From: Octopus vulgaris
Lineage: Eukaryota
NCBI GenBank assembly: GCA_951406725.2
Contig: OX597816.1
Location: 151,280,001-151,344,000, forward strand
DNA length: 64,000 nt
Direction: 5' to 3'
Shown: piece by piece, positions 1 to 64,000 of the stretch
Layout of the letters: each line of letters opens with the position of its first letter
Position numbering within the stretch: the stretch's first letter is position 1
Program-made: the position numbers and the translations under genes
The notes under the pieces: generated by a model
Database searches by the model: none
The model's input: the letters and a program-made list of their open reading frames with translations, nothing else
What the model was told of the DNA's origin: nothing

Positions 1-3000
1 AACATAATTGTCTATCACATTCTATGGTATACCATTGTCTATAGCTAATTTTGGAGATACAATTTTCCATTTGCATCAAATTTTAACAATGAAGCTTATG
101 AGATTTCTTACTTCTATTTTTATACTTTAAGTGAAGGCAAATGAGTACTCTTTAGGCATCTCTAGAATCAATGATGTTAAAAGATGTTGCTCATGCTATA
201 AAATGGTCAGTGATAAGAAGAGCATCCAGCCATAAAAATCAACAAAATTAGTGCTTTTTTCTTTGCTGTTGTGTGTGTATCAAATGACAATGGACTGAGA
301 CGAGTGAGATGCTGACATGAATAAGTAAATGTGAATATAATGATGCTGATGAGTCATAACTGAACAATTGTCCTTATAAGACATGATGCTTTACAATATC
401 CATTGCTATGACACTTAACTCTTGTTGAAACAGTTGCATATCTGTAAATGACTGAGGAAGTGTAGTATTCCAAAGGATTCTATAACTAACAGATGTTTTG
501 CTGATCTTGAAGTGCAACTTCAAATCAGTTTTAGTGGGTTTTTATTCCTGGTCTGCAGGAAGGAATGTGTCTATGGCTGTCACAAGCTTTTCAAGACCAG
601 TAAGATTAACACAATAATATTCCACTTGAATAGTTTCAAATTTACATCTACACAATAAACATGTGTAGGAAGGGAAATTTCAGAAGAACCAAAGTTTTGG
701 AGAAGTGGTTATGGAGTTTGGTGGAGGAAGCAATATTAGTGACAAGAGGTACACAAGTGACTCTAGACTGCCTAAGCAGAGGTGAGACAAGACCAAACAA
801 GGACTGTTATAGTAGCAGTTGGAAAGACCAGAGTGAGGAGAGAGCATGTATGAGTTGGCTAGTTACTTATGCCAACAAGATGGGTTACCTCTTTTTGGAT
901 GTCTGTATGTGTAGCAGTACTCTATTGTGAGGCCCCAGTTGAGCTTTGTAAAGGATAAGTAGTTGTTGGGTCAGTAGAATTTTCTAGCCCTGGAGAGAAA
1001 GGCCAGTTTTGCTGTGTTGACAGTGTGAAAATGCCAGGAAAGATCTTCAGCTATGGTAAGACACAACATCTGTAGTGACCTTGATGGTTATAGTTGCATG
1101 TTGTTCATATTTAGATGTGCTGTACAACATTTTTTCAATATCTGGAGTCGGATGTGAAGTGGCTAGGTTGCATAGAGATGAGGTTGGTTGTGGAAAGTTA
1201 AGAAGGATGAGTGGCATTATCTGCATATGAGTGGACATTACTGGAGTGCAACACAACTAAAAAGACACTCTTCTGAACTCAAAGTGCTTGTCAATTATAG
1301 ATGAATGCATTTGATCAGAAAAGGTTAAGACATTGGTTGACTAACTCATTTTTGTAAGATAAATAGGAAAGGAAAAGAAAAAAACAAGATGAAGTGGTGG
1401 AGTGGATATAATTCTCTCATAGAAGACACGGAGATGGTAGAGTTAATGCATCAGACAATAGTTCAAATCACACCCAGGTCACCTTTTATTCTTTGAGGGG
1501 AGGGAGTTAACCAATAAAATAAGTACCAGTTGAATAGTGGGGCTAATACAATTGGCTATTTTCTTCTCCCAAATAAAACCAATAGGGCTGAGTATCAATG
1601 ATACTAGTGCATGGATCGATAAACCATAATCATAATTCTCTTACAGTAGCATTAAAAGGACATCAGAGAAACCACTACCTTTCTTCTCACCATCATCATG
1701 CATTTTATATTCTTTTATTCTCTTTACTGGTCTCAGTCACTGGACTATAACCATATTTGGGCACTATCTTCAAAGATTTAGTCAACCATATCAATTCTAG
1801 GACATATTTCAATTTGACACATATTTTCTTAATCATGATTTGTCAAACAATTATAAATGTAGCTAGTGCTTATGGAGCACTCTATTTGAAGTACACTTCA
1901 TCGATTCTGTTGTGCCCAAGGTTGGTTCATCCTCACTACCACACCAGGAAAAGGAAAGGGTTTTTAATGTTTTGGACGCTAGTCCTTCATCAGTAAAAAA
2001 GAAAAGAAAGGAGGAAAGGTGGTGGAAAGAAAAAGAAAAGAAAAAATGTCTAGGGGCCAGATGAGAATGCAGTTCTATGGGGGAAGAGAGGCAGAGTGTT
2101 GTGTACAAGTATAGGAGAGTATCCATGAAGAGAGATGGGCATAGGAGGTGTGTGGGTGGTTGGTAGGGGTGTAAGGAGGTGTGCAAGTGTGAGATAAGAG
2201 GTGTGGGGGTGAATAGGTGAGAATGTGATATAGGAGAGAGGAAGGCGTGGGAAAAAAATTAGAAGGTACAAGAAACTGAAGTAAACAATATAGTTGATGA
2301 GAAAAAAACAACATAAAAAAGTGCAAGGTCAGAGGGAAAAGGTACAAAGTCAATAATCAGTGTGAAAATGTAATAAAATTGAAAAGATTGTGAATAATAT
2401 CCAAAGAAAAAGAATTCAAGCATAAAAGAGCATGTAAAATAGAAAGGAATTTCTTTTTAGTGTGTACATGCATACATAGATTTGTGTATGTAAATATATA
2501 TGTATGTGTGTGTATGTACATATATATATATATATATTTATTTAGAGAGAGGAAGCTTGGTGCAGTCTTGCCAGTTCTTATCAAATAGTCCGACTCATGT
2601 CAGCATAGAAAATGGACATTAAATGATGATGATGATGACACACACGTGTATATGAGCATTTACATTATGTACTTTGAGGGATGAGTGGAATACAAAAAAA
2701 AACTTTTTTTTTTCTTGAAAAACAGGTAAGAGTTAGCAACAGGCATCTGGTGACAAAACAATTTCTCAATATGAACCCATCCAACCTATGCTAGCATGAA
2801 AACAATGGAAGTAAAATGAACAAATAGACATATGTAAGTCTAGTGATACAGATTAACCTGATTCAATGGGCCCTTGATTACACTTGGTGTTGAAGTCATA
2901 ATCTTTAGGTTCTGGGTCTCATTATCAGTTCAGGTGGTGTGTTATATTCTTGAGCAAAGGACTTCATTTCACATTGCTTCAGTTCATTTAGTTGAAAATT

Positions 3001-3389
3001 AGTACCAGTGACATTAAGCATTCCACAAATATATGTACCCTTAATCAATATGACACAGTGTATAGCAAAGCTGGTCCTTTGGGTCACAGGTACAATCCTT
3101 CCAATGGGTCCCCATGCAGTTTCTCTCTACTCAGTTTCACTCACAAGCCTTAGTTCAACCAAAGGATTAATCCAAGACTTCATAATTGCAAAGTAAAATT
3201 CTCAGCTGTGCTTTAGAGATGTATGGTTGATATCACTGACTTGCAACTCTCTTCTTCATTACTTAGAGTGAAATAAATTCTCTCATTTTACGATACAAGT
3301 CCTAGCAGCATTTAAATCTACATGTCACAGCCAAGAATCCAAAGATCTTATCATATGTGAGATGATAATGCTACTAACAATAAGGATTT

Positions 3390-4650
3390 CTGATATAGAC
3401 AAAAGCCACAAACATGCTAGAGAGGAGGAAATGACTAGTAGTTTTATTTTATTGACCACACTTAGAAGACCTGCACAGGATTTGAACTAAAAACATGGAA
3501 GGGCTTAAATATTGCAAGGTAGGTGCTATACTTAGCACCCTATCATTTCTGCCACTTCATCCTGTCCTCTTCCCTTAATAACAATAATGGTTTCTAATTT
3601 AGGCACAAGGCCAGAAATTCTGAGGGAGAGGGGGTTAGTCAATGCCACTGACCCCAGTACTTGACAAGTATTTTATTTTATGGACTCTGAAAGGGAAAAA
3701 GTCAAAAATGACGGTGGGATTTGAAGTTAGAACAAATATTTTTTTAAATGTTCCAATGCAGTGACAATTCTTCCAGTTCACAGCCTTAATAATAATAATA
3801 ATAATAATAATAACAATAATAATAATAATTTTTACATGCCAGCCCACATAAAAAGCATCCCATACACTTTGTAAAGTGATTGTGTTAGGAAGGGCATACA
3901 GCCATAGAAGCCAAGCCAAATCAGACTGGAACCTGGTGCAGCTTTCCATCTTGTTTGTCAGCTCTGGTCAAACCTTCCAACCATGCCAGCATGGAAAACA
4001 GACATTAAATGACTATGATGATGATTATAATAATTCTTAGAAATTTTAGCATAAGGCCAGCAATTTTTAAGGGTAGAGGGTTAGTTGATTACATTAACCT
4101 CAGCACTTGACTGATACTTTATTTCATCAATGTCGGAAGATGAAAAGCATAGTTGACCTTAGTGGAATTTGAACTCAGAATATAAAGAGCCAGAAGTAAT
4201 GCTGCTAAGCAGTTTATGCATCTCACTAACAATTCTGCCAATAAATAATAATAATAATAATAATAATAATCTTTTCTACTAAAGGCACAAGGCCTGAAAT
4301 TTTGGGGGAGGAGACTAATCGATTACCTCACCCCCAGTGTTTTAGTGGTACTTAATTTATCCCAAAAGGATGAAAGGCAAAGTCGACCTTGGCAGAATGT
4401 GGACTCAAAACGTGAAGACAGACAAAAGTATTTTTCCCAGCATGCTAATGATTCTGCCAGCTCAACGCCTTGTTAATAATAAAAATAATTGGTAACAGGT
4501 TCACAAACTGTGAGTATATAATCAATTATAAAACCCGGTCTGACTATACTATTTCATTTACTCTGAGAGAATTGAAGGTAATATCAACCCAGGCAGGAAT
4601 TGAACTTAGAATGTAAAAGGCTATAACTAGTATGGGAGAGCAGTTTATCC
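3390..4650 (-). mobile_element. Cluster of about 5 same-orientation tRNA-derived SINE copies separated by (AAT)n
   Basis: Recurring ggcacaaggcc...aaaggatgaaaggcaaagtcgacct...gaatttgaactcagaa, the reverse complement of the SINE at 56030-56240. Confidence 0.75.
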
Positions 4651-6649
4651 AGTAAAGTAGATTAATTGTATCCAGGATATTGTGAAGTATAATGGCTTTG
4701 AATAATGTGCAGTGACAGTAAATTTAAGATCCTGAATTACTGACCTTGTAGTCATGGTAACAAACATTACTACATATATATTGTCTGGTAGCCCAGAGTT
4801 AACATCTTCCATTTCTATTTCATAATCAAGTGATTAGTAGTGCCATGATCAACACCCAATTATAAAAACAAAATCAACCCAAATGTCTAAATTTTCATAA
4901 ACAATGCTAGCATACAAAAATGGATCTATAATTGTAAAAAGACTGCTTTCCAATTCTTATCAGACATCAGCAGGTAGAAAAATTTGTATAGTTTATGTTT
5001 AAGTTGTAATAACAAATCACTGTTCCAAATATGTCAAATGGAAATAGATATGGAGGATATAAATGTAGTTTGATGAGAGCAAATTGACAATAGTAGTAAT
5101 CTCTCTCAGTTTTCACTTTATTTCAGATAAGAGAGTAGTTATCATCAATTAGGAAGAAATTTAGTCATCATAGTTAATTAACTTGTAGGCAGGCAATTGG
5201 CTTGTAGCCACTCCTATCCTAAGCTATGGTTGAAATTCAATAAATGAAGATTGGAAAATGTAGATCAGATTGCCAACAAGCGTAAATTATGAGTTAAAAA
5301 TAAAATACAAATAAGGAAACTGAATATACCCTTGGGTACGGCATTCATGTCCTATTATATGATTCATGCATACAGACAAGATATATAAACACAATGCATT
5401 TCTGGCAAAAGACTGACAGGAGGACACATCTCTTTTGTTTTATTAACTGTCCCTTTCAGTCCCTTGGTAAAATGTCTCCTTTTTGCCTGTATCTATGTTA
5501 AGCAAAAATGAAATTGTATGGCTTAGTGCTTAGCATGTTGGATTGATGATCATAAGGTTGTGGGTTTGATCACCAAATGAGAAAGCAAGTTGTTTCCTTG
5601 GACACAGCATTATATTTCCTGTGGCTCCAGTCCATTTAGCTGAAAATGAGTTGTCAGCTGCAATGTAGCCACCTTACAGACTATTAACCCAAAATCTGGC
5701 AAATGCAAGATGTCTTGGCTATGGAATACTGGATAATGATGATATAAGTGAATAGCATTTTAGCTTTGAATTAAGCAAACAAGAAACCAGGAACATAGCT
5801 ACAAGGCCAAACCATAATTATTAAATGATGATGACGATTTCCAATCTATCATATTTATATTGCTTGTCACATGCAACCTTCTTGCTTCTTGCTTCATGTT
5901 CTAGCTTGGTGGGGCTGGGGTAATCCCAGAAATATCATCATGCAAAGGGCTGACCAGGTCCATTAATTACATGCCAAGGGTAGAACTCCAAAATACTTTA
6001 AATGTTATCCAATAACATCAGAATGATTCCTGCTGTTTATTCAGCATCATACCAGTCATTATAGAATGAGGAGTATCCCTATGTGTGCTATGAATCTATT
6101 ACATCAATACTGCTGTTGATAGAGCATATTTTATTTCATGGAAGTGTATACAGTAGTAATGACTATAGATACACAAGAAAATCATCATCATCATTTAATG
6201 TCCATTTTCCATGCTGGCATGGGTGGACAGCTTGACAGGAGCTGGCAAGGCCAGGGGCCACACCAGGTTCCATTGTCTGCTTTGGCATGATTTCCCCAGC
6301 TGGATGCCCTTCCTAATGCCAGCCACAGCACAGAGTGCACTGGTGATGGTGGTAAATAGAATTGTATCATAAATACAAATGTATGCATCTATAATATTGT
6401 ATATATAATAGTATTTATGTTATTTACATAGCTTAAAGTGTACAATCCACTCCTGTAGAAATATATACATACACATATATATATATGTATATATATATAC
6501 ACACACACATATATATATATAAGTCCCACCCATGCCAGCATAGAAGGCAGATGTTAAATGATGATGATGATATATATCATCATTATCATAGTTCATAATT
6601 TTGTATCTGGCATAGGATGAATGAATCATATCACTTATTGTGTTTTCAG

Positions 6650-6806
6650 TCACCTGTCACACAAGAATATAGACAACTGGTTAATTTTGGCCTTGTGTAG
6701 TCTTACAGTGTGGACTGGATGTAATTTATTGAGATGGACTATCTCCTGCAGAAGAACTAGAATTTCCTCTACTTTGGATCAGTTCTTATTCAGAGTTCAT
6801 GGATAA
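6650..6806 (+). CDS. Candidate terminal coding exon of an upstream gene (hydrophobic segment)
   Basis: Acceptor tgtgttttcag|T then HLSHKNIDNWLILALCSLTVWTGCNLLRW...VHG*. Followed by long TE-poor sequence resembling a 3'UTR. Phase-compatible with a possible exon at 559-599. No homology recognised. Confidence 0.25.
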
Positions 6807-8444
6807 CTCGAAATGTGGTGTTTGGAGTCCACATCTTAGTTATAGTGTTCCATGATTTTCAAATTCAAAATTAGCAATACCTGATATAAAGTTATCAACA
6901 AATGGATTAGTTCGGGTAAAGTTAAAGATCTTGTCTTTTATCCTTGAAAATATGATATTACTTATCCTTGTTGGAAATAAGTTAAAAATTTATGCTATCT
7001 AATGTTATAAAATACAGACAAATATCTTTTGGATTAAATCATAATTATTTTAATGAAGAAAATTGAGCTCTCTTAGTTTCTTGTCAATGCAAATTTCTCA
7101 AATTAAACTAAAAGTAGCTTTACCAAAATTTCTTAAATAACAAGTTGCTTACTTATTACTATTGAGCAATAAGTACAGTTTAGGTCTTCTCAAGATTATA
7201 ATCAGTCTGACCAGTGATGTATTTCTTGCCTGTTTATTAAAATACATTTAATTACTTCTTTGCTGTTAATTTATAAGGTTTCCAACCATTAACTCAAGCA
7301 TATGTAAATTTTAGTTATCTTCAACATTACGCATTTGATTCAAGTTTAAGTTGAAAGTTTCAGTTGCAATTTTTCATTGAATTCTGTAAGACTGAAATAA
7401 GCCCTAACATACAATATAATTAGTTTAGTCTGTGTGACTAATTACAAGGTGTAAGCAAGGTTTTCTTTAATTTTTAGTTGTCACTATGTTTTTTTCTTGT
7501 GACAAAAACAGGCGTGCACTGAATACTTGTGCAAATATAAACTTGAAATAAATATTAATTACTACTTCATTTTAGGCAACTAACCTTTTTGTGCACATTA
7601 ATTCCTTTCATACACCAGTTGCAAAATATGTGTGCATGCATGTGCATAATTTAAAGGGATCAATGGTTGTAAGTATTTATGAGGTAATAATATCTACACT
7701 GTAGAGGTCTAGATAAATATCTTCATTCTAGAAATGTTCACCTTTAATCTCAATGGTTTAATTTTTTTTCTCTCATTCATAAAATGATTCTGGGTTGAAA
7801 TTCAGATTGCAACCAGGAGTATATTCTGAAGTTAAAACTCTATTGATACAAGACACAGAGGAAAAGGATGAGAAAGGAGTTTTTGATGGACACCTACTTG
7901 AGTTTCAAATTGCAAACAATCATTTATATTCACTCATGTCATCTCAACATTTGTTTCTCACAGAATATGATATTTATAGAATGTTAATTCAGACTAAAAA
8001 ATATATAATTCTCTGTAAGAAGTACACCCACAATATTTGCTTTTTATGTTGAAATACATTGTATGTAAGCTAGATATTAGATTTGTATTAGCATTATTAC
8101 AATAATAATAATTGATTGTTCATTAGTGAAACAATACTGAAATACAGTTTGTTAATAAACAAATGTTAAATTATTTATTTACTATGTATTGAAACGATGT
8201 TTACGATATATTTTCTGCACAAGCAGAAAGTTTTTAGGAAGTGAAATTTATACTTCAGGCATAATTATTGATCAAACTATTTAATTTCTCTCATGTCTAC
8301 AATGTTTAACTGAATTGAAATAGCTTAAAATGGGATGTGCTCAACCAGGTTTTTAAACAATCATAAAGGTTTAGGTTTAAGGTATTTTATCAATTATTAT
8401 TTTAATATTTTTCTACCACACTTGACTTTTAAGTAAACTAGTAT

Positions 8445-8476
<32 letters not shown>

Positions 8477-10568
8477 TACACACATTTATATATATATATA
8501 CACACACAAACATACACACATATATATTGAGATTAAAATATTTTTACAGATTGTCTTATGCTGGTATGGAATTTTGTTGACAATTTACTTTATGTCTGAC
8601 ACTGAATATTAACATGAGGCTAATTCCTGCAATAGGCTCTTAGTTGAATTAGCATGTCTGAAATGACTAAAAAGATGCTGTATTACAGCTCCACCCAATC
8701 TATGTTAGAATGTAAGTAAATATTAAATCACACTGTGATAATTTTGCCATCTATGAATTGAAAATGAATAAAGTACCAAATTGTTGAATTTCTTATTCTA
8801 AGTTTTATATTTGTTGCATGTTTTGTTATATTCTCTTATCTACATGTATTTTATGCTTTGTGTCAAATTAAGAAAAATATCACTTTCAGAGCTAACATGG
8901 ATAAAAAAAATACTTAAGTGACCCTACTCATCTACACTGAGGAAGTTCTGGAACCAACCTGCCAGCTGCAATCTTTCCCTTACAAATCAAAATTCTAGTA
9001 AACTTCATAAAATCAATTCTAAATAGGTACCATGAAAAGATGTAGCTGGTTGCTTGCTATAAGCAAAACTTATACTCTCCAATTGAATCTTTCATCAACT
9101 TGCAATACTAAGTTCAATTACTTTCATGTGCTTGCATTGGCCAAGGTAAGATCATTTTAAGAAATCCATGGTCAATCATAATTCTTCCACTATACTAACA
9201 TGGATTGGATACTTATTTCTGTGCACATATTGAATTTCGTATCTTTTCTACATACTTCTTCTTGGTCTTATTTCAGAACTTAAATCAGAAAAATTGAATT
9301 ATTTTGTGGACCTTAAGTGACTTTCCATCCTCAATTTACACCACATTTCATCTTCCTGCATCCAGAACTTCTCTATTTTCAACAAGTCTTCCAAATAATA
9401 ACTTTTAGTTCATGGTTTACCTATTCTTCTGGTTACATGTCAGAAATTCCATTACACCATTTCTGTATCCAGAAGGACTATGTTCATTTTAGTCTTTGAA
9501 GAAAAGCCCAAGATTAGCATGGAAACATTAAAAGTTTGGGGGTGAATAAAAAGCATGAAGCCTACCATGACAAGACTAAATGAATGCTAGGATTATTTAT
9601 TCTCCTCTAAATACTTCTTTCCATATTCCAGGTACAAACCTAAACTTGTATTCCATTCCATGCAAAGATTTTATGTATGAATTTTACTCTCTGCTAAATG
9701 ATTAGAAACTATTCCAGTTCGTTTGTGCACTATTGAAATAATTAACAATTTCACAAAATTATTACAAGCTCTCTATAAATTGATATTAATTTTTTTTTAA
9801 GTGACACAAGGACTTAGTAAATGCTCAAACTCTTTCTGTAATTTCAAAGCATATTTAGAGAAAAGGGATGTGTCCTAAAGATTCCAGTACTTTTCAAACA
9901 ATAATAAAAACAATAACCCTACATGGTTAAACTAACGTAGTCCATTTTGCGTAAGATATACGTAGAATTTGAATGTTTGATGTATATTGACATGATCACT
10001 TTATATTATTTTTTACTGAAATAAAAATTAAGTACAGAACAAGTTCATACCTTGCAACTTTTATACATTGCTCACACAGCTAACATACAATGAATAACAT
10101 TGTAAACCTCAAAACGCAGTAGGGCTTAAAAAACGTTTAGAATACAATTTTAAAATAATTTTCCCTTTTCTTTATTAAAAATTCATTTTAAAAAAAAATA
10201 TTGGGAGATATATGTATATAAAGGCATAGAATTGCATTTAAACAAATTTCGATATAAAGTTATGGGAATTTAATTACATGTATATCTAATTAGTAAATGC
10301 CTTTACATTATTGCAATAGTTTGGCTGCATTTTTGTGGTGGTCTTCTGGTCTGATTTTATAATAGGAAAATCCACAATTGTTTTAAAACAAAAATGAAAG
10401 AACAAGTTCACCATTCATTGTCATGGGGTTGAAACTTTCACTCGACCCTCCCCTTAACTGGAAGAAATCTAAGGCACATGTGAATAATGTGAGAAAATCT
10501 ATAAACAGACTTTCTTTTGATTATTTGATAAACACAGATGGTGCAAATTTAAAAACGTAAGTGTTCAT

Positions 10569-10607
<39 letters not shown>

Positions 10608-11108
10608 CATACATACATACGTGTGCGTGTGTCAAATCAATTTTTTTTTCTCCTTTTAACTAATAGAAGCCCATATATTCAAAAGTAAAAATTATTTCTT
10701 ACTCTTCCACATCCTGCCATAGTTGAAAATTTCCCAAGATCGATTCCGACCCATGCGTCCATTAAATCACAGATTAAGAAGTTTTGCACAGATGCTATTT
10801 CAGTAATGGAAGCAATATTCCTTTCTTCATCACACAACAAATTAGTTTTGTTCTTGGTTATTTGAAGTTGTTATCGTTTTCGTTAACTTGGTATAGTAAG
10901 TAGAGGCATAACATGCTTGGATGTGTGCGCTCATTTGAATTTCAGCGTGCGTGCATCTTATGAACTTCGTGTGTACATGTTTAAAATTTGTCGATTCTTA
11001 AAATGATTTCGTAATAATATTACCAACACGGGTCAACATTTGGAAATCTTTCATCACAAACTTAGTAAACGAAAAAGTTTGGTGTTTTGCCTTTCGTTTT
11101 CATCTTTG

Positions 11109-11501
11109 TCATTGTAGATCGTCCTTCTCAGAGACCTGTTCTTGTTGTTCCTGTACTTTTTGTAGTTTGGAGAGAAGAACATCGCCAAAAGAATTTCGGT
11201 ACTCGGGACTGACGTTGTCCAAGAGGCTGTAGATGGTCTCAAAATATTTGCCATTACTGACATTATCAAGGCTATCGAAATCATGACCGACTATTTGAAA
11301 ACCTTCTGTAGAAAGTTGTACGCAATACTTTTGGTTTTCTTTCGTGCGTAGATTGAGATAGATCAAGTTATCGGCCGAGGGAAGGACATCTGAAAGCTGC
11401 ACACATTTCACAGCATAAGCGATTTCATTTACAACCGACTCTGCCTCAATTTTTAGAGTATATTCCTCGTCGTCGCACAGAGTGGAATCGGTGTCTGCCA
11501 T
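11109..11501 (-). CDS. GSKIP: GSK3-beta interaction protein (GSKIP/DUF727), single coding exon, 130 aa
   Basis: ORF contains EAESVVNEIAYAV, IYLNLRTKENQKYCVQLSTEGFQIVG and YFETIYSLLDNVSPEYRNSFGDVLLSKL, which match my recollection of the GSKIP family; ATG to stop is intact. Confidence 0.93.
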   Translation of the reverse strand: MADTDSTLCDDEEYTLKIEAESVVNEIAYAVKCVQLSDVLPSADNLIYLNLRTKENQKYCVQLSTEGFQIVGHDFDSLDNVSNGKYFETIYSLLDNVSPEYRNSFGDVLLSKLQKVQEQQEQVSEKDDLQ

Positions 11502-11851
11502 TGTAACAGATAAGATTGTTTTGGCGTTTTAGAAATTGATAGAGATTCTTTTGAGTTAATTTCGTTTAGTTTAGTAAAATCACAGACTGGTTAAAAACTT
11601 TGGAAAAGTGTTTGTCGAGTCAATAAAATCTCCAAGATCACAGAATTTAAAACTTTTTTAAGGAATTATATGACATAAAAAATTAGATATGCTAAGAAAG
11701 TTAATAAAAGTATGAGACAGCCTCAACTCAAACGAATTTTTTTCTGTCTGACTCAATGAATGTGTGACGTCATGTTTACATTTCTTACCCTCTTCCTGGC
11801 GGTATTATCTATCACTACCACCATTCTGGAGGACAGTGGAAATTCCTCGCG
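11502..11851. promoter_or_regulatory. Putative bidirectional promoter between GSKIP and the THAP gene
   Basis: 350 bp between divergent ATGs. AP-1 site TGACTCA at 11749-11755, CRE palindrome TGACGTCA at 11765-11772 and forkhead-type TGTTTAC at 11774-11780. CpG is locally retained. Confidence 0.6.
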
Positions 11852-12071
11852 ATGGTTAACTTTTGTGCTGTTAACGGCTGTTCAAGTCGTGCAGATCGCG
11901 ATAGAGCTAACTCATTTTACCGTTTGCCAGCCATTATCACTAACCAAGGAGAAGAAACTAGAGAAAGATCGCGAAAACGTCGCGAACAATGGATAGCTAA
12001 TATTAATCGACCAGATTTAAAAGAGACCAGTTATGCATATGTCCGGGTGTGCTCAGATCATTTCATATCCG
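11852..12071 (+). CDS. THAP zinc-finger protein, coding exon 1
   Basis: MVNFCAVNGC...FYRLP...RREQWIANINR...RVCSDHFIS carries the C2CH THAP signature. Ends at donor G|GTAAGA (intron starts 12072, phase 1). Confidence 0.9.
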
Positions 12072-13369
12072 GTAAGATGGAATCATAATTATGCAATACT
12101 CAATACTCTGTTGTTGTTATTGTTTCAATCGTTATCTTCCAAAACGAATTCTTTGTTTTTATCAGTAGTCGTGGAGGGAGAAATCAACGAGAGTCAGACA
12201 TGTTGGATTCCCATATTATTGTGGTAGTTTTGTATAAATTCTAGCTTGAAACAGTTTATATCCACTGTGACGTTCTGCTTGGAATAAGGATTATAATTGT
12301 TTATAAAATTCGGTTCTAAATGATTAGTAAAGAAAAGTTGTCAACTCACGAAAAGAACCGGCTCTTTCAGTTATGCCTCCATTCCTCCACCGTATACTAT
12401 TAGCTCTGACAGTGCCTCGCTGACAACATCGTAAGCATGTGTATGTCGACCTATTTCATGGAATGTATTAACCTCATAACAGAATTTGTTCGATGCTGCC
12501 TCAGAATATTTATTTTATCGAGTTGGTAGTAACAACAACTGTTATTATAGCTGTTATATCAAAATACATAGAACTGAACAAATATTAACTATTCAATGAA
12601 CATGTTTTAACTAGCAGAGCTATAAAAATTGCGATTCCATTGATAAAATATTGTTGTTATGAACATGCTTGTTACCTTAGTAATTAATTCGGTGTGAATT
12701 GTGTATATTTTCGTTAAATATTCAGTATGATCATTATCTTTTCCTTGATTAGATTTAAATAATTCCACGACTTAGGTAAATGTCAGTTCTTAACTCAGAA
12801 TATGTTAACATTAGCACGTTGTTTATATATTATATAATAGTCTTTTATTTCTTCGATTGTTCTTCTAGCTCTGATAATTGATGTAAATATTCTGTAGAAC
12901 CAACTGAGTGCCAAGGTAATCAGAAATGGTCGGTCACTTCACGTATTCCATTGTTTGCCTCTCTGAGATACAATGGTAAACATAGTGGGAGCAGCAGAAC
13001 ACGCTGCCACTTGTCTCGATATTCTTGTCATGCGATATCATGTAATTCGTTTGAAGTTAGTTGGTGTTGTATATAATATAAAGATTATATATATATTTGT
13101 GTGTGTGTGTGTGTATGTATATAAAACAAGAAGATAAAGAGAAAGATAAAGAATTTTTTTATAACAGATAGCACTACACAGAAAGTTTTTAAAATATACA
13201 CAAAAAACAGGTCGTGATTAATTCATAAAATATAAACACAGAAGTCAACGTACGGGAATAAATAACAACACTAGCTTTGTTGTATAATGCGATAAGCATT
13301 TATTTGTTTACAAACAAACATTCATGATTCTTTAAGATCTATACTTGTTTAATCTTATGTCAGCACTGA

Positions 13370-14050
13370 TTACACAGACCTCAGATCAAAGTATTCCATC
13401 CATGGCTATTCTGTCTTTTTAGAGGTGTGTGTTATAAATGACTACATTGTCGAAAGTATCCAAATATCCTTGTTTTAAGACAGTGATGTATTATTTGAGG
13501 AGATTTGCTATTTCTAGCAGGGTAAGCAACCATATAGATACTTCCTCGACGGTCCGATATATAGGAGTTGTCGTTTAGCCACTGGATGGCCCTTATCAAA
13601 CAATCCTGTGATTAAAGACATTCCAGTCGTGACTATCCCACCTTTTCCCTATATACGGGGAACCTAAGACCATATCCAAAGTGTCATTTTGTAAGACAAT
13701 AGTGTATGATTTGAGGGGAGTTTGGCTACTATTTCCACCGCTTTGAACGATCGCTTAGAGGCTCCTTCGTTGACTCGACTCGATTTACAGTTATTGTTGT
13801 CGGTATCTTTGATGAACAGGGGGACAAAAAGACACACCTTTTTGTTGCACCTATACTTTTTTTTTATAGTTTTTCATACTGTAGTAGTTCTTTATTAACC
13901 ATGATCGAACAGACCCATTACCAGAAGGATTTCATCCATAATTACCCCGACTTTATTGGGGTACTTGAGACTACGTTAGGACTGTAAGGTGTGATTTTGT
14001 TTCTATTTCTAGCAGATCAAAGTCAAAGGACCACCCAGGCATCTATGTTG
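13370..14050 (+). repeat. Three degenerate tandem copies of a ~200 bp dispersed repeat
   Basis: Recurring ..attccagccatgact..gtgtgatttgagggagatttggct(g)ctatttctagcagg motif. A related reversed copy occurs near 54020-54070. Confidence 0.5.
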
Positions 14051-16239
14051 AATGTTGGATTAAATACGTAACTCCATTATTTCAGACCACCTTCATTCTT
14101 CAAGTGTTTTATGTTAATTTATTTGTCAACTGCTCTGACTTGTAAAAAGAAGTGACACGGTGGATAGGTAGACTCGTTAGAGCTTGGGACACAATAATAC
14201 CGTATTTGGTTACAGCCTTTTACATTTCAAGTTCAAATCCTTTAAGAAGTTTGATTATCTTAAAAGTTCCTTACAGTTAAAGTAACAACTACAAGTATTT
14301 ACTTGCAGATCCAAACTGAAATTTAGCTTCAACTAGGATGGAAAGATTTTTCCTTTTCTTGTAGTGTCACTACATCTGTTTTAGTGTCAGAGCTTTTATC
14401 ATCAATTTGCTGAATATATTCCATACTTTCCTTTTTAACACTCCAAAACTTTGAGAGTAGTTTTTTTTTGTTGTTGTTGCACAATTTATCTATCTTCCCG
14501 AATGCAGGATTTTTCTCTTTATTTTTTTAGCATGTTGATAACCATAAAATTTGTATTGAGAAAACTTTTTTCATTTTGCTCAAGTGATAATCATTGGAAA
14601 CTCTATCTCTACTTTATGATAAATATTAATTCTTAGAATGCAATATCAATTCCTGTAAAGTGAATTTCATGTGTCAAGGACATATTTCCCAAATGCAGTT
14701 ATTTCAACATTCTCGATCTTTGAGATATATGATACAGGTAGGCTCTCAATAAGTCTCATTTGTATTAAATCATCTTCAGTTCCTTAATCAATTCGACCAG
14801 GTTTATCAATATCAAAGCCTGTTGCAAAGTTAATGCCACAATCTTATAATGAATTTAAAAGGATTTTTGACAGAGATATAAACCTAGTGTCAGTGATAAA
14901 CTTCTATTTTGGATTCACACTATGCACTATCATTTCCTCTATTCACTGAAACTCATCCATCAGCTACTTCAGATGAACCATTAGTAACATTAGCCTACCT
15001 ACTGATCATTAATAATTATCTCCTTGATACCGCCACACTCCTTACTATCATTTGATTTCTTTGCTTTCAAGGTTACTGTAATGCATCTTAACCATGTTTC
15101 AACAAGTTCAAGATCAGTCAGTACCAATGCAGAGCTTGCCAATGACACCATTGTTATGATGTAAGATATAACAATAAATAGTCTGATAAAGAACATATTT
15201 ATTTAACAGGTAACATACAATATGTAAATAAAGGTTCAAAGTGGCATGTACAAATTTGTCACAGTAACTGCAATAGGAATCAAGCTATAATCCATCTAGT
15301 CTTCTCACTTGTATAGCATTGACTGTTTCATTAAAATATCTTGCTATTATATCAGAAGAGGAGCTTATTCACCATTATCATTTTATGTCCTCTTTCCATT
15401 CTGGCATGGGTTGACTAGGTGGTCTTCATTGTTTGAATCATTTCTTATGAGAGCTACTACTACTAAAGACTTGTGCATGTATGTGTCATTTGGTTTGGTT
15501 TCTGTCACCAGCTACTTTGCAGAGTGTATTGGATGCATTTTCTTGTAGCACCTACACTAGAGTACTCAGTAACCTAATTTGTGTAGACTGAAGAAGGAGA
15601 TAGGAAAGGGTGCAATGACAGCAGAAAGGTCAGAAATGGGTGATTGAGAGGAGGTTATAGGACTGTAAGTGTAGAGAATATCTAATAGCCCAGGATGTGT
15701 CCATTTGCTCAAGTGGTCTAAGAAGAACATAGGAGAGAGAGGAGAAGCAAGACATCAAAATGGTTGGAGTGGATGTAAGAATGGAAGAGTCAAGAGTATA
15801 CTGGGAAAGACAAAGAGATGTTAGAGGGTAGAGTCAACAAAGCAGTATTATTGGCAATAGTTGGGATGAACAAAGGTAAGTGTAGATGGTGAGATAAAGG
15901 CAAGAATTGGGGTTAAGTGACAATAGAGGTAACCCAGAGGAGTGAGTGCTGTGGGCTGTATTGCAGCAAGGTGAAGCTAGAGTGTATAGGGTAGATAGTC
16001 TCTTACTTTTCAATGCAGTCTCTTATATCTTGGCCTAGAGAAGAATAGGGGTGTCAGAATGAAGTAAAGTGGCTGATGCAGTCTGTACAGATTGTGGTAA
16101 GATGAAAGATAGAGAGCTAGGAATGATGAATAAATGGAAGTCACGAAGTGGGGGAGTGAGTAATAGATACATGAAGTTCAACATGAGGATATAAAGTGAG
16201 AAGGCAGTTTTGTCATGGGTGAATGGTTCTTTTGTAGCC

Positions 16240-17140
16240 TAGCATAGTCCTTTGTTATCTCCCCAATATACATTACATGCCTGTACCTGTGCACCCTCCT
16301 CTCTTGCACACAACACTCAATCTTATACCCAGCTTTTCATGTAGCTTATTTGTACTCTAGTGTTTATACACACTAACATTCACATCCATCAAAACATACT
16401 GGTTTCATTTCTTTGTAGTCTTTACAAGTCTTCTGCATTCTAAGCCTATATTTTGCTACCATGTAACATTGCTGTTCTAACATAGGTGTCACACATTCTA
16501 AGGCTTTTGTTTCCAGCAGTGGTAATAAGTCCTTGAACTTTATCCAAACCCTTTTTACCGTGGCTACAATACATATTTTCTGTACAACTACTTTCCCTGC
16601 TAATTATGTCTCCTAGATAGCAGGCGTTATGAACCACTTCTAATGAGACAACCTGGCATATAAGCAAATCTATTTTCTGTGTGCTTCTAATATGTATTGC
16701 TCCAGTGCATCTGCCATGTACAAAGCTTACTTTCTTTACTGGCCTGCCTGTGATTCCACTACGTTTTTTGTGTGTCCATAATTTACATTGTGTTCAGTAT
16801 ATAGAATTTATACCTACTCTTTTTCTGTATATGAAACAAAGCCATTTCCCTGCAAATACCAAGGTCTTATCTTCTTTCTTACATACTAATATCTCTAACA
16901 CCTTGAGGACACTTGATTCTAAATTTCACTATAGATTCAGTTTTGAGAACTAGATCATCAGCACATAGGAGTTCCCATGGCAGCCAATGTTAAACCCCTT
17001 TCTGATAAACAGTAGGACTATGAGGAGAAGACTGAGGACTAAGCCTCGATGGACTCCTGTTATTATGCTAAATTTGTCACTAAACACAATGTTGACTCTC
17101 GCTTTACCTATTTTGTACATAGTTTATACAACTCACAAAG
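16240..17140 (-). mobile_element. Highly degenerate RTE-clade LINE RT fragment
   Basis: Minus-strand remnants GCPWELLCADDL, YLGDIIS and YVRTAMLHGS; homologous to 30646-31885. Confidence 0.8.
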
Positions 17141-17147
17141 TTTACAC

Positions 17148-17422
17148 CAGGCCTAGCCAACTCGAATTACATTGTGGGCCACTTTAATCACAGAAAGATT
17201 TTTAGGGCTGCGTGTATACTTTATGCTATTATTACAATGACAAATAAATGATTGTTGATTCAACATGAAATATCGTTGCAAAAACAGTAGTATCTTTCTT
17301 CAATTTTTGATAAAATTTTAAAAATGTTTAAATAAACCTATTTCAAGAAAGTATCAAGTGGGCTGCAAAATAAAAATCTGCGGGTCGCATGTGGCCCACA
17401 GGCCTCAGGTTGGCCAACTCTG
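17148..17422. mobile_element. hAT-type MITE
   Basis: CAGGCCTAGCCAAC...GTTGGCCAACTCTG termini, subterminal GTGGCCC motifs, 8-bp TSD gtttacac/gtctacac. Confidence 0.75.
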
Positions 17423-18454
17423 GTCTACACCTAGTTCTCTTAACGAGTCATTTGTCTACACTTAATTTCTTTAGTAAATTAGTTTCATTAGTGAAATGTA
17501 ATGTGAAACTAATAGTTTTGTATTTTATATTCCATACTGAGAATTTCATATTTCTCTATAACTCTAGTTTCTGTCTAACCAGTACAGGTACTAGAATCAA
17601 TAATGTTGACTATAATCATCTGTCTCCTTCTTAACTTTCCCTTTAAACTTGCACTAAGAGAGAGAGAAAAAGGATAAGGCAAAGAGTGAGACAGAAGAAA
17701 AGAGAGAAGCATCCATGAGGTGAGGTAGGGGGAATGTAATGATTTTAGCAGAGAGAGAGGGGTGAGGAGGGAGAGACAGAGAGATATGAGGAGGAAGAGA
17801 GAGAGAGAGAGAAATGTGAGTAGGGAGAGAGAGAGATGTTGTGGTGGAGATGGAGTTGGAAGTGGTGGTGGTGATTAGATAGTGAAAAGGGTATTTTGTA
17901 AAAATTGAATTATGTTTTTTATATCAACTATCACTTAATGCATGCACATATGTGCAATTCTGTGAAATATTCATGCTTATTTGTGTGGCAGATATATGCA
18001 ATCTAACTAAAGGTTGTATCATATGTATGGGATTTCTTTTTTGCTTTTGGGAAAAATGGAAAAATAAGAGTGAATATTTATTGTATGAGTGCTGTATATT
18101 AAGTCTACAAAACTAGGCATAATGTATATAAAGTGCATTAAGTAATCATTGTATTCCAATTTCTTTCACTTTCCAATGAGTAACAGATGAGCGACTATCT
18201 TTCCATACAGACACAACACAGGCTATGCTTTCAGGTTTTTTTGGATAAAGTTTTCAGAAATAACCCAATGATTTTACCATTAATTCCATGAAATATTCAT
18301 GGGTCCCGCTAGATATAAGTAATTATCAATGATTTTAGCTTACTACATTAGTGTCTTGTTAAGAAATAAAACAGTGGAATATCTGACACACCATACTAAA
18401 GAAAATATTTTACAATTCTCACATATGACAAAATTTTGTTTCTGTGCTTCCTTT

Positions 18455-18822
18455 AGCTAGCTTTGCAACCATGTGACCTTGTGTTCAGCCCCACTGCACT
18501 GCACCTTGTGCGACTGTCTTCTACTATAGCCCTAGGCCAAGCAAAGTCTTATGAATAGATTTGGTAGATGGAAACTGAAAGAAGACTGTGGTCTGTATAA
18601 ATGTATATATATGTGTGTTTGTCTCTCCAGCAGCACTTGACAGCCAATGATGGTTTGTTTACATCTCTGTAACTTAGCAGGTCAGCAAAAGAAACTGATA
18701 GAATAAGTACCAGGCTTTAAAAAAAAAATAAACACTGGGGTCAATTTGTTTGACTAAATCCATCAAGGTAGTACTCCAGCATGGCCACAGTTTGGTGACT
18801 GAAACAATTAGAAGATAAAAAA
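18455..18822 (+). mobile_element. tRNA-derived SINE with internal (TA)n/(TG)n
   Basis: Head ..gttcagccccactgc..tgtcttctactatagc..ggtagatggaaactgaaagaag and tail ..gaataagtaccagg..ctccagcatggccacagt. The family recurs at 21170, 25080 (-), 30470 and 48370. Confidence 0.7.
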
Positions 18823-19673
18823 AAAGGTGTATATACATAACACACTTCTGCACAGTTTCTGTCTACCAAATTCTGTTCAGAAGTTTAGCTCAAGGTACTG
18901 TGCAATGGGATCAAATCTAGACTCCTAGTTTAAAGTTTCTTAAAACCACACAGCTATTTTGTCTTTTGTCAAAAAGTTCCTTATACCATCATCATTGCTC
19001 ATACTCCTTGAAATTGATGTCTTTATTCATAGTACACATGAACTTTGACCTTTAGTTTTAATGTCCCTTGCAAGCTTTACCTGTCATATGATGTTTTGTG
19101 GTGCCTAGCAACCAATTTATTATATATTTATCAGTTGTTCAAACATGTCTAAATCTAGCTATCATTCTATCTGTGTCGCTTCTACTTAAATTCTATTCTT
19201 TGATTTCTCTCTATTGACTGTCTCAACCACTGTTGCTGTTTCTACCTTTTTTTCTTAACTCTCATATTTCTTCTTTCTAGTTCAGCCTCCTTTTTCTTTC
19301 CACTCTGGGAATTCTATATTTTGGTTGAACTGGTTGGACTACTGCTCAGCTCTGTCTCTTAACAGCTGAGGTTTTACTTATCGGCTGTAGAGATTACTTT
19401 AAATTTCTTTGGTGAATGCTTTTTGTAAAATCAAAGACCTTAACTGCTGGGAATAAGTTACATGTTTACTCTTTGAAACTGGAATAATGTAGTATGATAG
19501 ATATGGGGAATATATACAAAACTCTTGTTTCAACCTTTGGCATAAAAGAGAAAAATACAAAAGGAATGGGAGGTACTTTCAAATCCAAACACTTCTATTG
19601 CATCAGAAACATATACAGCAACAGTGTGGCATTTAAAGACCAGCAAGTGTACAATTGCCTTACAAATGGTTTA

Positions 19674-20890
19674 TACAAGGGGTTACCTAAAAGTAACTGG
19701 AAACGTTCTCTGTGGGACAAGCCCATTGTAGTTCATGCTTCCACCACTAGAAGACACTTGATGGAACCCTCAGGTATCAGTCTGCTGACCAGCAGCAGCA
19801 TGTTGAGTCATATTGCCATGCGGTATGTCTTTGTTTTGCAGTGCTTCTCCCCTGTTCATCGATTTTTGCAATAGCTGAAATGAAGGGACAACGTGCTTCT
19901 ATGAAATTTGTTTTCTGCCAGGGAAAATGGCAGCTGAAACAGTTGTCATGCTTCAAACAGCTTACAAAGATACTGCCATGAGCAAAACACAAATTTACAA
20001 GTGGTTTTCACACTTTAGGAATGGTCATTTGTTGCTTGAAGACCAACCTCATTCAGGGCGACTATTGACCTCTCAAACAATTGATGAACTTGTTGATATG
20101 ACAGGTATGTCCTGGAGCACCTGCCAATGAATTTTGAGTGAAGAATTGTGAATGAAAAGAGTTGAAGCAAAATTTATGCATCACTTGCTCATGGAAGATC
20201 AAAAGCAGTCATGACTGAATGCATGTCATGAACTGAAAGAACAGTTGGAAGTTGATCTGGACCTTTTTATGAAGATCATCACTGGTGACAAAAGCTGGTG
20301 CTATGGCTACAACCCAGAAACGAAGCAGCAATCCAGTCAATGAAAGCATCAAGTGAAGTCCAGTGTCAAAACAATGCTGATTTGTTTCATCGACGTGAAA
20401 GGACTTGTCCACACAGAATTTGTTCCGCCAGGTCAAACTGTAACCAGACATTTTACTTAGCAATTCTGAAGCATTTTCAAAACATGGGGAGATGAAAATG
20501 CCCTGACCTGTGACAAAGTGGATAGTGGTGGTTTCATCATGATAATGCACCTGTGCACACCATCTTGAGTGTGAGACAGTTTTTAATAAAAAATGGCATG
20601 ACCCACTTACCCATCCTCCCTATTCACCCAATCTTGCTTCCTGTGTCTTTATATTTGTTCCTCCAAATGAAAAAAATCCTTAAAGGAAAACGTTTTGTAG
20701 ACGTGGAAGAGGTGAAGAAAAAACCTCAAAGGTGTTAAAAGGCATTACTTCACAAGAGTTCCAGGACTACTTACAACTATGGAAAATGTGTCTGGACTGA
20801 TGCATTGATTCAAATGGAGAACACTTTGAAGGCGGTAAAAGTATAAACATGTGAAACTAGGTGAATAAAATAATATTGCAAAATTCCCTT
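19674..20890 (+). mobile_element. Degenerate mariner (DD34D) transposon
   Basis: Broken frames AAETVVMLQTAYKD..YKWFSHF, IITGDKSW, WFHHDNAPVH, YSPNL-like and LFLQMKKILKGKRF. Left TIR begins TACAAGGGGTTACCTAAAAGTAACTGGAA; the right TIR is decayed. Confidence 0.9.
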
Positions 20891-22095
20891 TATAAGTTAC
20901 GACCAAGTTTTCTTGGGGACTTTTAAAATTAGCTTGATACATTTCTCTCTAAGATTTCCAGGTCAACCATCTGCAAAATACTATCATTAAAGTAGTGGCT
21001 CCACCAGTTCATGATCTAGAGTTGCCACATATTCCCCAAAAAATTGTTGACCACCATCACAACATAGTACATTGAACGTTTTGATGGTGGCACTCTTGTA
21101 TGTTTTAAGCCGTTATGGCTTCAATAAATTCATGTTTGTGAATGTATATGCATCCTTATATTTATGTATATATATGAGCAGGCTTTGGACTAGTGCCTTC
21201 TGATATAACCTTGGGCTAACCAAAGCCTTGTGAGTGAATTTGATTGATGGAAACTGAAAGAAGCTTGTCATGTACTTATATGTATATATATGTGTGTATT
21301 TGTGAATCCTTGTCTTGACATTGGATTAAAGTTATAAGCAAGCATCACTGTCATACAAGCAGTGCCATTTGCTTCCAATCTTTTATGAAAACATGTCCAG
21401 CATTGGTAAAATATTACCTTGTTTAGAAACAGGTGAATGTTAGTGACAGGTAGGTCTCTACCTATTGAAAATCTGCCTTGATAAATTCCATCTGACCCAT
21501 ACAAATATGGAAAAATGGAAGTTTAAATTGATAGTAGTAGCAGCTGTTGCCTGATGGATGTGTGTATGTGTGTGTATTAAGTTTATTTTAAAATTTGTGA
21601 CCTAATTTCCTGCATACAGAAAATGCTGTTTTAAACTGAAACTATATATTTTTATTTTAAAACTTCTTTGTACACAAATTTTTTTGTTTCTTTTCATACT
21701 ATGAATATATCCAAACCTAAAAAAAAACCTTTCTGATACCCTAGATAAGCAACATATATTTCACCATGTAAGGACACTGACTTTTGTTAAATCAGTGCAA
21801 TTTTTTTTAAATGTTAGTCTTTGTAATTTATTTATAGTTATTACCATTGTTATTTAATTGGATACCATTTTCTTATTTCTGTAAATGCAAACTTGTCACC
21901 TCCAGAAGAAAGGTCAACTATTGGAATAAACATATAATTCTTGGGCCAAGAACACTTTCTTTTTGTTTGATAACTTTCATTCTAATTTTCTGAATAACTA
22001 AATAAGTGCCATTACACATCATATTTACTTGGCCAAGTAGTGTATTGCTCAATGACTGCAGCCTTATTTTTTAGCTTTAATAGCTGCATGATACA

Positions 22096-22324
22096 TTAAC
22101 CCATTAGCATTTAATCCAGCTGTATCTGGCTCAAATATTCTTCCTATTTTATGTTCAAACTGGCTCGATCCAGCCTCTCACACCTACAAAGCATTTGTCA
22201 TTCTAAACATAAACAGTAAACTTGCTGAAATCTGAAAGCTACAAGATAATGCATGATTAATTCAAAATAATGTGAATAAATAAGCATTATATATAACAGA
22301 ATAATCCAAATGCTCAACAATTAA
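22096..22324. mobile_element. piggyBac-like MITE (decayed)
   Basis: TTAACCCATTAGCATTT...AAATGCTCAACAATTAA termini with TTAA at both ends. Confidence 0.5.
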
Positions 22325-22479
22325 AAATATTTAAATATTCTTGTGTAAATTCAAAAAGTTCATAATGATCTCAACATTTATTATAACTGAACAATATTGT
22401 TTTATATCCTCGAAACTAATTTCATATTGATTAAATCAACATTATTTGAAGCTAAAATCACAGTTTTTGTAAAACATGG

Positions 22480-22738
22480 TTTGTTTCATAGTTTACAGAA
22501 TCATTTGGGGGATATAACTTTCGCAAGCCAGGAGGAGGTCAAAACTGACATTTCAGAGTTCTTCACTTTGGAAACAAAAGAGTTTTACATTGATCAGATT
22601 AAAAAGCTTGTAAATAGATGGAAGGAAGTCATAGATAATCAGGGAAAGTACATTGATGATAATTTCAATTAAATATAACATGTGATCACTAGTTTTCTTT
22701 ATTCAAAATTCGGACTGAACTTATGAGATGACCTGATA
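22480..22738 (+). mobile_element. 3' fragment of the mariner family at 26868-28123
   Basis: LFHSLQNHL...IKKLVNRWKEVIDNQGKYID plus right TIR; near-identical to 27865-28125. Confidence 0.88.
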
Positions 22739-22923
22739 TTGAGATTATTGTTATTAATGGTAAAGTAGCAGGAGTAGTAATAGTTAAATGTTTGTTTGTA
22801 TATTTCTAGCTCAACTGTGTTAAAAAGAAGTATTAATAATAATCTCCTTCTCCTGCACTTCCTTCAGGTTGGGTAACCATGTATTTCCTTCGTGGTAGTG
22901 CACCTGTTTCTATCTTCATTCCT

Positions 22924-22956
<33 letters not shown>

Positions 22957-23399
22957 AGCTAGGTAACCTTGTACTTCCTCTACAGCAAGACACCTATAAT
23001 CTTTCATCATCCAACACAAAATCACCTCCTACAATGCTTCTTTCCCTCTTAAATTTTTTTTTAACTTTTTCTTGCAAGTACTTGGTGACTCTGTCAGTGC
23101 ATGTGCCACTTAAAAGCACCCAGTCCACACTAAAGTGGTTGGTGTTTGGGAGGGTGTCCAGCTATAAAAAACCTTGCCAAAACTGACCTCACCTGTGCTT
23201 GTGCCATGTAAAAGCACTAAGTTCACTCTGCTGAGGGGTTGGTGTTAGGAAGGGCATCCAGCTGTAAAAATCCTGCCAAAACAGTCACAGAAGTCTGGTA
23301 CAGGCTTCTGCCTGGCCAGCTCTCGTGAAACCATCCCACCTATGCTAGCATGGAAGGTGGACTAACATTTTAAAAAAATTGCACTGATTTAACAAAAGA

Positions 23400-24810
23400 A
23401 GAGTTATGGTGAATTCCGACAAGGGATTAGCAACAATGAGGCTTTCTGGTACTTTTTTGTCTTCCCTACTTGAAGATGTATCAGGATTCAACAACTTGCT
23501 GTCCACTTGGAAAATGGTCAGGTTTACTTCACTCAAATAACTGCTGTACAGCAAGCACTAAGTCTAAGGGACAGTACACTTATAGATTTAAGCTCTGCAA
23601 GTTTGATAGCTTTGAAAAACATTGCTGTACCATCAGCGACAACATGCAATGAAGACAAAAAAATTAAGGTGCCCTTGTTAAGAGCCAACTGACATAATTT
23701 TTTTATTGCACCATTGGAAAGGAGTATACTATAAACAATGAATGCATTGTTCAAAAACCCTTCTCTTTAAAGTGTGAGGTTCAAGTTCATTTCAAGATTG
23801 ATGAAAAGTACCAGGCAAAATTTAGATCATCCACAGAGAAACATGTTTATATTTAGATCACTGGAGAATGGTCACAATGGAATGCAACATAAAAGTTTCT
23901 GTATTTCAACCAGCCTAGGGTTCCTTTCACCATCCTGTTAGAACATTATGAACCAGTCAATCTGCTTCAGCTTTGGCTCAAGTATCATGATGACTTTGTC
24001 AAAGATTTCAAGCATCAAGCTCAACAGATGCACCTCGGTATGAAAACAGAATGAAATCTATCATGTAGATTTCATTGACAAGCTCAAAGGCATAAATGGT
24101 CAAAGATTTCAAAAATATGATCTCCCTTGACCTAACTACACTGAAGGAAAAAGTCTAGCTACAGGAATTTTAAGACACTTCATATAATGTGAACAGTGTG
24201 TGTAAATAATAGTGAACACAAACTCACTGTGGAGTAGAGGGCAGTCTACTATGGTATTAGGGTTTAGCAATAAGAAACTAAATTTGTTTCCTTTATTGTT
24301 ATGGTTGCATTGGAAAGATATTCCAGAGCAGTCTATTGCTTGCCAAGTCCCAAAAGGAACAAAAGCTAATGAAATCTGCATGTCTGTGGCATACTCATCA
24401 TCATCCTTCAACCAACCTATGCTTGGTCGGAACTCCATTGACAATCCCTCTCCATACTACATCCTGCATTGCTGTGTTCAGATCTTTAATACCTAGCCTT
24501 GAGTCCCAAAATATAGTATCTGGAAATGTTAGTTTCCAGAGGAATGCCAAAGGAGCAGGGATGAGATAACCTCTTTCTCTGCTCGATGACAGTGGCCATC
24601 AAATTGTAGCCATTTCTGCTTTGGCTTGAGGGATATTGGTATCAGATTTCCATAGATGTTACAAAGTGTTGAGTGTGATCTCCAACTGGTGTTCTGTATC
24701 TTTCTGAGCAGGTTGGTGTATGTTCCATATAGTTTGCATACTAATTCAGTGAGTAGGTTGTTTATTTGATCAAACAACTGGATGCTCATATTTTGTTCTC
24801 AACAGTGGAG
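23400..24810. mobile_element. Scrambled Helitron Rep/PIF1-helicase relic
   Basis: Plus-strand fragments ISNNEAFW, IQQLAVHLENGQVYF, ILLEHYEPVNLLQLWLKYHDDF and VPKGTKANEI. Minus-strand fragment NMSIQLFD..NLLRKIQNTSW. These resemble Helitron RepHel motifs as I recall them. Confidence 0.6.
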
Positions 24811-25798
24811 TCCATCATAGATATAAATCATTTCATCATCATTTTGATGTCCACTATTCCTTGCTTGTATGGCTCAGACAGAGTCTATTGAGGTAGATTT
24901 TCTATGGCTGCATGCCTTTCCTGTTACCTAACCTCACCTGTTTTCAAATAAATATTTTTCTATGGCCAAAATATTTTCACAGGACATTGGAAATGACAGT
25001 GACATTCATTTATAACTATGTAAAAAGAGGAAACATAATTACATGCACACATGCGCAGGTGAATTCACACCCACACCCAAGGATCTTCTTTCAGTTTCCT
25101 TCTACTAAATCCACTCACAAGGCTTTGGTCAGCCCAGGGCTATAGCAGAAGATACTTGCCCAAGGTACCATAGAACAGGACTGAACCTGAAACTATGTGG
25201 GTGCGATGCAAACTTCTTAACCACAGTCATGCTTGCACCTATATTTCTATGTATATGTTTATACTTTTCAATTACAAATAAATTAGTGACTGCACATGTA
25301 TGTATATGTATTATATTGCATTGTTTATCATATGCATTTTGCCTTACATGAGTAAGTTTGTTTTTGCCTGTGTACTTGCATTGAATGTTTATATTTGTGC
25401 TGCTGTTGCTACTATTACTATACTAAGAAGGAATAAGTATTAAAAAATACTGTTTGGGAGACCTTTTAATGAAATGTTAAGTTCTCAAGTGAACCAACAG
25501 GAGTGCCTGATTATCTATTGCTGATGTTGGTGGATAGGGTGGAACATCAATTCATAAGCAATTATGATATGCTCTCCCAATTCAATGACTCAAAGTATTT
25601 ATTCCTTGTCTAACCTTTACTGATCTATGTTTTACAGCAGTACAGTATTATGTGACACTTCAGATACATCCAACAGTTTGTGAGGGAGAGAGAAAGTCAG
25701 AGAGAGAGAGAGACTCCAAGTCACATAACTTCACTACTCACTACCAGCATTGTCTAACTAACTAGGTCATTTAAATAAACTTACTACTTGCAGTGGTT

Positions 25799-25799
<1 letters not shown>

Positions 25800-25866
<67 letters not shown>

Positions 25867-25875
25867 GTATATATG
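25800..25875. repeat. Compound (TA)n(CA)n microsatellite, representative of many in the window
   Basis: Direct reading; similar tracts near 6470, 8445, 10570 and 33270. Confidence 0.9.
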
Positions 25876-26247
25876 TACAAAGATTAAGGATTCTGTTTAA
25901 TGAAATTATGATTTTTTCTTACTGCGAAAGTTTCTGTGACCCAAGATTGACGAAGAATCTTTGGTTTAGCATCCATAACATAATTACATCCCTAGAGTTC
26001 TGGCACAGAAACTCTTTCACATTGCAACTAAGCTATGTTTATACAGGCTGAATTTAATTTCATTTAGCACAAAGAGAGACTATGTGAAAGGCATGAATTG
26101 GGTGATATGCAGTAAATGCAGACGATCTACTGGAAATGAAAAAAGAATTTAGTTTCTTAACGTCTATCTAGATAAGCATATAAATTAAATTGGTGACAGG
26201 TTCAGTGAAACTGGTTTTAGAAGGCAGCTAGGCATCAATAATATTGA

Positions 26248-26477
26248 TTAAGCCTTTCGATATCGACCCACCCAAAACCACCTTTGGCTCTGTGGTACAA
26301 ATGTCTTGTTTTCAAAAGTTCTGAATTAAAATCTTCCACCAAACCTTAGCCACAATTGATGTTCCTAACACTAGCTCAATGATAACTAAGTTATTTTACT
26401 AAATTATTTGTTATATTTAAAATTAATTGAAAGAAACACAGAGCATCTCAACAGAAATATGGTACCAAAAGGGTTAA
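26248..26477. mobile_element. piggyBac-like MITE
   Basis: TTAAGCCTTTCGATATC...GGTACCAAAAGGGTTAA termini with TTAA at both ends. Confidence 0.65.
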
Positions 26478-26867
26478 CGTTTGAAGGAACCCTAACCCTA
26501 ATTTTACTGGTTAAGACTCTTTAGGCTCTGAGACTAACTTTAAACTTTTTAGTTTTCATAAGATGTTTTGAGCAGGATTTGAACATATAATATCTAAATT
26601 ATTGATACATAGAAAAAGATTAGTTATTGATCTTTTTCGGATTATTTAAGGGCAAAGAGTATGTTTGGTGTAAAAAATTATATTTGTGTGTGCAGTGAGG
26701 TATACAGCATGCTGTGTGAATGGAACAGACATGGCTGGGTGGCCAAGAAGTTAGCTTCCTAACCTCAGGGTTTCAGGTTCAGTCTCACTGCATGAGTGCT
26801 TCAACAAGTTTCTTCTACTACAGCCTCAGATTTTGTTGAGGTACATTTTCAACAAATTATATATATA

Positions 26868-28123
26868 TGAGGTCATCCCATAAGTTCTGTCCGATTTTAC
26901 CTTTTTTAAAACTGAATGAAATTTAATAGTATTTTAGAATGTCTAATGGAATTAAAAAGTATTTTTATGCATTTGTGTACATTTAAACTAATTAAATATT
27001 ATTTTACAGAATAATAGAATTAAAATTTCTTTGATTAAAATCCTTTCTAACATGGAAGTATCCGAAGGCACATAATGCTTTATGAGTACAAAAAAGGAAA
27101 CTCTGCAGCTGAAGTGAGACAGAACATACACTCAGTTTATGGGAAAGAATGCTTGAATGAAAGAACTTGCAGAAGATGGTTTGCAAAATTCAGAAGTGGA
27201 GATTTCAGCCTTGAAGATGAAGATTGAACAGGACATCCAGTTGAGTTTGATGATAACTCCTTGAGGCATTACTTGAAGAAAATCCTACATTATCAGTCGA
27301 AGAATTGGCAATAAAGCTTAGTTCAAACCATACAACTGTTCATCGTCATCTTCAACAACTTGGAAAATGGGTGCCTCATGAATTGTCTGAAAGCAACCGC
27401 AAATCCCAAGTTGACATCTGCTCTTCTCTCCATTCTCGCGAATTCATTTCACCCTTTTTAGATAGACTTTTGACTGGTAACAAAAAATGGATCTTCTATT
27501 GAAATGTTAAACATAAACAGTGGCTTGGTAAAAGGGAAAAAGCTCAACCACAACCGAGAAGGGGACTTCATGGAAAAAAGGTTCTTCTCTCTGTCTGGTG
27601 GTATTGCAAAGGAGTAATTCACTTTGAATTGTTACCACCTAATGCAACAATCAATGCTCAAATCTACTGTCAACAATTAGAATGTTTGAACCAAGCTTTG
27701 AAGAAAAAAAAACCCCGCTTTAGTGAATCGAAAAGGAGTGATGTTTCATCAGGACAATGCGCGATCCCACACTGCAAAGATCACATCACAGAAGATCAAA
27801 GAGCTTGGTTAGGAAAAAATTCCTTATCTACCTTATTCTCCTGACCTTGCTCCTTCAGACTACCATTTGTTTTGTAGTTTACAGAATCATTTGGGGGACA
27901 TAACTTTCACATGCTAGGAGGAGGTCAAAACTGACATTTCAGAGTTCTTCACTTTAAAACCAAAAGAGTTTTACATTGATGGGATTAAAAAGCTTGTTAA
28001 TAGATGGAAGGAACTCATAAATAATCAGGGAAAGTACATTGATGATTAAATTTCAATTAGATATAACATTTGATCACTTGTTTTCTTATTCAAAATTCGG
28101 ACAGAACTTATAGGATGACCTGA
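26868..28123 (+). mobile_element. Full-length but inactivated mariner (Mos1/Hsmar-like) transposon
   Basis: About 30-bp TIRs (GAGGTCATCCCATAAGTTCTGTCCGATTTT / AAAATTCGGACAGAACTTATAGGATGACCTG), TA flanks, motifs WVPHEL, TGNKKWIFY, HQDNAR and YSPDLAPSDYHLF with stops and frameshifts. Confidence 0.95.
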
Positions 28124-28410
28124 TATATAGATAGGTAGACAGACAGACAGAGACAGCCAGTTTATGGACGCGAAACCCTGGCTAACCCCAGCCATATCTC
28201 ATCATCATCATTTAACATTGTCGTCCCTACATAATCCTTCCCCTATGTTCAGTAGCCATGGAAACATGTAAGGGTTGGAAATAGGAAGGGCATCTGGCTG
28301 TAGAAAATTTGCCTCAACAAATTCTGCTTGATGCATGCATGTTAAATGATGATGATGTTAAATGACGATGATGATGATGATGAACAACAGCAACAACTAA
28401 GAGGAAGTAC

Positions 28411-28795
28411 TATACAGTGTGTGGAAAAACTCCCTTTTGTACCCCACCATAAAATCTATTTTTTTAAATGTTGGAAAATTGATTTCCTACCATGTTTTAT
28501 AATAATAATAATAATGAGAAAGTCATAAAAATTAAGAACTTAATTTCTGTATTATGTATATTCATTTTGCCTAACATTATGGCCTAAATTGCCTAACTCT
28601 ATGGAATTTACTTAGCCTAGAGACATGAATATACATAATATAGAAATGAAGTTTTTTTAATAGAAATTCTGAATTTTTATGACTTTCTCATCATTATTGT
28701 TGTAAGACATGGTAGAAAATCGATTTTCCACCATGTGTAATATTAGAAAAAATTTTATGGTAGGGGTACAAAAGGAAGTCTCTCCCAGTGTATAA
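28411..28795. mobile_element. MITE with ~130-bp imperfect terminal inverted repeats
   Basis: cttttgtaccccaccataaaat..catgttttataataat..gagaaagtcataaaaatt is mirrored by aatttttatgactttctc..catggtag..attttatggtaggggtacaaaagg; TA flanks. Confidence 0.7.
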
Positions 28796-30469
28796 TGTTT
28801 CTTGGAGCTTCTCTGAGTGATGTATTTCATACAGGAGCAACATTTGGTAAGTCATCTGTCTGAAATAGTACTTGACATTAACCAGTAAATTTACCAGTAA
28901 CTTATTTGGATTCTAGTCACTCTCTTATATTATTGTGAAAAGTCGCTTTGTTATTGTTTTAGGCTGGGACTGACAGAATAATTCTGAGGTGCTCTGAGTT
29001 ACTTTGGAATTTTTTTTGTATTTGTTTTCCTTCCTCATTTTAGAAGTAAAACTTTTTATCATGCCCACTACCGTTTTATGTAATTCAAATTAAATTTTTA
29101 CTTCCCAGTTTTAGTTCTACTTTACATTTTCTCATTTCAGTCAGACGTCCTAGTTTCCATCATTAATGTAACATTAGCCAACACCAGTAGTTGTAGTAGT
29201 AGTGGTGGTAGTAGTAGTAGTAGTTGTTGCAACAGCAGTAGTAAAGATGATAATGTTCTATATTATGCAGATAACTGTTAGTTTTAAGGTGAAAGAGGAA
29301 GTAAGTTGTAAACAGTAAAATGAAACAGTTCAATGTGAAATTAAAAAAGAAAAAATTGTTGCAGAAACAATTTGCATGGCACCAGCCACAGGAATAGCAA
29401 TTATTTCCACTGTAGCACAAAGCCTCAGATTTGTGGAGAAAATGAACTGAGATTTTGTGATATTCCATTCATGTTTTTTCCCACTGACATCAGAGACACA
29501 GCTGAAGAGAGGGGGTTACGTCTGGAAAGTTCATAGATCAAATAAATATGACTTAGCACATTACCAGTATTTATAGGGAAAGATTATAGTCATTTCAGCT
29601 GAATACATTATATTACTGGTACTTCAGTAATTGAGACTGAAAAGGTAATATTTACTCTGGTGGAATTTCAAGTTTGGAAGATAGTGAGGACAGACAATAA
29701 ACTGAAGCAATATTAACAAATTCATTTTTGCTTAGGCAGGAGCATAATTTTATATTGGAGGAATTATATTTGGCTAAATTGAAAATTAATGTATTACAAG
29801 TTTTTATATTATTGTTATGGAAAGATGAAAGGCAAAGTTTATGGACAGCTTTGTTGCTTTATTATGTTATTTTCACTGTTGTAGTAGTAATAATTGTTGT
29901 AATTTCTTACACTGCTGTGGAACCTTAGACATGTAAAATTAAGTATCTGGCCTACAGTAGAATATAAAATCATGACTCGGAACTTAGGATCAATTTCCTT
30001 ATCCACTTGTTTGTTTACCTCTCAGTAGTAACAATGATTTCTTATTGCGTGCATCTGTAATCAATAATGTCACCGGATATTTGTGGCTCACATAGAATTC
30101 CAATGGGTGATCTGTTTCATTGAAGTGAACTAGTGATTGGTCTAAAATTATCCACTGTATTCCTCTTGTAATCTTTTATCCATGAGACAGTCCATCCAAT
30201 CCTAGTAATTTGCCCTTCATACTGCTGTCCAGTATCTTCCATATTTCATCTCTTCACCTCACTTCACTTCTACTGAAAATTGTAGTAAACTGTCATGGTA
30301 AGCTCTAAAGACCTCTGATTCCAGTTCACTTAACACTATTAAAGATAAACAGCACAGCAAGGAGCTACTGAAAAATCTCACATGCTTGGAATTGAACACC
30401 ACATATTCCCTGAAAATGTTAACCAAAGTAAAAGTTGCCAGATATTAAGTGTTTAAAGTGATCGATATA

Positions 30470-30645
30470 GTGGCTGTGTAGTAAGTAGCTTGCTTACGAA
30501 CCACATAGTTCCGGGTTCAGTCCCACTGCATGGCACCTTGGGCAAGTGTCTTCTACTAGGGCCGACCAAAGCCTTTTGAGTAGATTTGGTAGACGGAAAC
30601 TGAAAGAAGCCCATCGTATATATGTGTGTGTATATATATATATAT
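30470..30645 (+). mobile_element. 5' half of a SINE; the 3' half is at 33290-33498
   Basis: tRNA-like head with B-box GGTTCAGTCCC, ending in (TA)n where the RTE begins. Confidence 0.75.
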
Positions 30646-32817
30646 ATACCTGGCTTTTGTTGATATGGAGAAAGCCTTCGACAGGGTCCCCCGATCCCTC
30701 ATCTGGTGGTCAATGAGGAAACTAGGGATAGATGAATGGTTAGTGAAAGCTGTACAAGCCATGTACAGAGACGCTGCTAGTAAGGTGAGGGTTGGCACCG
30801 AGTACAGTGAAGAATTCAGGGTAGAGGTTGGGGTCCACCAAGGCTCAGTCCTCAGTCCCCTCCTATTTATCATAGTCCTCCAGGCAATAACGGAGGAATT
30901 CAAGACAGGATGCCCCTGGGAGCTCCTCTATGCTGATGACCTTGCTCTAATTGCTGAGTCTCTATCAGAACTAGAGGAGAAGTTTCAGGTATGGAAACAA
31001 GGTTTAGAATCGAAGGGCCTTAGAATCAACCTAGCCAAAACCAAAGTCCTAATAAGTAGGAAGGTAGACCAATCACAAACGCCTTCAGGTAGATGGCCCT
31101 GCTCGATCTGTAGAAAAGGTGTAGGTAGAAACTCTATAAGATGCACCAAGTGTAAGCTATGGACACATAAGAGGTGCAGCAATGTCAAAGGAAGGCTAAC
31201 TAGGAAGATGGTTTTTGTATGTGGCAGATGCTCAGGAACAATTAACACTGAAGATGCTCTGAGACCAACTTCCGTCACTTTCCAGGGAGAAAAGCTAGAA
31301 GTAGTTGATAGTTTCCGTTACCTAGGTGACCAAGTCAGTAGCGGGGGCGGGTGCGCTGAGAGTATAACTGCTAGAGTAAGAATAGCCTGGGCAAAGTTTA
31401 GAGAGCTCTTACCTCTGCTGGTGACAAAAGGCCTCTCGCTCAAAGTAAAAGGCAGACTGTATGATGCATGTGTACGTACAGCCATGCTACATGGTAGTGA
31501 AACTTGGGCTGTGACTGCTGAGGATTTGCGTAAGCTCGCAAGAAATGAAGCTAGTATGCTCCGATGGATGTGTAACGTCAGTGTTCATAATCGACAGAGT
31601 GTAAGTACCTTGAGAGAAAAGTTGAACCTAAGAAGTATCAGTTGTTGTGTGCAAGAGAGACGTATGCGCTAGTATGGTCATGTGATGAGAATGGCTGAAG
31701 ATAGTTGTGTGCGAAAGTGCCACACCCTGGCAGTTGAGGGGACCTGTGGAAGAGGTAGACCCAGGAAAACCTGGGTCGAGGCGGTGAAGCACGACCTTCG
31801 AACTTTAGGTCTCACCAAGGAAATGACCAGTGACCGAGACCTTTGGAGGTATGCTGTGCGTGAGAAAACCCGGCAAGACCAGTGAGAACAGTCAAAATCA
31901 AGATCAAACCAAATTGAGGTCGATCAACATCAGGGCCCCCGTGCAGGCGACACGTAAAAGTACCATCCGTTCGTAGCCGTTCGCCAGCCCTGTCTGGCCC
32001 CCGTGTAGGTGGCACGTAAAAGCACCATCCGTTCGTGTTCGTTGCCAGCCTGGCCTGGCCCCCGTGCCGGTGACACGTAAAAGTACCATCCGTTTGTGGC
32101 CGTTTGCCAGCTCTGTCTGGCCCCCGTGCCGGTGGCACGTAAAAGCACCATCCGTTCGTGGCCGTTTGCCAGCTCTGTCTGGCCCCCGTGCCGGTGGCAC
32201 GTAAAAGCACCATCCGTTCGTGGCCGTTTGCCAGCCCTGTCTGGCCCCCATGTCGGTGACATGTAAAAGCACCATCCGTTCGTGTCCGTTGCCAGCCTCG
32301 CCTGGCCCCCGTGCCGGTGACACGTAAAAGCACCATCCGTTCGTGGCCGTTTGCCAGCCCTGTCTGGCCCCCATGTTGGTGGCATGTAAAAGCACCATCC
32401 GTTCATGCCCGTTGCCAGCCTCGCCTGGCCCCCGTGCCGGTGACACGTAAAAGCACCATCCATTTCGTGGCCGTTTGCCAGCTCTGTCTGGCCCTGTGTT
32501 GGTGGCACGTAAAAGCACCATCCGTTCGTGTCCGTTGCCAGCCTCGCCTGGCCCCGTGCCGGTGACACGTAAAAGCACCATCCGTTCGTGGCCATTTGCC
32601 AGCTCTGTCTGGCACCTGTGCAGGTGGCAGGTAAAAAGCACCCACTACACTCACGGAGTAGTTGGCGTTAGGAAGGGCATCCAGCCGTAGAAACACTGCC
32701 AGATCTGACTGGGCCTGATGAAGCCTTCCAGCTTCACAGACCCCAGTTGAACCGTCCAACCCATGCTAGCATGGAGAACGGACGCTAAATGATGATGATG
32801 ATGATGATGATGATGAT
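30646..32817 (+). mobile_element. 5'-truncated, young RTE-clade LINE (RT with PHD-like finger), 3'UTR tandem array and (GAT)n tail
   Basis: AFVDMEKAFDRV, GVHQGSVLSPLLF, LLYADDL, FRYLG, R*YGHV (a single TAG at 31670 where TGG is expected) and GRGRPRKTW. Stop at 31885; (GAT)n ends at 32817. Confidence 0.95.
31930..32645 (+). repeat. GC-rich minisatellite of about 12 x 60-62 bp within the RTE 3'UTR
   Basis: Unit ..GTGCCGGTG(G/A)CACGTAAAAGCACCATCCGTTCGTG(G/T)CCGTT(T)GCCAGC..TGGCCCCC. Confidence 0.93.
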
Positions 32818-33151
32818 ATACAAATTAGTAAATAAATGGCACAACTAAGTACCGATATTTACTGGAAATAGCGAACGTAAAAATACGACGCTAATGTGTA
32901 GCTTCACCGCGTATGTATTAGCAAAAATGCGTGTGTGCAACAAAATAGAGAAAAAAAACCGTCTTTATATATATATATATATAAAGTAAGATAGGGGTTA
33001 TGGGTGTAACCCACTATGGGATATCATTTATCCAATATACTGTTGGTAAAGTACCCAAATTCTTAATACATAAATGTTTTTAATTGCAATGCAATTAAGT
33101 CATTTATTGCATTAAATGCGTGAAGGTAAAGAAATATTTTTACCGTAAATT

Positions 33152-33263
33152 TATAATACAAATAAGAAAATGGAGAAACAAATTTGGTTTGTTCATCAAC
33201 TTAACATTATAATATCTGTAAGTTGAACAAACCAAATTTGTTTCTCCATTTTCTTATTTGTAT

Positions 33264-33267
<4 letters not shown>
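33152..33267. repeat. Hairpin with perfect 44-bp arms
   Basis: TATAATACAAATAAGAAAATGGAGAAACAAATTTGGTTTGTTCA and its exact reverse complement around a 28-nt spacer. Confidence 0.9.
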
Positions 33268-33304
<37 letters not shown>

Positions 33305-35093
33305 ATGTTTGTCCCTCCAACATCACTTGACAACCGATGCTGGTGTGTTTACGTCCCTGTAACTTAGCAGTTCAGCAAAAGAGACCGATAGAATAAGTAC
33401 TAGGCTTACAAAGAATAAGTCCTGGGGTCGATTTGCTTGACTAAAGGCGGTGCTCCAGCATGGCCACAGTCAAATGACTGAAACAAGTAAAAGAGAGTAT
33501 TAAATGACAATCATATAAATCTCTGTATTATAATAATGAAAATGGCTTTTTAATATTCATCTATTGAGAAATTTAAGAGGTTGCTTTGACGCAATTTGAA
33601 GAGAAATTTGTGAGCCACAAAAATGTTACATTACACCTCTTGTCATTTGAGATATCTGAAACACTGTATCTCCATTTCATTTGATCTGCTATTTATGAAT
33701 TCTATTGTAATGAAAGTTAAGTCTAGTAGTATTTGAATCTATAACTTCAGATTTTGGGCTCCTTTGCCAACATACAGTTGCAAGATAAATCAAGGGAAAT
33801 AATCATTACAATACTAAGTTAAACATTAGAGGGAATTCCAATAGTAGGTGTGGGAATTAAAAATTTGTTGCAGCACAATTCTTTAGTCATTGAAAATATA
33901 TAGAAAAGCAGAAATCAAGGTTAACAATTATGAAATAAGAACAAGAATTTTAGAATCCATGTTTTACTTTGAAAAGATGAACAAGAAATAAAAAGGGAAA
34001 AAGTAGAGAGAGAAAGCATTTACTTTTAGTCTTATCTCCCTTCTCTCCATGAATAATTAGTCTATACTTAAATCTTTAGAGTACATTGAGTCAGTAATTA
34101 ACTTTAGATTTAGCAGCATTAAACAGATGAGAGAAATCTCCCAGTGAATTCCATGGTAAATAATGGTCCCAGAAGTTCTGACGACTATTTTCAACTGCTA
34201 GTTGAAGTAAAGATGTAGAATGATATACTCTAATTAGATACATAATAGAACGTTTGAAGTGAACTGAGCTCATAATCCTACACCATACCTTGGGTGTTTC
34301 AGCACTATTTCCTTATAACTGTCTCTAAAAAAAGTAAGTAAATAATATATTACTTATATGACTCATTCAACTGAAACCAAAAAGGCAGTTCAGTAAAGGA
34401 TCCATCTTATGGCATCATCATCATTTAACATCCACTTTCCATGCTGGCATGGGTTGGACAGTTTGACAGGAGCTGGCTAGGCTGAAGACTGCACCATGCT
34501 TTGCTGTCTTTTAGCATGGTTTTTATAGTTGGATGCCCTTCTTAACACCAACCACTCTGCAGAGTGGACTGAGTGCTTTTTACATGGCACCAGCACAGGC
34601 GAGATCAGTTTTGGCATGGTTTTTTTTACAGTTAGATGCCCTTCCAAATGCCAACCACTTTATAGTGAGGACTAGATGCTTTTTACATGGCACCAGCACT
34701 GACAGGGCCACCAAATAACTTGCAAGATAAAGATCCTTTGAGAAGAGATGTAGCTTTGGAAGTGACCCTTGTGCCTGATGATGAGAGGTTAGAGTGACAG
34801 TGAGACAGAAACAGGTGTCTTGCTGTAGAGGAGATACATGGTTACCCAGTCAGTAGATGAAACTTGACATTTAAAAAGGATATTTTAAATTTGCTGTTAA
34901 TAGCAGATTCTGCCAAATCCTACTTAAAACTTAAATATGATAGTCATACAAATGACATCTATCATCTGAAACACCTTAACCATTTCCTTACCAAACTTTT
35001 GTTTGTAGTTATATTATTATCCCTCTTTGCACCAATTTTGGTGGTAAAAGAAGCCTATTTACTTATTAGAGTTCCTTCTATTCTATTTTACAG

Positions 35094-35836
35094 GAAAATC
35101 TGCTACTCTATATGAAACGGCAAACCCCGATTGGGCTCCAACTCTTCGACTTGGTCGTGATCGTGCAAAGGATTTCCAAGCTGGTTCAGTCCGAGGTAAG
35201 ACAAAACGCAAAAGAAAATTGGATTCCAGCTCTGATGATACACTGTTTGCTCTGTCTGTTTGCAATTCTGAATTGCAACAAAGATGTCAATCCCTCACAA
35301 ATGTTGGATCTGAATCTTACCGAAAAGCAGTTCACAAATTTCTTGAAACAAAAGAAGTTATGGATTTATTAATGCTACCAGATGAAGTTTTTTCAAGTCA
35401 ACCTCCTTGTGAGCCAATTCGGGGAGAAATTTACCTCATGAAAATAGATCCTTCACAGGAATCCAGTGACTGGACTAAAGATGGCTACTCTTGGTTAAGT
35501 TTAGGATCGAATGATTTAATCTTGAATCAGAGCCCTGCTCTGCGTCAAAGTACTTTTCGAATGTTAGTTAATGAGATTGAAACTTGTCTGCTAAAACATG
35601 TTTATCGTTCTTTTAATAATAACCAAAAAGTTGTCATTCATTATGTTACTGATGAAAGACTTAGTAACAGTAAGTCTTATCCACATTCTATGGACATCAC
35701 TGGAACTTCATCAGTACCACAAACCCATTTAGGAATTACTCAGTATTACCACCAGCTAGTGGAAGATTGTAATGTTGACAGTCAGAAATCATCTGAGGCT
35801 CTCTGGGAGATGGCCCCCACCAACAAGGAGAAATCT
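35094..35836 (+). CDS. THAP gene exon 2: end of THAP domain, basic NLS-like patch, CG-1-like domain
   Basis: Acceptor ttctattttacag|GA is phase 1 and gives ...[25 protein letters not shown] (AVPTIF-box equivalent). The frame continues into the 35219 ORF: KTKRKRK, PPCEPIRGEIYL, DWTKDGYSW, KHVY...VVIHYVTDE. Donor TCT|GTAAGT at 35837 is phase 0; unspliced read-through stops at 35845. Confidence 0.82.
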
Positions 35837-37046
35837 GTAAGTTAATGATACTTTTTCTTTCTTTTTTTTTTACCGATATTAGATCATATTACCTTATATT
35901 CTGGATTTTTATGTTAAGCTCTACATTCAGCCTGCTATACCAAGGTTTATTGAAGATCATTATTTTATTACTCTAATATCTACTTTTTTTCCATACTGGT
36001 ATGCATTCAATAAGTCTCTAGTATTCCTCATCACCATTTTTGTCTTTATCCTGCATCATTTTATCTGTGAAGTTCATTAACTTTCTCATACCTGGCCTCA
36101 CTACTTCTTTCTGTTTTCTTCGATCTGCTCATCACACATCTTCCACTATCTGTTGCTTTTTCATTGAACAGGAATTTTCTACCTATATTACCTGTTTATA
36201 TCAGTACATCTGCTTCTCCTGCATACATTAGCTAACACCTTTAAATCTTAGCCAACAACAACAGTAATATCAATTATCATCATTGCTACAGACATGAGCA
36301 ACACTTATTAATATGACGTCAGTCCTTATCTTCATGAGAAACAGTAATAATTGAGCCACTAGAATATTAATCTTTCTATCAAATGGTCAACTTTTCACAC
36401 TTAACTCTCAACCAGTAGAAAGTTCAATACCTCAGTCTAGCACCTATTTCTATTCATAATTCTTGTAAAAAGCACCATTTGAGCATGATCGTTACTTGCA
36501 TCGCCTTACTGGCACTTGTGATGCTGTTGCCAGTGCCGCTGGACTGGCTCCTATGCAGGTGGCACATAAAAAGCACCATTTGAGCGTGGTCGTTGCCAGT
36601 ACTGCCTGACTGGCACATTAAAGCACCCACTACACTCTTGGAGTGGTTGGCATTAGGAAGGGCATCCAGCTGTAGAAATTCTGCCAGATCAGATTGGAGC
36701 CTGGTGCAGCCATCTGGTTCGCCAGACCTCGGTCAAATCGTCCAACCCATGCTAGCATGGAAGTGGACGTTAAATGATGATGATGATGCAATCTAATTAA
36801 TAAATCATCATTACTATCATTATCACATATTTACCTTAATAATGATTGCAAAATCTTCTCTGCAAAAATTCCTGTTATCTGGAGTAGATGCCACATCTCA
36901 GTACACCTAACATATACATGGATAATATACATAACAAAGATGGGTCAGTCATAAATAAACAATGATGTAAATATCTCAGAGGAACTCATAAAACATTATG
37001 CATTAAGTGAATGATGGAAAATCTCCGTCTTGATACACTACTAAAC

Positions 37047-38636
37047 CATCATCATCATCATTTAACGTCAGTTTTCATGCTGGGTTGGACGGTTTGACTG
37101 AGATCTGAAGAGCCAGCAGCTGCACCAGGCACTAATCTGATCTGGCAAAGCTTCTACAGCTGGATGCCCTTCCTAACGCCAACCACTCTGAGAGTGTAGT
37201 GGGTGCTTTTTACGTGCTACCAGCACAGGAACCAGTCAAGTGGGCAACAATCACATTCGGATAGTGCTTTTTATGTGCCACCGGCACTGGGGCCAGTCAG
37301 TGGGTACTGGCATCGGCAACATTCGGATGGTGCTTTTTACATGCCACCAGCATGGGAGCCAGACAGGGGGCACTGGCCACAGCTATGATATTGGTTTCAC
37401 TTGACCCAACAGGTCTTCTCAAGCATATCATATTGCATGACGCATCAGGGGTACTCTTAACTGAGCCGGACATGTATGGCTGCAATCTCACTTTAGTTGT
37501 CGGGTCTACACAATCACTGTATGTCTCCAAAAGTCTTGGTTTCCTGTCATTGCCTCTGTGAGGCCCAATGTTCAAAGGTCATGCTTTACCACCTCATCCC
37601 ATGTCTTCCTGGGTCTACCTCTTCCAAGGGTTCCTTCCACAGTTAGGGAGTGGCACTTCCTCATGCAGCTGTCCTCATCCATATGTAACACATGACCATA
37701 CCAGCACAGTCATCTCCCTGCATACCACATTTGATGCTTCTTATGCCCAACTTTTCTCTGAGGGTGCTTACACTTTGTTGTGTATGCACATTGACATTAC
37801 ACATCCTGTGGATCATACTAACTTAATTTCTTTCAAGCCTACACATGTCCTCAGCAGTCACGGCCCATGTTTCACTGCCGTGTATCATGGTAGTTTGCAC
37901 ACATGCATCATACAGTCTACCATTCATCCTGAGCGAGAGGCCCTTAGTTGCCAGCAGAGGTAGGAGCTCCCTGAACTTTCCCCAGGCTATTCTTATTCTA
38001 GCCACTAAACTCTCAGAGCAACCACCCCCACTACAGACTTGGTTGCCTAGGTAGTGGTAGCTATTAACTACTTCTAGTTTTTCCCACTGGCTGTGATGGA
38101 ATCTGTTTTCTGTACATCTTCAGTGTTTACTGCTCCTGTGCATCTGCCACACACAAAAACTATTTTCCCGGTTAACTTTCCTTTGATATTGCTGCACCTT
38201 TTATGTGTCCATAGCTTACACTGGATACATTGTATGGAGTTTCTACCCACACCTTTTCTAGAGATCGAGCAGGGCCATATACCTGAAGGGGATTGTGGTT
38301 TGACAACCTTCCTACTTACTAATACTTTGGATTTTGCTAGGTTGATCCTAAGGCCCTTCAATTCTAGACCTTGCTTCCACACCCTAAACTTCATCTCTAG
38401 TTTTGGCAGTTTCTCAGCTATTAGGGCAAGGTCATCAGCATAGAGAAGCTCCCAGGGGCAGTCTGTCTTGAATTCCTGTTATTGCCTGGAGGGCTATAAT
38501 GAATAAGAGGGGACTGAAAACTGATCTTTGGTGAACCCCTACTTCTATTCAGAAGTCTTCACTGTACTCATTGCCAACCCTCACCTCACTGACAGCATCC
38601 CAGTACAGGGCTTGTAGAGCTCTTACCAACCACTCT
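37047..38636 (-). mobile_element. Degenerate RTE LINE, same family as 30646-32817, opposite orientation
   Basis: Minus-strand ORFs FRVWKQGLELKGLRINLAK..CKLWTHKRCS and ARIRIAWGKFRELLPLL..HGSETWAV; 3'UTR repeats; (CAT)n at 37047. Confidence 0.92.
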
Positions 38637-40142
38637 ATAACCATGAAAGATAATATCCTCACAGCATTGTAGGCTAATAAACATAAAAAAGAAGAAAAGA
38701 AAGCAGCTGTACACTGAATCTCTTTTTATCACTTAATTGGTGAACTGTACTTCTATTCAGTATGTGACTGCAGCTGAATGAATTGAACTTTTGATAGTTT
38801 ATTGTCTTTGTCAGAGATACAACTCACTCCAGGTATATATATATAAACTATCAACTTTTCTGAGCTAAGAGCTGTAAACTATTGAGTCTTTCAATTATAT
38901 TTTATAGAAATGTAACACATATATCCATGAGATTTTTATACTTCTAAAATATACTCGTTAGTCCTTTTTTCTTCTGCTTTTGTCAAAATATAAATATTCA
39001 GAGCTGTATGGAAATTATTGTTAACTCTACCTTTAATTTTTCCTCAGTCTGTATTGTGATGTTCATATCTTTCCATATATATGTTGATCTCTTCTTATTT
39101 GAATTTTTTTTCTGGATTATAGCTTTTCTTTAAGATTAACTGGTGCTCAAAAGGTATCCTGCTTTCCTATTGTAGATTTGGCCTGAAAGTAGGATGAACC
39201 ACTCTTTAGTGTTCTTTTTCGTAATCTCATTTCTCCCTTGAATACATTTAAAACTGGAATTTTTTATACTATTCTAGAATATAGCCTATCAACCAGCAAT
39301 TTGAACAAAATTAGTCTAAGAGATTAAAATAAATAGGATCAACATAGTATTTTAAATTTACATAGAAAAGGTCGTCCTAGAGTAAATAGAACTAATATCT
39401 TGTGAATTGGAAAGAAACAGACAATAATAGTAATTAGACAAGAGTTCAGAGAACAAGAAACCATGCTCTTCTTCCCAGTACTGATGGGACAAATAAACAT
39501 GAAGATTTCAGTTTGAGATTATATATAAAACATAAAAGAATATGCAAAATGGTAGACCTGTTTTTATGTTTCAAATCTCTATATTGAAAATGATTGAGTT
39601 GTCTTACCAAAGTTCAGTATCAAGGATGGGGAGTCTATTGTTGGGGTGCCTATTGGATTAATCTATAGTTACCTTGATACTTTAGTGGATGGAGTTAGCT
39701 ACTTGCTGGATGCTCTCATTTACATTCCTCTCAGTTTCTACATTACCATTACTAGAGTTGGTCTTAACTATGATATTAATGTCATTTACATACCTACTGT
39801 AGAGTAGAAGAGTTGTGGACTGTTCTGCTAAGGATTGCTAAAGTTTTCAGTCCCACAAGGTCATGAAGAGGCTGGCCACATCTTCAGCTACACCAACATC
39901 AATGGCTGCACCTTGAACCTGTATATATAGTTTCTTGTTAAACTTTACTATGTGGTTCTTCAAGGTGGTTCTTACACTGGCCCCTATACATGCACACAAA
40001 CAAAAAGAACGCAGCTTCAATAATGGACAGAGTTAACAACTATTGAAAAGGTTGCAAGACACATCAAAAATTTTAGAATAAGTGGGTGCTTTTTACATGC
40101 CACCGGCACAGGTGCCAGGGGAGGCTGGCAACGGCCACAATC

Positions 40143-40597
40143 GTCTTGGTTTTGGACGACTGTTGCTGTAATTTAACCCCAGGAGACATAGTCTCCAGCT
40201 GGCTACATGACACGATCTGTGTCCTTGTATTTTCTAACAAGGGAATCTAGCAGACCCACTCGGCTCAAAATAATATCTGTGTATCGCAATTCCTGGGTTA
40301 TTTCTCTTCATCAGCACAGAATAATCGTTCAACTAGAGGTGGCGCTGCCAAATTCCCATTCGAAAACTATATATTTTGAACGGGAATTTGGCAGTGCCAC
40401 CTCTAACCGAACAATTATTCTGTGCTGATGAAGGAAAATAACCCGGAAATCGCGATACACAGATATTGTTATGAGCTTAGTGGGGATGCTGGATTCCCTT
40501 GTTTCAAAATATAAGGACACAGATTGTGTCATATAGCCAGCTAGAGACGATGTCTCCTGGGGCTAAATTACAGCAACAGTCGTCCTAAACCAGGACT
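40143..40597. mobile_element. Almost fully palindromic MITE/foldback (~220-bp arms)
   Basis: 40143-40366 mirrors 40375-40597; the two ORFs 40207+ and 40329- are therefore similar to each other. Confidence 0.88.
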
Positions 40598-41751
40598 GCC
40601 ATATTATGTTGGCAAACAATCTTTACTACAAAGTACTGTTGCTGAATATCTCATGTTGTGAGATTTAAAAATAGTAATTTTCTAATCCAGCTAACTGTTT
40701 ACATTTAGCTTGTTTAAACTTTTCATATTTATGAAAAATAAAATGCAAACATTTCATTTTTCATCTCTTTCTGCATAAAGAACTGCTAGCTAAGTGTGCT
40801 AAATATATTTAAAACAAATGATTGACAGTGTATAAAAACACAGATAGGTTGACTAAGCATTATTAAAGCCATATGGAAAATTATATTTGAATGTAGTATT
40901 TTAATTTAAATTGTTAGTAGTCATCATCATTTTACATCAGCTTTCCATGCTGAATTGAATTGGATGGTCCAATACAATCCAACAAGTTAATAGATTGAGT
41001 TGTGCTCCAGGCAATGATGTAGCTTATAGGGAAACAACCCTCCCAGCACAGTTTTCAAAATTGATGACTTTTTTATGTGCCCACTCTCACTAACATTAGG
41101 ACCTGGCTATGCCCTTTGCTCCAGTGTCTCAATTTTGGCACAGTTTCTACTGCTGGATGCCCTACCTAACACCAACCAATTTAAATAGTGTACTAAGTAA
41201 TTTTTTCATAGTACCACCACTAGCGAGATTTGCAATGTGCCAGTGTAAAGAGACCCCATGAGTAAAAGGGGAATAGGAAAAAGAGATTGATTTTTAAGTA
41301 AGGTGATGAGAGTAAAGCAGAATAGGAGGAATAGACTTATTGTTGTGAGAGGGTGTTATCGGCACTAGTAACTTGTAAGACAAAAAAGAAAAAGGAAAAG
41401 GAGTGTACTTGAGAGAGAGAGGGAGATGGCTACAGGTCACTCTTAGTCTTACAAGCTGGGTAGATATGCTTTGTTGTGGAGATCTAATATGGCTACAACA
41501 TGTCCCTTGCTTTTCATCAGTTTGCTTCAAGACCAATTCTGCTCCCCCACTGCATTTCTACATTTTCCAAACACTTCAATTGATTTTATTAAAGTTTTAT
41601 CAAAGCTTATGGTTTTTAAGCTTTTACAAGAGAACTTTGCAATTGTAACAGAAAATGTGGTGCATCAAACAATATAAGTGAGACAGAGTAGAGTTGAAAT
41701 TTCCAAGCTATAAGGAACTATTGTAGTTATAGTTATAAAAAATGGAGAGTA

Positions 41752-42585
41752 TGAGGTGCATTCAAAAAGTATCTGACTTCATTTTTTCCCACTGAAAATA
41801 ATGCAGTGTGGGCAAAATCCTTTGTGTGAGAGGTGATGTCACTCTTTCAGCACATGTTTTCATACTGGTAGGCCATGTTAGTTCCCGGCTGTTACACCTA
41901 GAATACAGATGTGTAGTGGGCACTCGGTGGATTTTCGTTATTGCATCAAGTTTTGGCAAAAGCTTAATGATACTCAAGTTCAACCCATTCAGAAAATTCA
42001 GCAGGCCTTTGCCAATGATGCTATGGGCAAAACTCAGATCAAGGAGTGGTAATGCATGCTTCAAACATGGCCACACATCAATGGAGAGCAAGGCATGCTC
42101 AGGCAGGCCATTCACAAGCTGAAACAAGGAGCTGATTGAGAAGATTTGGTGAATAGTCATGGAAGACTGTCATGTAACAATCCAGGAAATTGTTCATGAA
42201 GTGGGAACAAGCACGAGATCAATGCATTTCATTTTAATGAAAGATTTGTGCATATGGAGAGTGTCTGCACAGTTTATCCCCAAGGTGCTGGCAGAGCAGC
42301 AGAGTTGCCTCTGCATGGAAATCACATAGAACATGCTGGACTGTGCAAACCATGACCCAGACTTCATGAAGACCATTATCACTGGCGATGAGACATAGGT
42401 TTATGGTTTCTGCTCAATGCATTCGGTCATCTTGCATGAAAATGAAAATCTGACAAGTGCATGCTACACGTCTCTACTCTCAGAATATGCTTGAAGAGTG
42501 ATGTCACCTCCCACCCAAATGATTCTCCCCATGTGACATTAGTTTTGGCAGAAAAAATAGTTGGATACATTTTGAATGCACCTCG
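41752..42585 (+). mobile_element. Internally deleted mariner derivative with extended inverted ends
   Basis: TIRs GAGGTGCATTCAAAAAGTATCTGACT / AGTTGGATACATTTTGAATGCACCTC; transposase N-terminus CIKFWQKL..MGKTQIKEW..SGRP through IITGDET only. Confidence 0.88.
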
Positions 42586-43699
42586 GATGCTTGGAGGTCA
42601 GTTATTGAAGGGTTGGTGAAAGCTTCTCTACTTGTTGGATGTTTTTTTGTGAATACTCCATTTTCTACTTATGAGAACAGTAACTCATTGATGCACACGA
42701 GGCAGTGAATAAGCAAAATCATTACAGCATCAGACAAAAGGAGTGGTGGCACTTGTTCTGGTTCATTGCATTCTGAGTTCAAAGCAGTGGATTAATAGAA
42801 TTGTTAGATTTTAGGATAAAATGTTTTACAGTATTTGTTCTAGTTCTTTACGTTCTGAGTGCCTAGGAAGGTGTGGCAGTTTGTATCTAGCCAACAAGAG
42901 GTACCATGTAAAAAAATTTTTTTTTTAATCCAAAAGAAGGTAACAAGAAAACACCTCTATAATCCCACAAAATTTCCATAAGCATATAACGCAAGTCAAA
43001 GAAGCCATTATTTGTTTACCGACCTCATCACGTAAGGAAGAAACTTATCTTTTAGGGAGTTACTAAGCGTTCATGCCTGCAGTATCTTGATACTGGTGCA
43101 AGAGAGAAAACAGGGCGGAGGTAAAGCATACATACACAACCCGTTTTCGGCGTAACAAAAACCCTAACCCTAAACACCGGTGTACATATTCCTTACTTTA
43201 GCCGAAAACAGCTTTTGTAATCAAAACTGGGCGGCTTCCTTAAAAAGTTACGTTATGAAGATTGTCAGACTTGGTATATAAAGGTTTTAGATGTCTATAT
43301 ACTAGTTAAAAGCGACCTGGGTGTGCTGCACTTTTCAACTATATATATATGTAGCCAGCATATGTTACATGCTGGCTACTTGAAATCTTATATAGTTTTT
43401 ATCCTTGATTTTATATATATATAGTGATCATGTTCTCGTGTTTTGATGCTGTTAAGCAGAGCTAAGTTATCACATACAGACTGCTGAATGAATATGCAAG
43501 TATGCATGTTTGAGATTGATGTGAAGAAAAATCAAGTTTGCCGAGAGAGGTGTGCGATGAAGCAGAGTGACCATGTCAAAGATGTACAATTCAATAAGAA
43601 ACATGCATAAAAATGGTTTTCTCTGAACTTTCAAATCAAAATTATATTTCTGTATGCTAAGTAAATTTAAATTTTAAGCGTTTTTGCAATAACTATCAC

Positions 43700-44344
43700 T
43701 ACATCATGCGGAAGGAAAAGAGCGAGAAATTGGTGTTTTCTTCCTTTTAAAAATTGCTTTTAGTATTTTCGTGTTTCACACAACGGAAGTACAATTCTGA
43801 AAGCAATATTATCGGAAATTCCGTGCCTTTTTCTTTGTCATGAAGTTAGTGAAAGCTATTCCCAAGCGCCGTCCAGTTTTTATACAAAAGGATGACATAA
43901 TCAGATCCATTTGCAAATCAAATTTCCGAATTTATTTTTAAAACTTACGGCGATACGCCAAACTTACTGTTGTGGCAAAGAATTTACTCTGAAGAGACCC
44001 AGGTAACTTTTCAATTTAGGGAGAAAATATTTCACCAAAACAAATACAACAAAACTTCTGCAAGTTGTTATTAACGACAACTGTTAGAAGAGTTCTAAAC
44101 ACAAATTATTCCGGAACACAGCAACCGGATGTCTAACAGAATAATAAAGACTAATAAACCTGACACACCATCAGTTGATTCACATGCGGATGAATACAAT
44201 GTTTACGCCAAATGAGTTTCCGTGTGTATTTCACATGTACTGTTAACAGACATGTCTTGTTGTGATACCCTCTTCCTGAGAGGTACTCCATAAATTCTCA
44301 GTCCTTTCTTTCCTTTTTTTTTTTTTACTTTGCTACCCATAAAT
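43700..44344 (+). promoter_or_regulatory. Putative internal promoter/5'UTR upstream of the HTH exon
   Basis: CpG-retaining, TE-free stretch with several CGGAA ETS-like cores (e.g. ACGGAAGT near 43783) and a possible donor CAG|GTAACT at 44003. Confidence 0.4.
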
Positions 44345-44890
44345 ATGCAAAGACTAAATAACACGACTGCATATAAAACGTCTTCTGGTAATAAAGTTGC
44401 GGGAGGTGAATGTAAAAGAAAAGCTATAACGCTTGAAGAGAAGCTAGATGTAATACAGCGTTTTGAACGTAATGAAAGAACATGTGATATTGTTCGTGCA
44501 ACGGGAATAAAAGAGTCTACTCTACGCACCATTAGAGACAATGCCGAAAAAATTAAAGCTAGCTATATTGCTGGAACAAGCCTCAGTGCTTGCAAATCTG
44601 TAAGATCGCGACCAAGGGAACTTGAGGAGATGGAGCGGCTTTTATGTTTGTGGTTAGAAGATCAATCAGAAAAACTATCTGGAACAAGCTTTCTCACTAT
44701 AAAAGAAAAAGCTTTATCAATTTATGAAGACCTGAAGAAGAAAGCCGAAAACCCGGCAATCGTGCCTGCTTTTAGTGCTAGTAGTGGCTGGTTTGTTGGT
44801 TTTAAGAATCGTTATACTTTTTATAATGTGAGGTGTGGTGGTGAAGTTCTTAATACACACGAGGAACGTGCTATGACATTTCGTCCTAAG
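44345..44890 (+). CDS. CENP-B/Tigger(pogo)-type DNA-binding exon (HTH_psq-like plus CENP-B HTH), no DDE domain
   Basis: KRKAITLEEKLDVI...IKESTLRTI...EEMERLLCLWLEDQ...IKEKALSIYEDL...FSASSGWFVGFKNRY is typical of Tigger transposase N-termini. Intact ORF ending at donor AAG|GTACTG (phase 0). Confidence 0.85.
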
Positions 44891-45422
44891 GTACTGTAAC
44901 ACGTATTTCATTAAGACATGTAAATTAAACATTCGTTCACAAATCACTTTTTCCAATACATAATTTTTCTTTTTTTATTCTTGCACAAAATCGAGACTAT
45001 TGCTTTATCTCTGTCCCAAAACCGATAAATATATAATCCTTTGTTTGTTCTTTTTATAGAAGCCAAATTTGATCGTTATAAAAGTGTATTGCATTAATAA
45101 TAATATATAATGCAGTAAGGATTTGTTACTACTGACATTATATTTTAAACCTATTTATGGTAAATATTACCTTCTAATATCCCATAGTATTTTGACAAGT
45201 TTTCCAAAGTGGTTTATCTCTCTCTCTGTCTCTCTATTTCACCATTTCATGCATCATGCAAACAATACTTTTGTGTTCGCGATACACAACACTCGCAGAG
45301 TTGATGTTAGAAAATAAAGAGAAATAACTCATCCTGGAAAAGTTGGCAATATAAAGGGATGTCTAAAAGTAACAATTTCATAGATTAATATCAAAAGTGA
45401 TAAAGACAATTTTTCTTTTCAG

Positions 45423-45862
45423 CCTCTAGCACACCAACAGCGTTCACCTTTGGCTATTTCTGATTTGAATCAACCGGTGGAATTCAGTTCATCTGACCAG
45501 TTAAAAGTCAATTCTAACAACGATATACAAAAGGCTATTCAACCTTTCAACATGAATGATGTGCATCTTTCTAGTCGATCTATCATTGATATTGAACAAA
45601 CTGGGAGATCTTTCGGAGTAAAACCTCGCATGAAACGGCTTCCTAAATTGAAACGCCAATTTGGATCCGGAGCTAAAGATTTATCAGTGAACAGATCTCA
45701 TTTATCTCAGAGGCCATCCAACCAAATTAGATCTCATCAGCGATGGATAAAAGAATCTACTGGTAATTCTTCTGTTGGAGAGCAGCATTTTGACGTAGTT
45801 TTAAATAAAAATTCTGTAGAATACAATTCAAAAGTACCAAAAATTAACAGCAATTCAATAGC
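45423..45862 (+). CDS. Linker exon of the BTB gene (polar/basic, probably disordered)
   Basis: Acceptor ttttcttttcag|CCT (phase 0), open frame PLAHQQRSPLAISD...NSNSI, donor GC|GTAAGT (phase 2). Confidence 0.78.
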
Positions 45863-46108
45863 GTAAGTGTCTTAAAAACATTTTTTTTCTTTCAAAGAGA
45901 AATCTACTTTTCGTTTTGTGTGTATAAAATGACAAATTGTTTTATCTTAATGTGTAACATTTCACTTTTATATAATACAGATGATATTTTCTGTTAGATA
46001 TATAAACTATCAAATATTTTATTATATAATGTATCAATATTCAGTTTTGATGCATTTTATATTCGAAAACATTTCGATTTCATTGATAACAATTTATTTT
46101 ATTTAAAG

Positions 46109-46289
46109 TCATTCCCTGTCTGATGAAGTCGTAGTTCTTCCACAATCAACTATACCAGCTGTTCAGAAAGAGAAACGTACTTTAGTTGTACCAAATCACC
46201 AAGTAGCAGTAATGTCCAATCTATTCTCTATGTGGAAAGTTGGGCGTTTGTGTGACTCGTATATTAGTAATGGTACCACAAATGTAATG
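46109..46289 (+). CDS. BTB/POZ domain, N-terminal exon (not in the supplied ORF track)
   Basis: Acceptor ttttatttaaag|T (phase 2). Reads HSLSDEVVVLP...PNHQVAVMSNLFSMWKVGRLCDSYISNGTTNVM, i.e. BTB helix 1 and the LCD motif. Donor ATG|GTATGT (phase 0). Confidence 0.85.
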
Positions 46290-46832
46290 GTATGTATGTT
46301 ATAATTGTTTATCCCTTTTACTCAGTATAAAATTTACATTTTACAATACTAATGAATCATTAAAGATATATTTATAATATTGGTACAGTAAAATAAGCTG
46401 GTATAATTTAATATGTCAGAATTCTGATCTAGTTCAAAAAAGAAAGTTATGGATGTCTATGTCATTGAAATAACATGTTGACGGAAAGATCAGTAGTTCA
46501 AAATACTATCTAGTGTCTCTTAAGTCTCAATGACAATTTTCAGTTAGATGTCATTAGAAGATGCAAGTGCCACAAGTAGTAAGTATACTGTGTAATAAAT
46601 AACTTGTTGTTCTGAGTCTAAATCTTCTTATTGGTAAAACATGCAAAAGAATAACATTCCTATCCAATACTGGAAAATATCTGTGATTTCAAATCTGAGT
46701 AAAATTGCTGCATACTTTACCTACTACTTGGGATGTTTCTCAGCCAGACAATATACACAAGTATTTATGCGGTAGGATCTAACTGAAATTAAATTTAAGT
46801 TCCATTTCTTAAATGCTCTTCTCTCGGTTTTG

Positions 46833-46940
46833 TCAATATCAATGATGGATCAACTAGAAAGATGCACATCATTCATGTTGAAAGGTTGAATAGCCTTTTG
46901 TATATTGTTGTTGACTTTTAACTGGTCAGATGAACTGAAT
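46833..46940 (-). repeat. Intronic inverted copy of exon sequence 45482-45595
   Basis: Reverse complement aligns by eye with 3 substitutions and one 6-nt gap. Confidence 0.93.
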
Positions 46941-47029
46941 CTTTAAAAAATGTGTGCATTGTAGAGAATTTCAAATAGCATTTAGCAATATATAAAGCAT
47001 GTTTTTACCACATTTATTTTATCTTTCAG

Positions 47030-48067
47030 GTTCATAAAATGGTTTTGGGAGCTGTGTGTCCAAAAGTATTGCCCATTCTATATAACACCTCAAGTAGTTT
47101 GTTTCCTAAAGTGACATTTCCAAGTTCAGTCAGTAAAGAAGCACTTTTAGCATTTGCAGAATACATGTACAGTGGTGTGTTAGATCTGAATGAAGATATT
47201 CTAGTGCAGCTGAAAACTATTGGTGAGAGATTAGATATGAAAGATTTTGAACAACTTTGTAGTAATGAATTGAACAAAGCTAAGACTAAAGATATTTTAT
47301 CAGCTGTGGTGGAACCTTTGTTGGCAGAACCTTGTTCTTTATCAGGATTACTCCCTTCCAGAACACATGGAGACTCTAATGAGGTTCAGAACTCTATGTT
47401 AATGAAGATACTTGGAAATATTTACAGCAATAATAGCATGCAAACTGATGTTCCTGTTACCATTGCATCAACATCTGCATCCAGTTCTTCTTCTGTTTCT
47501 GATGTAAGGTCTGCAGAAAATATGGCTACAGACCAGATTGTTGATATCAAAACTGAAGTGGAATCAGAAATAGAGCCTGCAACAAACCACAACTCTCTAC
47601 AATTAAAAATGGAACCGTGTAGTCCTGGTGAAAATCAATATAGTATTCAAGAAGAATTATTCATGGATATTAGCAACATTACTTCCAATAATAATCTTCA
47701 TCTAACACCTGGTACCAGTGCCACTTCTGGAAATATCATCAATAACCAGTATAGAAATGATCTAAATATGGATTCCAATGATATCATCAATATATCTGAT
47801 ATCCCTCAATCTGAAGAGACTTGTTTATCCCAGCATACTGAAGATTGTGATAAAGATACTGATAATCAGAAAGAACTACAGTTAATTTCAGTAACATCTG
47901 CCACAGGGAATATAAGTGAAGACAGTCTCAGTAATAATTCTGATTTGATAGAGATCTCCAGTACCATATGTACAGAACCCCCACCAACATCAAATTCTAG
48001 ACCATACCCTGTAAGTTTATTTTCTGTGAATGGCAGTAAAATTCCAACTACATTACCAGATAGCTGA
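47030..48067 (+). CDS. BTB/POZ domain remainder plus Ser/Asn/acidic low-complexity C-terminus
   Basis: Acceptor ttttatctttcag|GTT gives VHKMVLGAVCP...ALLAFAEYMYSGVLDL...GERLDMKDFEQLC. Stop at 48065-48067, or an alternative donor CCT|GTAAGT at 48011. Contains psi-K-x-E motifs IKTE and LKME. Confidence 0.88.
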   Translation, partial: VHKMVLGAVCPKVLPILYNTSSSLFPKVTFPSSVSKEALLAFAEYMYSGVLDLNEDILVQLKTIGERLDMKDFEQLCSNELNKAKTKDILSAVVEPLLAEPCSLSGLLPSRTHGDSNEVQNSMLMKILGNIYSNNSMQTDVPVTIASTSASSSSSVSDVRSAENMATDQIVDIKTEVESEIEPATNHNSLQLKMEPCSPGENQYSIQEELFMDISNITSNNNLHLTPGTSATSGNIINNQYRNDLNMDSNDIINISDIPQSEETCLSQHTEDCDKDTDNQKELQLISVTSATGNISEDSLSNNSDLIEISSTICTEPPPTSNSRPYPVSLFSVNGSKIPTTLPDS

Positions 48068-49070
48068 ACATATTTGTTGGATCTGTTCCCGATTTAATAG
48101 GTTTGTGTTTCATTTTCTTCCAGTACTCTATTGTATTTATTAAGAGTTCTTATATAATGAGCAAGAAATCTAACTTCATCATCTCAAAAAATTAGAAAAG
48201 TCTATTTTTTCTTTAACAAAGTAGGAAATTGTTTATTAGAAATGATTAAAAATGATAGTAAGATATCCATATATGTTAGATTTGATGCATGTACATTAGA
48301 TTTGGTGTAAAATTGTAACTTTTCACACTGTTAAACTTCTGTTATTATCTTAAATTTATTAATATTGATGCAGGTGTGTCTGTTCCTGCCTACATAGTTT
48401 AGAATCCAGTCCCACTGTGTGGAACCTTGGGAAAGTATCTTCTACTATAAGTCTTGGGCCAACCAAATCGTGTGAGTGGCTTTCATAGGCAGAAACTGAA
48501 AGAAGGCCCATCATGCATGTGTATGTAATATATAGTTAAGAAGTACGCTTTCCAACCAGATGATTTCAGGTTTAGTCTCAATGCATGGGACCTTGGGCAA
48601 GTGTCTTCTACTATAGCTCCAGGCCAACTGAAGCATTGTGAGTTGATTTGGTAGATAGAATTTGAAAGAAGCCTATCTTGTTTGTGTGTATTTATTTTCT
48701 AAAATCCCTCATCACTCAATGGCTTAATTTTTGTGTGTGTGTATGTTTGCATCTCTTTTTTTTTTGACATAACATGATAGCTGTAAATAAATATCACTGT
48801 TATACAAGCAATATTCTGTGAAAACATGTCTGACCATGGGGAAAATATTACCTTGCTTGGTAACAGGTGAGGGTTGGTGACTGAAAGGGCATCCAACCAT
48901 AGAAAATCTGCCTCAGTAAACTCTTTTCAACTCGTGTGAGCATGGAAAAGTGGATGTTAAAATATTGATGATTGATTGACGATGATATGTATATACATAT
49001 ATGTGTATGTATGTATATCTATATAGGTATGTGTGTATATATGTATGTATTTGTATATATTATACATATA

Positions 49071-49291
49071 TATGAGAGAGTGCTGAAAAATTCCTGGCTT
49101 TGGGTAAAATAAAATACAGGCAGATCAATTAATTATGATTTTATTCAACATATTCCCCTCTCAGATTTACACACTTATTGCAGCAGCCCTTCAGTTTTTC
49201 TAAGCTCTGTAAAAGAACTTGGAAGATTGGGCCTCCAACTAGGCCTTTCACAAAACCCTTAGAGGCAGGAACTTTTCAGCACCACCTTGTA
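49071..49291. mobile_element. Mariner-derived MITE inserted in a SINE microsatellite
   Basis: TATGAGAGAGTGCTGAAAAATTCCTG...CAGGAACTTTTCAGCACCACCTTGTA termini. Confidence 0.7.
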
Positions 49292-50689
49292 TGTCTGTGT
49301 ATATTTCTGTGTCCTTGTTTTGACATCATGTAATAGCTGTAAGTGATTGTCACTATCATCAAGCCATGTCATTAATTTTCAATATTCTGTGAAATGTTTG
49401 ACCATGGGGAAATATTACTTTGCTTGGAAACAGGTGAGGGTTGGTGATAACAGCATCTGCCTCAGTAAACTCCATTTGATCTGTGCACACATGGACAAGT
49501 GGACATTAAAACAATGATGGTGACACTGGTGATGATAGTTTTTAGAGGAAGTTGTCAGAAACTTACTTCTGTCATTTCCAATTTATATTGTTCAATTATT
49601 AAGACTCATTATGTTATCTCATTATTGGTTTCAAATTTTGGCACAGGGCCAGAAATTTCAGAGGAGAGTGTAAGTCAGTTACATCAACCCCAATATTCAA
49701 CATCATTATCATCAACATTTCACATCCATTTTCCATGCTGGCATGAATTGAACAGCTTGACAAGAACTGGCAAGACCAGGGGCTGCACCAGGTTCCATAG
49801 TCTGTTTTGGTTTGGTTCATACACATGGATGCCCTTCCTTACACCAACATCTCCATAGTGTACTGGGTGCTTTTGAATGTAAATTTGGAAGAAATGCTTG
49901 GTGCGGTAACTATTCTGCTAGCTCACAGCCCTTTAAAGTTATCTAATTATTAAAACTTATTTTCTAAACATTCCTCATTATTTGTTGACTTAATTTTTAT
50001 TACTTATCAATATTAAAATTTGTATTGATATATTCTTTATATCTACAATCTTATACAATACAAAGCTAGTATAGAAAATAGATTAATTTGCTTGTACTTT
50101 CCAAAAAAATGAATAAGATGTTTTAATTGTTCATGGAATATGTGTAATATATTATTGAGACAGAAAAAAGAAATGTTAAACTCATTTATTTGTTTACATT
50201 AGTCATTTAATTTCCCTACTAATAATTATATCTAATATGGCTTTTCTATATAAGGCAACAAGCTGGCAGAATCGTTAGCATACCAAACAAGATGCTTTGT
50301 GGCATTTCATCTATCTTTATGTTCTGAGTTCAAATTCCACCTTTTATCCTTGGGGTTGATAAAATGATTACCAGTTGAACATGAGGGTTGATTTACACTG
50401 TCCCTTGAAATTACTGGCCGTGAGCCAAAATTTGAAACCAATATGACTTTTCTATTTATAATGTTTCAGTATAATAAAGTATCACGCATTTTATGATTTT
50501 TACTGCAACAATTCAGAACATCATAGCATTTTTTTAATTAACTTATTTCAGATTTCATTAAAAAGCTAAAATCTACAACTTATTTATATAGAAAACAAAA
50601 CATTTGATAACCATTTAGTATTGTCTGTTAAAGTTTACATTTGTTTACTTAAGGTATTTTATGCTCACAGGTTTCTGTTTTAATTGCAG

Positions 50690-50704
50690 AGTGACCAAAA
50701 CTAG
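50690..50704 (+). CDS. Possible short terminal exon (SDQN*) of the BTB gene if the 48011 donor is used
   Basis: Acceptor gtttctgttttaattgcag|AGT GAC CAA AAC TAG lies in TE-poor sequence that could be 3'UTR. Support is splice signals only. Confidence 0.25.
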   Translation, partial: SDQN

Positions 50705-52749
50705 CAAACGCTACATAGAAGTATTTGAAGATAATAACCCAGTGTATGTAATGAACAGAGTCATTTAAAAACAGCTGAACTTCCCATTCTTGCATTTCTG
50801 CTGTGTGACTTGTTGATTTCAGATGTTTCTGAGATGTAGTTTTGTTGCGGTCAGTATTATAAATTTCCTGTACAATGAGATTTTTGGTGATAACTTCTGT
50901 TTGGAAATTCTTTTCTTTTTTTTATGTTCTGAGAGAACTGTACAAGAAGAATGTTTTTCCTAGAGTTAACTGTAATATCTCATATATGATGGTATGTATA
51001 TGTTATGCTACCAAGAAAATTGAGTACCGGTTCAGAGTAACTTTGTGCGTTGTTATTACTCAGTCATTTGAGTGCAAATTTTATAAAGCAATACACTACA
51101 GTTTTTGCTGAGAAAGCATAGAATTGTTCATTATGTATCATTAAAAACTATGACACCTGTCTTTCCATACCATCTTCAAATGATCTCTTTCTGTACCATC
51201 TTCAAAAGATCTCTTCAGAATGTGTTTAACAGCATTATTCATTAGGAGTGAAGAACAAATACTGAGAAAATAAATCAACAAAACCAATGATGATTTACCA
51301 TAATTGCTGGGGAACTCTCCCCACTTCCCCCACAAAAAGCAATAACATGAACTGAAAGGAAAATGGAATAAAGGTGTAAATTCTTATGCCAGATTGCCTG
51401 AAAAGCAATTTTTCATAACATTTATTTTCCACTGTGATAGACAATGTTGATAAAACATATTTCTAAAATGATATAGTTTGCTTTGAATTTGTGTGAAGGC
51501 ATCAACATTTCAAAATACATTTATATTTTATATCTCCGGTGACACCACTGTCTTTGCTTATCATTAGACACATGAATCACTTCCTAAAAACGTTTCATTC
51601 AATGTTTCAGAAATTGGCAGTATTTAAAACTAAGATACTTGCATTCATTTGTTACATTTTACAAAAAAAGTTATCACGAGATCTGTAGTGTCACAAGATT
51701 TCCAACATTCATCGCCAATATTCAAATTTCAAACTGCAAATTTTGCTCATATTTATTTGGGTGGGAAATTATTGACTAGGAAAGTCAAAATCGTAAAACA
51801 AGGGATGTAACTCTAACATAGCTTTCTTTTTAGATCGCTGTCCAGTACGACGACTGACTACAATTAGATTTCTCCATTTTACATGACAGCTAAAATTGTG
51901 TCTATTTTATCTATTCTATTTAACATATTTTTAAAGAACCGCGAAGTTTTATTTGTGAAACAGTTTACGATTTTGTTGTATCTGTAGAAATTAAATTAAA
52001 ACAAAATTGTGGGTAATGTTTATTTGTTGTTATGGATTTATTAGAATTTAACTTCTGAAGATAAAACTCTATTTTTAGTTGTGTATTTAATTATTCCCGT
52101 TTTATTTCTAGACTTTTTTTCCTTTTTAATTATATATGCTCATTTATCGTTCTGCAAAACAATTCAATATCTTCCAGCTACTACAATTTTCTTTGCTCTA
52201 TTCATCATAATAATCTTTGTCATTATTATTTATGTAATTAATATTTGAGAAAGATATGAATTCCACTAATTACATTCCCCTTCTCTTCTGTAAATATGAA
52301 GCTGTGTTAAATAAGGAATCGATATTGATTTAAAATAGTAGATATATATATATGTGACAGATTGTAATACAAAATTCAATGTTTCATTGATCTTGAAGGT
52401 TTCTATGGCATGGCAGTCATGCCCAAACAATTATTAAGTTTGTTTTGTCATTGGTGATAAGTAACAATATTCTTATTGAACTTGTTGATGTAGCTGTAAA
52501 TAGATATCAGCCGTTGCACACTGCAAAAACCTCTACACAAGTATTTCACTAGCTAAAAGTGGTGTTAAGTTCAAAGTCTTACAGTCTAGACAAAGATTTT
52601 TTGCAAAATTTTCTAAATCAAGTGGCATAAGCATGAGTTGAAACTACTCATACTATCTTCATTAAAATAAAAGTAAGGACCAACCATATAACAATTATGA
52701 ATAAACTATCAATTGACTCTATTTTGCTTCATTTATTATAAATTCTGTG

Positions 52750-53012
52750 GTGGAGGCACATAGCCTAGTTGTTAGAGCAGCAGACTCACGGACAAGGGAT
52801 CATGGGTTCGAATCTCAGGCAATATGTGTTTTTATGAGTGAAACACCTAAGCTCCACACAGCTCTGGCAGAAGATAATGGCAAACTTCTGCTGACTCTTT
52901 CGCCACAACTTTCTCTCACTCTTTGCTCCTGCATCTAGCAGCTCACCTGTGATGGACTGGTGTTCTGTCCAGGTGGGGAGCCAGGCATGGCTTGAGAAGG
53001 AACAAACAACAA
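52750..53012 (+). mobile_element. tRNA-derived SINE (different family)
   Basis: A-box-like TAGCCTAGTTGTTAGAGC, B-box GGTTCGAATCTC and (AAC)n tail. Confidence 0.65.
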
Positions 53013-54745
53013 CATTATAAATTCAGTGGTTTGAAAATTTGGGGGGATCACTACTCTTCATTTAATTAACTCCTCTCTAGTAACCATTACACTGTCCTCC
53101 ATATATGAAAAATCTATATGATAATACAAGAATATTCAAAACGGTTATAATTAACAGTAATTTAACATCTTCAAATTACTGACCGTACTCATGAAGTCCA
53201 TTAACCAGTAAAAGAATAAAATAACATGTTAATCAATATAATTGTTTTCAGACTATATTGCACTGCACATTAGCATCATATAGTCTGTTTTTCACTCTTG
53301 AAAAAATTCCTTTCTTACCAACAATGTTAACAGCTTCCTGAACTTCCTCCAACATGTTCTTACTCTGGTTGCTGTACTTTTTAAAATATCAAACTCCACT
53401 GCTGATTAGTTCACCTAGCTATCGACTACTTTCAGTCATTCTGTGTGCTTTTAGTATTTATTGCTCCTGTGCAATGTCTGTCTCCTCTGTTAACTTTTCT
53501 GCTAATCTACTACACATTTGCATTCGTAATTTACAATAGGGACACAATATAGAATTTTTGCCTATGCCGTTTTTGTATACTACTGATGGTAGTAGGGTTT
53601 TATTTTCCTTTCTATTAACTATTACTTTAGTCTTTATTGTTTACTTTAAGGCTTTTTGATTCTAGGTTTTACTTCTATGTAATATACATTATTTGTGTCA
53701 GTTTATACAGGAATCCTAATTCTAATGCTGGAATTCAGCATATTTTATCCACATTCTTACAGCATGATGATTATGAATATTGAAATTCTATGTTTAAAAT
53801 AAATATCCTGAGTTCACAGGTAGCCAAATATGCCTAGATTTATGCTTGTGTAGAACTAAGTCACCTGGGTTGACCAAAATATTTCTTGAAACTGTACACA
53901 AAGATGATATTAATAATCTGGAAAAACAAACTATTTTTTATGTTACATCAAAAACTTAGATTAGGCACCATCAGGCACATTTTACTTCAAATGTAATATT
54001 TTGATTGCAGCGTGTGGTTACTTGACCTGCTAGAAATAGCATTCAAGTTTCCAATTAAACACTTCTGGGTTTCTTTTATCTTTTTTTGTCTGTGTCTGGA
54101 AGAAAGGGTGGAGCTTTGTAGGCCTTCAAAAGCCAATGAGATTACTATTAATGTTTTGTTTAAACTGTTACCTGTTGCCGCCAATATCTGCAAGAAAAGG
54201 ATTCCAGAAGGATGACATTCTCATGTGGAAGGACTGGGCCTGGAAGTGATGGGAAGCAGAGAGACAAACAAGTTAGGAATACTTGATTGGAGGTGGTATG
54301 AAAATAGTCAATTTTAAGGAACTGATGCCAATATAGTATCAGCAAAAAAGAGGAAGTCATGCAAGTTTAAGGCTGGAGTGTGTCTGAGTAATTTTATGCC
54401 AAGCAATGTCATGGTCTTTCCCTGAATGCAATCTAGGATGTTTGTTTGCAACAACACTGTCTAGGTGTGGAAGCAATATTCCATTAGGAGAGCTTCACCT
54501 GAGCTTTATAGAGTGTCTGTAATTGTTGGAGGACTGAAGTATTTTCTGGCCCTCCTGAATAGAGGAAATATGGGACACTTTGGGTGTTGTAATCATGATA
54601 TGCAATACTTGACATAATGACAGAGGGGTCAAGATGGGAATGCTTTTGATCATATGTCTATCAGTGTTAACCTGGGGATAAACAAGGACTATAATTTAGT
54701 CCTAATTAATTTAACAAAATTTATTTATTCTTGTAACAATCATAA

Positions 54746-54953
54746 TTACGAAGTTTGAATGGCATTTGGCAGCAACAGTACATTTATCAACAATTTTGCA
54801 TTCTGTACATTCTCATTTTGGTGGTCTTTTCTTCCTCCATTGAGACCACCTGATGGAGTCACAGGGGCATCACCATAACATAAGGCATGTCGTAAGCATA
54901 TTAATTCTAGTGGAGCCCATCCATTTTCAGGTCGAAACACAACTGATTTCTTC
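54746..54953 (-). CDS. Candidate terminal coding exon of an unidentified minus-strand gene
   Basis: Minus-strand acceptor ttgactctcctcgtctttctctcag|G, then KKSVVFRPENGWAPLELICLRHALCYG...QTS*, with AATAAA about 16 nt after the stop. No family recognised. Confidence 0.3.
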
Positions 54954-55404
54954 CTGAGAGAAAGACGAGGAGAGTCAACCCTGTGACTGGTAATACATTT
55001 CTTGAGCTGGATGAGAGCCAAAGTTCACCTTGGTGAGATTTGAACTCAGCAACCTGGTATGACTAGCGCAAACCATTTTATCCATTACTCAAAGGATTCT
55101 ATCACTCAGCACCTCTATTTTGATGTGTATATAATGTAATTCAGTGCAATATGTCCCTTATTAATAACCCTCTTCTTATGTGGCCTTCTCTTGATGGTTA
55201 CAAACAGATATAAAAAAATTCTGCTATACTTTTGTTGACTTCAATAAATTTTCTTGAATTTCAAAGTTTGCTTTATCAAAACATTAGAATACATTCAATT
55301 CATATATTTACTTGATACATATTCCATTGATTAACACAAGAGATGCAGCTGCTTCAGTCAATAGGATAATTGACTACTGTTTGAAGGATGCAGTCATTAA
55401 GCTT

Positions 55405-55848
55405 CCGCTGCCTAGGCAACCAAGTCTGTAGTGGGGGTGGTTGTTCTGAGAGTGTAGCGGCTAGAATAAGATAGCCTGAGCAAAGTTCAAGGGGCTCCTA
55501 CCTCTGCTGGCAACTAAGTGCCTCTTGCTCAGGTTGAAATGTAACCTATATGATGCATGTGTGTGAACTGCCATGCTACATGGCAGTGAAACATGGGCCA
55601 TGACTGCTGAGGACATGCGTAGGCTTGAAAGAAATGAAGCTAGTATGATCCACTGGATGTGTAATGTCAGTGTGCATACATGACAGTGTAAGTGCCCTGA
55701 GAGAAAAGTTGGGTATAAGAAGCATCAAATGTGGTGTGCAGAGAGACAACCGTGCTGGTATGGTCATGTGTTACATATGGATGACAGCTGTGTGAGGAAG
55801 TGCCACTCTCTAACTGTGGAAGGAACCAGTGGAAGCGGTAAACCCAAT
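55405..55848 (+). mobile_element. RTE LINE fragment (C-terminal part of RT)
   Basis: ARIRIA*AKF..AMLHGSETWAMT..ERNEASM..WYGHV; homologous to 31310-31765. Confidence 0.88.
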
Positions 55849-56027
55849 ATTAATTTTTAAATCTTATGGAAGAATAGCTTATTGAGAATTCGGCTATGCA
55901 AAGGTGATTTCATCATAATGAATTCTTCAGTTATGTTGCAACAGCCTAGTCAGTTGTGGTGTCACCAGCATCTGATCAACAATAATTTTTAAATTACCTT
56001 CTCTATTTCAATATAGAGCATCCTGTA

Positions 56028-56242
56028 AATCAGTGAGCTGGCAGAAACATTAGCAAACCGGGCGAACTGCTTAGTGGTATTTCGTTTGTCTTTACACTCT
56101 GAGTTCAAATTCCGCTGAGGTCGACTTTGCCTTTCATCCTTTTGGAGTCGATAAATTAAGTACCAGTTGCATACTGGGGTCGATTTAATTGACTGGCCGC
56201 CTCCCCAAAAATTTTGGGCCTTGTGCCTAGAGTAGAAACGAG
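56028..56242 (+). mobile_element. Young tRNA-derived SINE with 16-bp target-site duplication
   Basis: B-box GAGTTCAAATTCC, central GTCGACTTTGCCTTTCATCC..GTCGATAAATTAAGTACCAG; TSD TATAGAGCATCCTGTA at 56012-56027 and 56243-56258. Confidence 0.88.
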
Positions 56243-56747
56243 TATAGAGCATCCTGTATTTTCTTTTAAAAATCTAAAAAGTATATTTTTTTACATCAGT
56301 TTAATATTAAATGCTTTTTCCAACAAATTTAAAATGAAAAAAAATTACTTATAAGTACTCTCTAGGGGAAGGGAATGAACAGTAAAAGTCTATACTATAT
56401 TAAAATCCCTTTTCAGAATAAAATAATTTGACTCCTTAAAATAGTTGTATTCTTTTAAGCACCATCCAAGAATTTTATTATCCTACATATGTAGATCAAA
56501 CTCTTAGGAGATTATGACTGAGAACTCTGTTCACATTATGTGCACAGTGATGTACTTGTGTGAATCTGTAAGCAGCTCTCTTTTGTTAAGACCAAATCTA
56601 AGAAATCCAGTCAGAATTGTGGTCACAATCAACAAGAAAGTTCTGTTTTGATGAAGTCATAAATGAGAAGCACAAACATCTTTGTTTTCATTTCAACTTA
56701 ATTGTCAAAAGTAATTTTTTGTTTTAGTTCAATTTGTTTATAGTATA

Positions 56748-57111
56748 CTAGCAGTATCGCCCGGCGTTGCTCGGGTTTGTAAGGGAAATAACTATAAAGC
56801 ATTTTTAGAGAGTTATAGCAAAAAAATGGAAAAAAAATTTTGGTAAATTTATTTTTGAGAGTTAAAAAGGTGGAGTTGCGTCCCCTAGACAGTCTGTGGT
56901 TTGTGTTTCTGATTCTCGACCCCATGTCGAATTTATCGATTTTTTTCAGAACTGGGGGAACTTTTCAAAATTTTCGCTGCGTTAGTTTTGAATTATGACA
57001 TTGGGCTATGTGTGTGTCAAGTTTCATCAGAATCGGTTGAAAGCCGTGGTCAGGGTGAGGGTACAACCTAACAGACACACAGACAAACTGCCGTTTATAT
57101 ATAGAGAGAGA
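56748..57111 (-). mobile_element. Non-autonomous Helitron
   Basis: On the minus strand: 5' TC, 3' hairpin CCCGAGCAACGCCGGG, then CTAG; inserted between A and T with no TSD. Confidence 0.82.
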
Positions 57112-57141
57112 TGTTGTTCAAGTAAAAAAAAAAAAAAAAAG

Positions 57142-60080
57142 GGTTAATCTCTAGTCACACCAGTTACAAAAATGAAAGAAATAGTGTAAAACAATGTGTA
57201 GTAAATGAATATGAAAAAAATGCACGCTGATCAATGAGAAGACTTGGAAAATTTCCCTGTAAATTCTCCGTCCTCTCCCCACCCCACCCCGTTCATTGGC
57301 ACAATTTTTTTTTAATCATATTCGTTTACTACACATTATTTTACACCTGTTACCCTATTTTTTTTCTTCATTTTTGAGACTGAGAAGTGGACGATCTAGT
57401 AACCTAACTTTGACACCCAGCCACCAGAAAAAAAAACAAAAAAACAAGTGTAATAGGTGTAAAATGTGTACTAAATGAATATCAGAAAATCAAAAAAAAA
57501 ATGTGTGTAATAGGTGTAAAATAACTTCCTATGAACGAATATGAAAAAAAAAATTCGCGCACGCGAAAGGGGGGTGGGGGAGAGGCCTCGGAAAATTCCG
57601 AAAGCGTCTGAGGGGCTGACCCGGGCACCAAAACAAAAAAAAAATAGTGTAATATGTGTAAAACAACTTGCTCTAAACGAATATGAAAAAAAAATGCGCT
57701 CTCGAGAAAGAGGGGTGGGGGAGAGGCCTCGGAATATTTATATCGGGAATTTCCGAAAGCGTCTGAACCGGGCACAAAAACAAAAACAAAAACAGCGTAA
57801 TAGGTGTAAAACAACTTGCTCTAAACGACTATCATGAAAAAAATGCGCGCTCGCGAAAGGGGGGTGGGGGAGAGGCTTCGGAAATTTCACATCTTCAGTC
57901 CACGGCCTTTAAACTAAGAAAAAATAGTGTAATTGGTGTAAAACTACTTGTTCTAAACGAGTATCAAGAACACACACTCACACATGAATCATAAACTCCG
58001 TATTTCGCAAAAAAAAAAATAAAGAGAAGAAATTCTGGAAAAAGTGAAGAAATGTTGGATCTCATTCCTTGGTTAAAGCTATTTTAAACATTAAATTTAT
58101 GCTTTTCTTTGAAATAGTTCAGATATATGCAATTCTTCTCACTTATTAAGATGCATTTATCAGAAAAAAAGAGACAGAAAAAATTATTATTTTGTGTCAA
58201 TCCTTCCCTAATTATCCTTTATTAATTAGTTTTGGCGTGTATTTTTTTCCCAAATTTATTTTTTCACCTTTACAACACTGTTTAGTAAAGCAATTAATTA
58301 TCTTTATAATTTGCATATTTGACTTATTAATCAAAATTCTCTAGATGTAATATATACTAAGTAATGCATCCTTCATTTATGTGTTCCGTTCTGTATTATG
58401 CATGCGTGACTGTTTGTATGTAAGTGTGTTTAACTGTGCACATGAATGTGAATATTAAAGACCATATTTATTTACAATGATTGTTATTTTCAGAACAAAT
58501 AAATCTTTTGGCTGTTATGTTATTGATGTTATTATTATTGCTAGTTAAAGGGTGGTGACTTGGCTGAATATTTTGAGTCTTGTAGTATGTAGTTGTGTTA
58601 GTCAATATTCTGAGTTCAAATCCAACTCATTTCTTTATCATCATTATCGATGGACCACTCAAAGAGGTATGTATACATTATCATTTTCGTAACATAATTT
58701 CTGTAGTATTTCAAGATGTTTCTGACACGTATTTTGATTCACATGGCGGAGATCCAACATTTCTTCACTTTCTCCAGAATTTCTTCTCTTTATTATTTTT
58801 TTTTTTGCGAAATACGGAGTTTATGATTCATGTGTGAGTGTGTGTTCTTGATACTCGTTTAGAACAAGTAGTTTTACACCAATTACACTATTTTTTCTTA
58901 GTTTAAAGGCCGTGGACTGAAGATGTGAAATTTCCGAAGCCTCTCCCCCACCCCCTTTCGCGAGCGCGCATTTTTTTTCATGATAGTCGTTTAGAGCAAG
59001 TTGTTTTACACCTATTACGCTGTTTTTGTTTTTGTGCCCGGTTCAGACGCTTTCGGAAATTCCCGATATAAATATTCCGAGGCCTCTCCCCCACCCCTCT
59101 TTCTCGAGAGCGCATTTTTTTTTTCATATTCGTTTAGAGCAAGTTGTTTTACACATATTACACTATTTTTTTTTTTGTTTTGGTGCCCGGGTCAGCCCCT
59201 CAGACGCTTTCGGAACTTCCCGATGTGAATTTTCCGAGGCCTCTCCCCCACCCCCCTTTCGCGTGCGCGAATTTTTTTTTTCATATTCGTTCATAGGAAG
59301 TTGTTTTACACCTATTACACACATTTTTTTTTTGATTTTCTGATATTTGTTACGCCCTATATTAACCGGTGTATTCAATTATAGCCTCATCGTAGACTCA
59401 GTGGTCGGCCCTAGGCTATAGTTGAAGACACTTGCCCAAGGTGCCACTGAACCTGGAACCATGTGGTTGGGAAGCAAGCTTCTTATCACACACTCTTTAA
59501 AAGATATCCATTTTCCTGACATTTATGAGGGAAACAATCATGTGCATTTACTTCCTTCATATTTGTTTACTACACATTGTTTTACATCTATTACACTATT
59601 TTTTTCTTTCATTTTTGTGACCAGGTGTTAAAGTTGGGTTTTTGGAACCTGTGAGTTTGATCGTGTGAATTTTCCGAGTTCTCTCCCCACCCACCCCTTC
59701 ATTAGCGCCCATTTGTTTTTTGTTTTTTTCATATTCGTTTAGTACACATTATTTTACACCTATTACACTTGTTTTTTTCTTTTTTGGAGGCCGGATGTCG
59801 AAATCAGGTTACCGGATCGTGTGAATTTTCCGGGTCCTCCAAGACCACAAAAAATGAAAAAAAAGTAGTGTAATAGGTATTGAACAATGTGTAGCAAACA
59901 AATATGAAAAAAAAATTACACCAACGAAAATTCACATCAAGAATTTTCCAAGTCCTCTCCTCACTCCTTGTTCGTCAGCACACATTTTTTTTTTTCATAT
60001 TCGTTTACTACACATTGTTTTGCACCTATTACACTATTTTTTTTCATTTTTGTGACTGGGTGTTAAACTAGAGATTAACC
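57142..60080. mobile_element. Foldback-like element with long, internally repetitive inverted arms
   Basis: Termini GGTTAATCTCTAGT...ACTAGAGATTAACC; 57483-58063 is a near-exact inverse of 58749-59346; ~150-bp subrepeats in the arms; ~685-bp AT-rich spacer. Confidence 0.8.
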
Positions 60081-61356
60081 ATAGAAAAAAGTATATTAGT
60101 ACCTAGAAAATTGACTTTTCCTTACCTGCCAATACAACATAAAAAATTGAAAAATTGTATATATATCTGTTGGTGAAATGAACAAATTTAAATTGTACGA
60201 CAATGAATCACATTGGATAGTAACATTATAGTTTGTAAATCTTGGGTACAGAGGAGCAAATATTACATAGTGGTGGTAAATAACAAATGCTTCAAAACAT
60301 TAGCAGCTAAGTACTGATAGATATCGGGAAAGTTTATAATGGAATGATAGAAATTTTGGTGCTAATGCAGAATCACACCTCTTCTGGAAGAAAAAAAAAA
60401 TAGATTCCTGCATTTTAGATGTCGGAGATTACGAATATGGAATAAAATTTTAAAATTTTGAATGTCTTCCTGGGGATAAAAACAACAGGAACACCATCCC
60501 CTATAGGGCCGTCATATTTAGATGGCAAATATATTTTATGTATAAACGGATAGGGATAAATAGATAGACAAATAAATAAATGGATGGAAAAGTTCAAAAT
60601 TTAAAATTGGGGGAGGGGGTAAAATTTGAGCCCCCTATTAAACTTTATATCATGAATTATTAAACATATTGTTTGTTTCTCATAAAATGGTGTATATTTA
60701 ATTTACATTTAATTAGTTACAATTAAGGCAAACATAAGTAAAACACATTCTTTTCACTTTAATGTTTTTGTCTGTATTTAATTTTGATTTGCATATGTTT
60801 GTCAATTCACTACAATCTCTTTAAAGTAAACAAAATCAAAATTTTAAATTCGGGGGGGAGTGAAATTAAAAAAAAAACACATGAAATATACAAGGACAGC
60901 AAAAGAAAGCCAAGATGACTATCTGTGGTAGTCAACCTACTAATAGTAGCCTATATATATATATATATATATACCCCTCTGGCAAAGAAAAAAGGGGGTG
61001 GGGGAAATTAAAATTGTGAAAACGGGTTTCGTCGTTTAGCTGCTGTTTCTAGCATGTCGTGTTTTCTGTTTTGATACTTTTTGCGTCTGCTATTTTAGTA
61101 GGAGGGGAGGGGTATTTATTTTTTGAAAAATTGTAATTTGACAAAATTTTTTTTTCAGAATCATAATCTCCGTATTTTTCAACGTACTTCTCCCCCCCCC
61201 CCCCCACATTTTTTTAATGTGAAAAATTGGCGGGGGGGTGGGTTACAATTTTGAAATGCCGATTATTTTGGCAGATACGGAATCTCAGCAGTCGAAAAGG
61301 TGGGTTTCTGTAGAAAAAGAAAAACAAAAAAATAAAAATAACCGAAAACTGGATCT

Positions 61357-61760
61357 GGATCTTTTCAGTTTGACCGGCAGTTTTTTAAAATAATTTCCAC
61401 GTAACCAAACACTTATAAACTTCGTATACTGGTAGAATGTGTTTATAAAACATCTTTTTCTCTTGGCTTTATTGAGAAAATTCTATAGCTTGTAAGATAT
61501 TTGTTGTTGTTTTTTCTTCAATTTCAACAAATCAATGACGTCTATTGAGGTGAAAACTTTCTGTGCCGTATGAATATGTCCCTCGTTTAAGAAACAGATT
61601 GGGTTTATTTACATTTCCGAAGAAGAAAAAAATTACCCTTCCCCCACCCCTAACCCTAAAACAGATTGAAATGCAATAGATCGATACTAAGGTCATAATT
61701 ATGGGTGACAATTTCATATGACACCGCTAGAAAAAACTGCCGTTCAAACCGAAAAGATCC
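61357..61760. mobile_element. MITE with GG...CC ends and 8-bp TSD (Merlin-like)
   Basis: TIR GGATCTTTTCAGTTTGACCGGCAGTTTTTT / AAAAAACTGCCGTTCAAACCGAAAAGATCC; flanks ctggatct / ctggttct. Confidence 0.8.
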
Positions 61761-64000
61761 CTGGTTCTGTTTGATAAGGTACAAATCTGGACGAGCATTT
61801 ATTTTATTTTATTACCATGAAAAATAAGCTCAGAAATGCATCAATTCCGATTTCGAAACGTGTTTACTCACGACGAACAGCGTTGAATGGTACTTTCGGA
61901 AAAAGGTCACTTCCTGAGATGTACTTAAACCATGAAGTGAGAACAGAGCTAACGCTGATTTTGGAGTCTCATATTTTATAAACTGGTGAGACGTACGCGT
62001 GAAGTATTTTTGTAAATAAACTTCCTTTAGACTGATGTAAATTTTATGAATAAAGCTGTAAAAGACAAGACCGTGATTGCGTAACTTTTAATTATGCTGG
62101 CTTTACCTCTGCAATTTAACTAGGCGTTGCTCAGAAGGAGTATTCTTTGATGAATGAAAAGTTTTCATATTTCCAATGCGTTAACATCGAAAAAAATTGT
62201 AATTTAATACCGAAAAGTTTTCAACTTCTTCGATGGACGAGATGACTCCCTATGCATATTTTGTTTCCACTTATTCAGATCTGCTATAAATTTATTTAAG
62301 GAATGATACAAATTTTTTCACCAGTTGGAATTAGCAAATAATATTTGAGTTAACGACAAACCACCAGTTGAAGCATAGACTGTTGACGTTTTAAACTTGT
62401 CGCCCGAAATCATCAAATTCACTTATTTAGTTTCTTTTCCTTCTCACTGTTTTTATTTTGTTCGACATTATTTTGTTATAGTGGTAAAAATTAAAAACCA
62501 AAATAAAAGAAAACAATTTGAAGAAATGAAAATGTATCATAAATGAGAATTTAAATTTGATCATTTAGAACGTAGAGCTTGACATAAACTGCCATACAAT
62601 CAATTTGAAATAATTGTTTTCTTATGGAACATTTATTTCATGCAGGGGAAAGGCTTAGCTTAAATAGGTCGACATTTGTATAATATAATCTTCAACCAAA
62701 GTAATTGATCCGAATTTCACCGAAACTTCTACATACTGTATATCATTGTCATTTGTATAGTCTACTGTTTCAATTCATGAGTTCCTCTTATGTTACATTT
62801 TTCACAAAATTCTGCAAAATCTAGTCAAACCAAAAGAAAGCGCGTTCTTTTCAAATAATCAAAAGATTGCCCTTTGAAGTTGCACTTAAACTGGGTAGGA
62901 AACTTTGCTTGATACTGGATTATTGTCTAACTAAACAGCGCTAATACTAATATTTCACAGCCTTTAAGTGAATCGTGATTGTAGAAGTGGACTTGAAAGG
63001 TCAAATGGAAAATTCTCAGCTCTGTATTAATGTATGATCTTATTTATCAATGGTTGGTGACTGTCTATATCATTTCAGTTTTGAGAAAGAAATGTATTTT
63101 GGTGTATAATATAAAACTTTATAGAATGGTAATAAGTGGATATGGCGTTGTTCCTCAATTACCTGAGTATTTTTATGCTGTTTCTGTAGAAACACTTGTT
63201 AATTTAACCATTTCAAAGTTTCTACAAACTAAAATTAACGTATTTCGTAATAAATAAGTTTTAATAAATTTTGTGTGCACACTATTTAGTTTTCTTAACA
63301 TGACACATCGATATATATACACTTGTAGAGTTTGGTCATGTAAATAAGATAGTCACTACATAGTTAACTCCCTTAGTGTACACACTTTAGTTACAACCCA
63401 TTGATGAAATTATTCCTTTGGGATAATAAAACATTAAAAATATACAAATCAAATTTTTATCTCATTCGACAGATTTTTCAAAGTTGTCAGAAAATATAAT
63501 TCGTTTTAAAATAACAATAGAGTAGGTATTTCTAGAAAGAGAAAGAAAATTCATTCCCTACATTACTAGTTGCAATTTTAGCAATACTTACGTACATGCA
63601 AAAATAACATCTACGCTGATCTTCACAATCCACTGCATTCCTATTTACCATACCTAAGCAACGATCAACTAAAGTGTTTTAAAATTTACTCCTGAAAATA
63701 TCAGGTGAGTCATTTTTTAAACAAATAATGATGGCAATTTTGTTTATGGAAACTACTTTTGCTTGGATGAATTTTGTTTTTATTTGTGACAGTATATATC
63801 GATGACATTTGAAAACAACTTTTACTTCTTAAAAGTAGCGAGTTAACTATGATTAAAAAGAAGTATTGTGATTTTTATTGCTATTGTTGTATTTTAAATA
63901 TTAATGAGAGGCATGACAATTAAAGCATTAAAGTTCGTGTGATAAAAAATAGTAATTAATCCGAATTTCACCGAAACCTCTACATACTGTATAGACTACT

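Follow-up and report, generated by a model that had tools for sequence, protein, structure and literature searches.

The window, a stretch of 64,000 nucleotides of the Octopus vulgaris genome, probably carries, judging from its sequence and from annotated transcripts, a single gene whose coding sequence can begin in either of two alternative heads, each annotated as being joined in frame to the same three BTB-coding exons. The products would be two DNA-binding regulators built on one body predicted to dimerize, and both of the splice forms are very likely to be real.

Gene organization and putative promoters

All the exons are located on the plus strand. The long isoform starts with exon A1 (11852-12071, 220 nt), which encodes a THAP zinc finger and ends in a phase 1 donor (CCG/GTAAGA); splicing from 12071 to 35094 keeps the frame. 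Exon A2 (35094-35836) encodes the end of the THAP domain, a basic stretch, and a CG-1-like domain, and ends in a phase 0 donor (TCT/GTAAGT). The coding part of the short isoform begins with exon B (44345-44890, 182 codons, phase 0 donor AAG/GTACTG), which encodes CENP-B_N and HTH_Tnp_Tc5 domains, that is, the DNA-binding part of a pogo/Tigger-type element, and ends ahead of the catalytic domain. Exon C (45423-45862), the first shared exon, has a phase 0 acceptor and gave no match in the Pfam search; its phase 2 donor at 45862 was missing from the original prediction. Of the BTB domain, exon D (46109-46289, phase 0 donor) supplies the N-terminal strand and helix, and exon E (47030-48067) the remainder, followed by a Ser/Asn-rich tail and a C-terminal motif, according to Pfam and the NCBI models. 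When rechecked in the sequence, the exons, splice sites (all canonical), and phases that had been claimed were found to be as described.

The argument that 45423 is the next good acceptor after exon A2 proved to be weak, as 17 acceptor-like sites were identified between 35837 and 45422; the joining of the THAP part to the BTB domain is supported by annotated and assembled transcripts, and not by the proximity of this acceptor. A scan of 95 open frames of at least 62 aa on the plus strand of the window (the frame 46107-46301 being entered as 46110-46289) revealed no DNA-binding exon besides those described, only mariner and LINE remnants. The introns are full of transposon remnants, and the mariner HTH fragments located at 19879-20127 and 27257-27841 were rejected as extra heads, since they are broken and lie outside the CpG-retaining regions.

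These regions, in which the CpG observed/expected ratio is at least 0.65, are located at the distal start (10001-14250) and in the intron of the long isoform (42751-46500), and the ratio in the introns between them is mostly 0.03-0.35. The CpG retention originally noted upstream of both heads was recovered, but taken alone it is not a promoter-specific mark, since CpG richness is also seen in young repeats (31-34 kb and 56-64 kb). A GSKIP-domain gene lies head-to-head with the THAP start, its ATG (11501, minus strand) being 351 bases from the THAP ATG, and 10001-14250 is likely to be a bidirectional promoter common to both. The region at 42751-46500 is likely to be the proximal promoter, and each head is likely to be driven by its own promoter.

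Support for the isoforms and conservation

Both of the predicted isoforms were found, with exact junctions, among the NCBI models of O. sinensis (P0017 and P0001) and O. bimaculoides (P0016 and P0014). In these two Octopus species, X1 is the THAP+CG-1-like+BTB form and X2 the CENP-B-type HTH+BTB form; the models are predictions, and the two annotations are perhaps not independent. What is known about the HTH isoform comes from this annotation, and the octopus junctions are those of the models. As regards the long isoform, a cuttlefish-like Logan contig was found to encode a 901-aa THAP+CG-1-like+BTB protein (P0012), which is near-identical to a Sepia-named protein. Since the matching octopus exons span 36 kb and this contig amounts to only 3,486 bases, it corresponds to a spliced product. 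In two further cuttlefish-like Logan contigs (P0023 and P0026), the same acceptor, that of A2, is joined to a ZSWIM3_N/FAR1 head; a search for an octopus counterpart of this head upstream of A2, covering 264 kb around the window, gave no match. The HTH isoform did not occur among the decapod proteins in protein searches giving 13 and 21 matches.

In comparison with O. bimaculoides, which is a close congener, the residues identical numbered 74/74 in A1, 245/247 in A2, 179/182 in B, and 542/552 in the shared part, the heads being as conserved as the shared part at this close range. In the THAP domain, 75 of 92 residues are identical to those of P0012.

Domains and origin of the heads

A profile check on both predicted isoforms confirmed that the THAP, CENP-B_N, HTH_Tnp_Tc5, and BTB domains all score above the Pfam cut-off. 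The THAP domain (E=2e-12; PF05485, 49 bits vs a cut-off of 23.9, residues 5-91 of P0017) keeps all four C2CH zinc ligands, namely Cys5, Cys10, Cys67, and His70. In exon B, CENP-B_N (E=7e-10) and HTH_Tnp_Tc5 (E=1e-7) were identified, and the exon can be aligned with 1hlv, the structure of the DNA-binding part of CENP-B (E=9e-7). The CG-1-like domain falls below the cut-off (E=0.0013, 18.9 bits vs 23.5); over 122 aa it shares 41% identity with an exon of a paralogue that scores 33.6 bits, above the CG-1 cut-off. No solved relative of this domain was found by sequence, and a fold search with a three-sequence model (pLDDT 51) gave no match at E 0.001. The heads probably bind DNA, and the two regulators are likely to recognize different sequences.

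The heads had been described as domesticated transposase parts. This description fits the HTH head, which is of the pogo/Tigger type, and is not supported for the CG-1-like part: no link with a transposon was found for it, and its only two genomic copies both lie in BTB genes. Exon B is intact and unique, the next match among 149 pogo-like matches in the genome, many of which contain stops, being 41%. No remnant of a catalytic (DDE) domain was detected around it in 43000-46200, and the best candidate terminal inverted repeats (14-17/24) are inside the random range of 12-18. Being single copy, with no catalytic domain and no terminal repeats, exon B no longer looks like a mobile element. The grouping of 8 BTB-linked CENP-B-type heads into one clade, as against 22 unlinked copies, was rejected (p-AU 7e-5, long branches included), and it is highly probable that heads have been captured repeatedly and independently.

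The shared BTB body

The BTB domain was identified above the Pfam cut-off (E=2e-6), and the nearest solved BTB domains by sequence are those of gigaxonin (E=5e-4) and ZBTB9 (E=4e-3). The PYPVSLF-type motif at the C-terminal end of exon E was present in 17 of the 25 family proteins checked. Neither BACK nor Kelch domains were found in P0001 or P0017. The shared region lacks FxLRWN, the motif by which PMC11426971 defines the promiscuous TTK group; P0001 reads TLVVPNH there.

The predicted BTB pair scored 0.74 (pLDDT at least 85), as against 0.00 for the best of 3 controls, and the runs agreed in at least 96% of the contacts. In the model, residues 351-356 pair with residues 438-442 of the partner, a strand exchange which is a feature of ZBTB-type dimers. 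Among eukaryotic proteins, 17 of 29 homodimers of solved structure reached the mark used for this score, including 7 of 16 from animals and 1 of the 7 having no older solved relative, and none of 30 monomers did; the predicted pairing score may reflect only the likeness to solved BTB dimers. According to PMC11426971, BTB heterodimers are perhaps prevented in vivo by co-translational assembly combined with quality control. That different isoforms might pair, and that such mixed dimers might matter in cells, is possible but somewhat doubtful.

Paralogous loci

The BTB family to which this gene belongs gave 24 matches in the genome, and the named members are all coleoid. The family loci carry 1, 2, 3, and about 26-36 heads. 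The large paralogue is located on the same chromosome, 2.1 Mb away, and has 26 domain-bearing open frames on the sense strand vs 0 of 138 frames on the antisense strand. Its heads belong to the THAP, CENP-B, Brinker, Psq, FLYWCH, Crypton, and Tc1 HTH classes and are arranged in four nested tiers. The tiers connect through short linker exons, and where a THAP exon is split, its last zinc ligand comes from one of these linkers. The tier acceptors are placed at C3:149,173,585 and at linkers near 149,197,473, 149,268,119, and 149,322,250, and in 22 of 26 cases the best donor has the phase of its tier's acceptor (9.1 expected, P about 3e-7). The CpG ratio is at least 0.8 around 24 of the 26 frame starts, 36% of the 1-kb bins reaching at least 0.65, and the two low-CpG frames are internal exons of two-exon heads. 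The search for the 5' end of this paralogue, whose outermost THAP exon is that of P0083, found nothing near-identical to that exon as far as C3:149,500,000. The head junctions of the window gene (2 heads) and the 3-head paralogue were taken from the NCBI models. It is likely that a few such loci, drawing on recycled parts of transposons, give rise to dozens of transcription factors.

A second BTB cluster consists of 12 BTB genes. The automatic models fuse neighboring genes in this family (P0011 and P0030).

Proposed mechanism and alternative explanations

DNA transposons probably inserted, in sense orientation, into an intron or the upstream region of an expressed BTB gene, each bringing along a DNA-binding exon with its start codon. 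If the DNA-binding part was followed by a splice donor in the right phase, the head would have been retained and the catalytic part lost, and the same capture, repeated across the family, would have given rise to the loci with 1, 2, 3, and about 26-36 heads. The choice of promoter would then set the DNA sites to which the common BTB body and its conserved C-terminal motif are brought. In a bolder version, which we consider distinctly unlikely, coleoids would possess a transposase-capture platform in which tiered linker exons keep trapping new heads as promoter-bearing first exons, giving a protocadherin-like pairing code or a KRAB-like control of transposons. If this were true, cells would select from dozens of heads through their promoters and combine them via an identical BTB domain; some 35 heads at one locus would yield about 600 possible pairs, and the result would be a combinatorial code of transcription factors or a BTB-based counterpart of KRAB transposon control.

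It is quite conceivable, if slightly less than probable, that both isoforms are real DNA-binding regulators, each pairing only with itself, the shared BTB domain being a mere economy of gene structure. The lack of the FxLRWN of the promiscuous group speaks for this explanation, but since the BTB domain is identical in both isoforms, there is no mismatch of surfaces, and only the timing of assembly could keep them apart. The captured heads might also serve to control transposons by binding the terminal repeats of the parent element and bringing in a BTB-linked repressor, as KRAB-transposase fusions, which repress sequence-specifically, do (bioRxiv 2020.05.07.082677). This we regard as rather unlikely: the heads do come from many superfamilies and several pogo lineages, but the lack of any close genomic relative of exon B suggests that its parent element is long gone, and the THAP head is common to the cuttlefish-like protein, which fits an old host role. 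This explanation and the preferred one, namely DNA-binding regulators selected by promoter choice, are compatible.

That the heads are mainly protein-binding modules, or that the BTB domain is a cullin-3 adaptor for which they select substrates, seems improbable. Gigaxonin and ZBTB9 are the nearest solved BTB domains, the variable ends of mod(mdg4) bind proteins (PMC5666082), and an F-box family has put a captured Tc1 HTH to use at the protein level (PMC12062965), but no BACK or Kelch domain was found in any scanned family protein combining this BTB with a transposon-type head, the THAP domain retains its zinc ligands, and nearly all the heads belong to DNA-binding classes. The presence of two neighboring genes, a THAP gene ending after 35836 and an HTH-BTB gene, with a long isoform resulting from annotation or read-through artefacts, is very improbable. 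An in-frame stop does occur in the intron, 3 codons past the A2 donor, and fused models are known in this family, but the THAP-to-BTB chain lies on single short cuttlefish-like Logan contigs (P0012, P0023, and P0026) and is annotated as X1 in both Octopus species. Hardly credible at all is the neutral trapping of transposon fragments spliced as functionless noise: despite the remnants crowding the introns, the heads are open, confined to the sense strand (26 vs 0/138), matched in phase (22/26), and conserved like the shared part.

Comparison with known systems

The lola and broad genes have a common N-terminal BTB domain with alternative C-terminal DNA-binding domains. The original prediction saw in the octopus locus the mirror image of this type of gene, to which mod(mdg4) also belongs; the paralogues with 3 and about 26-36 alternative heads bear this out far more strongly than the window gene. 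As in mod(mdg4), one BTB-containing common region is combined with many alternative domains (PMC5666082). The mod(mdg4) gene has more than 30 isoforms, most of which carry FLYWCH variants, and its variable ends act at least partly via protein contacts; its BTB domain is N-terminal and of the TTK type, and its variable part is C-terminal and mainly trans-spliced (PMC5666082), whereas that of the octopus gene is N-terminal, on one strand, likely to be chosen by promoter, and drawn from many transposon superfamilies. Lacking FxLRWN, the octopus BTB follows a similar logic to that of the TTK group (mod(mdg4), lola, and broad) but is not a member of it.

As in the clustered protocadherins, UGT1, and chelicerate sDscam, tandem first exons on the same strand, which are likely to have their own promoters, are in frame with constant exons (the junctions being those of the NCBI models). 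The variable exons in those genes are described as duplicates of one domain type, whereas the octopus heads are unrelated domains captured separately and form four nested tiers in the large paralogue. In KRABINER and SETMAR, transposase DNA-binding domains have likewise been captured by splicing to a host regulatory domain, but in the worked examples of these vertebrate fusions the transposase lies downstream of host exons, with one capture per gene (bioRxiv 2020.05.07.082677), whereas in octopus it is the first exon that was captured, and many captures occur in one gene. BTB is not mentioned in the available text of that preprint. The closest direct precedent is provided by KCTD1 isoform b, in which the insertion of a Crypton-derived DUF3504 exon ahead of a BTB gene has produced a longer isoform, and KIAA1958, which has two alternative DUF3504 exons (PMC3212892); they differ in having one added head, a different BTB class, and no array. 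The oyster BTB clusters (PMC12111275) were rejected as a case of the same phenomenon, since they are described as plain gene duplications.

No description of this head-swapping architecture was found in the literature, and the available text of PMC12988792 and PMC7811963 contains nothing on these BTB loci. The present loci would constitute an invertebrate case in which single loci have captured transposases many times over; their layout is that of a protocadherin cluster, but the variable part consists of DNA-binding domains unrelated to one another. With heads of different origin on one constant body, the origin of transcription factors from transposons becomes directly testable, as does the possibility that cell types in cephalopods differ in the promoters which they use at these loci. 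The same octopus THAP-BTB and CENPB-BTB proteins were reported by Mukherjee and Moroz (2023; PMC10027918) as separately named transposon-derived factors, the BTB domain being treated as a transposon part; the words "isoform" and "alternative" are absent from the main text of that paper. In its supplement, the O. bimaculoides orthologue of the window THAP isoform occurs once and the locus id of the large paralogue in 11 rows. Since these 11 rows share one locus id, part of the published octopus THAP/Psq/CENP-B "expansion" consists of isoforms of one gene.

Organization of the window gene

The gene in the window is a real feature, a two-head member of a family in which alternative N-terminal DNA-binding-type parts ("heads") are joined to a single BTB body. 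All the splice sites and phases named in the original prediction were recovered when the sequence was checked. On the plus strand, exon A1 (11852–12071) joins in frame to exon A2, which starts at 35094 and ends at 35836 with a phase-0 donor; these two exons form the THAP/CG-1-like head. Exon B (44345–44890), the CENP-B-type HTH head, also ends with a phase-0 donor. The shared exons are C (45423–45862), with its phase-0 acceptor at 45423, D (46109–46289), and E (47030–48067), and the BTB domain is interrupted by the last intron. Pfam searches placed THAP, CENP-B_N, HTH_Tnp_Tc5, and BTB over the cut-off and CG-1 under it. The argument that 45423 is the next good acceptor proved to be weak, since 17 acceptor-like sites intervene, but the conclusion still stands because of other evidence.

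Each of the two starts lies in a CpG-retaining stretch of an otherwise CpG-depleted region. The distal one is common to the THAP exon and a GSKIP-domain gene, a single-exon open frame (11109–11501, minus strand) arranged head-to-head at a distance of 351 bases from the THAP start. An inverted copy of part of exon C (45482–45608) is present in the D–E intron (46820–46940; 93 nt at 92% and 30 nt at 100%) and might form a duplex with it in the unspliced transcript that could influence splicing or RNA editing. The window also contains a GC-rich tandem array (31934–32642; 62-nt unit, 11.5 copies) directly after a LINE reverse-transcriptase remnant (30593–31672), and a CpG-retaining stretch (57430–59339) with 148–157 nt tandem repeats in opposite orientations (57616–57887 and 58922–59339).

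Support for the isoforms

The search with the last exon of the gene returned 13 proteins. Both predicted isoforms correspond to models of O. sinensis LOC115209549, isoform X1 (P0017, 873 aa) and isoform X2 (P0001, 734 aa), which align to the window in every block and at the predicted junctions; identical junctions occur in the O. bimaculoides pair (P0016 and P0014). The models from both species are automatic, and RNA-seq data usually lie behind such models. Independently of any annotation, one 3,486-base Logan contig encodes a protein of 901 aa with THAP, CG-1-like, and BTB parts (P0012) that is near-identical to one named as Sepia, and a ZSWIM3_N/FAR1 head is attached at the same A2 acceptor on two contigs (P0023 and P0026). 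In another decapod-like pair, one BTB body is shared between a form with a THAP head (P0116, P0251) and a form whose head was assigned by eye as FLYWCH-like (P0258). The HTH isoform of the window gene was seen in Octopus models only.

The tiered head array of the large paralogue

The strongest example of the multi-head architecture is the array of the large paralogue, located 2.1 Mb away on the same chromosome (C3:149,173,585–149,360,000, minus strand, segments L043–L061), where about 26 transposon-type first exons precede one BTB body (BTB exon at C3:149,172,600). The O. bimaculoides annotation of this gene has isoform numbers up to X36, the N-termini differ in 24 of the 25 isoforms examined, and an Argonauta model also exists. 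Within L043–L063 (210 kb), the sense strand has 26 open frames with matches to DNA-binding domains of transposon type or to Crypton-derived ones (THAP, CENP-B_N/Tc5, BrkDBD, HTH_psq, FLYWCH, Tc1-type HTHs, DUF3504, and, weakly, a zinc finger); of 147 frames that passed the filter, the scan covered 145, the other two being BTB exons. On the opposite strand, none of the 138 frames passing the same filter carries such a domain, the matches there being to helicase and reverse transcriptase, together with a single DDE remnant and a single chance match. The 5' end of the gene was sought and not found.

The models show four tiers of heads: the innermost heads reach the constant acceptor directly (phase 0), and the outer ones pass through a series of one to three short linker exons (phases 0, 1, and 0). 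The first linker opens with the histidine completing the THAP exons that end in Cys-Ser-Lys. The top-scoring donor after the domain is in the phase of the tier in 22 of 26 frames, against 9.1 expected from the control-strand frames (P about 3e-7; tier phases taken from the models, general donor weights); these frames include 25 with Pfam matches and one head known from a model alone, one frame cut by a locus edge being excluded. In one of the four misses, a phase-0 donor is used in a published model.

Origin of the heads

The heads of the window gene look domesticated. Residues identical to those of O. bimaculoides amount to 74/74 in A1, 245/247 in A2, 179/182 in B, and 542/552 in the shared part, and the THAP domain is identical to that of P0012 at 75 of 92 positions. 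For exon B, 150 of 655 candidates in the genome were scored; these gave 148 further matches, the best of them at 41% and many carrying stops. The exon aligns with the N-terminal portion of complete pogo-like frames, ending ahead of their catalytic region; no catalytic remnant was found in 43000–46200, and no terminal repeats around the exon. A transposon origin of the CG-1-like domain is not established, because its only two copies both lie within BTB genes of the window's cluster.

The heads might have arisen by duplication of one exon or by repeated capture. When eight BTB-linked CENP-B-type heads were compared with 22 unlinked genomic copies, a single clade was rejected (p-AU 7e-5, in a tree with several long branches). 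Since the heads do not form one clade, the sequences point to repeated capture rather than duplication.

Possible mode of action and relation to known systems

Exon anatomy, strand and phase bias, and conservation are seen directly in the sequences. In the mechanism we propose, each head would have its own promoter and bind DNA sequence-specifically, while the BTB domain and the C-terminal motif (PYPVSLF-type in 17 of the 25 family proteins checked) would recruit one common partner. A strand-exchanged BTB homodimer was predicted with a score of 0.74 (best control 0.00), a result which may be explained by likeness to solved BTB dimers. Mixed dimers are conceivable because the BTB domain is identical in both isoforms, but we consider them somewhat doubtful, since co-translational assembly, according to PMC11426971, may block them.

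Among known systems, mod(mdg4) has the opposite domain order and joins its parts by trans-splicing, KCTD1b is a precedent with one head, vertebrate transposase capture is known for KRAB and other domains, and the protocadherin, UGT1, and sDscam clusters supply the gene layout. Octopus THAP and CENP-B proteins with BTB were noted by Mukherjee and Moroz (2023; PMC10027918), and their supplement gives separate names to an orthologue of the window's THAP isoform and to 11 rows from the large paralogue. The architecture is already implicit in automatic annotation and apparently undescribed as such: no description was found in the literature searched, six locus ids included, where subscription papers are thinly covered. 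The significance of the finding rests mostly on the family and the large paralogue, and less on the window's own locus.

The BTB family and its clusters

Matches to the BTB exon number 24 in the genome: five in the window's plus-strand cluster, 12 in a minus-strand cluster (C3:148.96–149.17 Mb), of which the large paralogue is the first gene, and seven elsewhere. The BTB domain is split at the identical place in all 17 genes of the two clusters. Among 1.84 billion representatives, a profile search gave 47 matches at E 1e-10 or better; eight of the 10 looked up belong to Octopus-, Argonauta-, or Sepia-named clusters and the other two are vertebrate proteins of different types with several BTB domains, so that the family, with names known for 10 of the 47, is likely confined to coleoids.

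Multiple heads recur in the family. In the window's cluster, exons for CG-1, THAP, and a Tc1-like transposase appear in the models of the upstream paralogue. The third gene downstream of that paralogue can start, in both Octopus species, with any of three first exons (CENP-B-type, STPR, CENP-B-type), all of which have phase-1 donors and lead to one acceptor. At the unlinked locus LOC115220336, a FLYWCH head and a DUF3504 head share a single body. Two genes of the window's cluster have a single STPR head.

Within the upstream paralogue, a BrkDBD+HTH_Tnp_Tc5 frame (segment L011:5219–5764, plus strand), absent from the models examined, is a candidate further head. Two near-identical THAP first exons (96% protein identity), 1.1 kb apart, lie ahead of this gene (L010, C3:151,253,200–151,254,600), and one cassette in its models is an intact Tc1/IS630-like transposase exon with a DDE_3 domain. 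An apparently uncaptured pogo-like fragment occurs in antisense (minus strand) in an intron of the cluster's last paralogue (L016, window-relative 98825–99460). In the 12-gene cluster (L024–L038, minus strand), most genes start with Arg/Glu-rich STPR-like heads, and Helitron fragments are present in two of the intervals; a Helitron origin of the STPR heads is conceivable. Models P0011, P0089–P0091, and P0049 combine heads or BTB halves of neighbouring paralogues, and may reflect annotation errors or genuine splicing across genes.

What the first reader, a model, noticed from the sequence alone, without database searches (positions are those of the whole stretch)
44345..47280. Domesticated Tigger/pogo HTH domain fused N-terminal to BTB (reversed architecture)
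Seen: an intact CENP-B-type two-HTH exon with no DDE domain and no visible TIRs joins a BTB domain through three phase-consistent introns (0, 2, 0). Known: in pipsqueak-family and BTB-ZF factors the BTB is normally N-terminal and the DNA-binding domain C-terminal. Inference: this is a transposase-capture (exon-shuffling) fusion analogous to vertebrate KRAB-transposase fusions such as POGK. IKTE and LKME SUMO-consensus motifs in the tail fit a repressor.
Basis: partly seen in the sequence, partly recalled or inferred. Interest (0 to 1): 0.75.

Follow-up and report, generated by a model that had tools for sequence, protein, structure and literature searches.

The report
Octopus BTB gene with swappable heads
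This octopus gene splices a DNA-binding piece likely taken from a jumping gene in front of a protein-pairing (BTB) domain, and that piece appears to be one of two interchangeable front ends, making the gene a small member of a cephalopod family that likely builds many gene regulators from a few loci.

Summary
Observation confirmed: four exons (44345-44890, 45423-45862, 46109-46289, 47030-48067; phases 0, 2, 0) give a 734-aa CENP-B HTH-linker-BTB-tail protein. All three junctions stand in 4 of 4 runs laid. The HTH exon is single-copy, with no DDE or TIR found.

Database models in three Octopus species also join a THAP + CG-1 head (11852-12071, 35094-35836) to the same acceptor; I did not lay reads on that junction. 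The gene is one of 17 tandem BTB paralogs on this chromosome. One paralog has isoforms numbered to X36 in O. bimaculoides, and contigs join three heads to its acceptor. The heads come from unrelated transposon families and sit in CpG-rich, promoter-like DNA. The design is mod(mdg4)/lola inverted.

CENP-B/THAP + BTB proteins in Octopus are already in print (PMC10027918), and a transposon domain ahead of BTB has precedents (KCTD1b, ZBTB11). I found no paper on the variable-first-exon organisation. This scan found the same design before on other DNA of this genome. Repression is untested.

The parts
44345..44890 (+). Variable head 1 (coding part of a first exon): CENP-B_N + HTH_Tnp_Tc5, cut before any DDE domain, phase-0 donor
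   Evidence: contigs run unspliced upstream to 44201-44224 in 3 of 4 runs
43001..46000 (.). CpG-rich, promoter-like zone around head 1 (CpG observed/expected 0.73-0.90)
   Evidence: regional background median about 0.3; promoter function inferred
11852..12071 (+). Variable head 2, exon a: N-terminal part of a THAP zinc finger, phase-1 donor, in a CpG-rich zone shared head-to-head with a GSKIP-domain gene
35094..35836 (+). Variable head 2, exon b: end of THAP plus a CG-1-like domain, phase-0 donor to 45423
45423..45862 (+). Constant exon 1: low-confidence, likely disordered linker; its acceptor is shared by both heads
46109..46289 (+). Constant exon 2: BTB N-terminal extension and first elements
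47030..48067 (+). Constant exon 3 (coding part): rest of BTB and low-confidence tail, to the stop codon
47546..47557 (+). SUMO-consensus-like IKTE (residues 562-565)
   Evidence: motif definition recalled
47603..47617 (+). LKMEP (581-585): psi-K-x-E-P motif conserved across the family
   Evidence: K582, E584, P585 invariant in 13 of 13 rows; 21 of 29 tails
48005..48022 (+). C-terminal YPVSLF motif conserved in otherwise divergent tails; candidate cofactor-binding site
   Evidence: loose pattern found in 20 of 29 tails; function unknown

Best explanation
This is an expressed host gene whose Tigger/pogo-type HTH exon splices onto shared BTB exons and is likely one of two alternative first exons, each likely with its own promoter, so that one gene would make two transcription factors predicted to bind different DNA. 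Inferred origin: DNA transposons inserted upstream of a BTB gene in the same orientation, kept their start and DNA-binding part, and gained a splice donor before the catalytic domain. Inferred working: the head picks the DNA site, the BTB domain is predicted to dimerise (which would also allow mixed HTH/THAP dimers), and the tail likely recruits SUMO and cofactors. The same process, repeated, built a coleoid BTB family whose largest locus has at least 18 mapped heads on one constant region.
For: Shown: three junctions in 4 of 4 runs; single copy (54, control 102); no DDE found. Two heads: database isoforms X1 (THAP) and X2 (HTH) in O. sinensis and O. bimaculoides, X1 in O. vulgaris; splice sites reproduce X1 in frame; the constant-exon contig starts exactly at 45423 in 3 of 4 runs, as a branch would give (a hint only). 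The THAP form is old: THAP 74 of 91 and BTB 98 of 121 identical, linker 32 of 147, to unnamed P0014, which by eye nearly matches the named cuttlefish protein P0011; P0071 in its cluster puts a ZSWIM3_N head on the same CG-1 exon (31, 32). Family: 17 BTB paralogs in two clusters on C3; 17 isoforms of one paralog share 534 C-terminal residues, 13 with a DNA-binding Pfam family above cut-off, 1 weak, 3 none; three GT-AG joints into one acceptor across 3 RNA-type runs, none in continuous run X15 (34). Heads are sense to BTB: THAP 20 of 20, HTH 9 of 11 (65). 32 of 33 isoform starts mapped; upstream CpG o/e median 0.99 against 0.32, 28 of 32 above the background upper quartile. BTB homodimer model 0.75, best control 0.00, pLDDT 87, runs agree in at least 95% of contacts; that mark was reached by 21 of 30 solved pairs and 0 of 23 single chains (eukaryotes 17 of 29 and 0 of 30), and a pass is probably by likeness to solved BTB dimers.
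Against: The THAP-to-45423 junction of this gene rests on database models, not on reads laid here. Selection on the HTH head is only weakly shown: core 135 of 135 identical to O. bimaculoides, but linker 143 of 147 and tail 249 of 255 are nearly as conserved, and no dN/dS was computed. No ortholog of this HTH head outside Octopus turned up among 313 proteins collected, which were not gathered to find one. The tree does not place the HTH head with any transposon family (65); its best relative is 40% identical, so the donor element is unidentified. Joint sides are only 23-29 letters. DNA binding, SUMOylation, promoter activity and repression are all untested.
Confidence: 0.8

Rival explanations
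1. A one-off exon-shuffling fusion making a single HTH-BTB repressor; the THAP model is read-through from a separate upstream gene.
For: HTH junction is shown directly; the THAP exons lie 10-33 kb upstream; some database models in these clusters do join neighbouring genes (P0012, P0027).
Against: The THAP + CG-1 + BTB protein is recorded in three Octopus species and conserved in P0014; the CG-1 exon ends in an in-frame donor; paralogs show the same multi-head layout with contig support.
Confidence: 0.07
2. The heads are joined to the BTB exons partly or wholly by trans-splicing, as in Drosophila mod(mdg4) and lola.
For: The closest design uses trans-splicing (PMC11426971); the heads sit in their own promoter-like DNA; some models join a head to a neighbouring paralog's BTB.
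Against: All 32 mapped starts are on the BTB strand and upstream of a BTB in their cluster (73), which ordinary cis-splicing explains.
Confidence: 0.08
3. The HTH isoform is a tolerated by-product: a decayed transposon promoter and donor splice into the gene without selected function.
For: No dN/dS; not seen outside Octopus in the proteins at hand.
Against: An intact, single-copy frame with no relative above 44% identity and no change in its 135-residue core in a second species; many dispersed relatives carry stops; junction in 4 of 4 runs.
Confidence: 0.05

Closest known systems
Octopus 'CENPB BTB' and 'THAP BTB' proteins in Mukherjee and Moroz 2023 (PMC10027918; passages and a supplement search seen)
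   Same: Same family; the ortholog LOC106872000 is listed as 'THAP BTB'.
   Different: The paper treats BTB as the transposon part and lists LOC106877732 in 11 rows; 'isoform' occurs 0 times in its text and supplements and 'alternative' 0 times in its text. It does not describe shared constant exons in the passages seen.
Drosophila mod(mdg4) and lola (PMC11426971; passages seen)
   Same: One constant BTB, many isoform-specific DNA-binding domains, including FLYWCH.
   Different: There the isoforms differ at the C-terminus, the BTB is TTK-type, and isoforms form by trans-splicing. Here the heads are N-terminal, come from many transposon families, lack the FxLRWN motif by eye, and fit cis-splicing.
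Vertebrate KCTD1 isoform b (PMC3212892; passages seen) and ZBTB11 (PMC12062965; passages seen)
   Same: A transposon- or integrase-type domain N-terminal to BTB; KCTD1b arose by insertion upstream of the host gene as a new transcript variant.
   Different: Single captures, not arrays of interchangeable heads; different captured domains.
Host-transposase fusions such as KRABINER (bioRxiv 10.1101/2020.05.07.082677; passages seen)
   Same: Transposase DNA-binding domain on its own exon, spliced to a host regulatory domain.
   Different: In KRABINER the host KRAB is N-terminal and a full-length transposase is taken through a splice acceptor; repression was shown there and is untested here.
UGT1, GCNT2 and clustered protocadherin loci (PMC1885805 abstract; PMC3325998 search listing)
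   Same: Tandem variable first exons spliced to common downstream exons.
   Different: Their variable exons diversified by duplication (birth-and-death); here the heads are unrelated domains, and the product is a candidate transcription factor.

Membership tests
Tigger/pogo transposon | CENP-B_N + HTH_Tnp_Tc5 DNA-binding pair | tested here: met
   best PDB sequence match is CENP-B 1hlv
Tigger/pogo transposon | DDE_1 catalytic domain | tested here: not met
   none in the protein; no remnant found in 43000-49000
Tigger/pogo transposon | Terminal inverted repeats and dispersed copies | tested here: not met
   no convincing pair; 1 DNA match against 47 for a true Tigger ORF
Host-transposase fusion gene | Transposase domain on a separate exon spliced in frame to a host domain | tested here: met
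Host-transposase fusion gene | Purifying selection (dN/dS below 1) on the transposase domain | tested here: inconclusive
   core 135 of 135 identical, but the rest of the protein is 97-98% identical too; no second DNA sequence
Host-transposase fusion gene | Sequence-specific transcriptional regulation | not testable with these tools
   needs binding and reporter assays
KRAB-transposase fusion | N-terminal KRAB, transposase downstream | tested here: not met
   no KRAB by Pfam; order is the opposite
mod(mdg4)/lola type locus | One BTB shared by isoforms with different DNA-binding domains | tested here: met
   two heads here by database models; many in a paralog with contig support
mod(mdg4)/lola type locus | TTK-type BTB with isoforms varying at the C-terminus | tested here: not met
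   variation is N-terminal; no FxLRWN motif by eye in alignment A1
mod(mdg4)/lola type locus | Trans-splicing | tested here: inconclusive
   all 32 mapped starts are sense and upstream; contigs cannot tell cis from trans
Variable-first-exon cluster (UGT1/protocadherin type) | Several first exons spliced to one constant acceptor | tested here: met
   contig joints in the paralog; here one head by contigs, one by database models
Variable-first-exon cluster (UGT1/protocadherin type) | A promoter for each variable exon | tested here: inconclusive
   CpG enrichment at 28 of 32 starts and unspliced 5' contig ends are indirect; no shared promoter motif found
Variable-first-exon cluster (UGT1/protocadherin type) | Variable exons are duplicated paralogs | tested here: not met
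   heads belong to unrelated families; the window's HTH head is 28-35% identical to the other six HTH heads compared; some THAP heads are duplicates
ZBTB-type transcription factor | Dimerising BTB with N-terminal extension | tested here: met
   model has strand 353-355 and helix 365-373; dimer model uses them; top fold hits ZBTB9, PLZF, LRF, BCL6, with Keap1 and NS1-BP scoring alike
ZBTB-type transcription factor | C-terminal C2H2 zinc fingers | tested here: not met
   none by Pfam

The most novel reading that the evidence does not exclude
Coleoid cephalopods run a standing 'transposase trap': BTB loci keep recruiting DNA-binding domains from new transposons as first exons, and BTB pairing mixes the heads into a combinatorial library of regulators that bind transposon ends genome-wide, playing the role that KRAB zinc fingers play in tetrapods. 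A hint that capture continues: two O. bimaculoides isoforms start with a THAP whose relatives in this genome are 22 dispersed copies, 10 with stops, none in the array.
Probability: 0.3. Interest if true: 0.85.

Novelty: new variant of a known kind. Interest (0 to 1): 0.62.

Why it matters
If the reading holds, cephalopods have an overlooked way to multiply transcription factors: one constant pairing domain, many transposon-derived DNA-binding heads chosen by promoter. It makes transposase capture testable as a repeated process at one locus, with heads of different ages side by side. It also means that counts of Octopus THAP and CENP-B 'genes' may include isoforms of a few loci. This gene itself is a small member (two heads), and its domain architecture is already in print, which caps the score.

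Tried and rejected
Active or recent Tigger copy: rejected. Further heads between 12071 and 44345: none found with 40 head queries or an ORF scan of frames of 85 aa or more; shorter or unknown heads could be missed. The ZSWIM3_N head of P0071 has no match upstream of this gene (90). Shared promoter element upstream of heads: 7- and 8-mer test found no dominant motif, the best 7-mer in 9 of 32 (73). Donor transposon family: tree unresolved, 1 of 11 inner branches well supported. No listed run is on record as RNA; this is not used as evidence. Contig depths were not used to rank isoforms. Reach beyond coleoids: every named hit is Octopus, Argonauta or cuttlefish; weaker profile hits in Lymnaea, Babylonia and Haliotis have an internal BTB but no transposon-type Pfam domain (57, 61, 64, 66), so the design outside coleoids is not shown. 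Paper searches returned no description of variable first exons on Octopus BTB genes; the library lacks most subscription papers, and the supplements of PMC10027918 were searched for five terms only. The AlphaFold model is poor outside BTB (mean pLDDT 48.6) and was used for BTB only.

Full report
1. Observation. Exons 44345-44890, 45423-45862, 46109-46289 and 47030-48067 have GT..AG ends and phases 0, 2, 0, and give a 734-aa protein identical over the part searched to a database protein labelled LOC115209549 isoform X2 of Octopus sinensis. Exon 1 holds CENP-B_N and HTH_Tnp_Tc5 above Pfam's cut-offs; BTB spans residues 371-472. All three introns are bridged in 4 of 4 runs from 4 studies. The exon's DNA is single-copy, while a true Tigger ORF with DDE_1 gives 47 matches in the same kind of search. 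At protein level the best of 146 other matches is 40% identical and none exceeds 44% (150 of 666 candidates scored). No DDE remnant and no convincing TIR were found.

2. The same gene has an isoform X1 in O. sinensis, O. vulgaris and O. bimaculoides records that begins with THAP instead. It maps to 11852-12071 and 35094-35836 and joins the same acceptor at 45423 in frame. The second of these exons also has a weak CG-1 match (below cut-off). I did not lay reads on these two junctions. Indirect support: the constant-exon contig starts exactly at 45423 in 3 of 4 runs. An unnamed protein, P0014, has the same THAP-CG-1-BTB order, with THAP 74 of 91 and BTB 98 of 121 identical but the linker only 32 of 147; by eye it nearly matches the named cuttlefish protein P0011. 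P0071, in P0014's cluster, carries a different, ZSWIM3_N-type head on the same CG-1 exon. Both Octopus heads lie in CpG-rich zones (o/e 0.73-0.90 at 43-46 kb, 0.74-1.13 at 10-14 kb), whereas the internal CG-1 exon does not (0.43). HTH-exon contigs run unspliced to 44201-44224 in 3 of 4 runs. I infer two promoters.

3. The family. The BTB exon has 5 copies at C3 151.27-151.38 Mb and 12 at 148.96-149.17 Mb, and more on other chromosomes. Upstream of them lie ORFs matching THAP, CENP-B HTH, Brinker, psq, FLYWCH, DUF3504, STPR, ZSWIM3_N, CG-1 and Tc1-type HTH families. With profiles built partly from these heads and run on both strands, 20 of 20 THAP and 9 of 11 HTH hits are sense to the BTB; the 2 antisense hits are adjacent pieces in an intron. 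The downstream neighbour has three heads in two species. One paralog, LOC106877732 in O. bimaculoides, has isoforms numbered to X36. The 17 I examined share 534 C-terminal residues; 13 have a DNA-binding family above cut-off, 1 weakly, 3 none. Several half-THAP heads share one completing exon. On a 10-kb stretch of that locus, three donors join one acceptor across three RNA-type runs, and two loose ends match further heads by eye; run X15 covers the stretch continuously and shows none of these joints (sides 23-29 letters). Of 33 isoform starts, 32 mapped, all sense with ATG, 18 of them upstream of that acceptor over 175 kb. Their upstream CpG o/e is 0.99 against 0.32, with 28 of 32 above the background upper quartile. 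Named close relatives are all Octopus, Argonauta or cuttlefish; cuttlefish-cluster proteins also vary their heads (P0127 THAP, P0257 FLYWCH).

4. How it likely works. Shown: splicing of the HTH head, single copy, family layout. Inferred: promoter choice selects the head; the head binds DNA; BTB dimerises. The model gives BTB an N-terminal strand and helix, top fold hits are ZBTB9, PLZF, LRF and BCL6 with KLHL-type domains scoring alike, and a homodimer scores 0.75 against a best control of 0.00 (pLDDT 87, runs agree in at least 95% of contacts; mark reached by 21 of 30 solved pairs and 0 of 23 single chains). That pass is probably by likeness to solved BTB dimers. The tail keeps a psi-K-x-E-P motif in 21 of 29 hand-picked, related sequences and a YPVxLF-like motif in 20 of 29, which fits SUMO and cofactor recruitment (motif meaning recalled). 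Origin, inferred: a sense-oriented Tigger-type insertion upstream, cut by a donor between HTH and DDE; the exon aligns to residues 8-173 of a Tigger ORF whose DDE_1 starts at 224. The donor family is unresolved. Selection on this head is weakly shown: 135 of 135 core residues are identical to O. bimaculoides, but so are 97-98% of the rest.

5. Known systems. The architecture is in print: Mukherjee and Moroz note that most Octopus CENP-B and THAP factors carry BTB (PMC10027918, passages) and list this gene's ortholog as 'THAP BTB' (supplement search), but treat BTB as the transposon part and use neither 'isoform' nor 'alternative' in the text. KCTD1b (PMC3212892, passages) and ZBTB11 (PMC12062965, passages) are single captures ahead of BTB. 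KRABINER has the opposite geometry (bioRxiv 2020.05.07.082677, passages). In design the family works like mod(mdg4)/lola turned round (PMC11426971, passages) and is laid out like UGT1 or protocadherin loci (PMC1885805, abstract). It is a member of none of these by their full definitions. Seven searches found no account of the variable-first-exon organisation. Earlier notes of this scan describe the same design at other loci of this genome; I had reached it before that call, and they are not independent support.

6. Verdict. Real, expressed, and better read as a small member of a swappable-head BTB family than as a lone fusion. New variant of a known kind; interest 0.62.

Noticed in passing
window 11112-11528 (-): GSKIP-domain ORF (Pfam E 1e-33) head-to-head with the THAP first exon in one CpG-rich zone; candidate bidirectional promoter.
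   Followed up: partly
window 48101-50689 (+): Likely 3' UTR intron 34 bases after the stop: contigs stop matching at 48100-48101 and one database model continues at 50690.
   Followed up: partly
window 46820-46942 (-): Inverted, degenerate copy (83% aa identity, one stop) of part of exon 2 inside intron 3; could pair with exon 2 in the pre-mRNA.
   Followed up: no
G000:C3:149197378-149197473 and 149268069-149268119 (-): Nested shared exons in the large paralog: several half-THAP heads are completed by one common exon, with a second shared exon further upstream.
   Followed up: partly
L043:3479-4654 (+): Intact 392-aa HTH + DDE_3 ORF upstream of the neighbouring BTB paralog; O. bimaculoides models include it in BTB isoforms (P0122, P0289), so a whole transposase may be fused there.
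   Followed up: partly
L016:877-1398, L017:4412-5065, L018:8069-8608 and several minus-cluster paralogs: STPR-repeat heads on many paralogs; Helitron remnants lie in the same cluster. A Helitron origin of STPR heads is a guess.
   Followed up: no
P0047, P0048, P0099 (O. bimaculoides): Heads made of a THAP whose relatives in this genome are 22 dispersed copies, 10 with stops, none in the array: possible recent, species-specific capture, or a model error.
   Followed up: partly
P0012, P0027: Database models that join a head of one paralog to the BTB of the next; read-through, trans-splicing or model error.
   Followed up: no
window 30593-31669 (+), 27503-27841 (+), 31800-32770: LINE-type reverse transcriptase fragment, mariner-type partial DDE and a tandem repeat inside the long first intron of the THAP isoform.
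   Followed up: no
P0151 (Lymnaea), P0165 (Babylonia): Gastropod proteins with a BTB far from the N-terminus that weakly match the family profile; possible deeper origin.
   Followed up: partly
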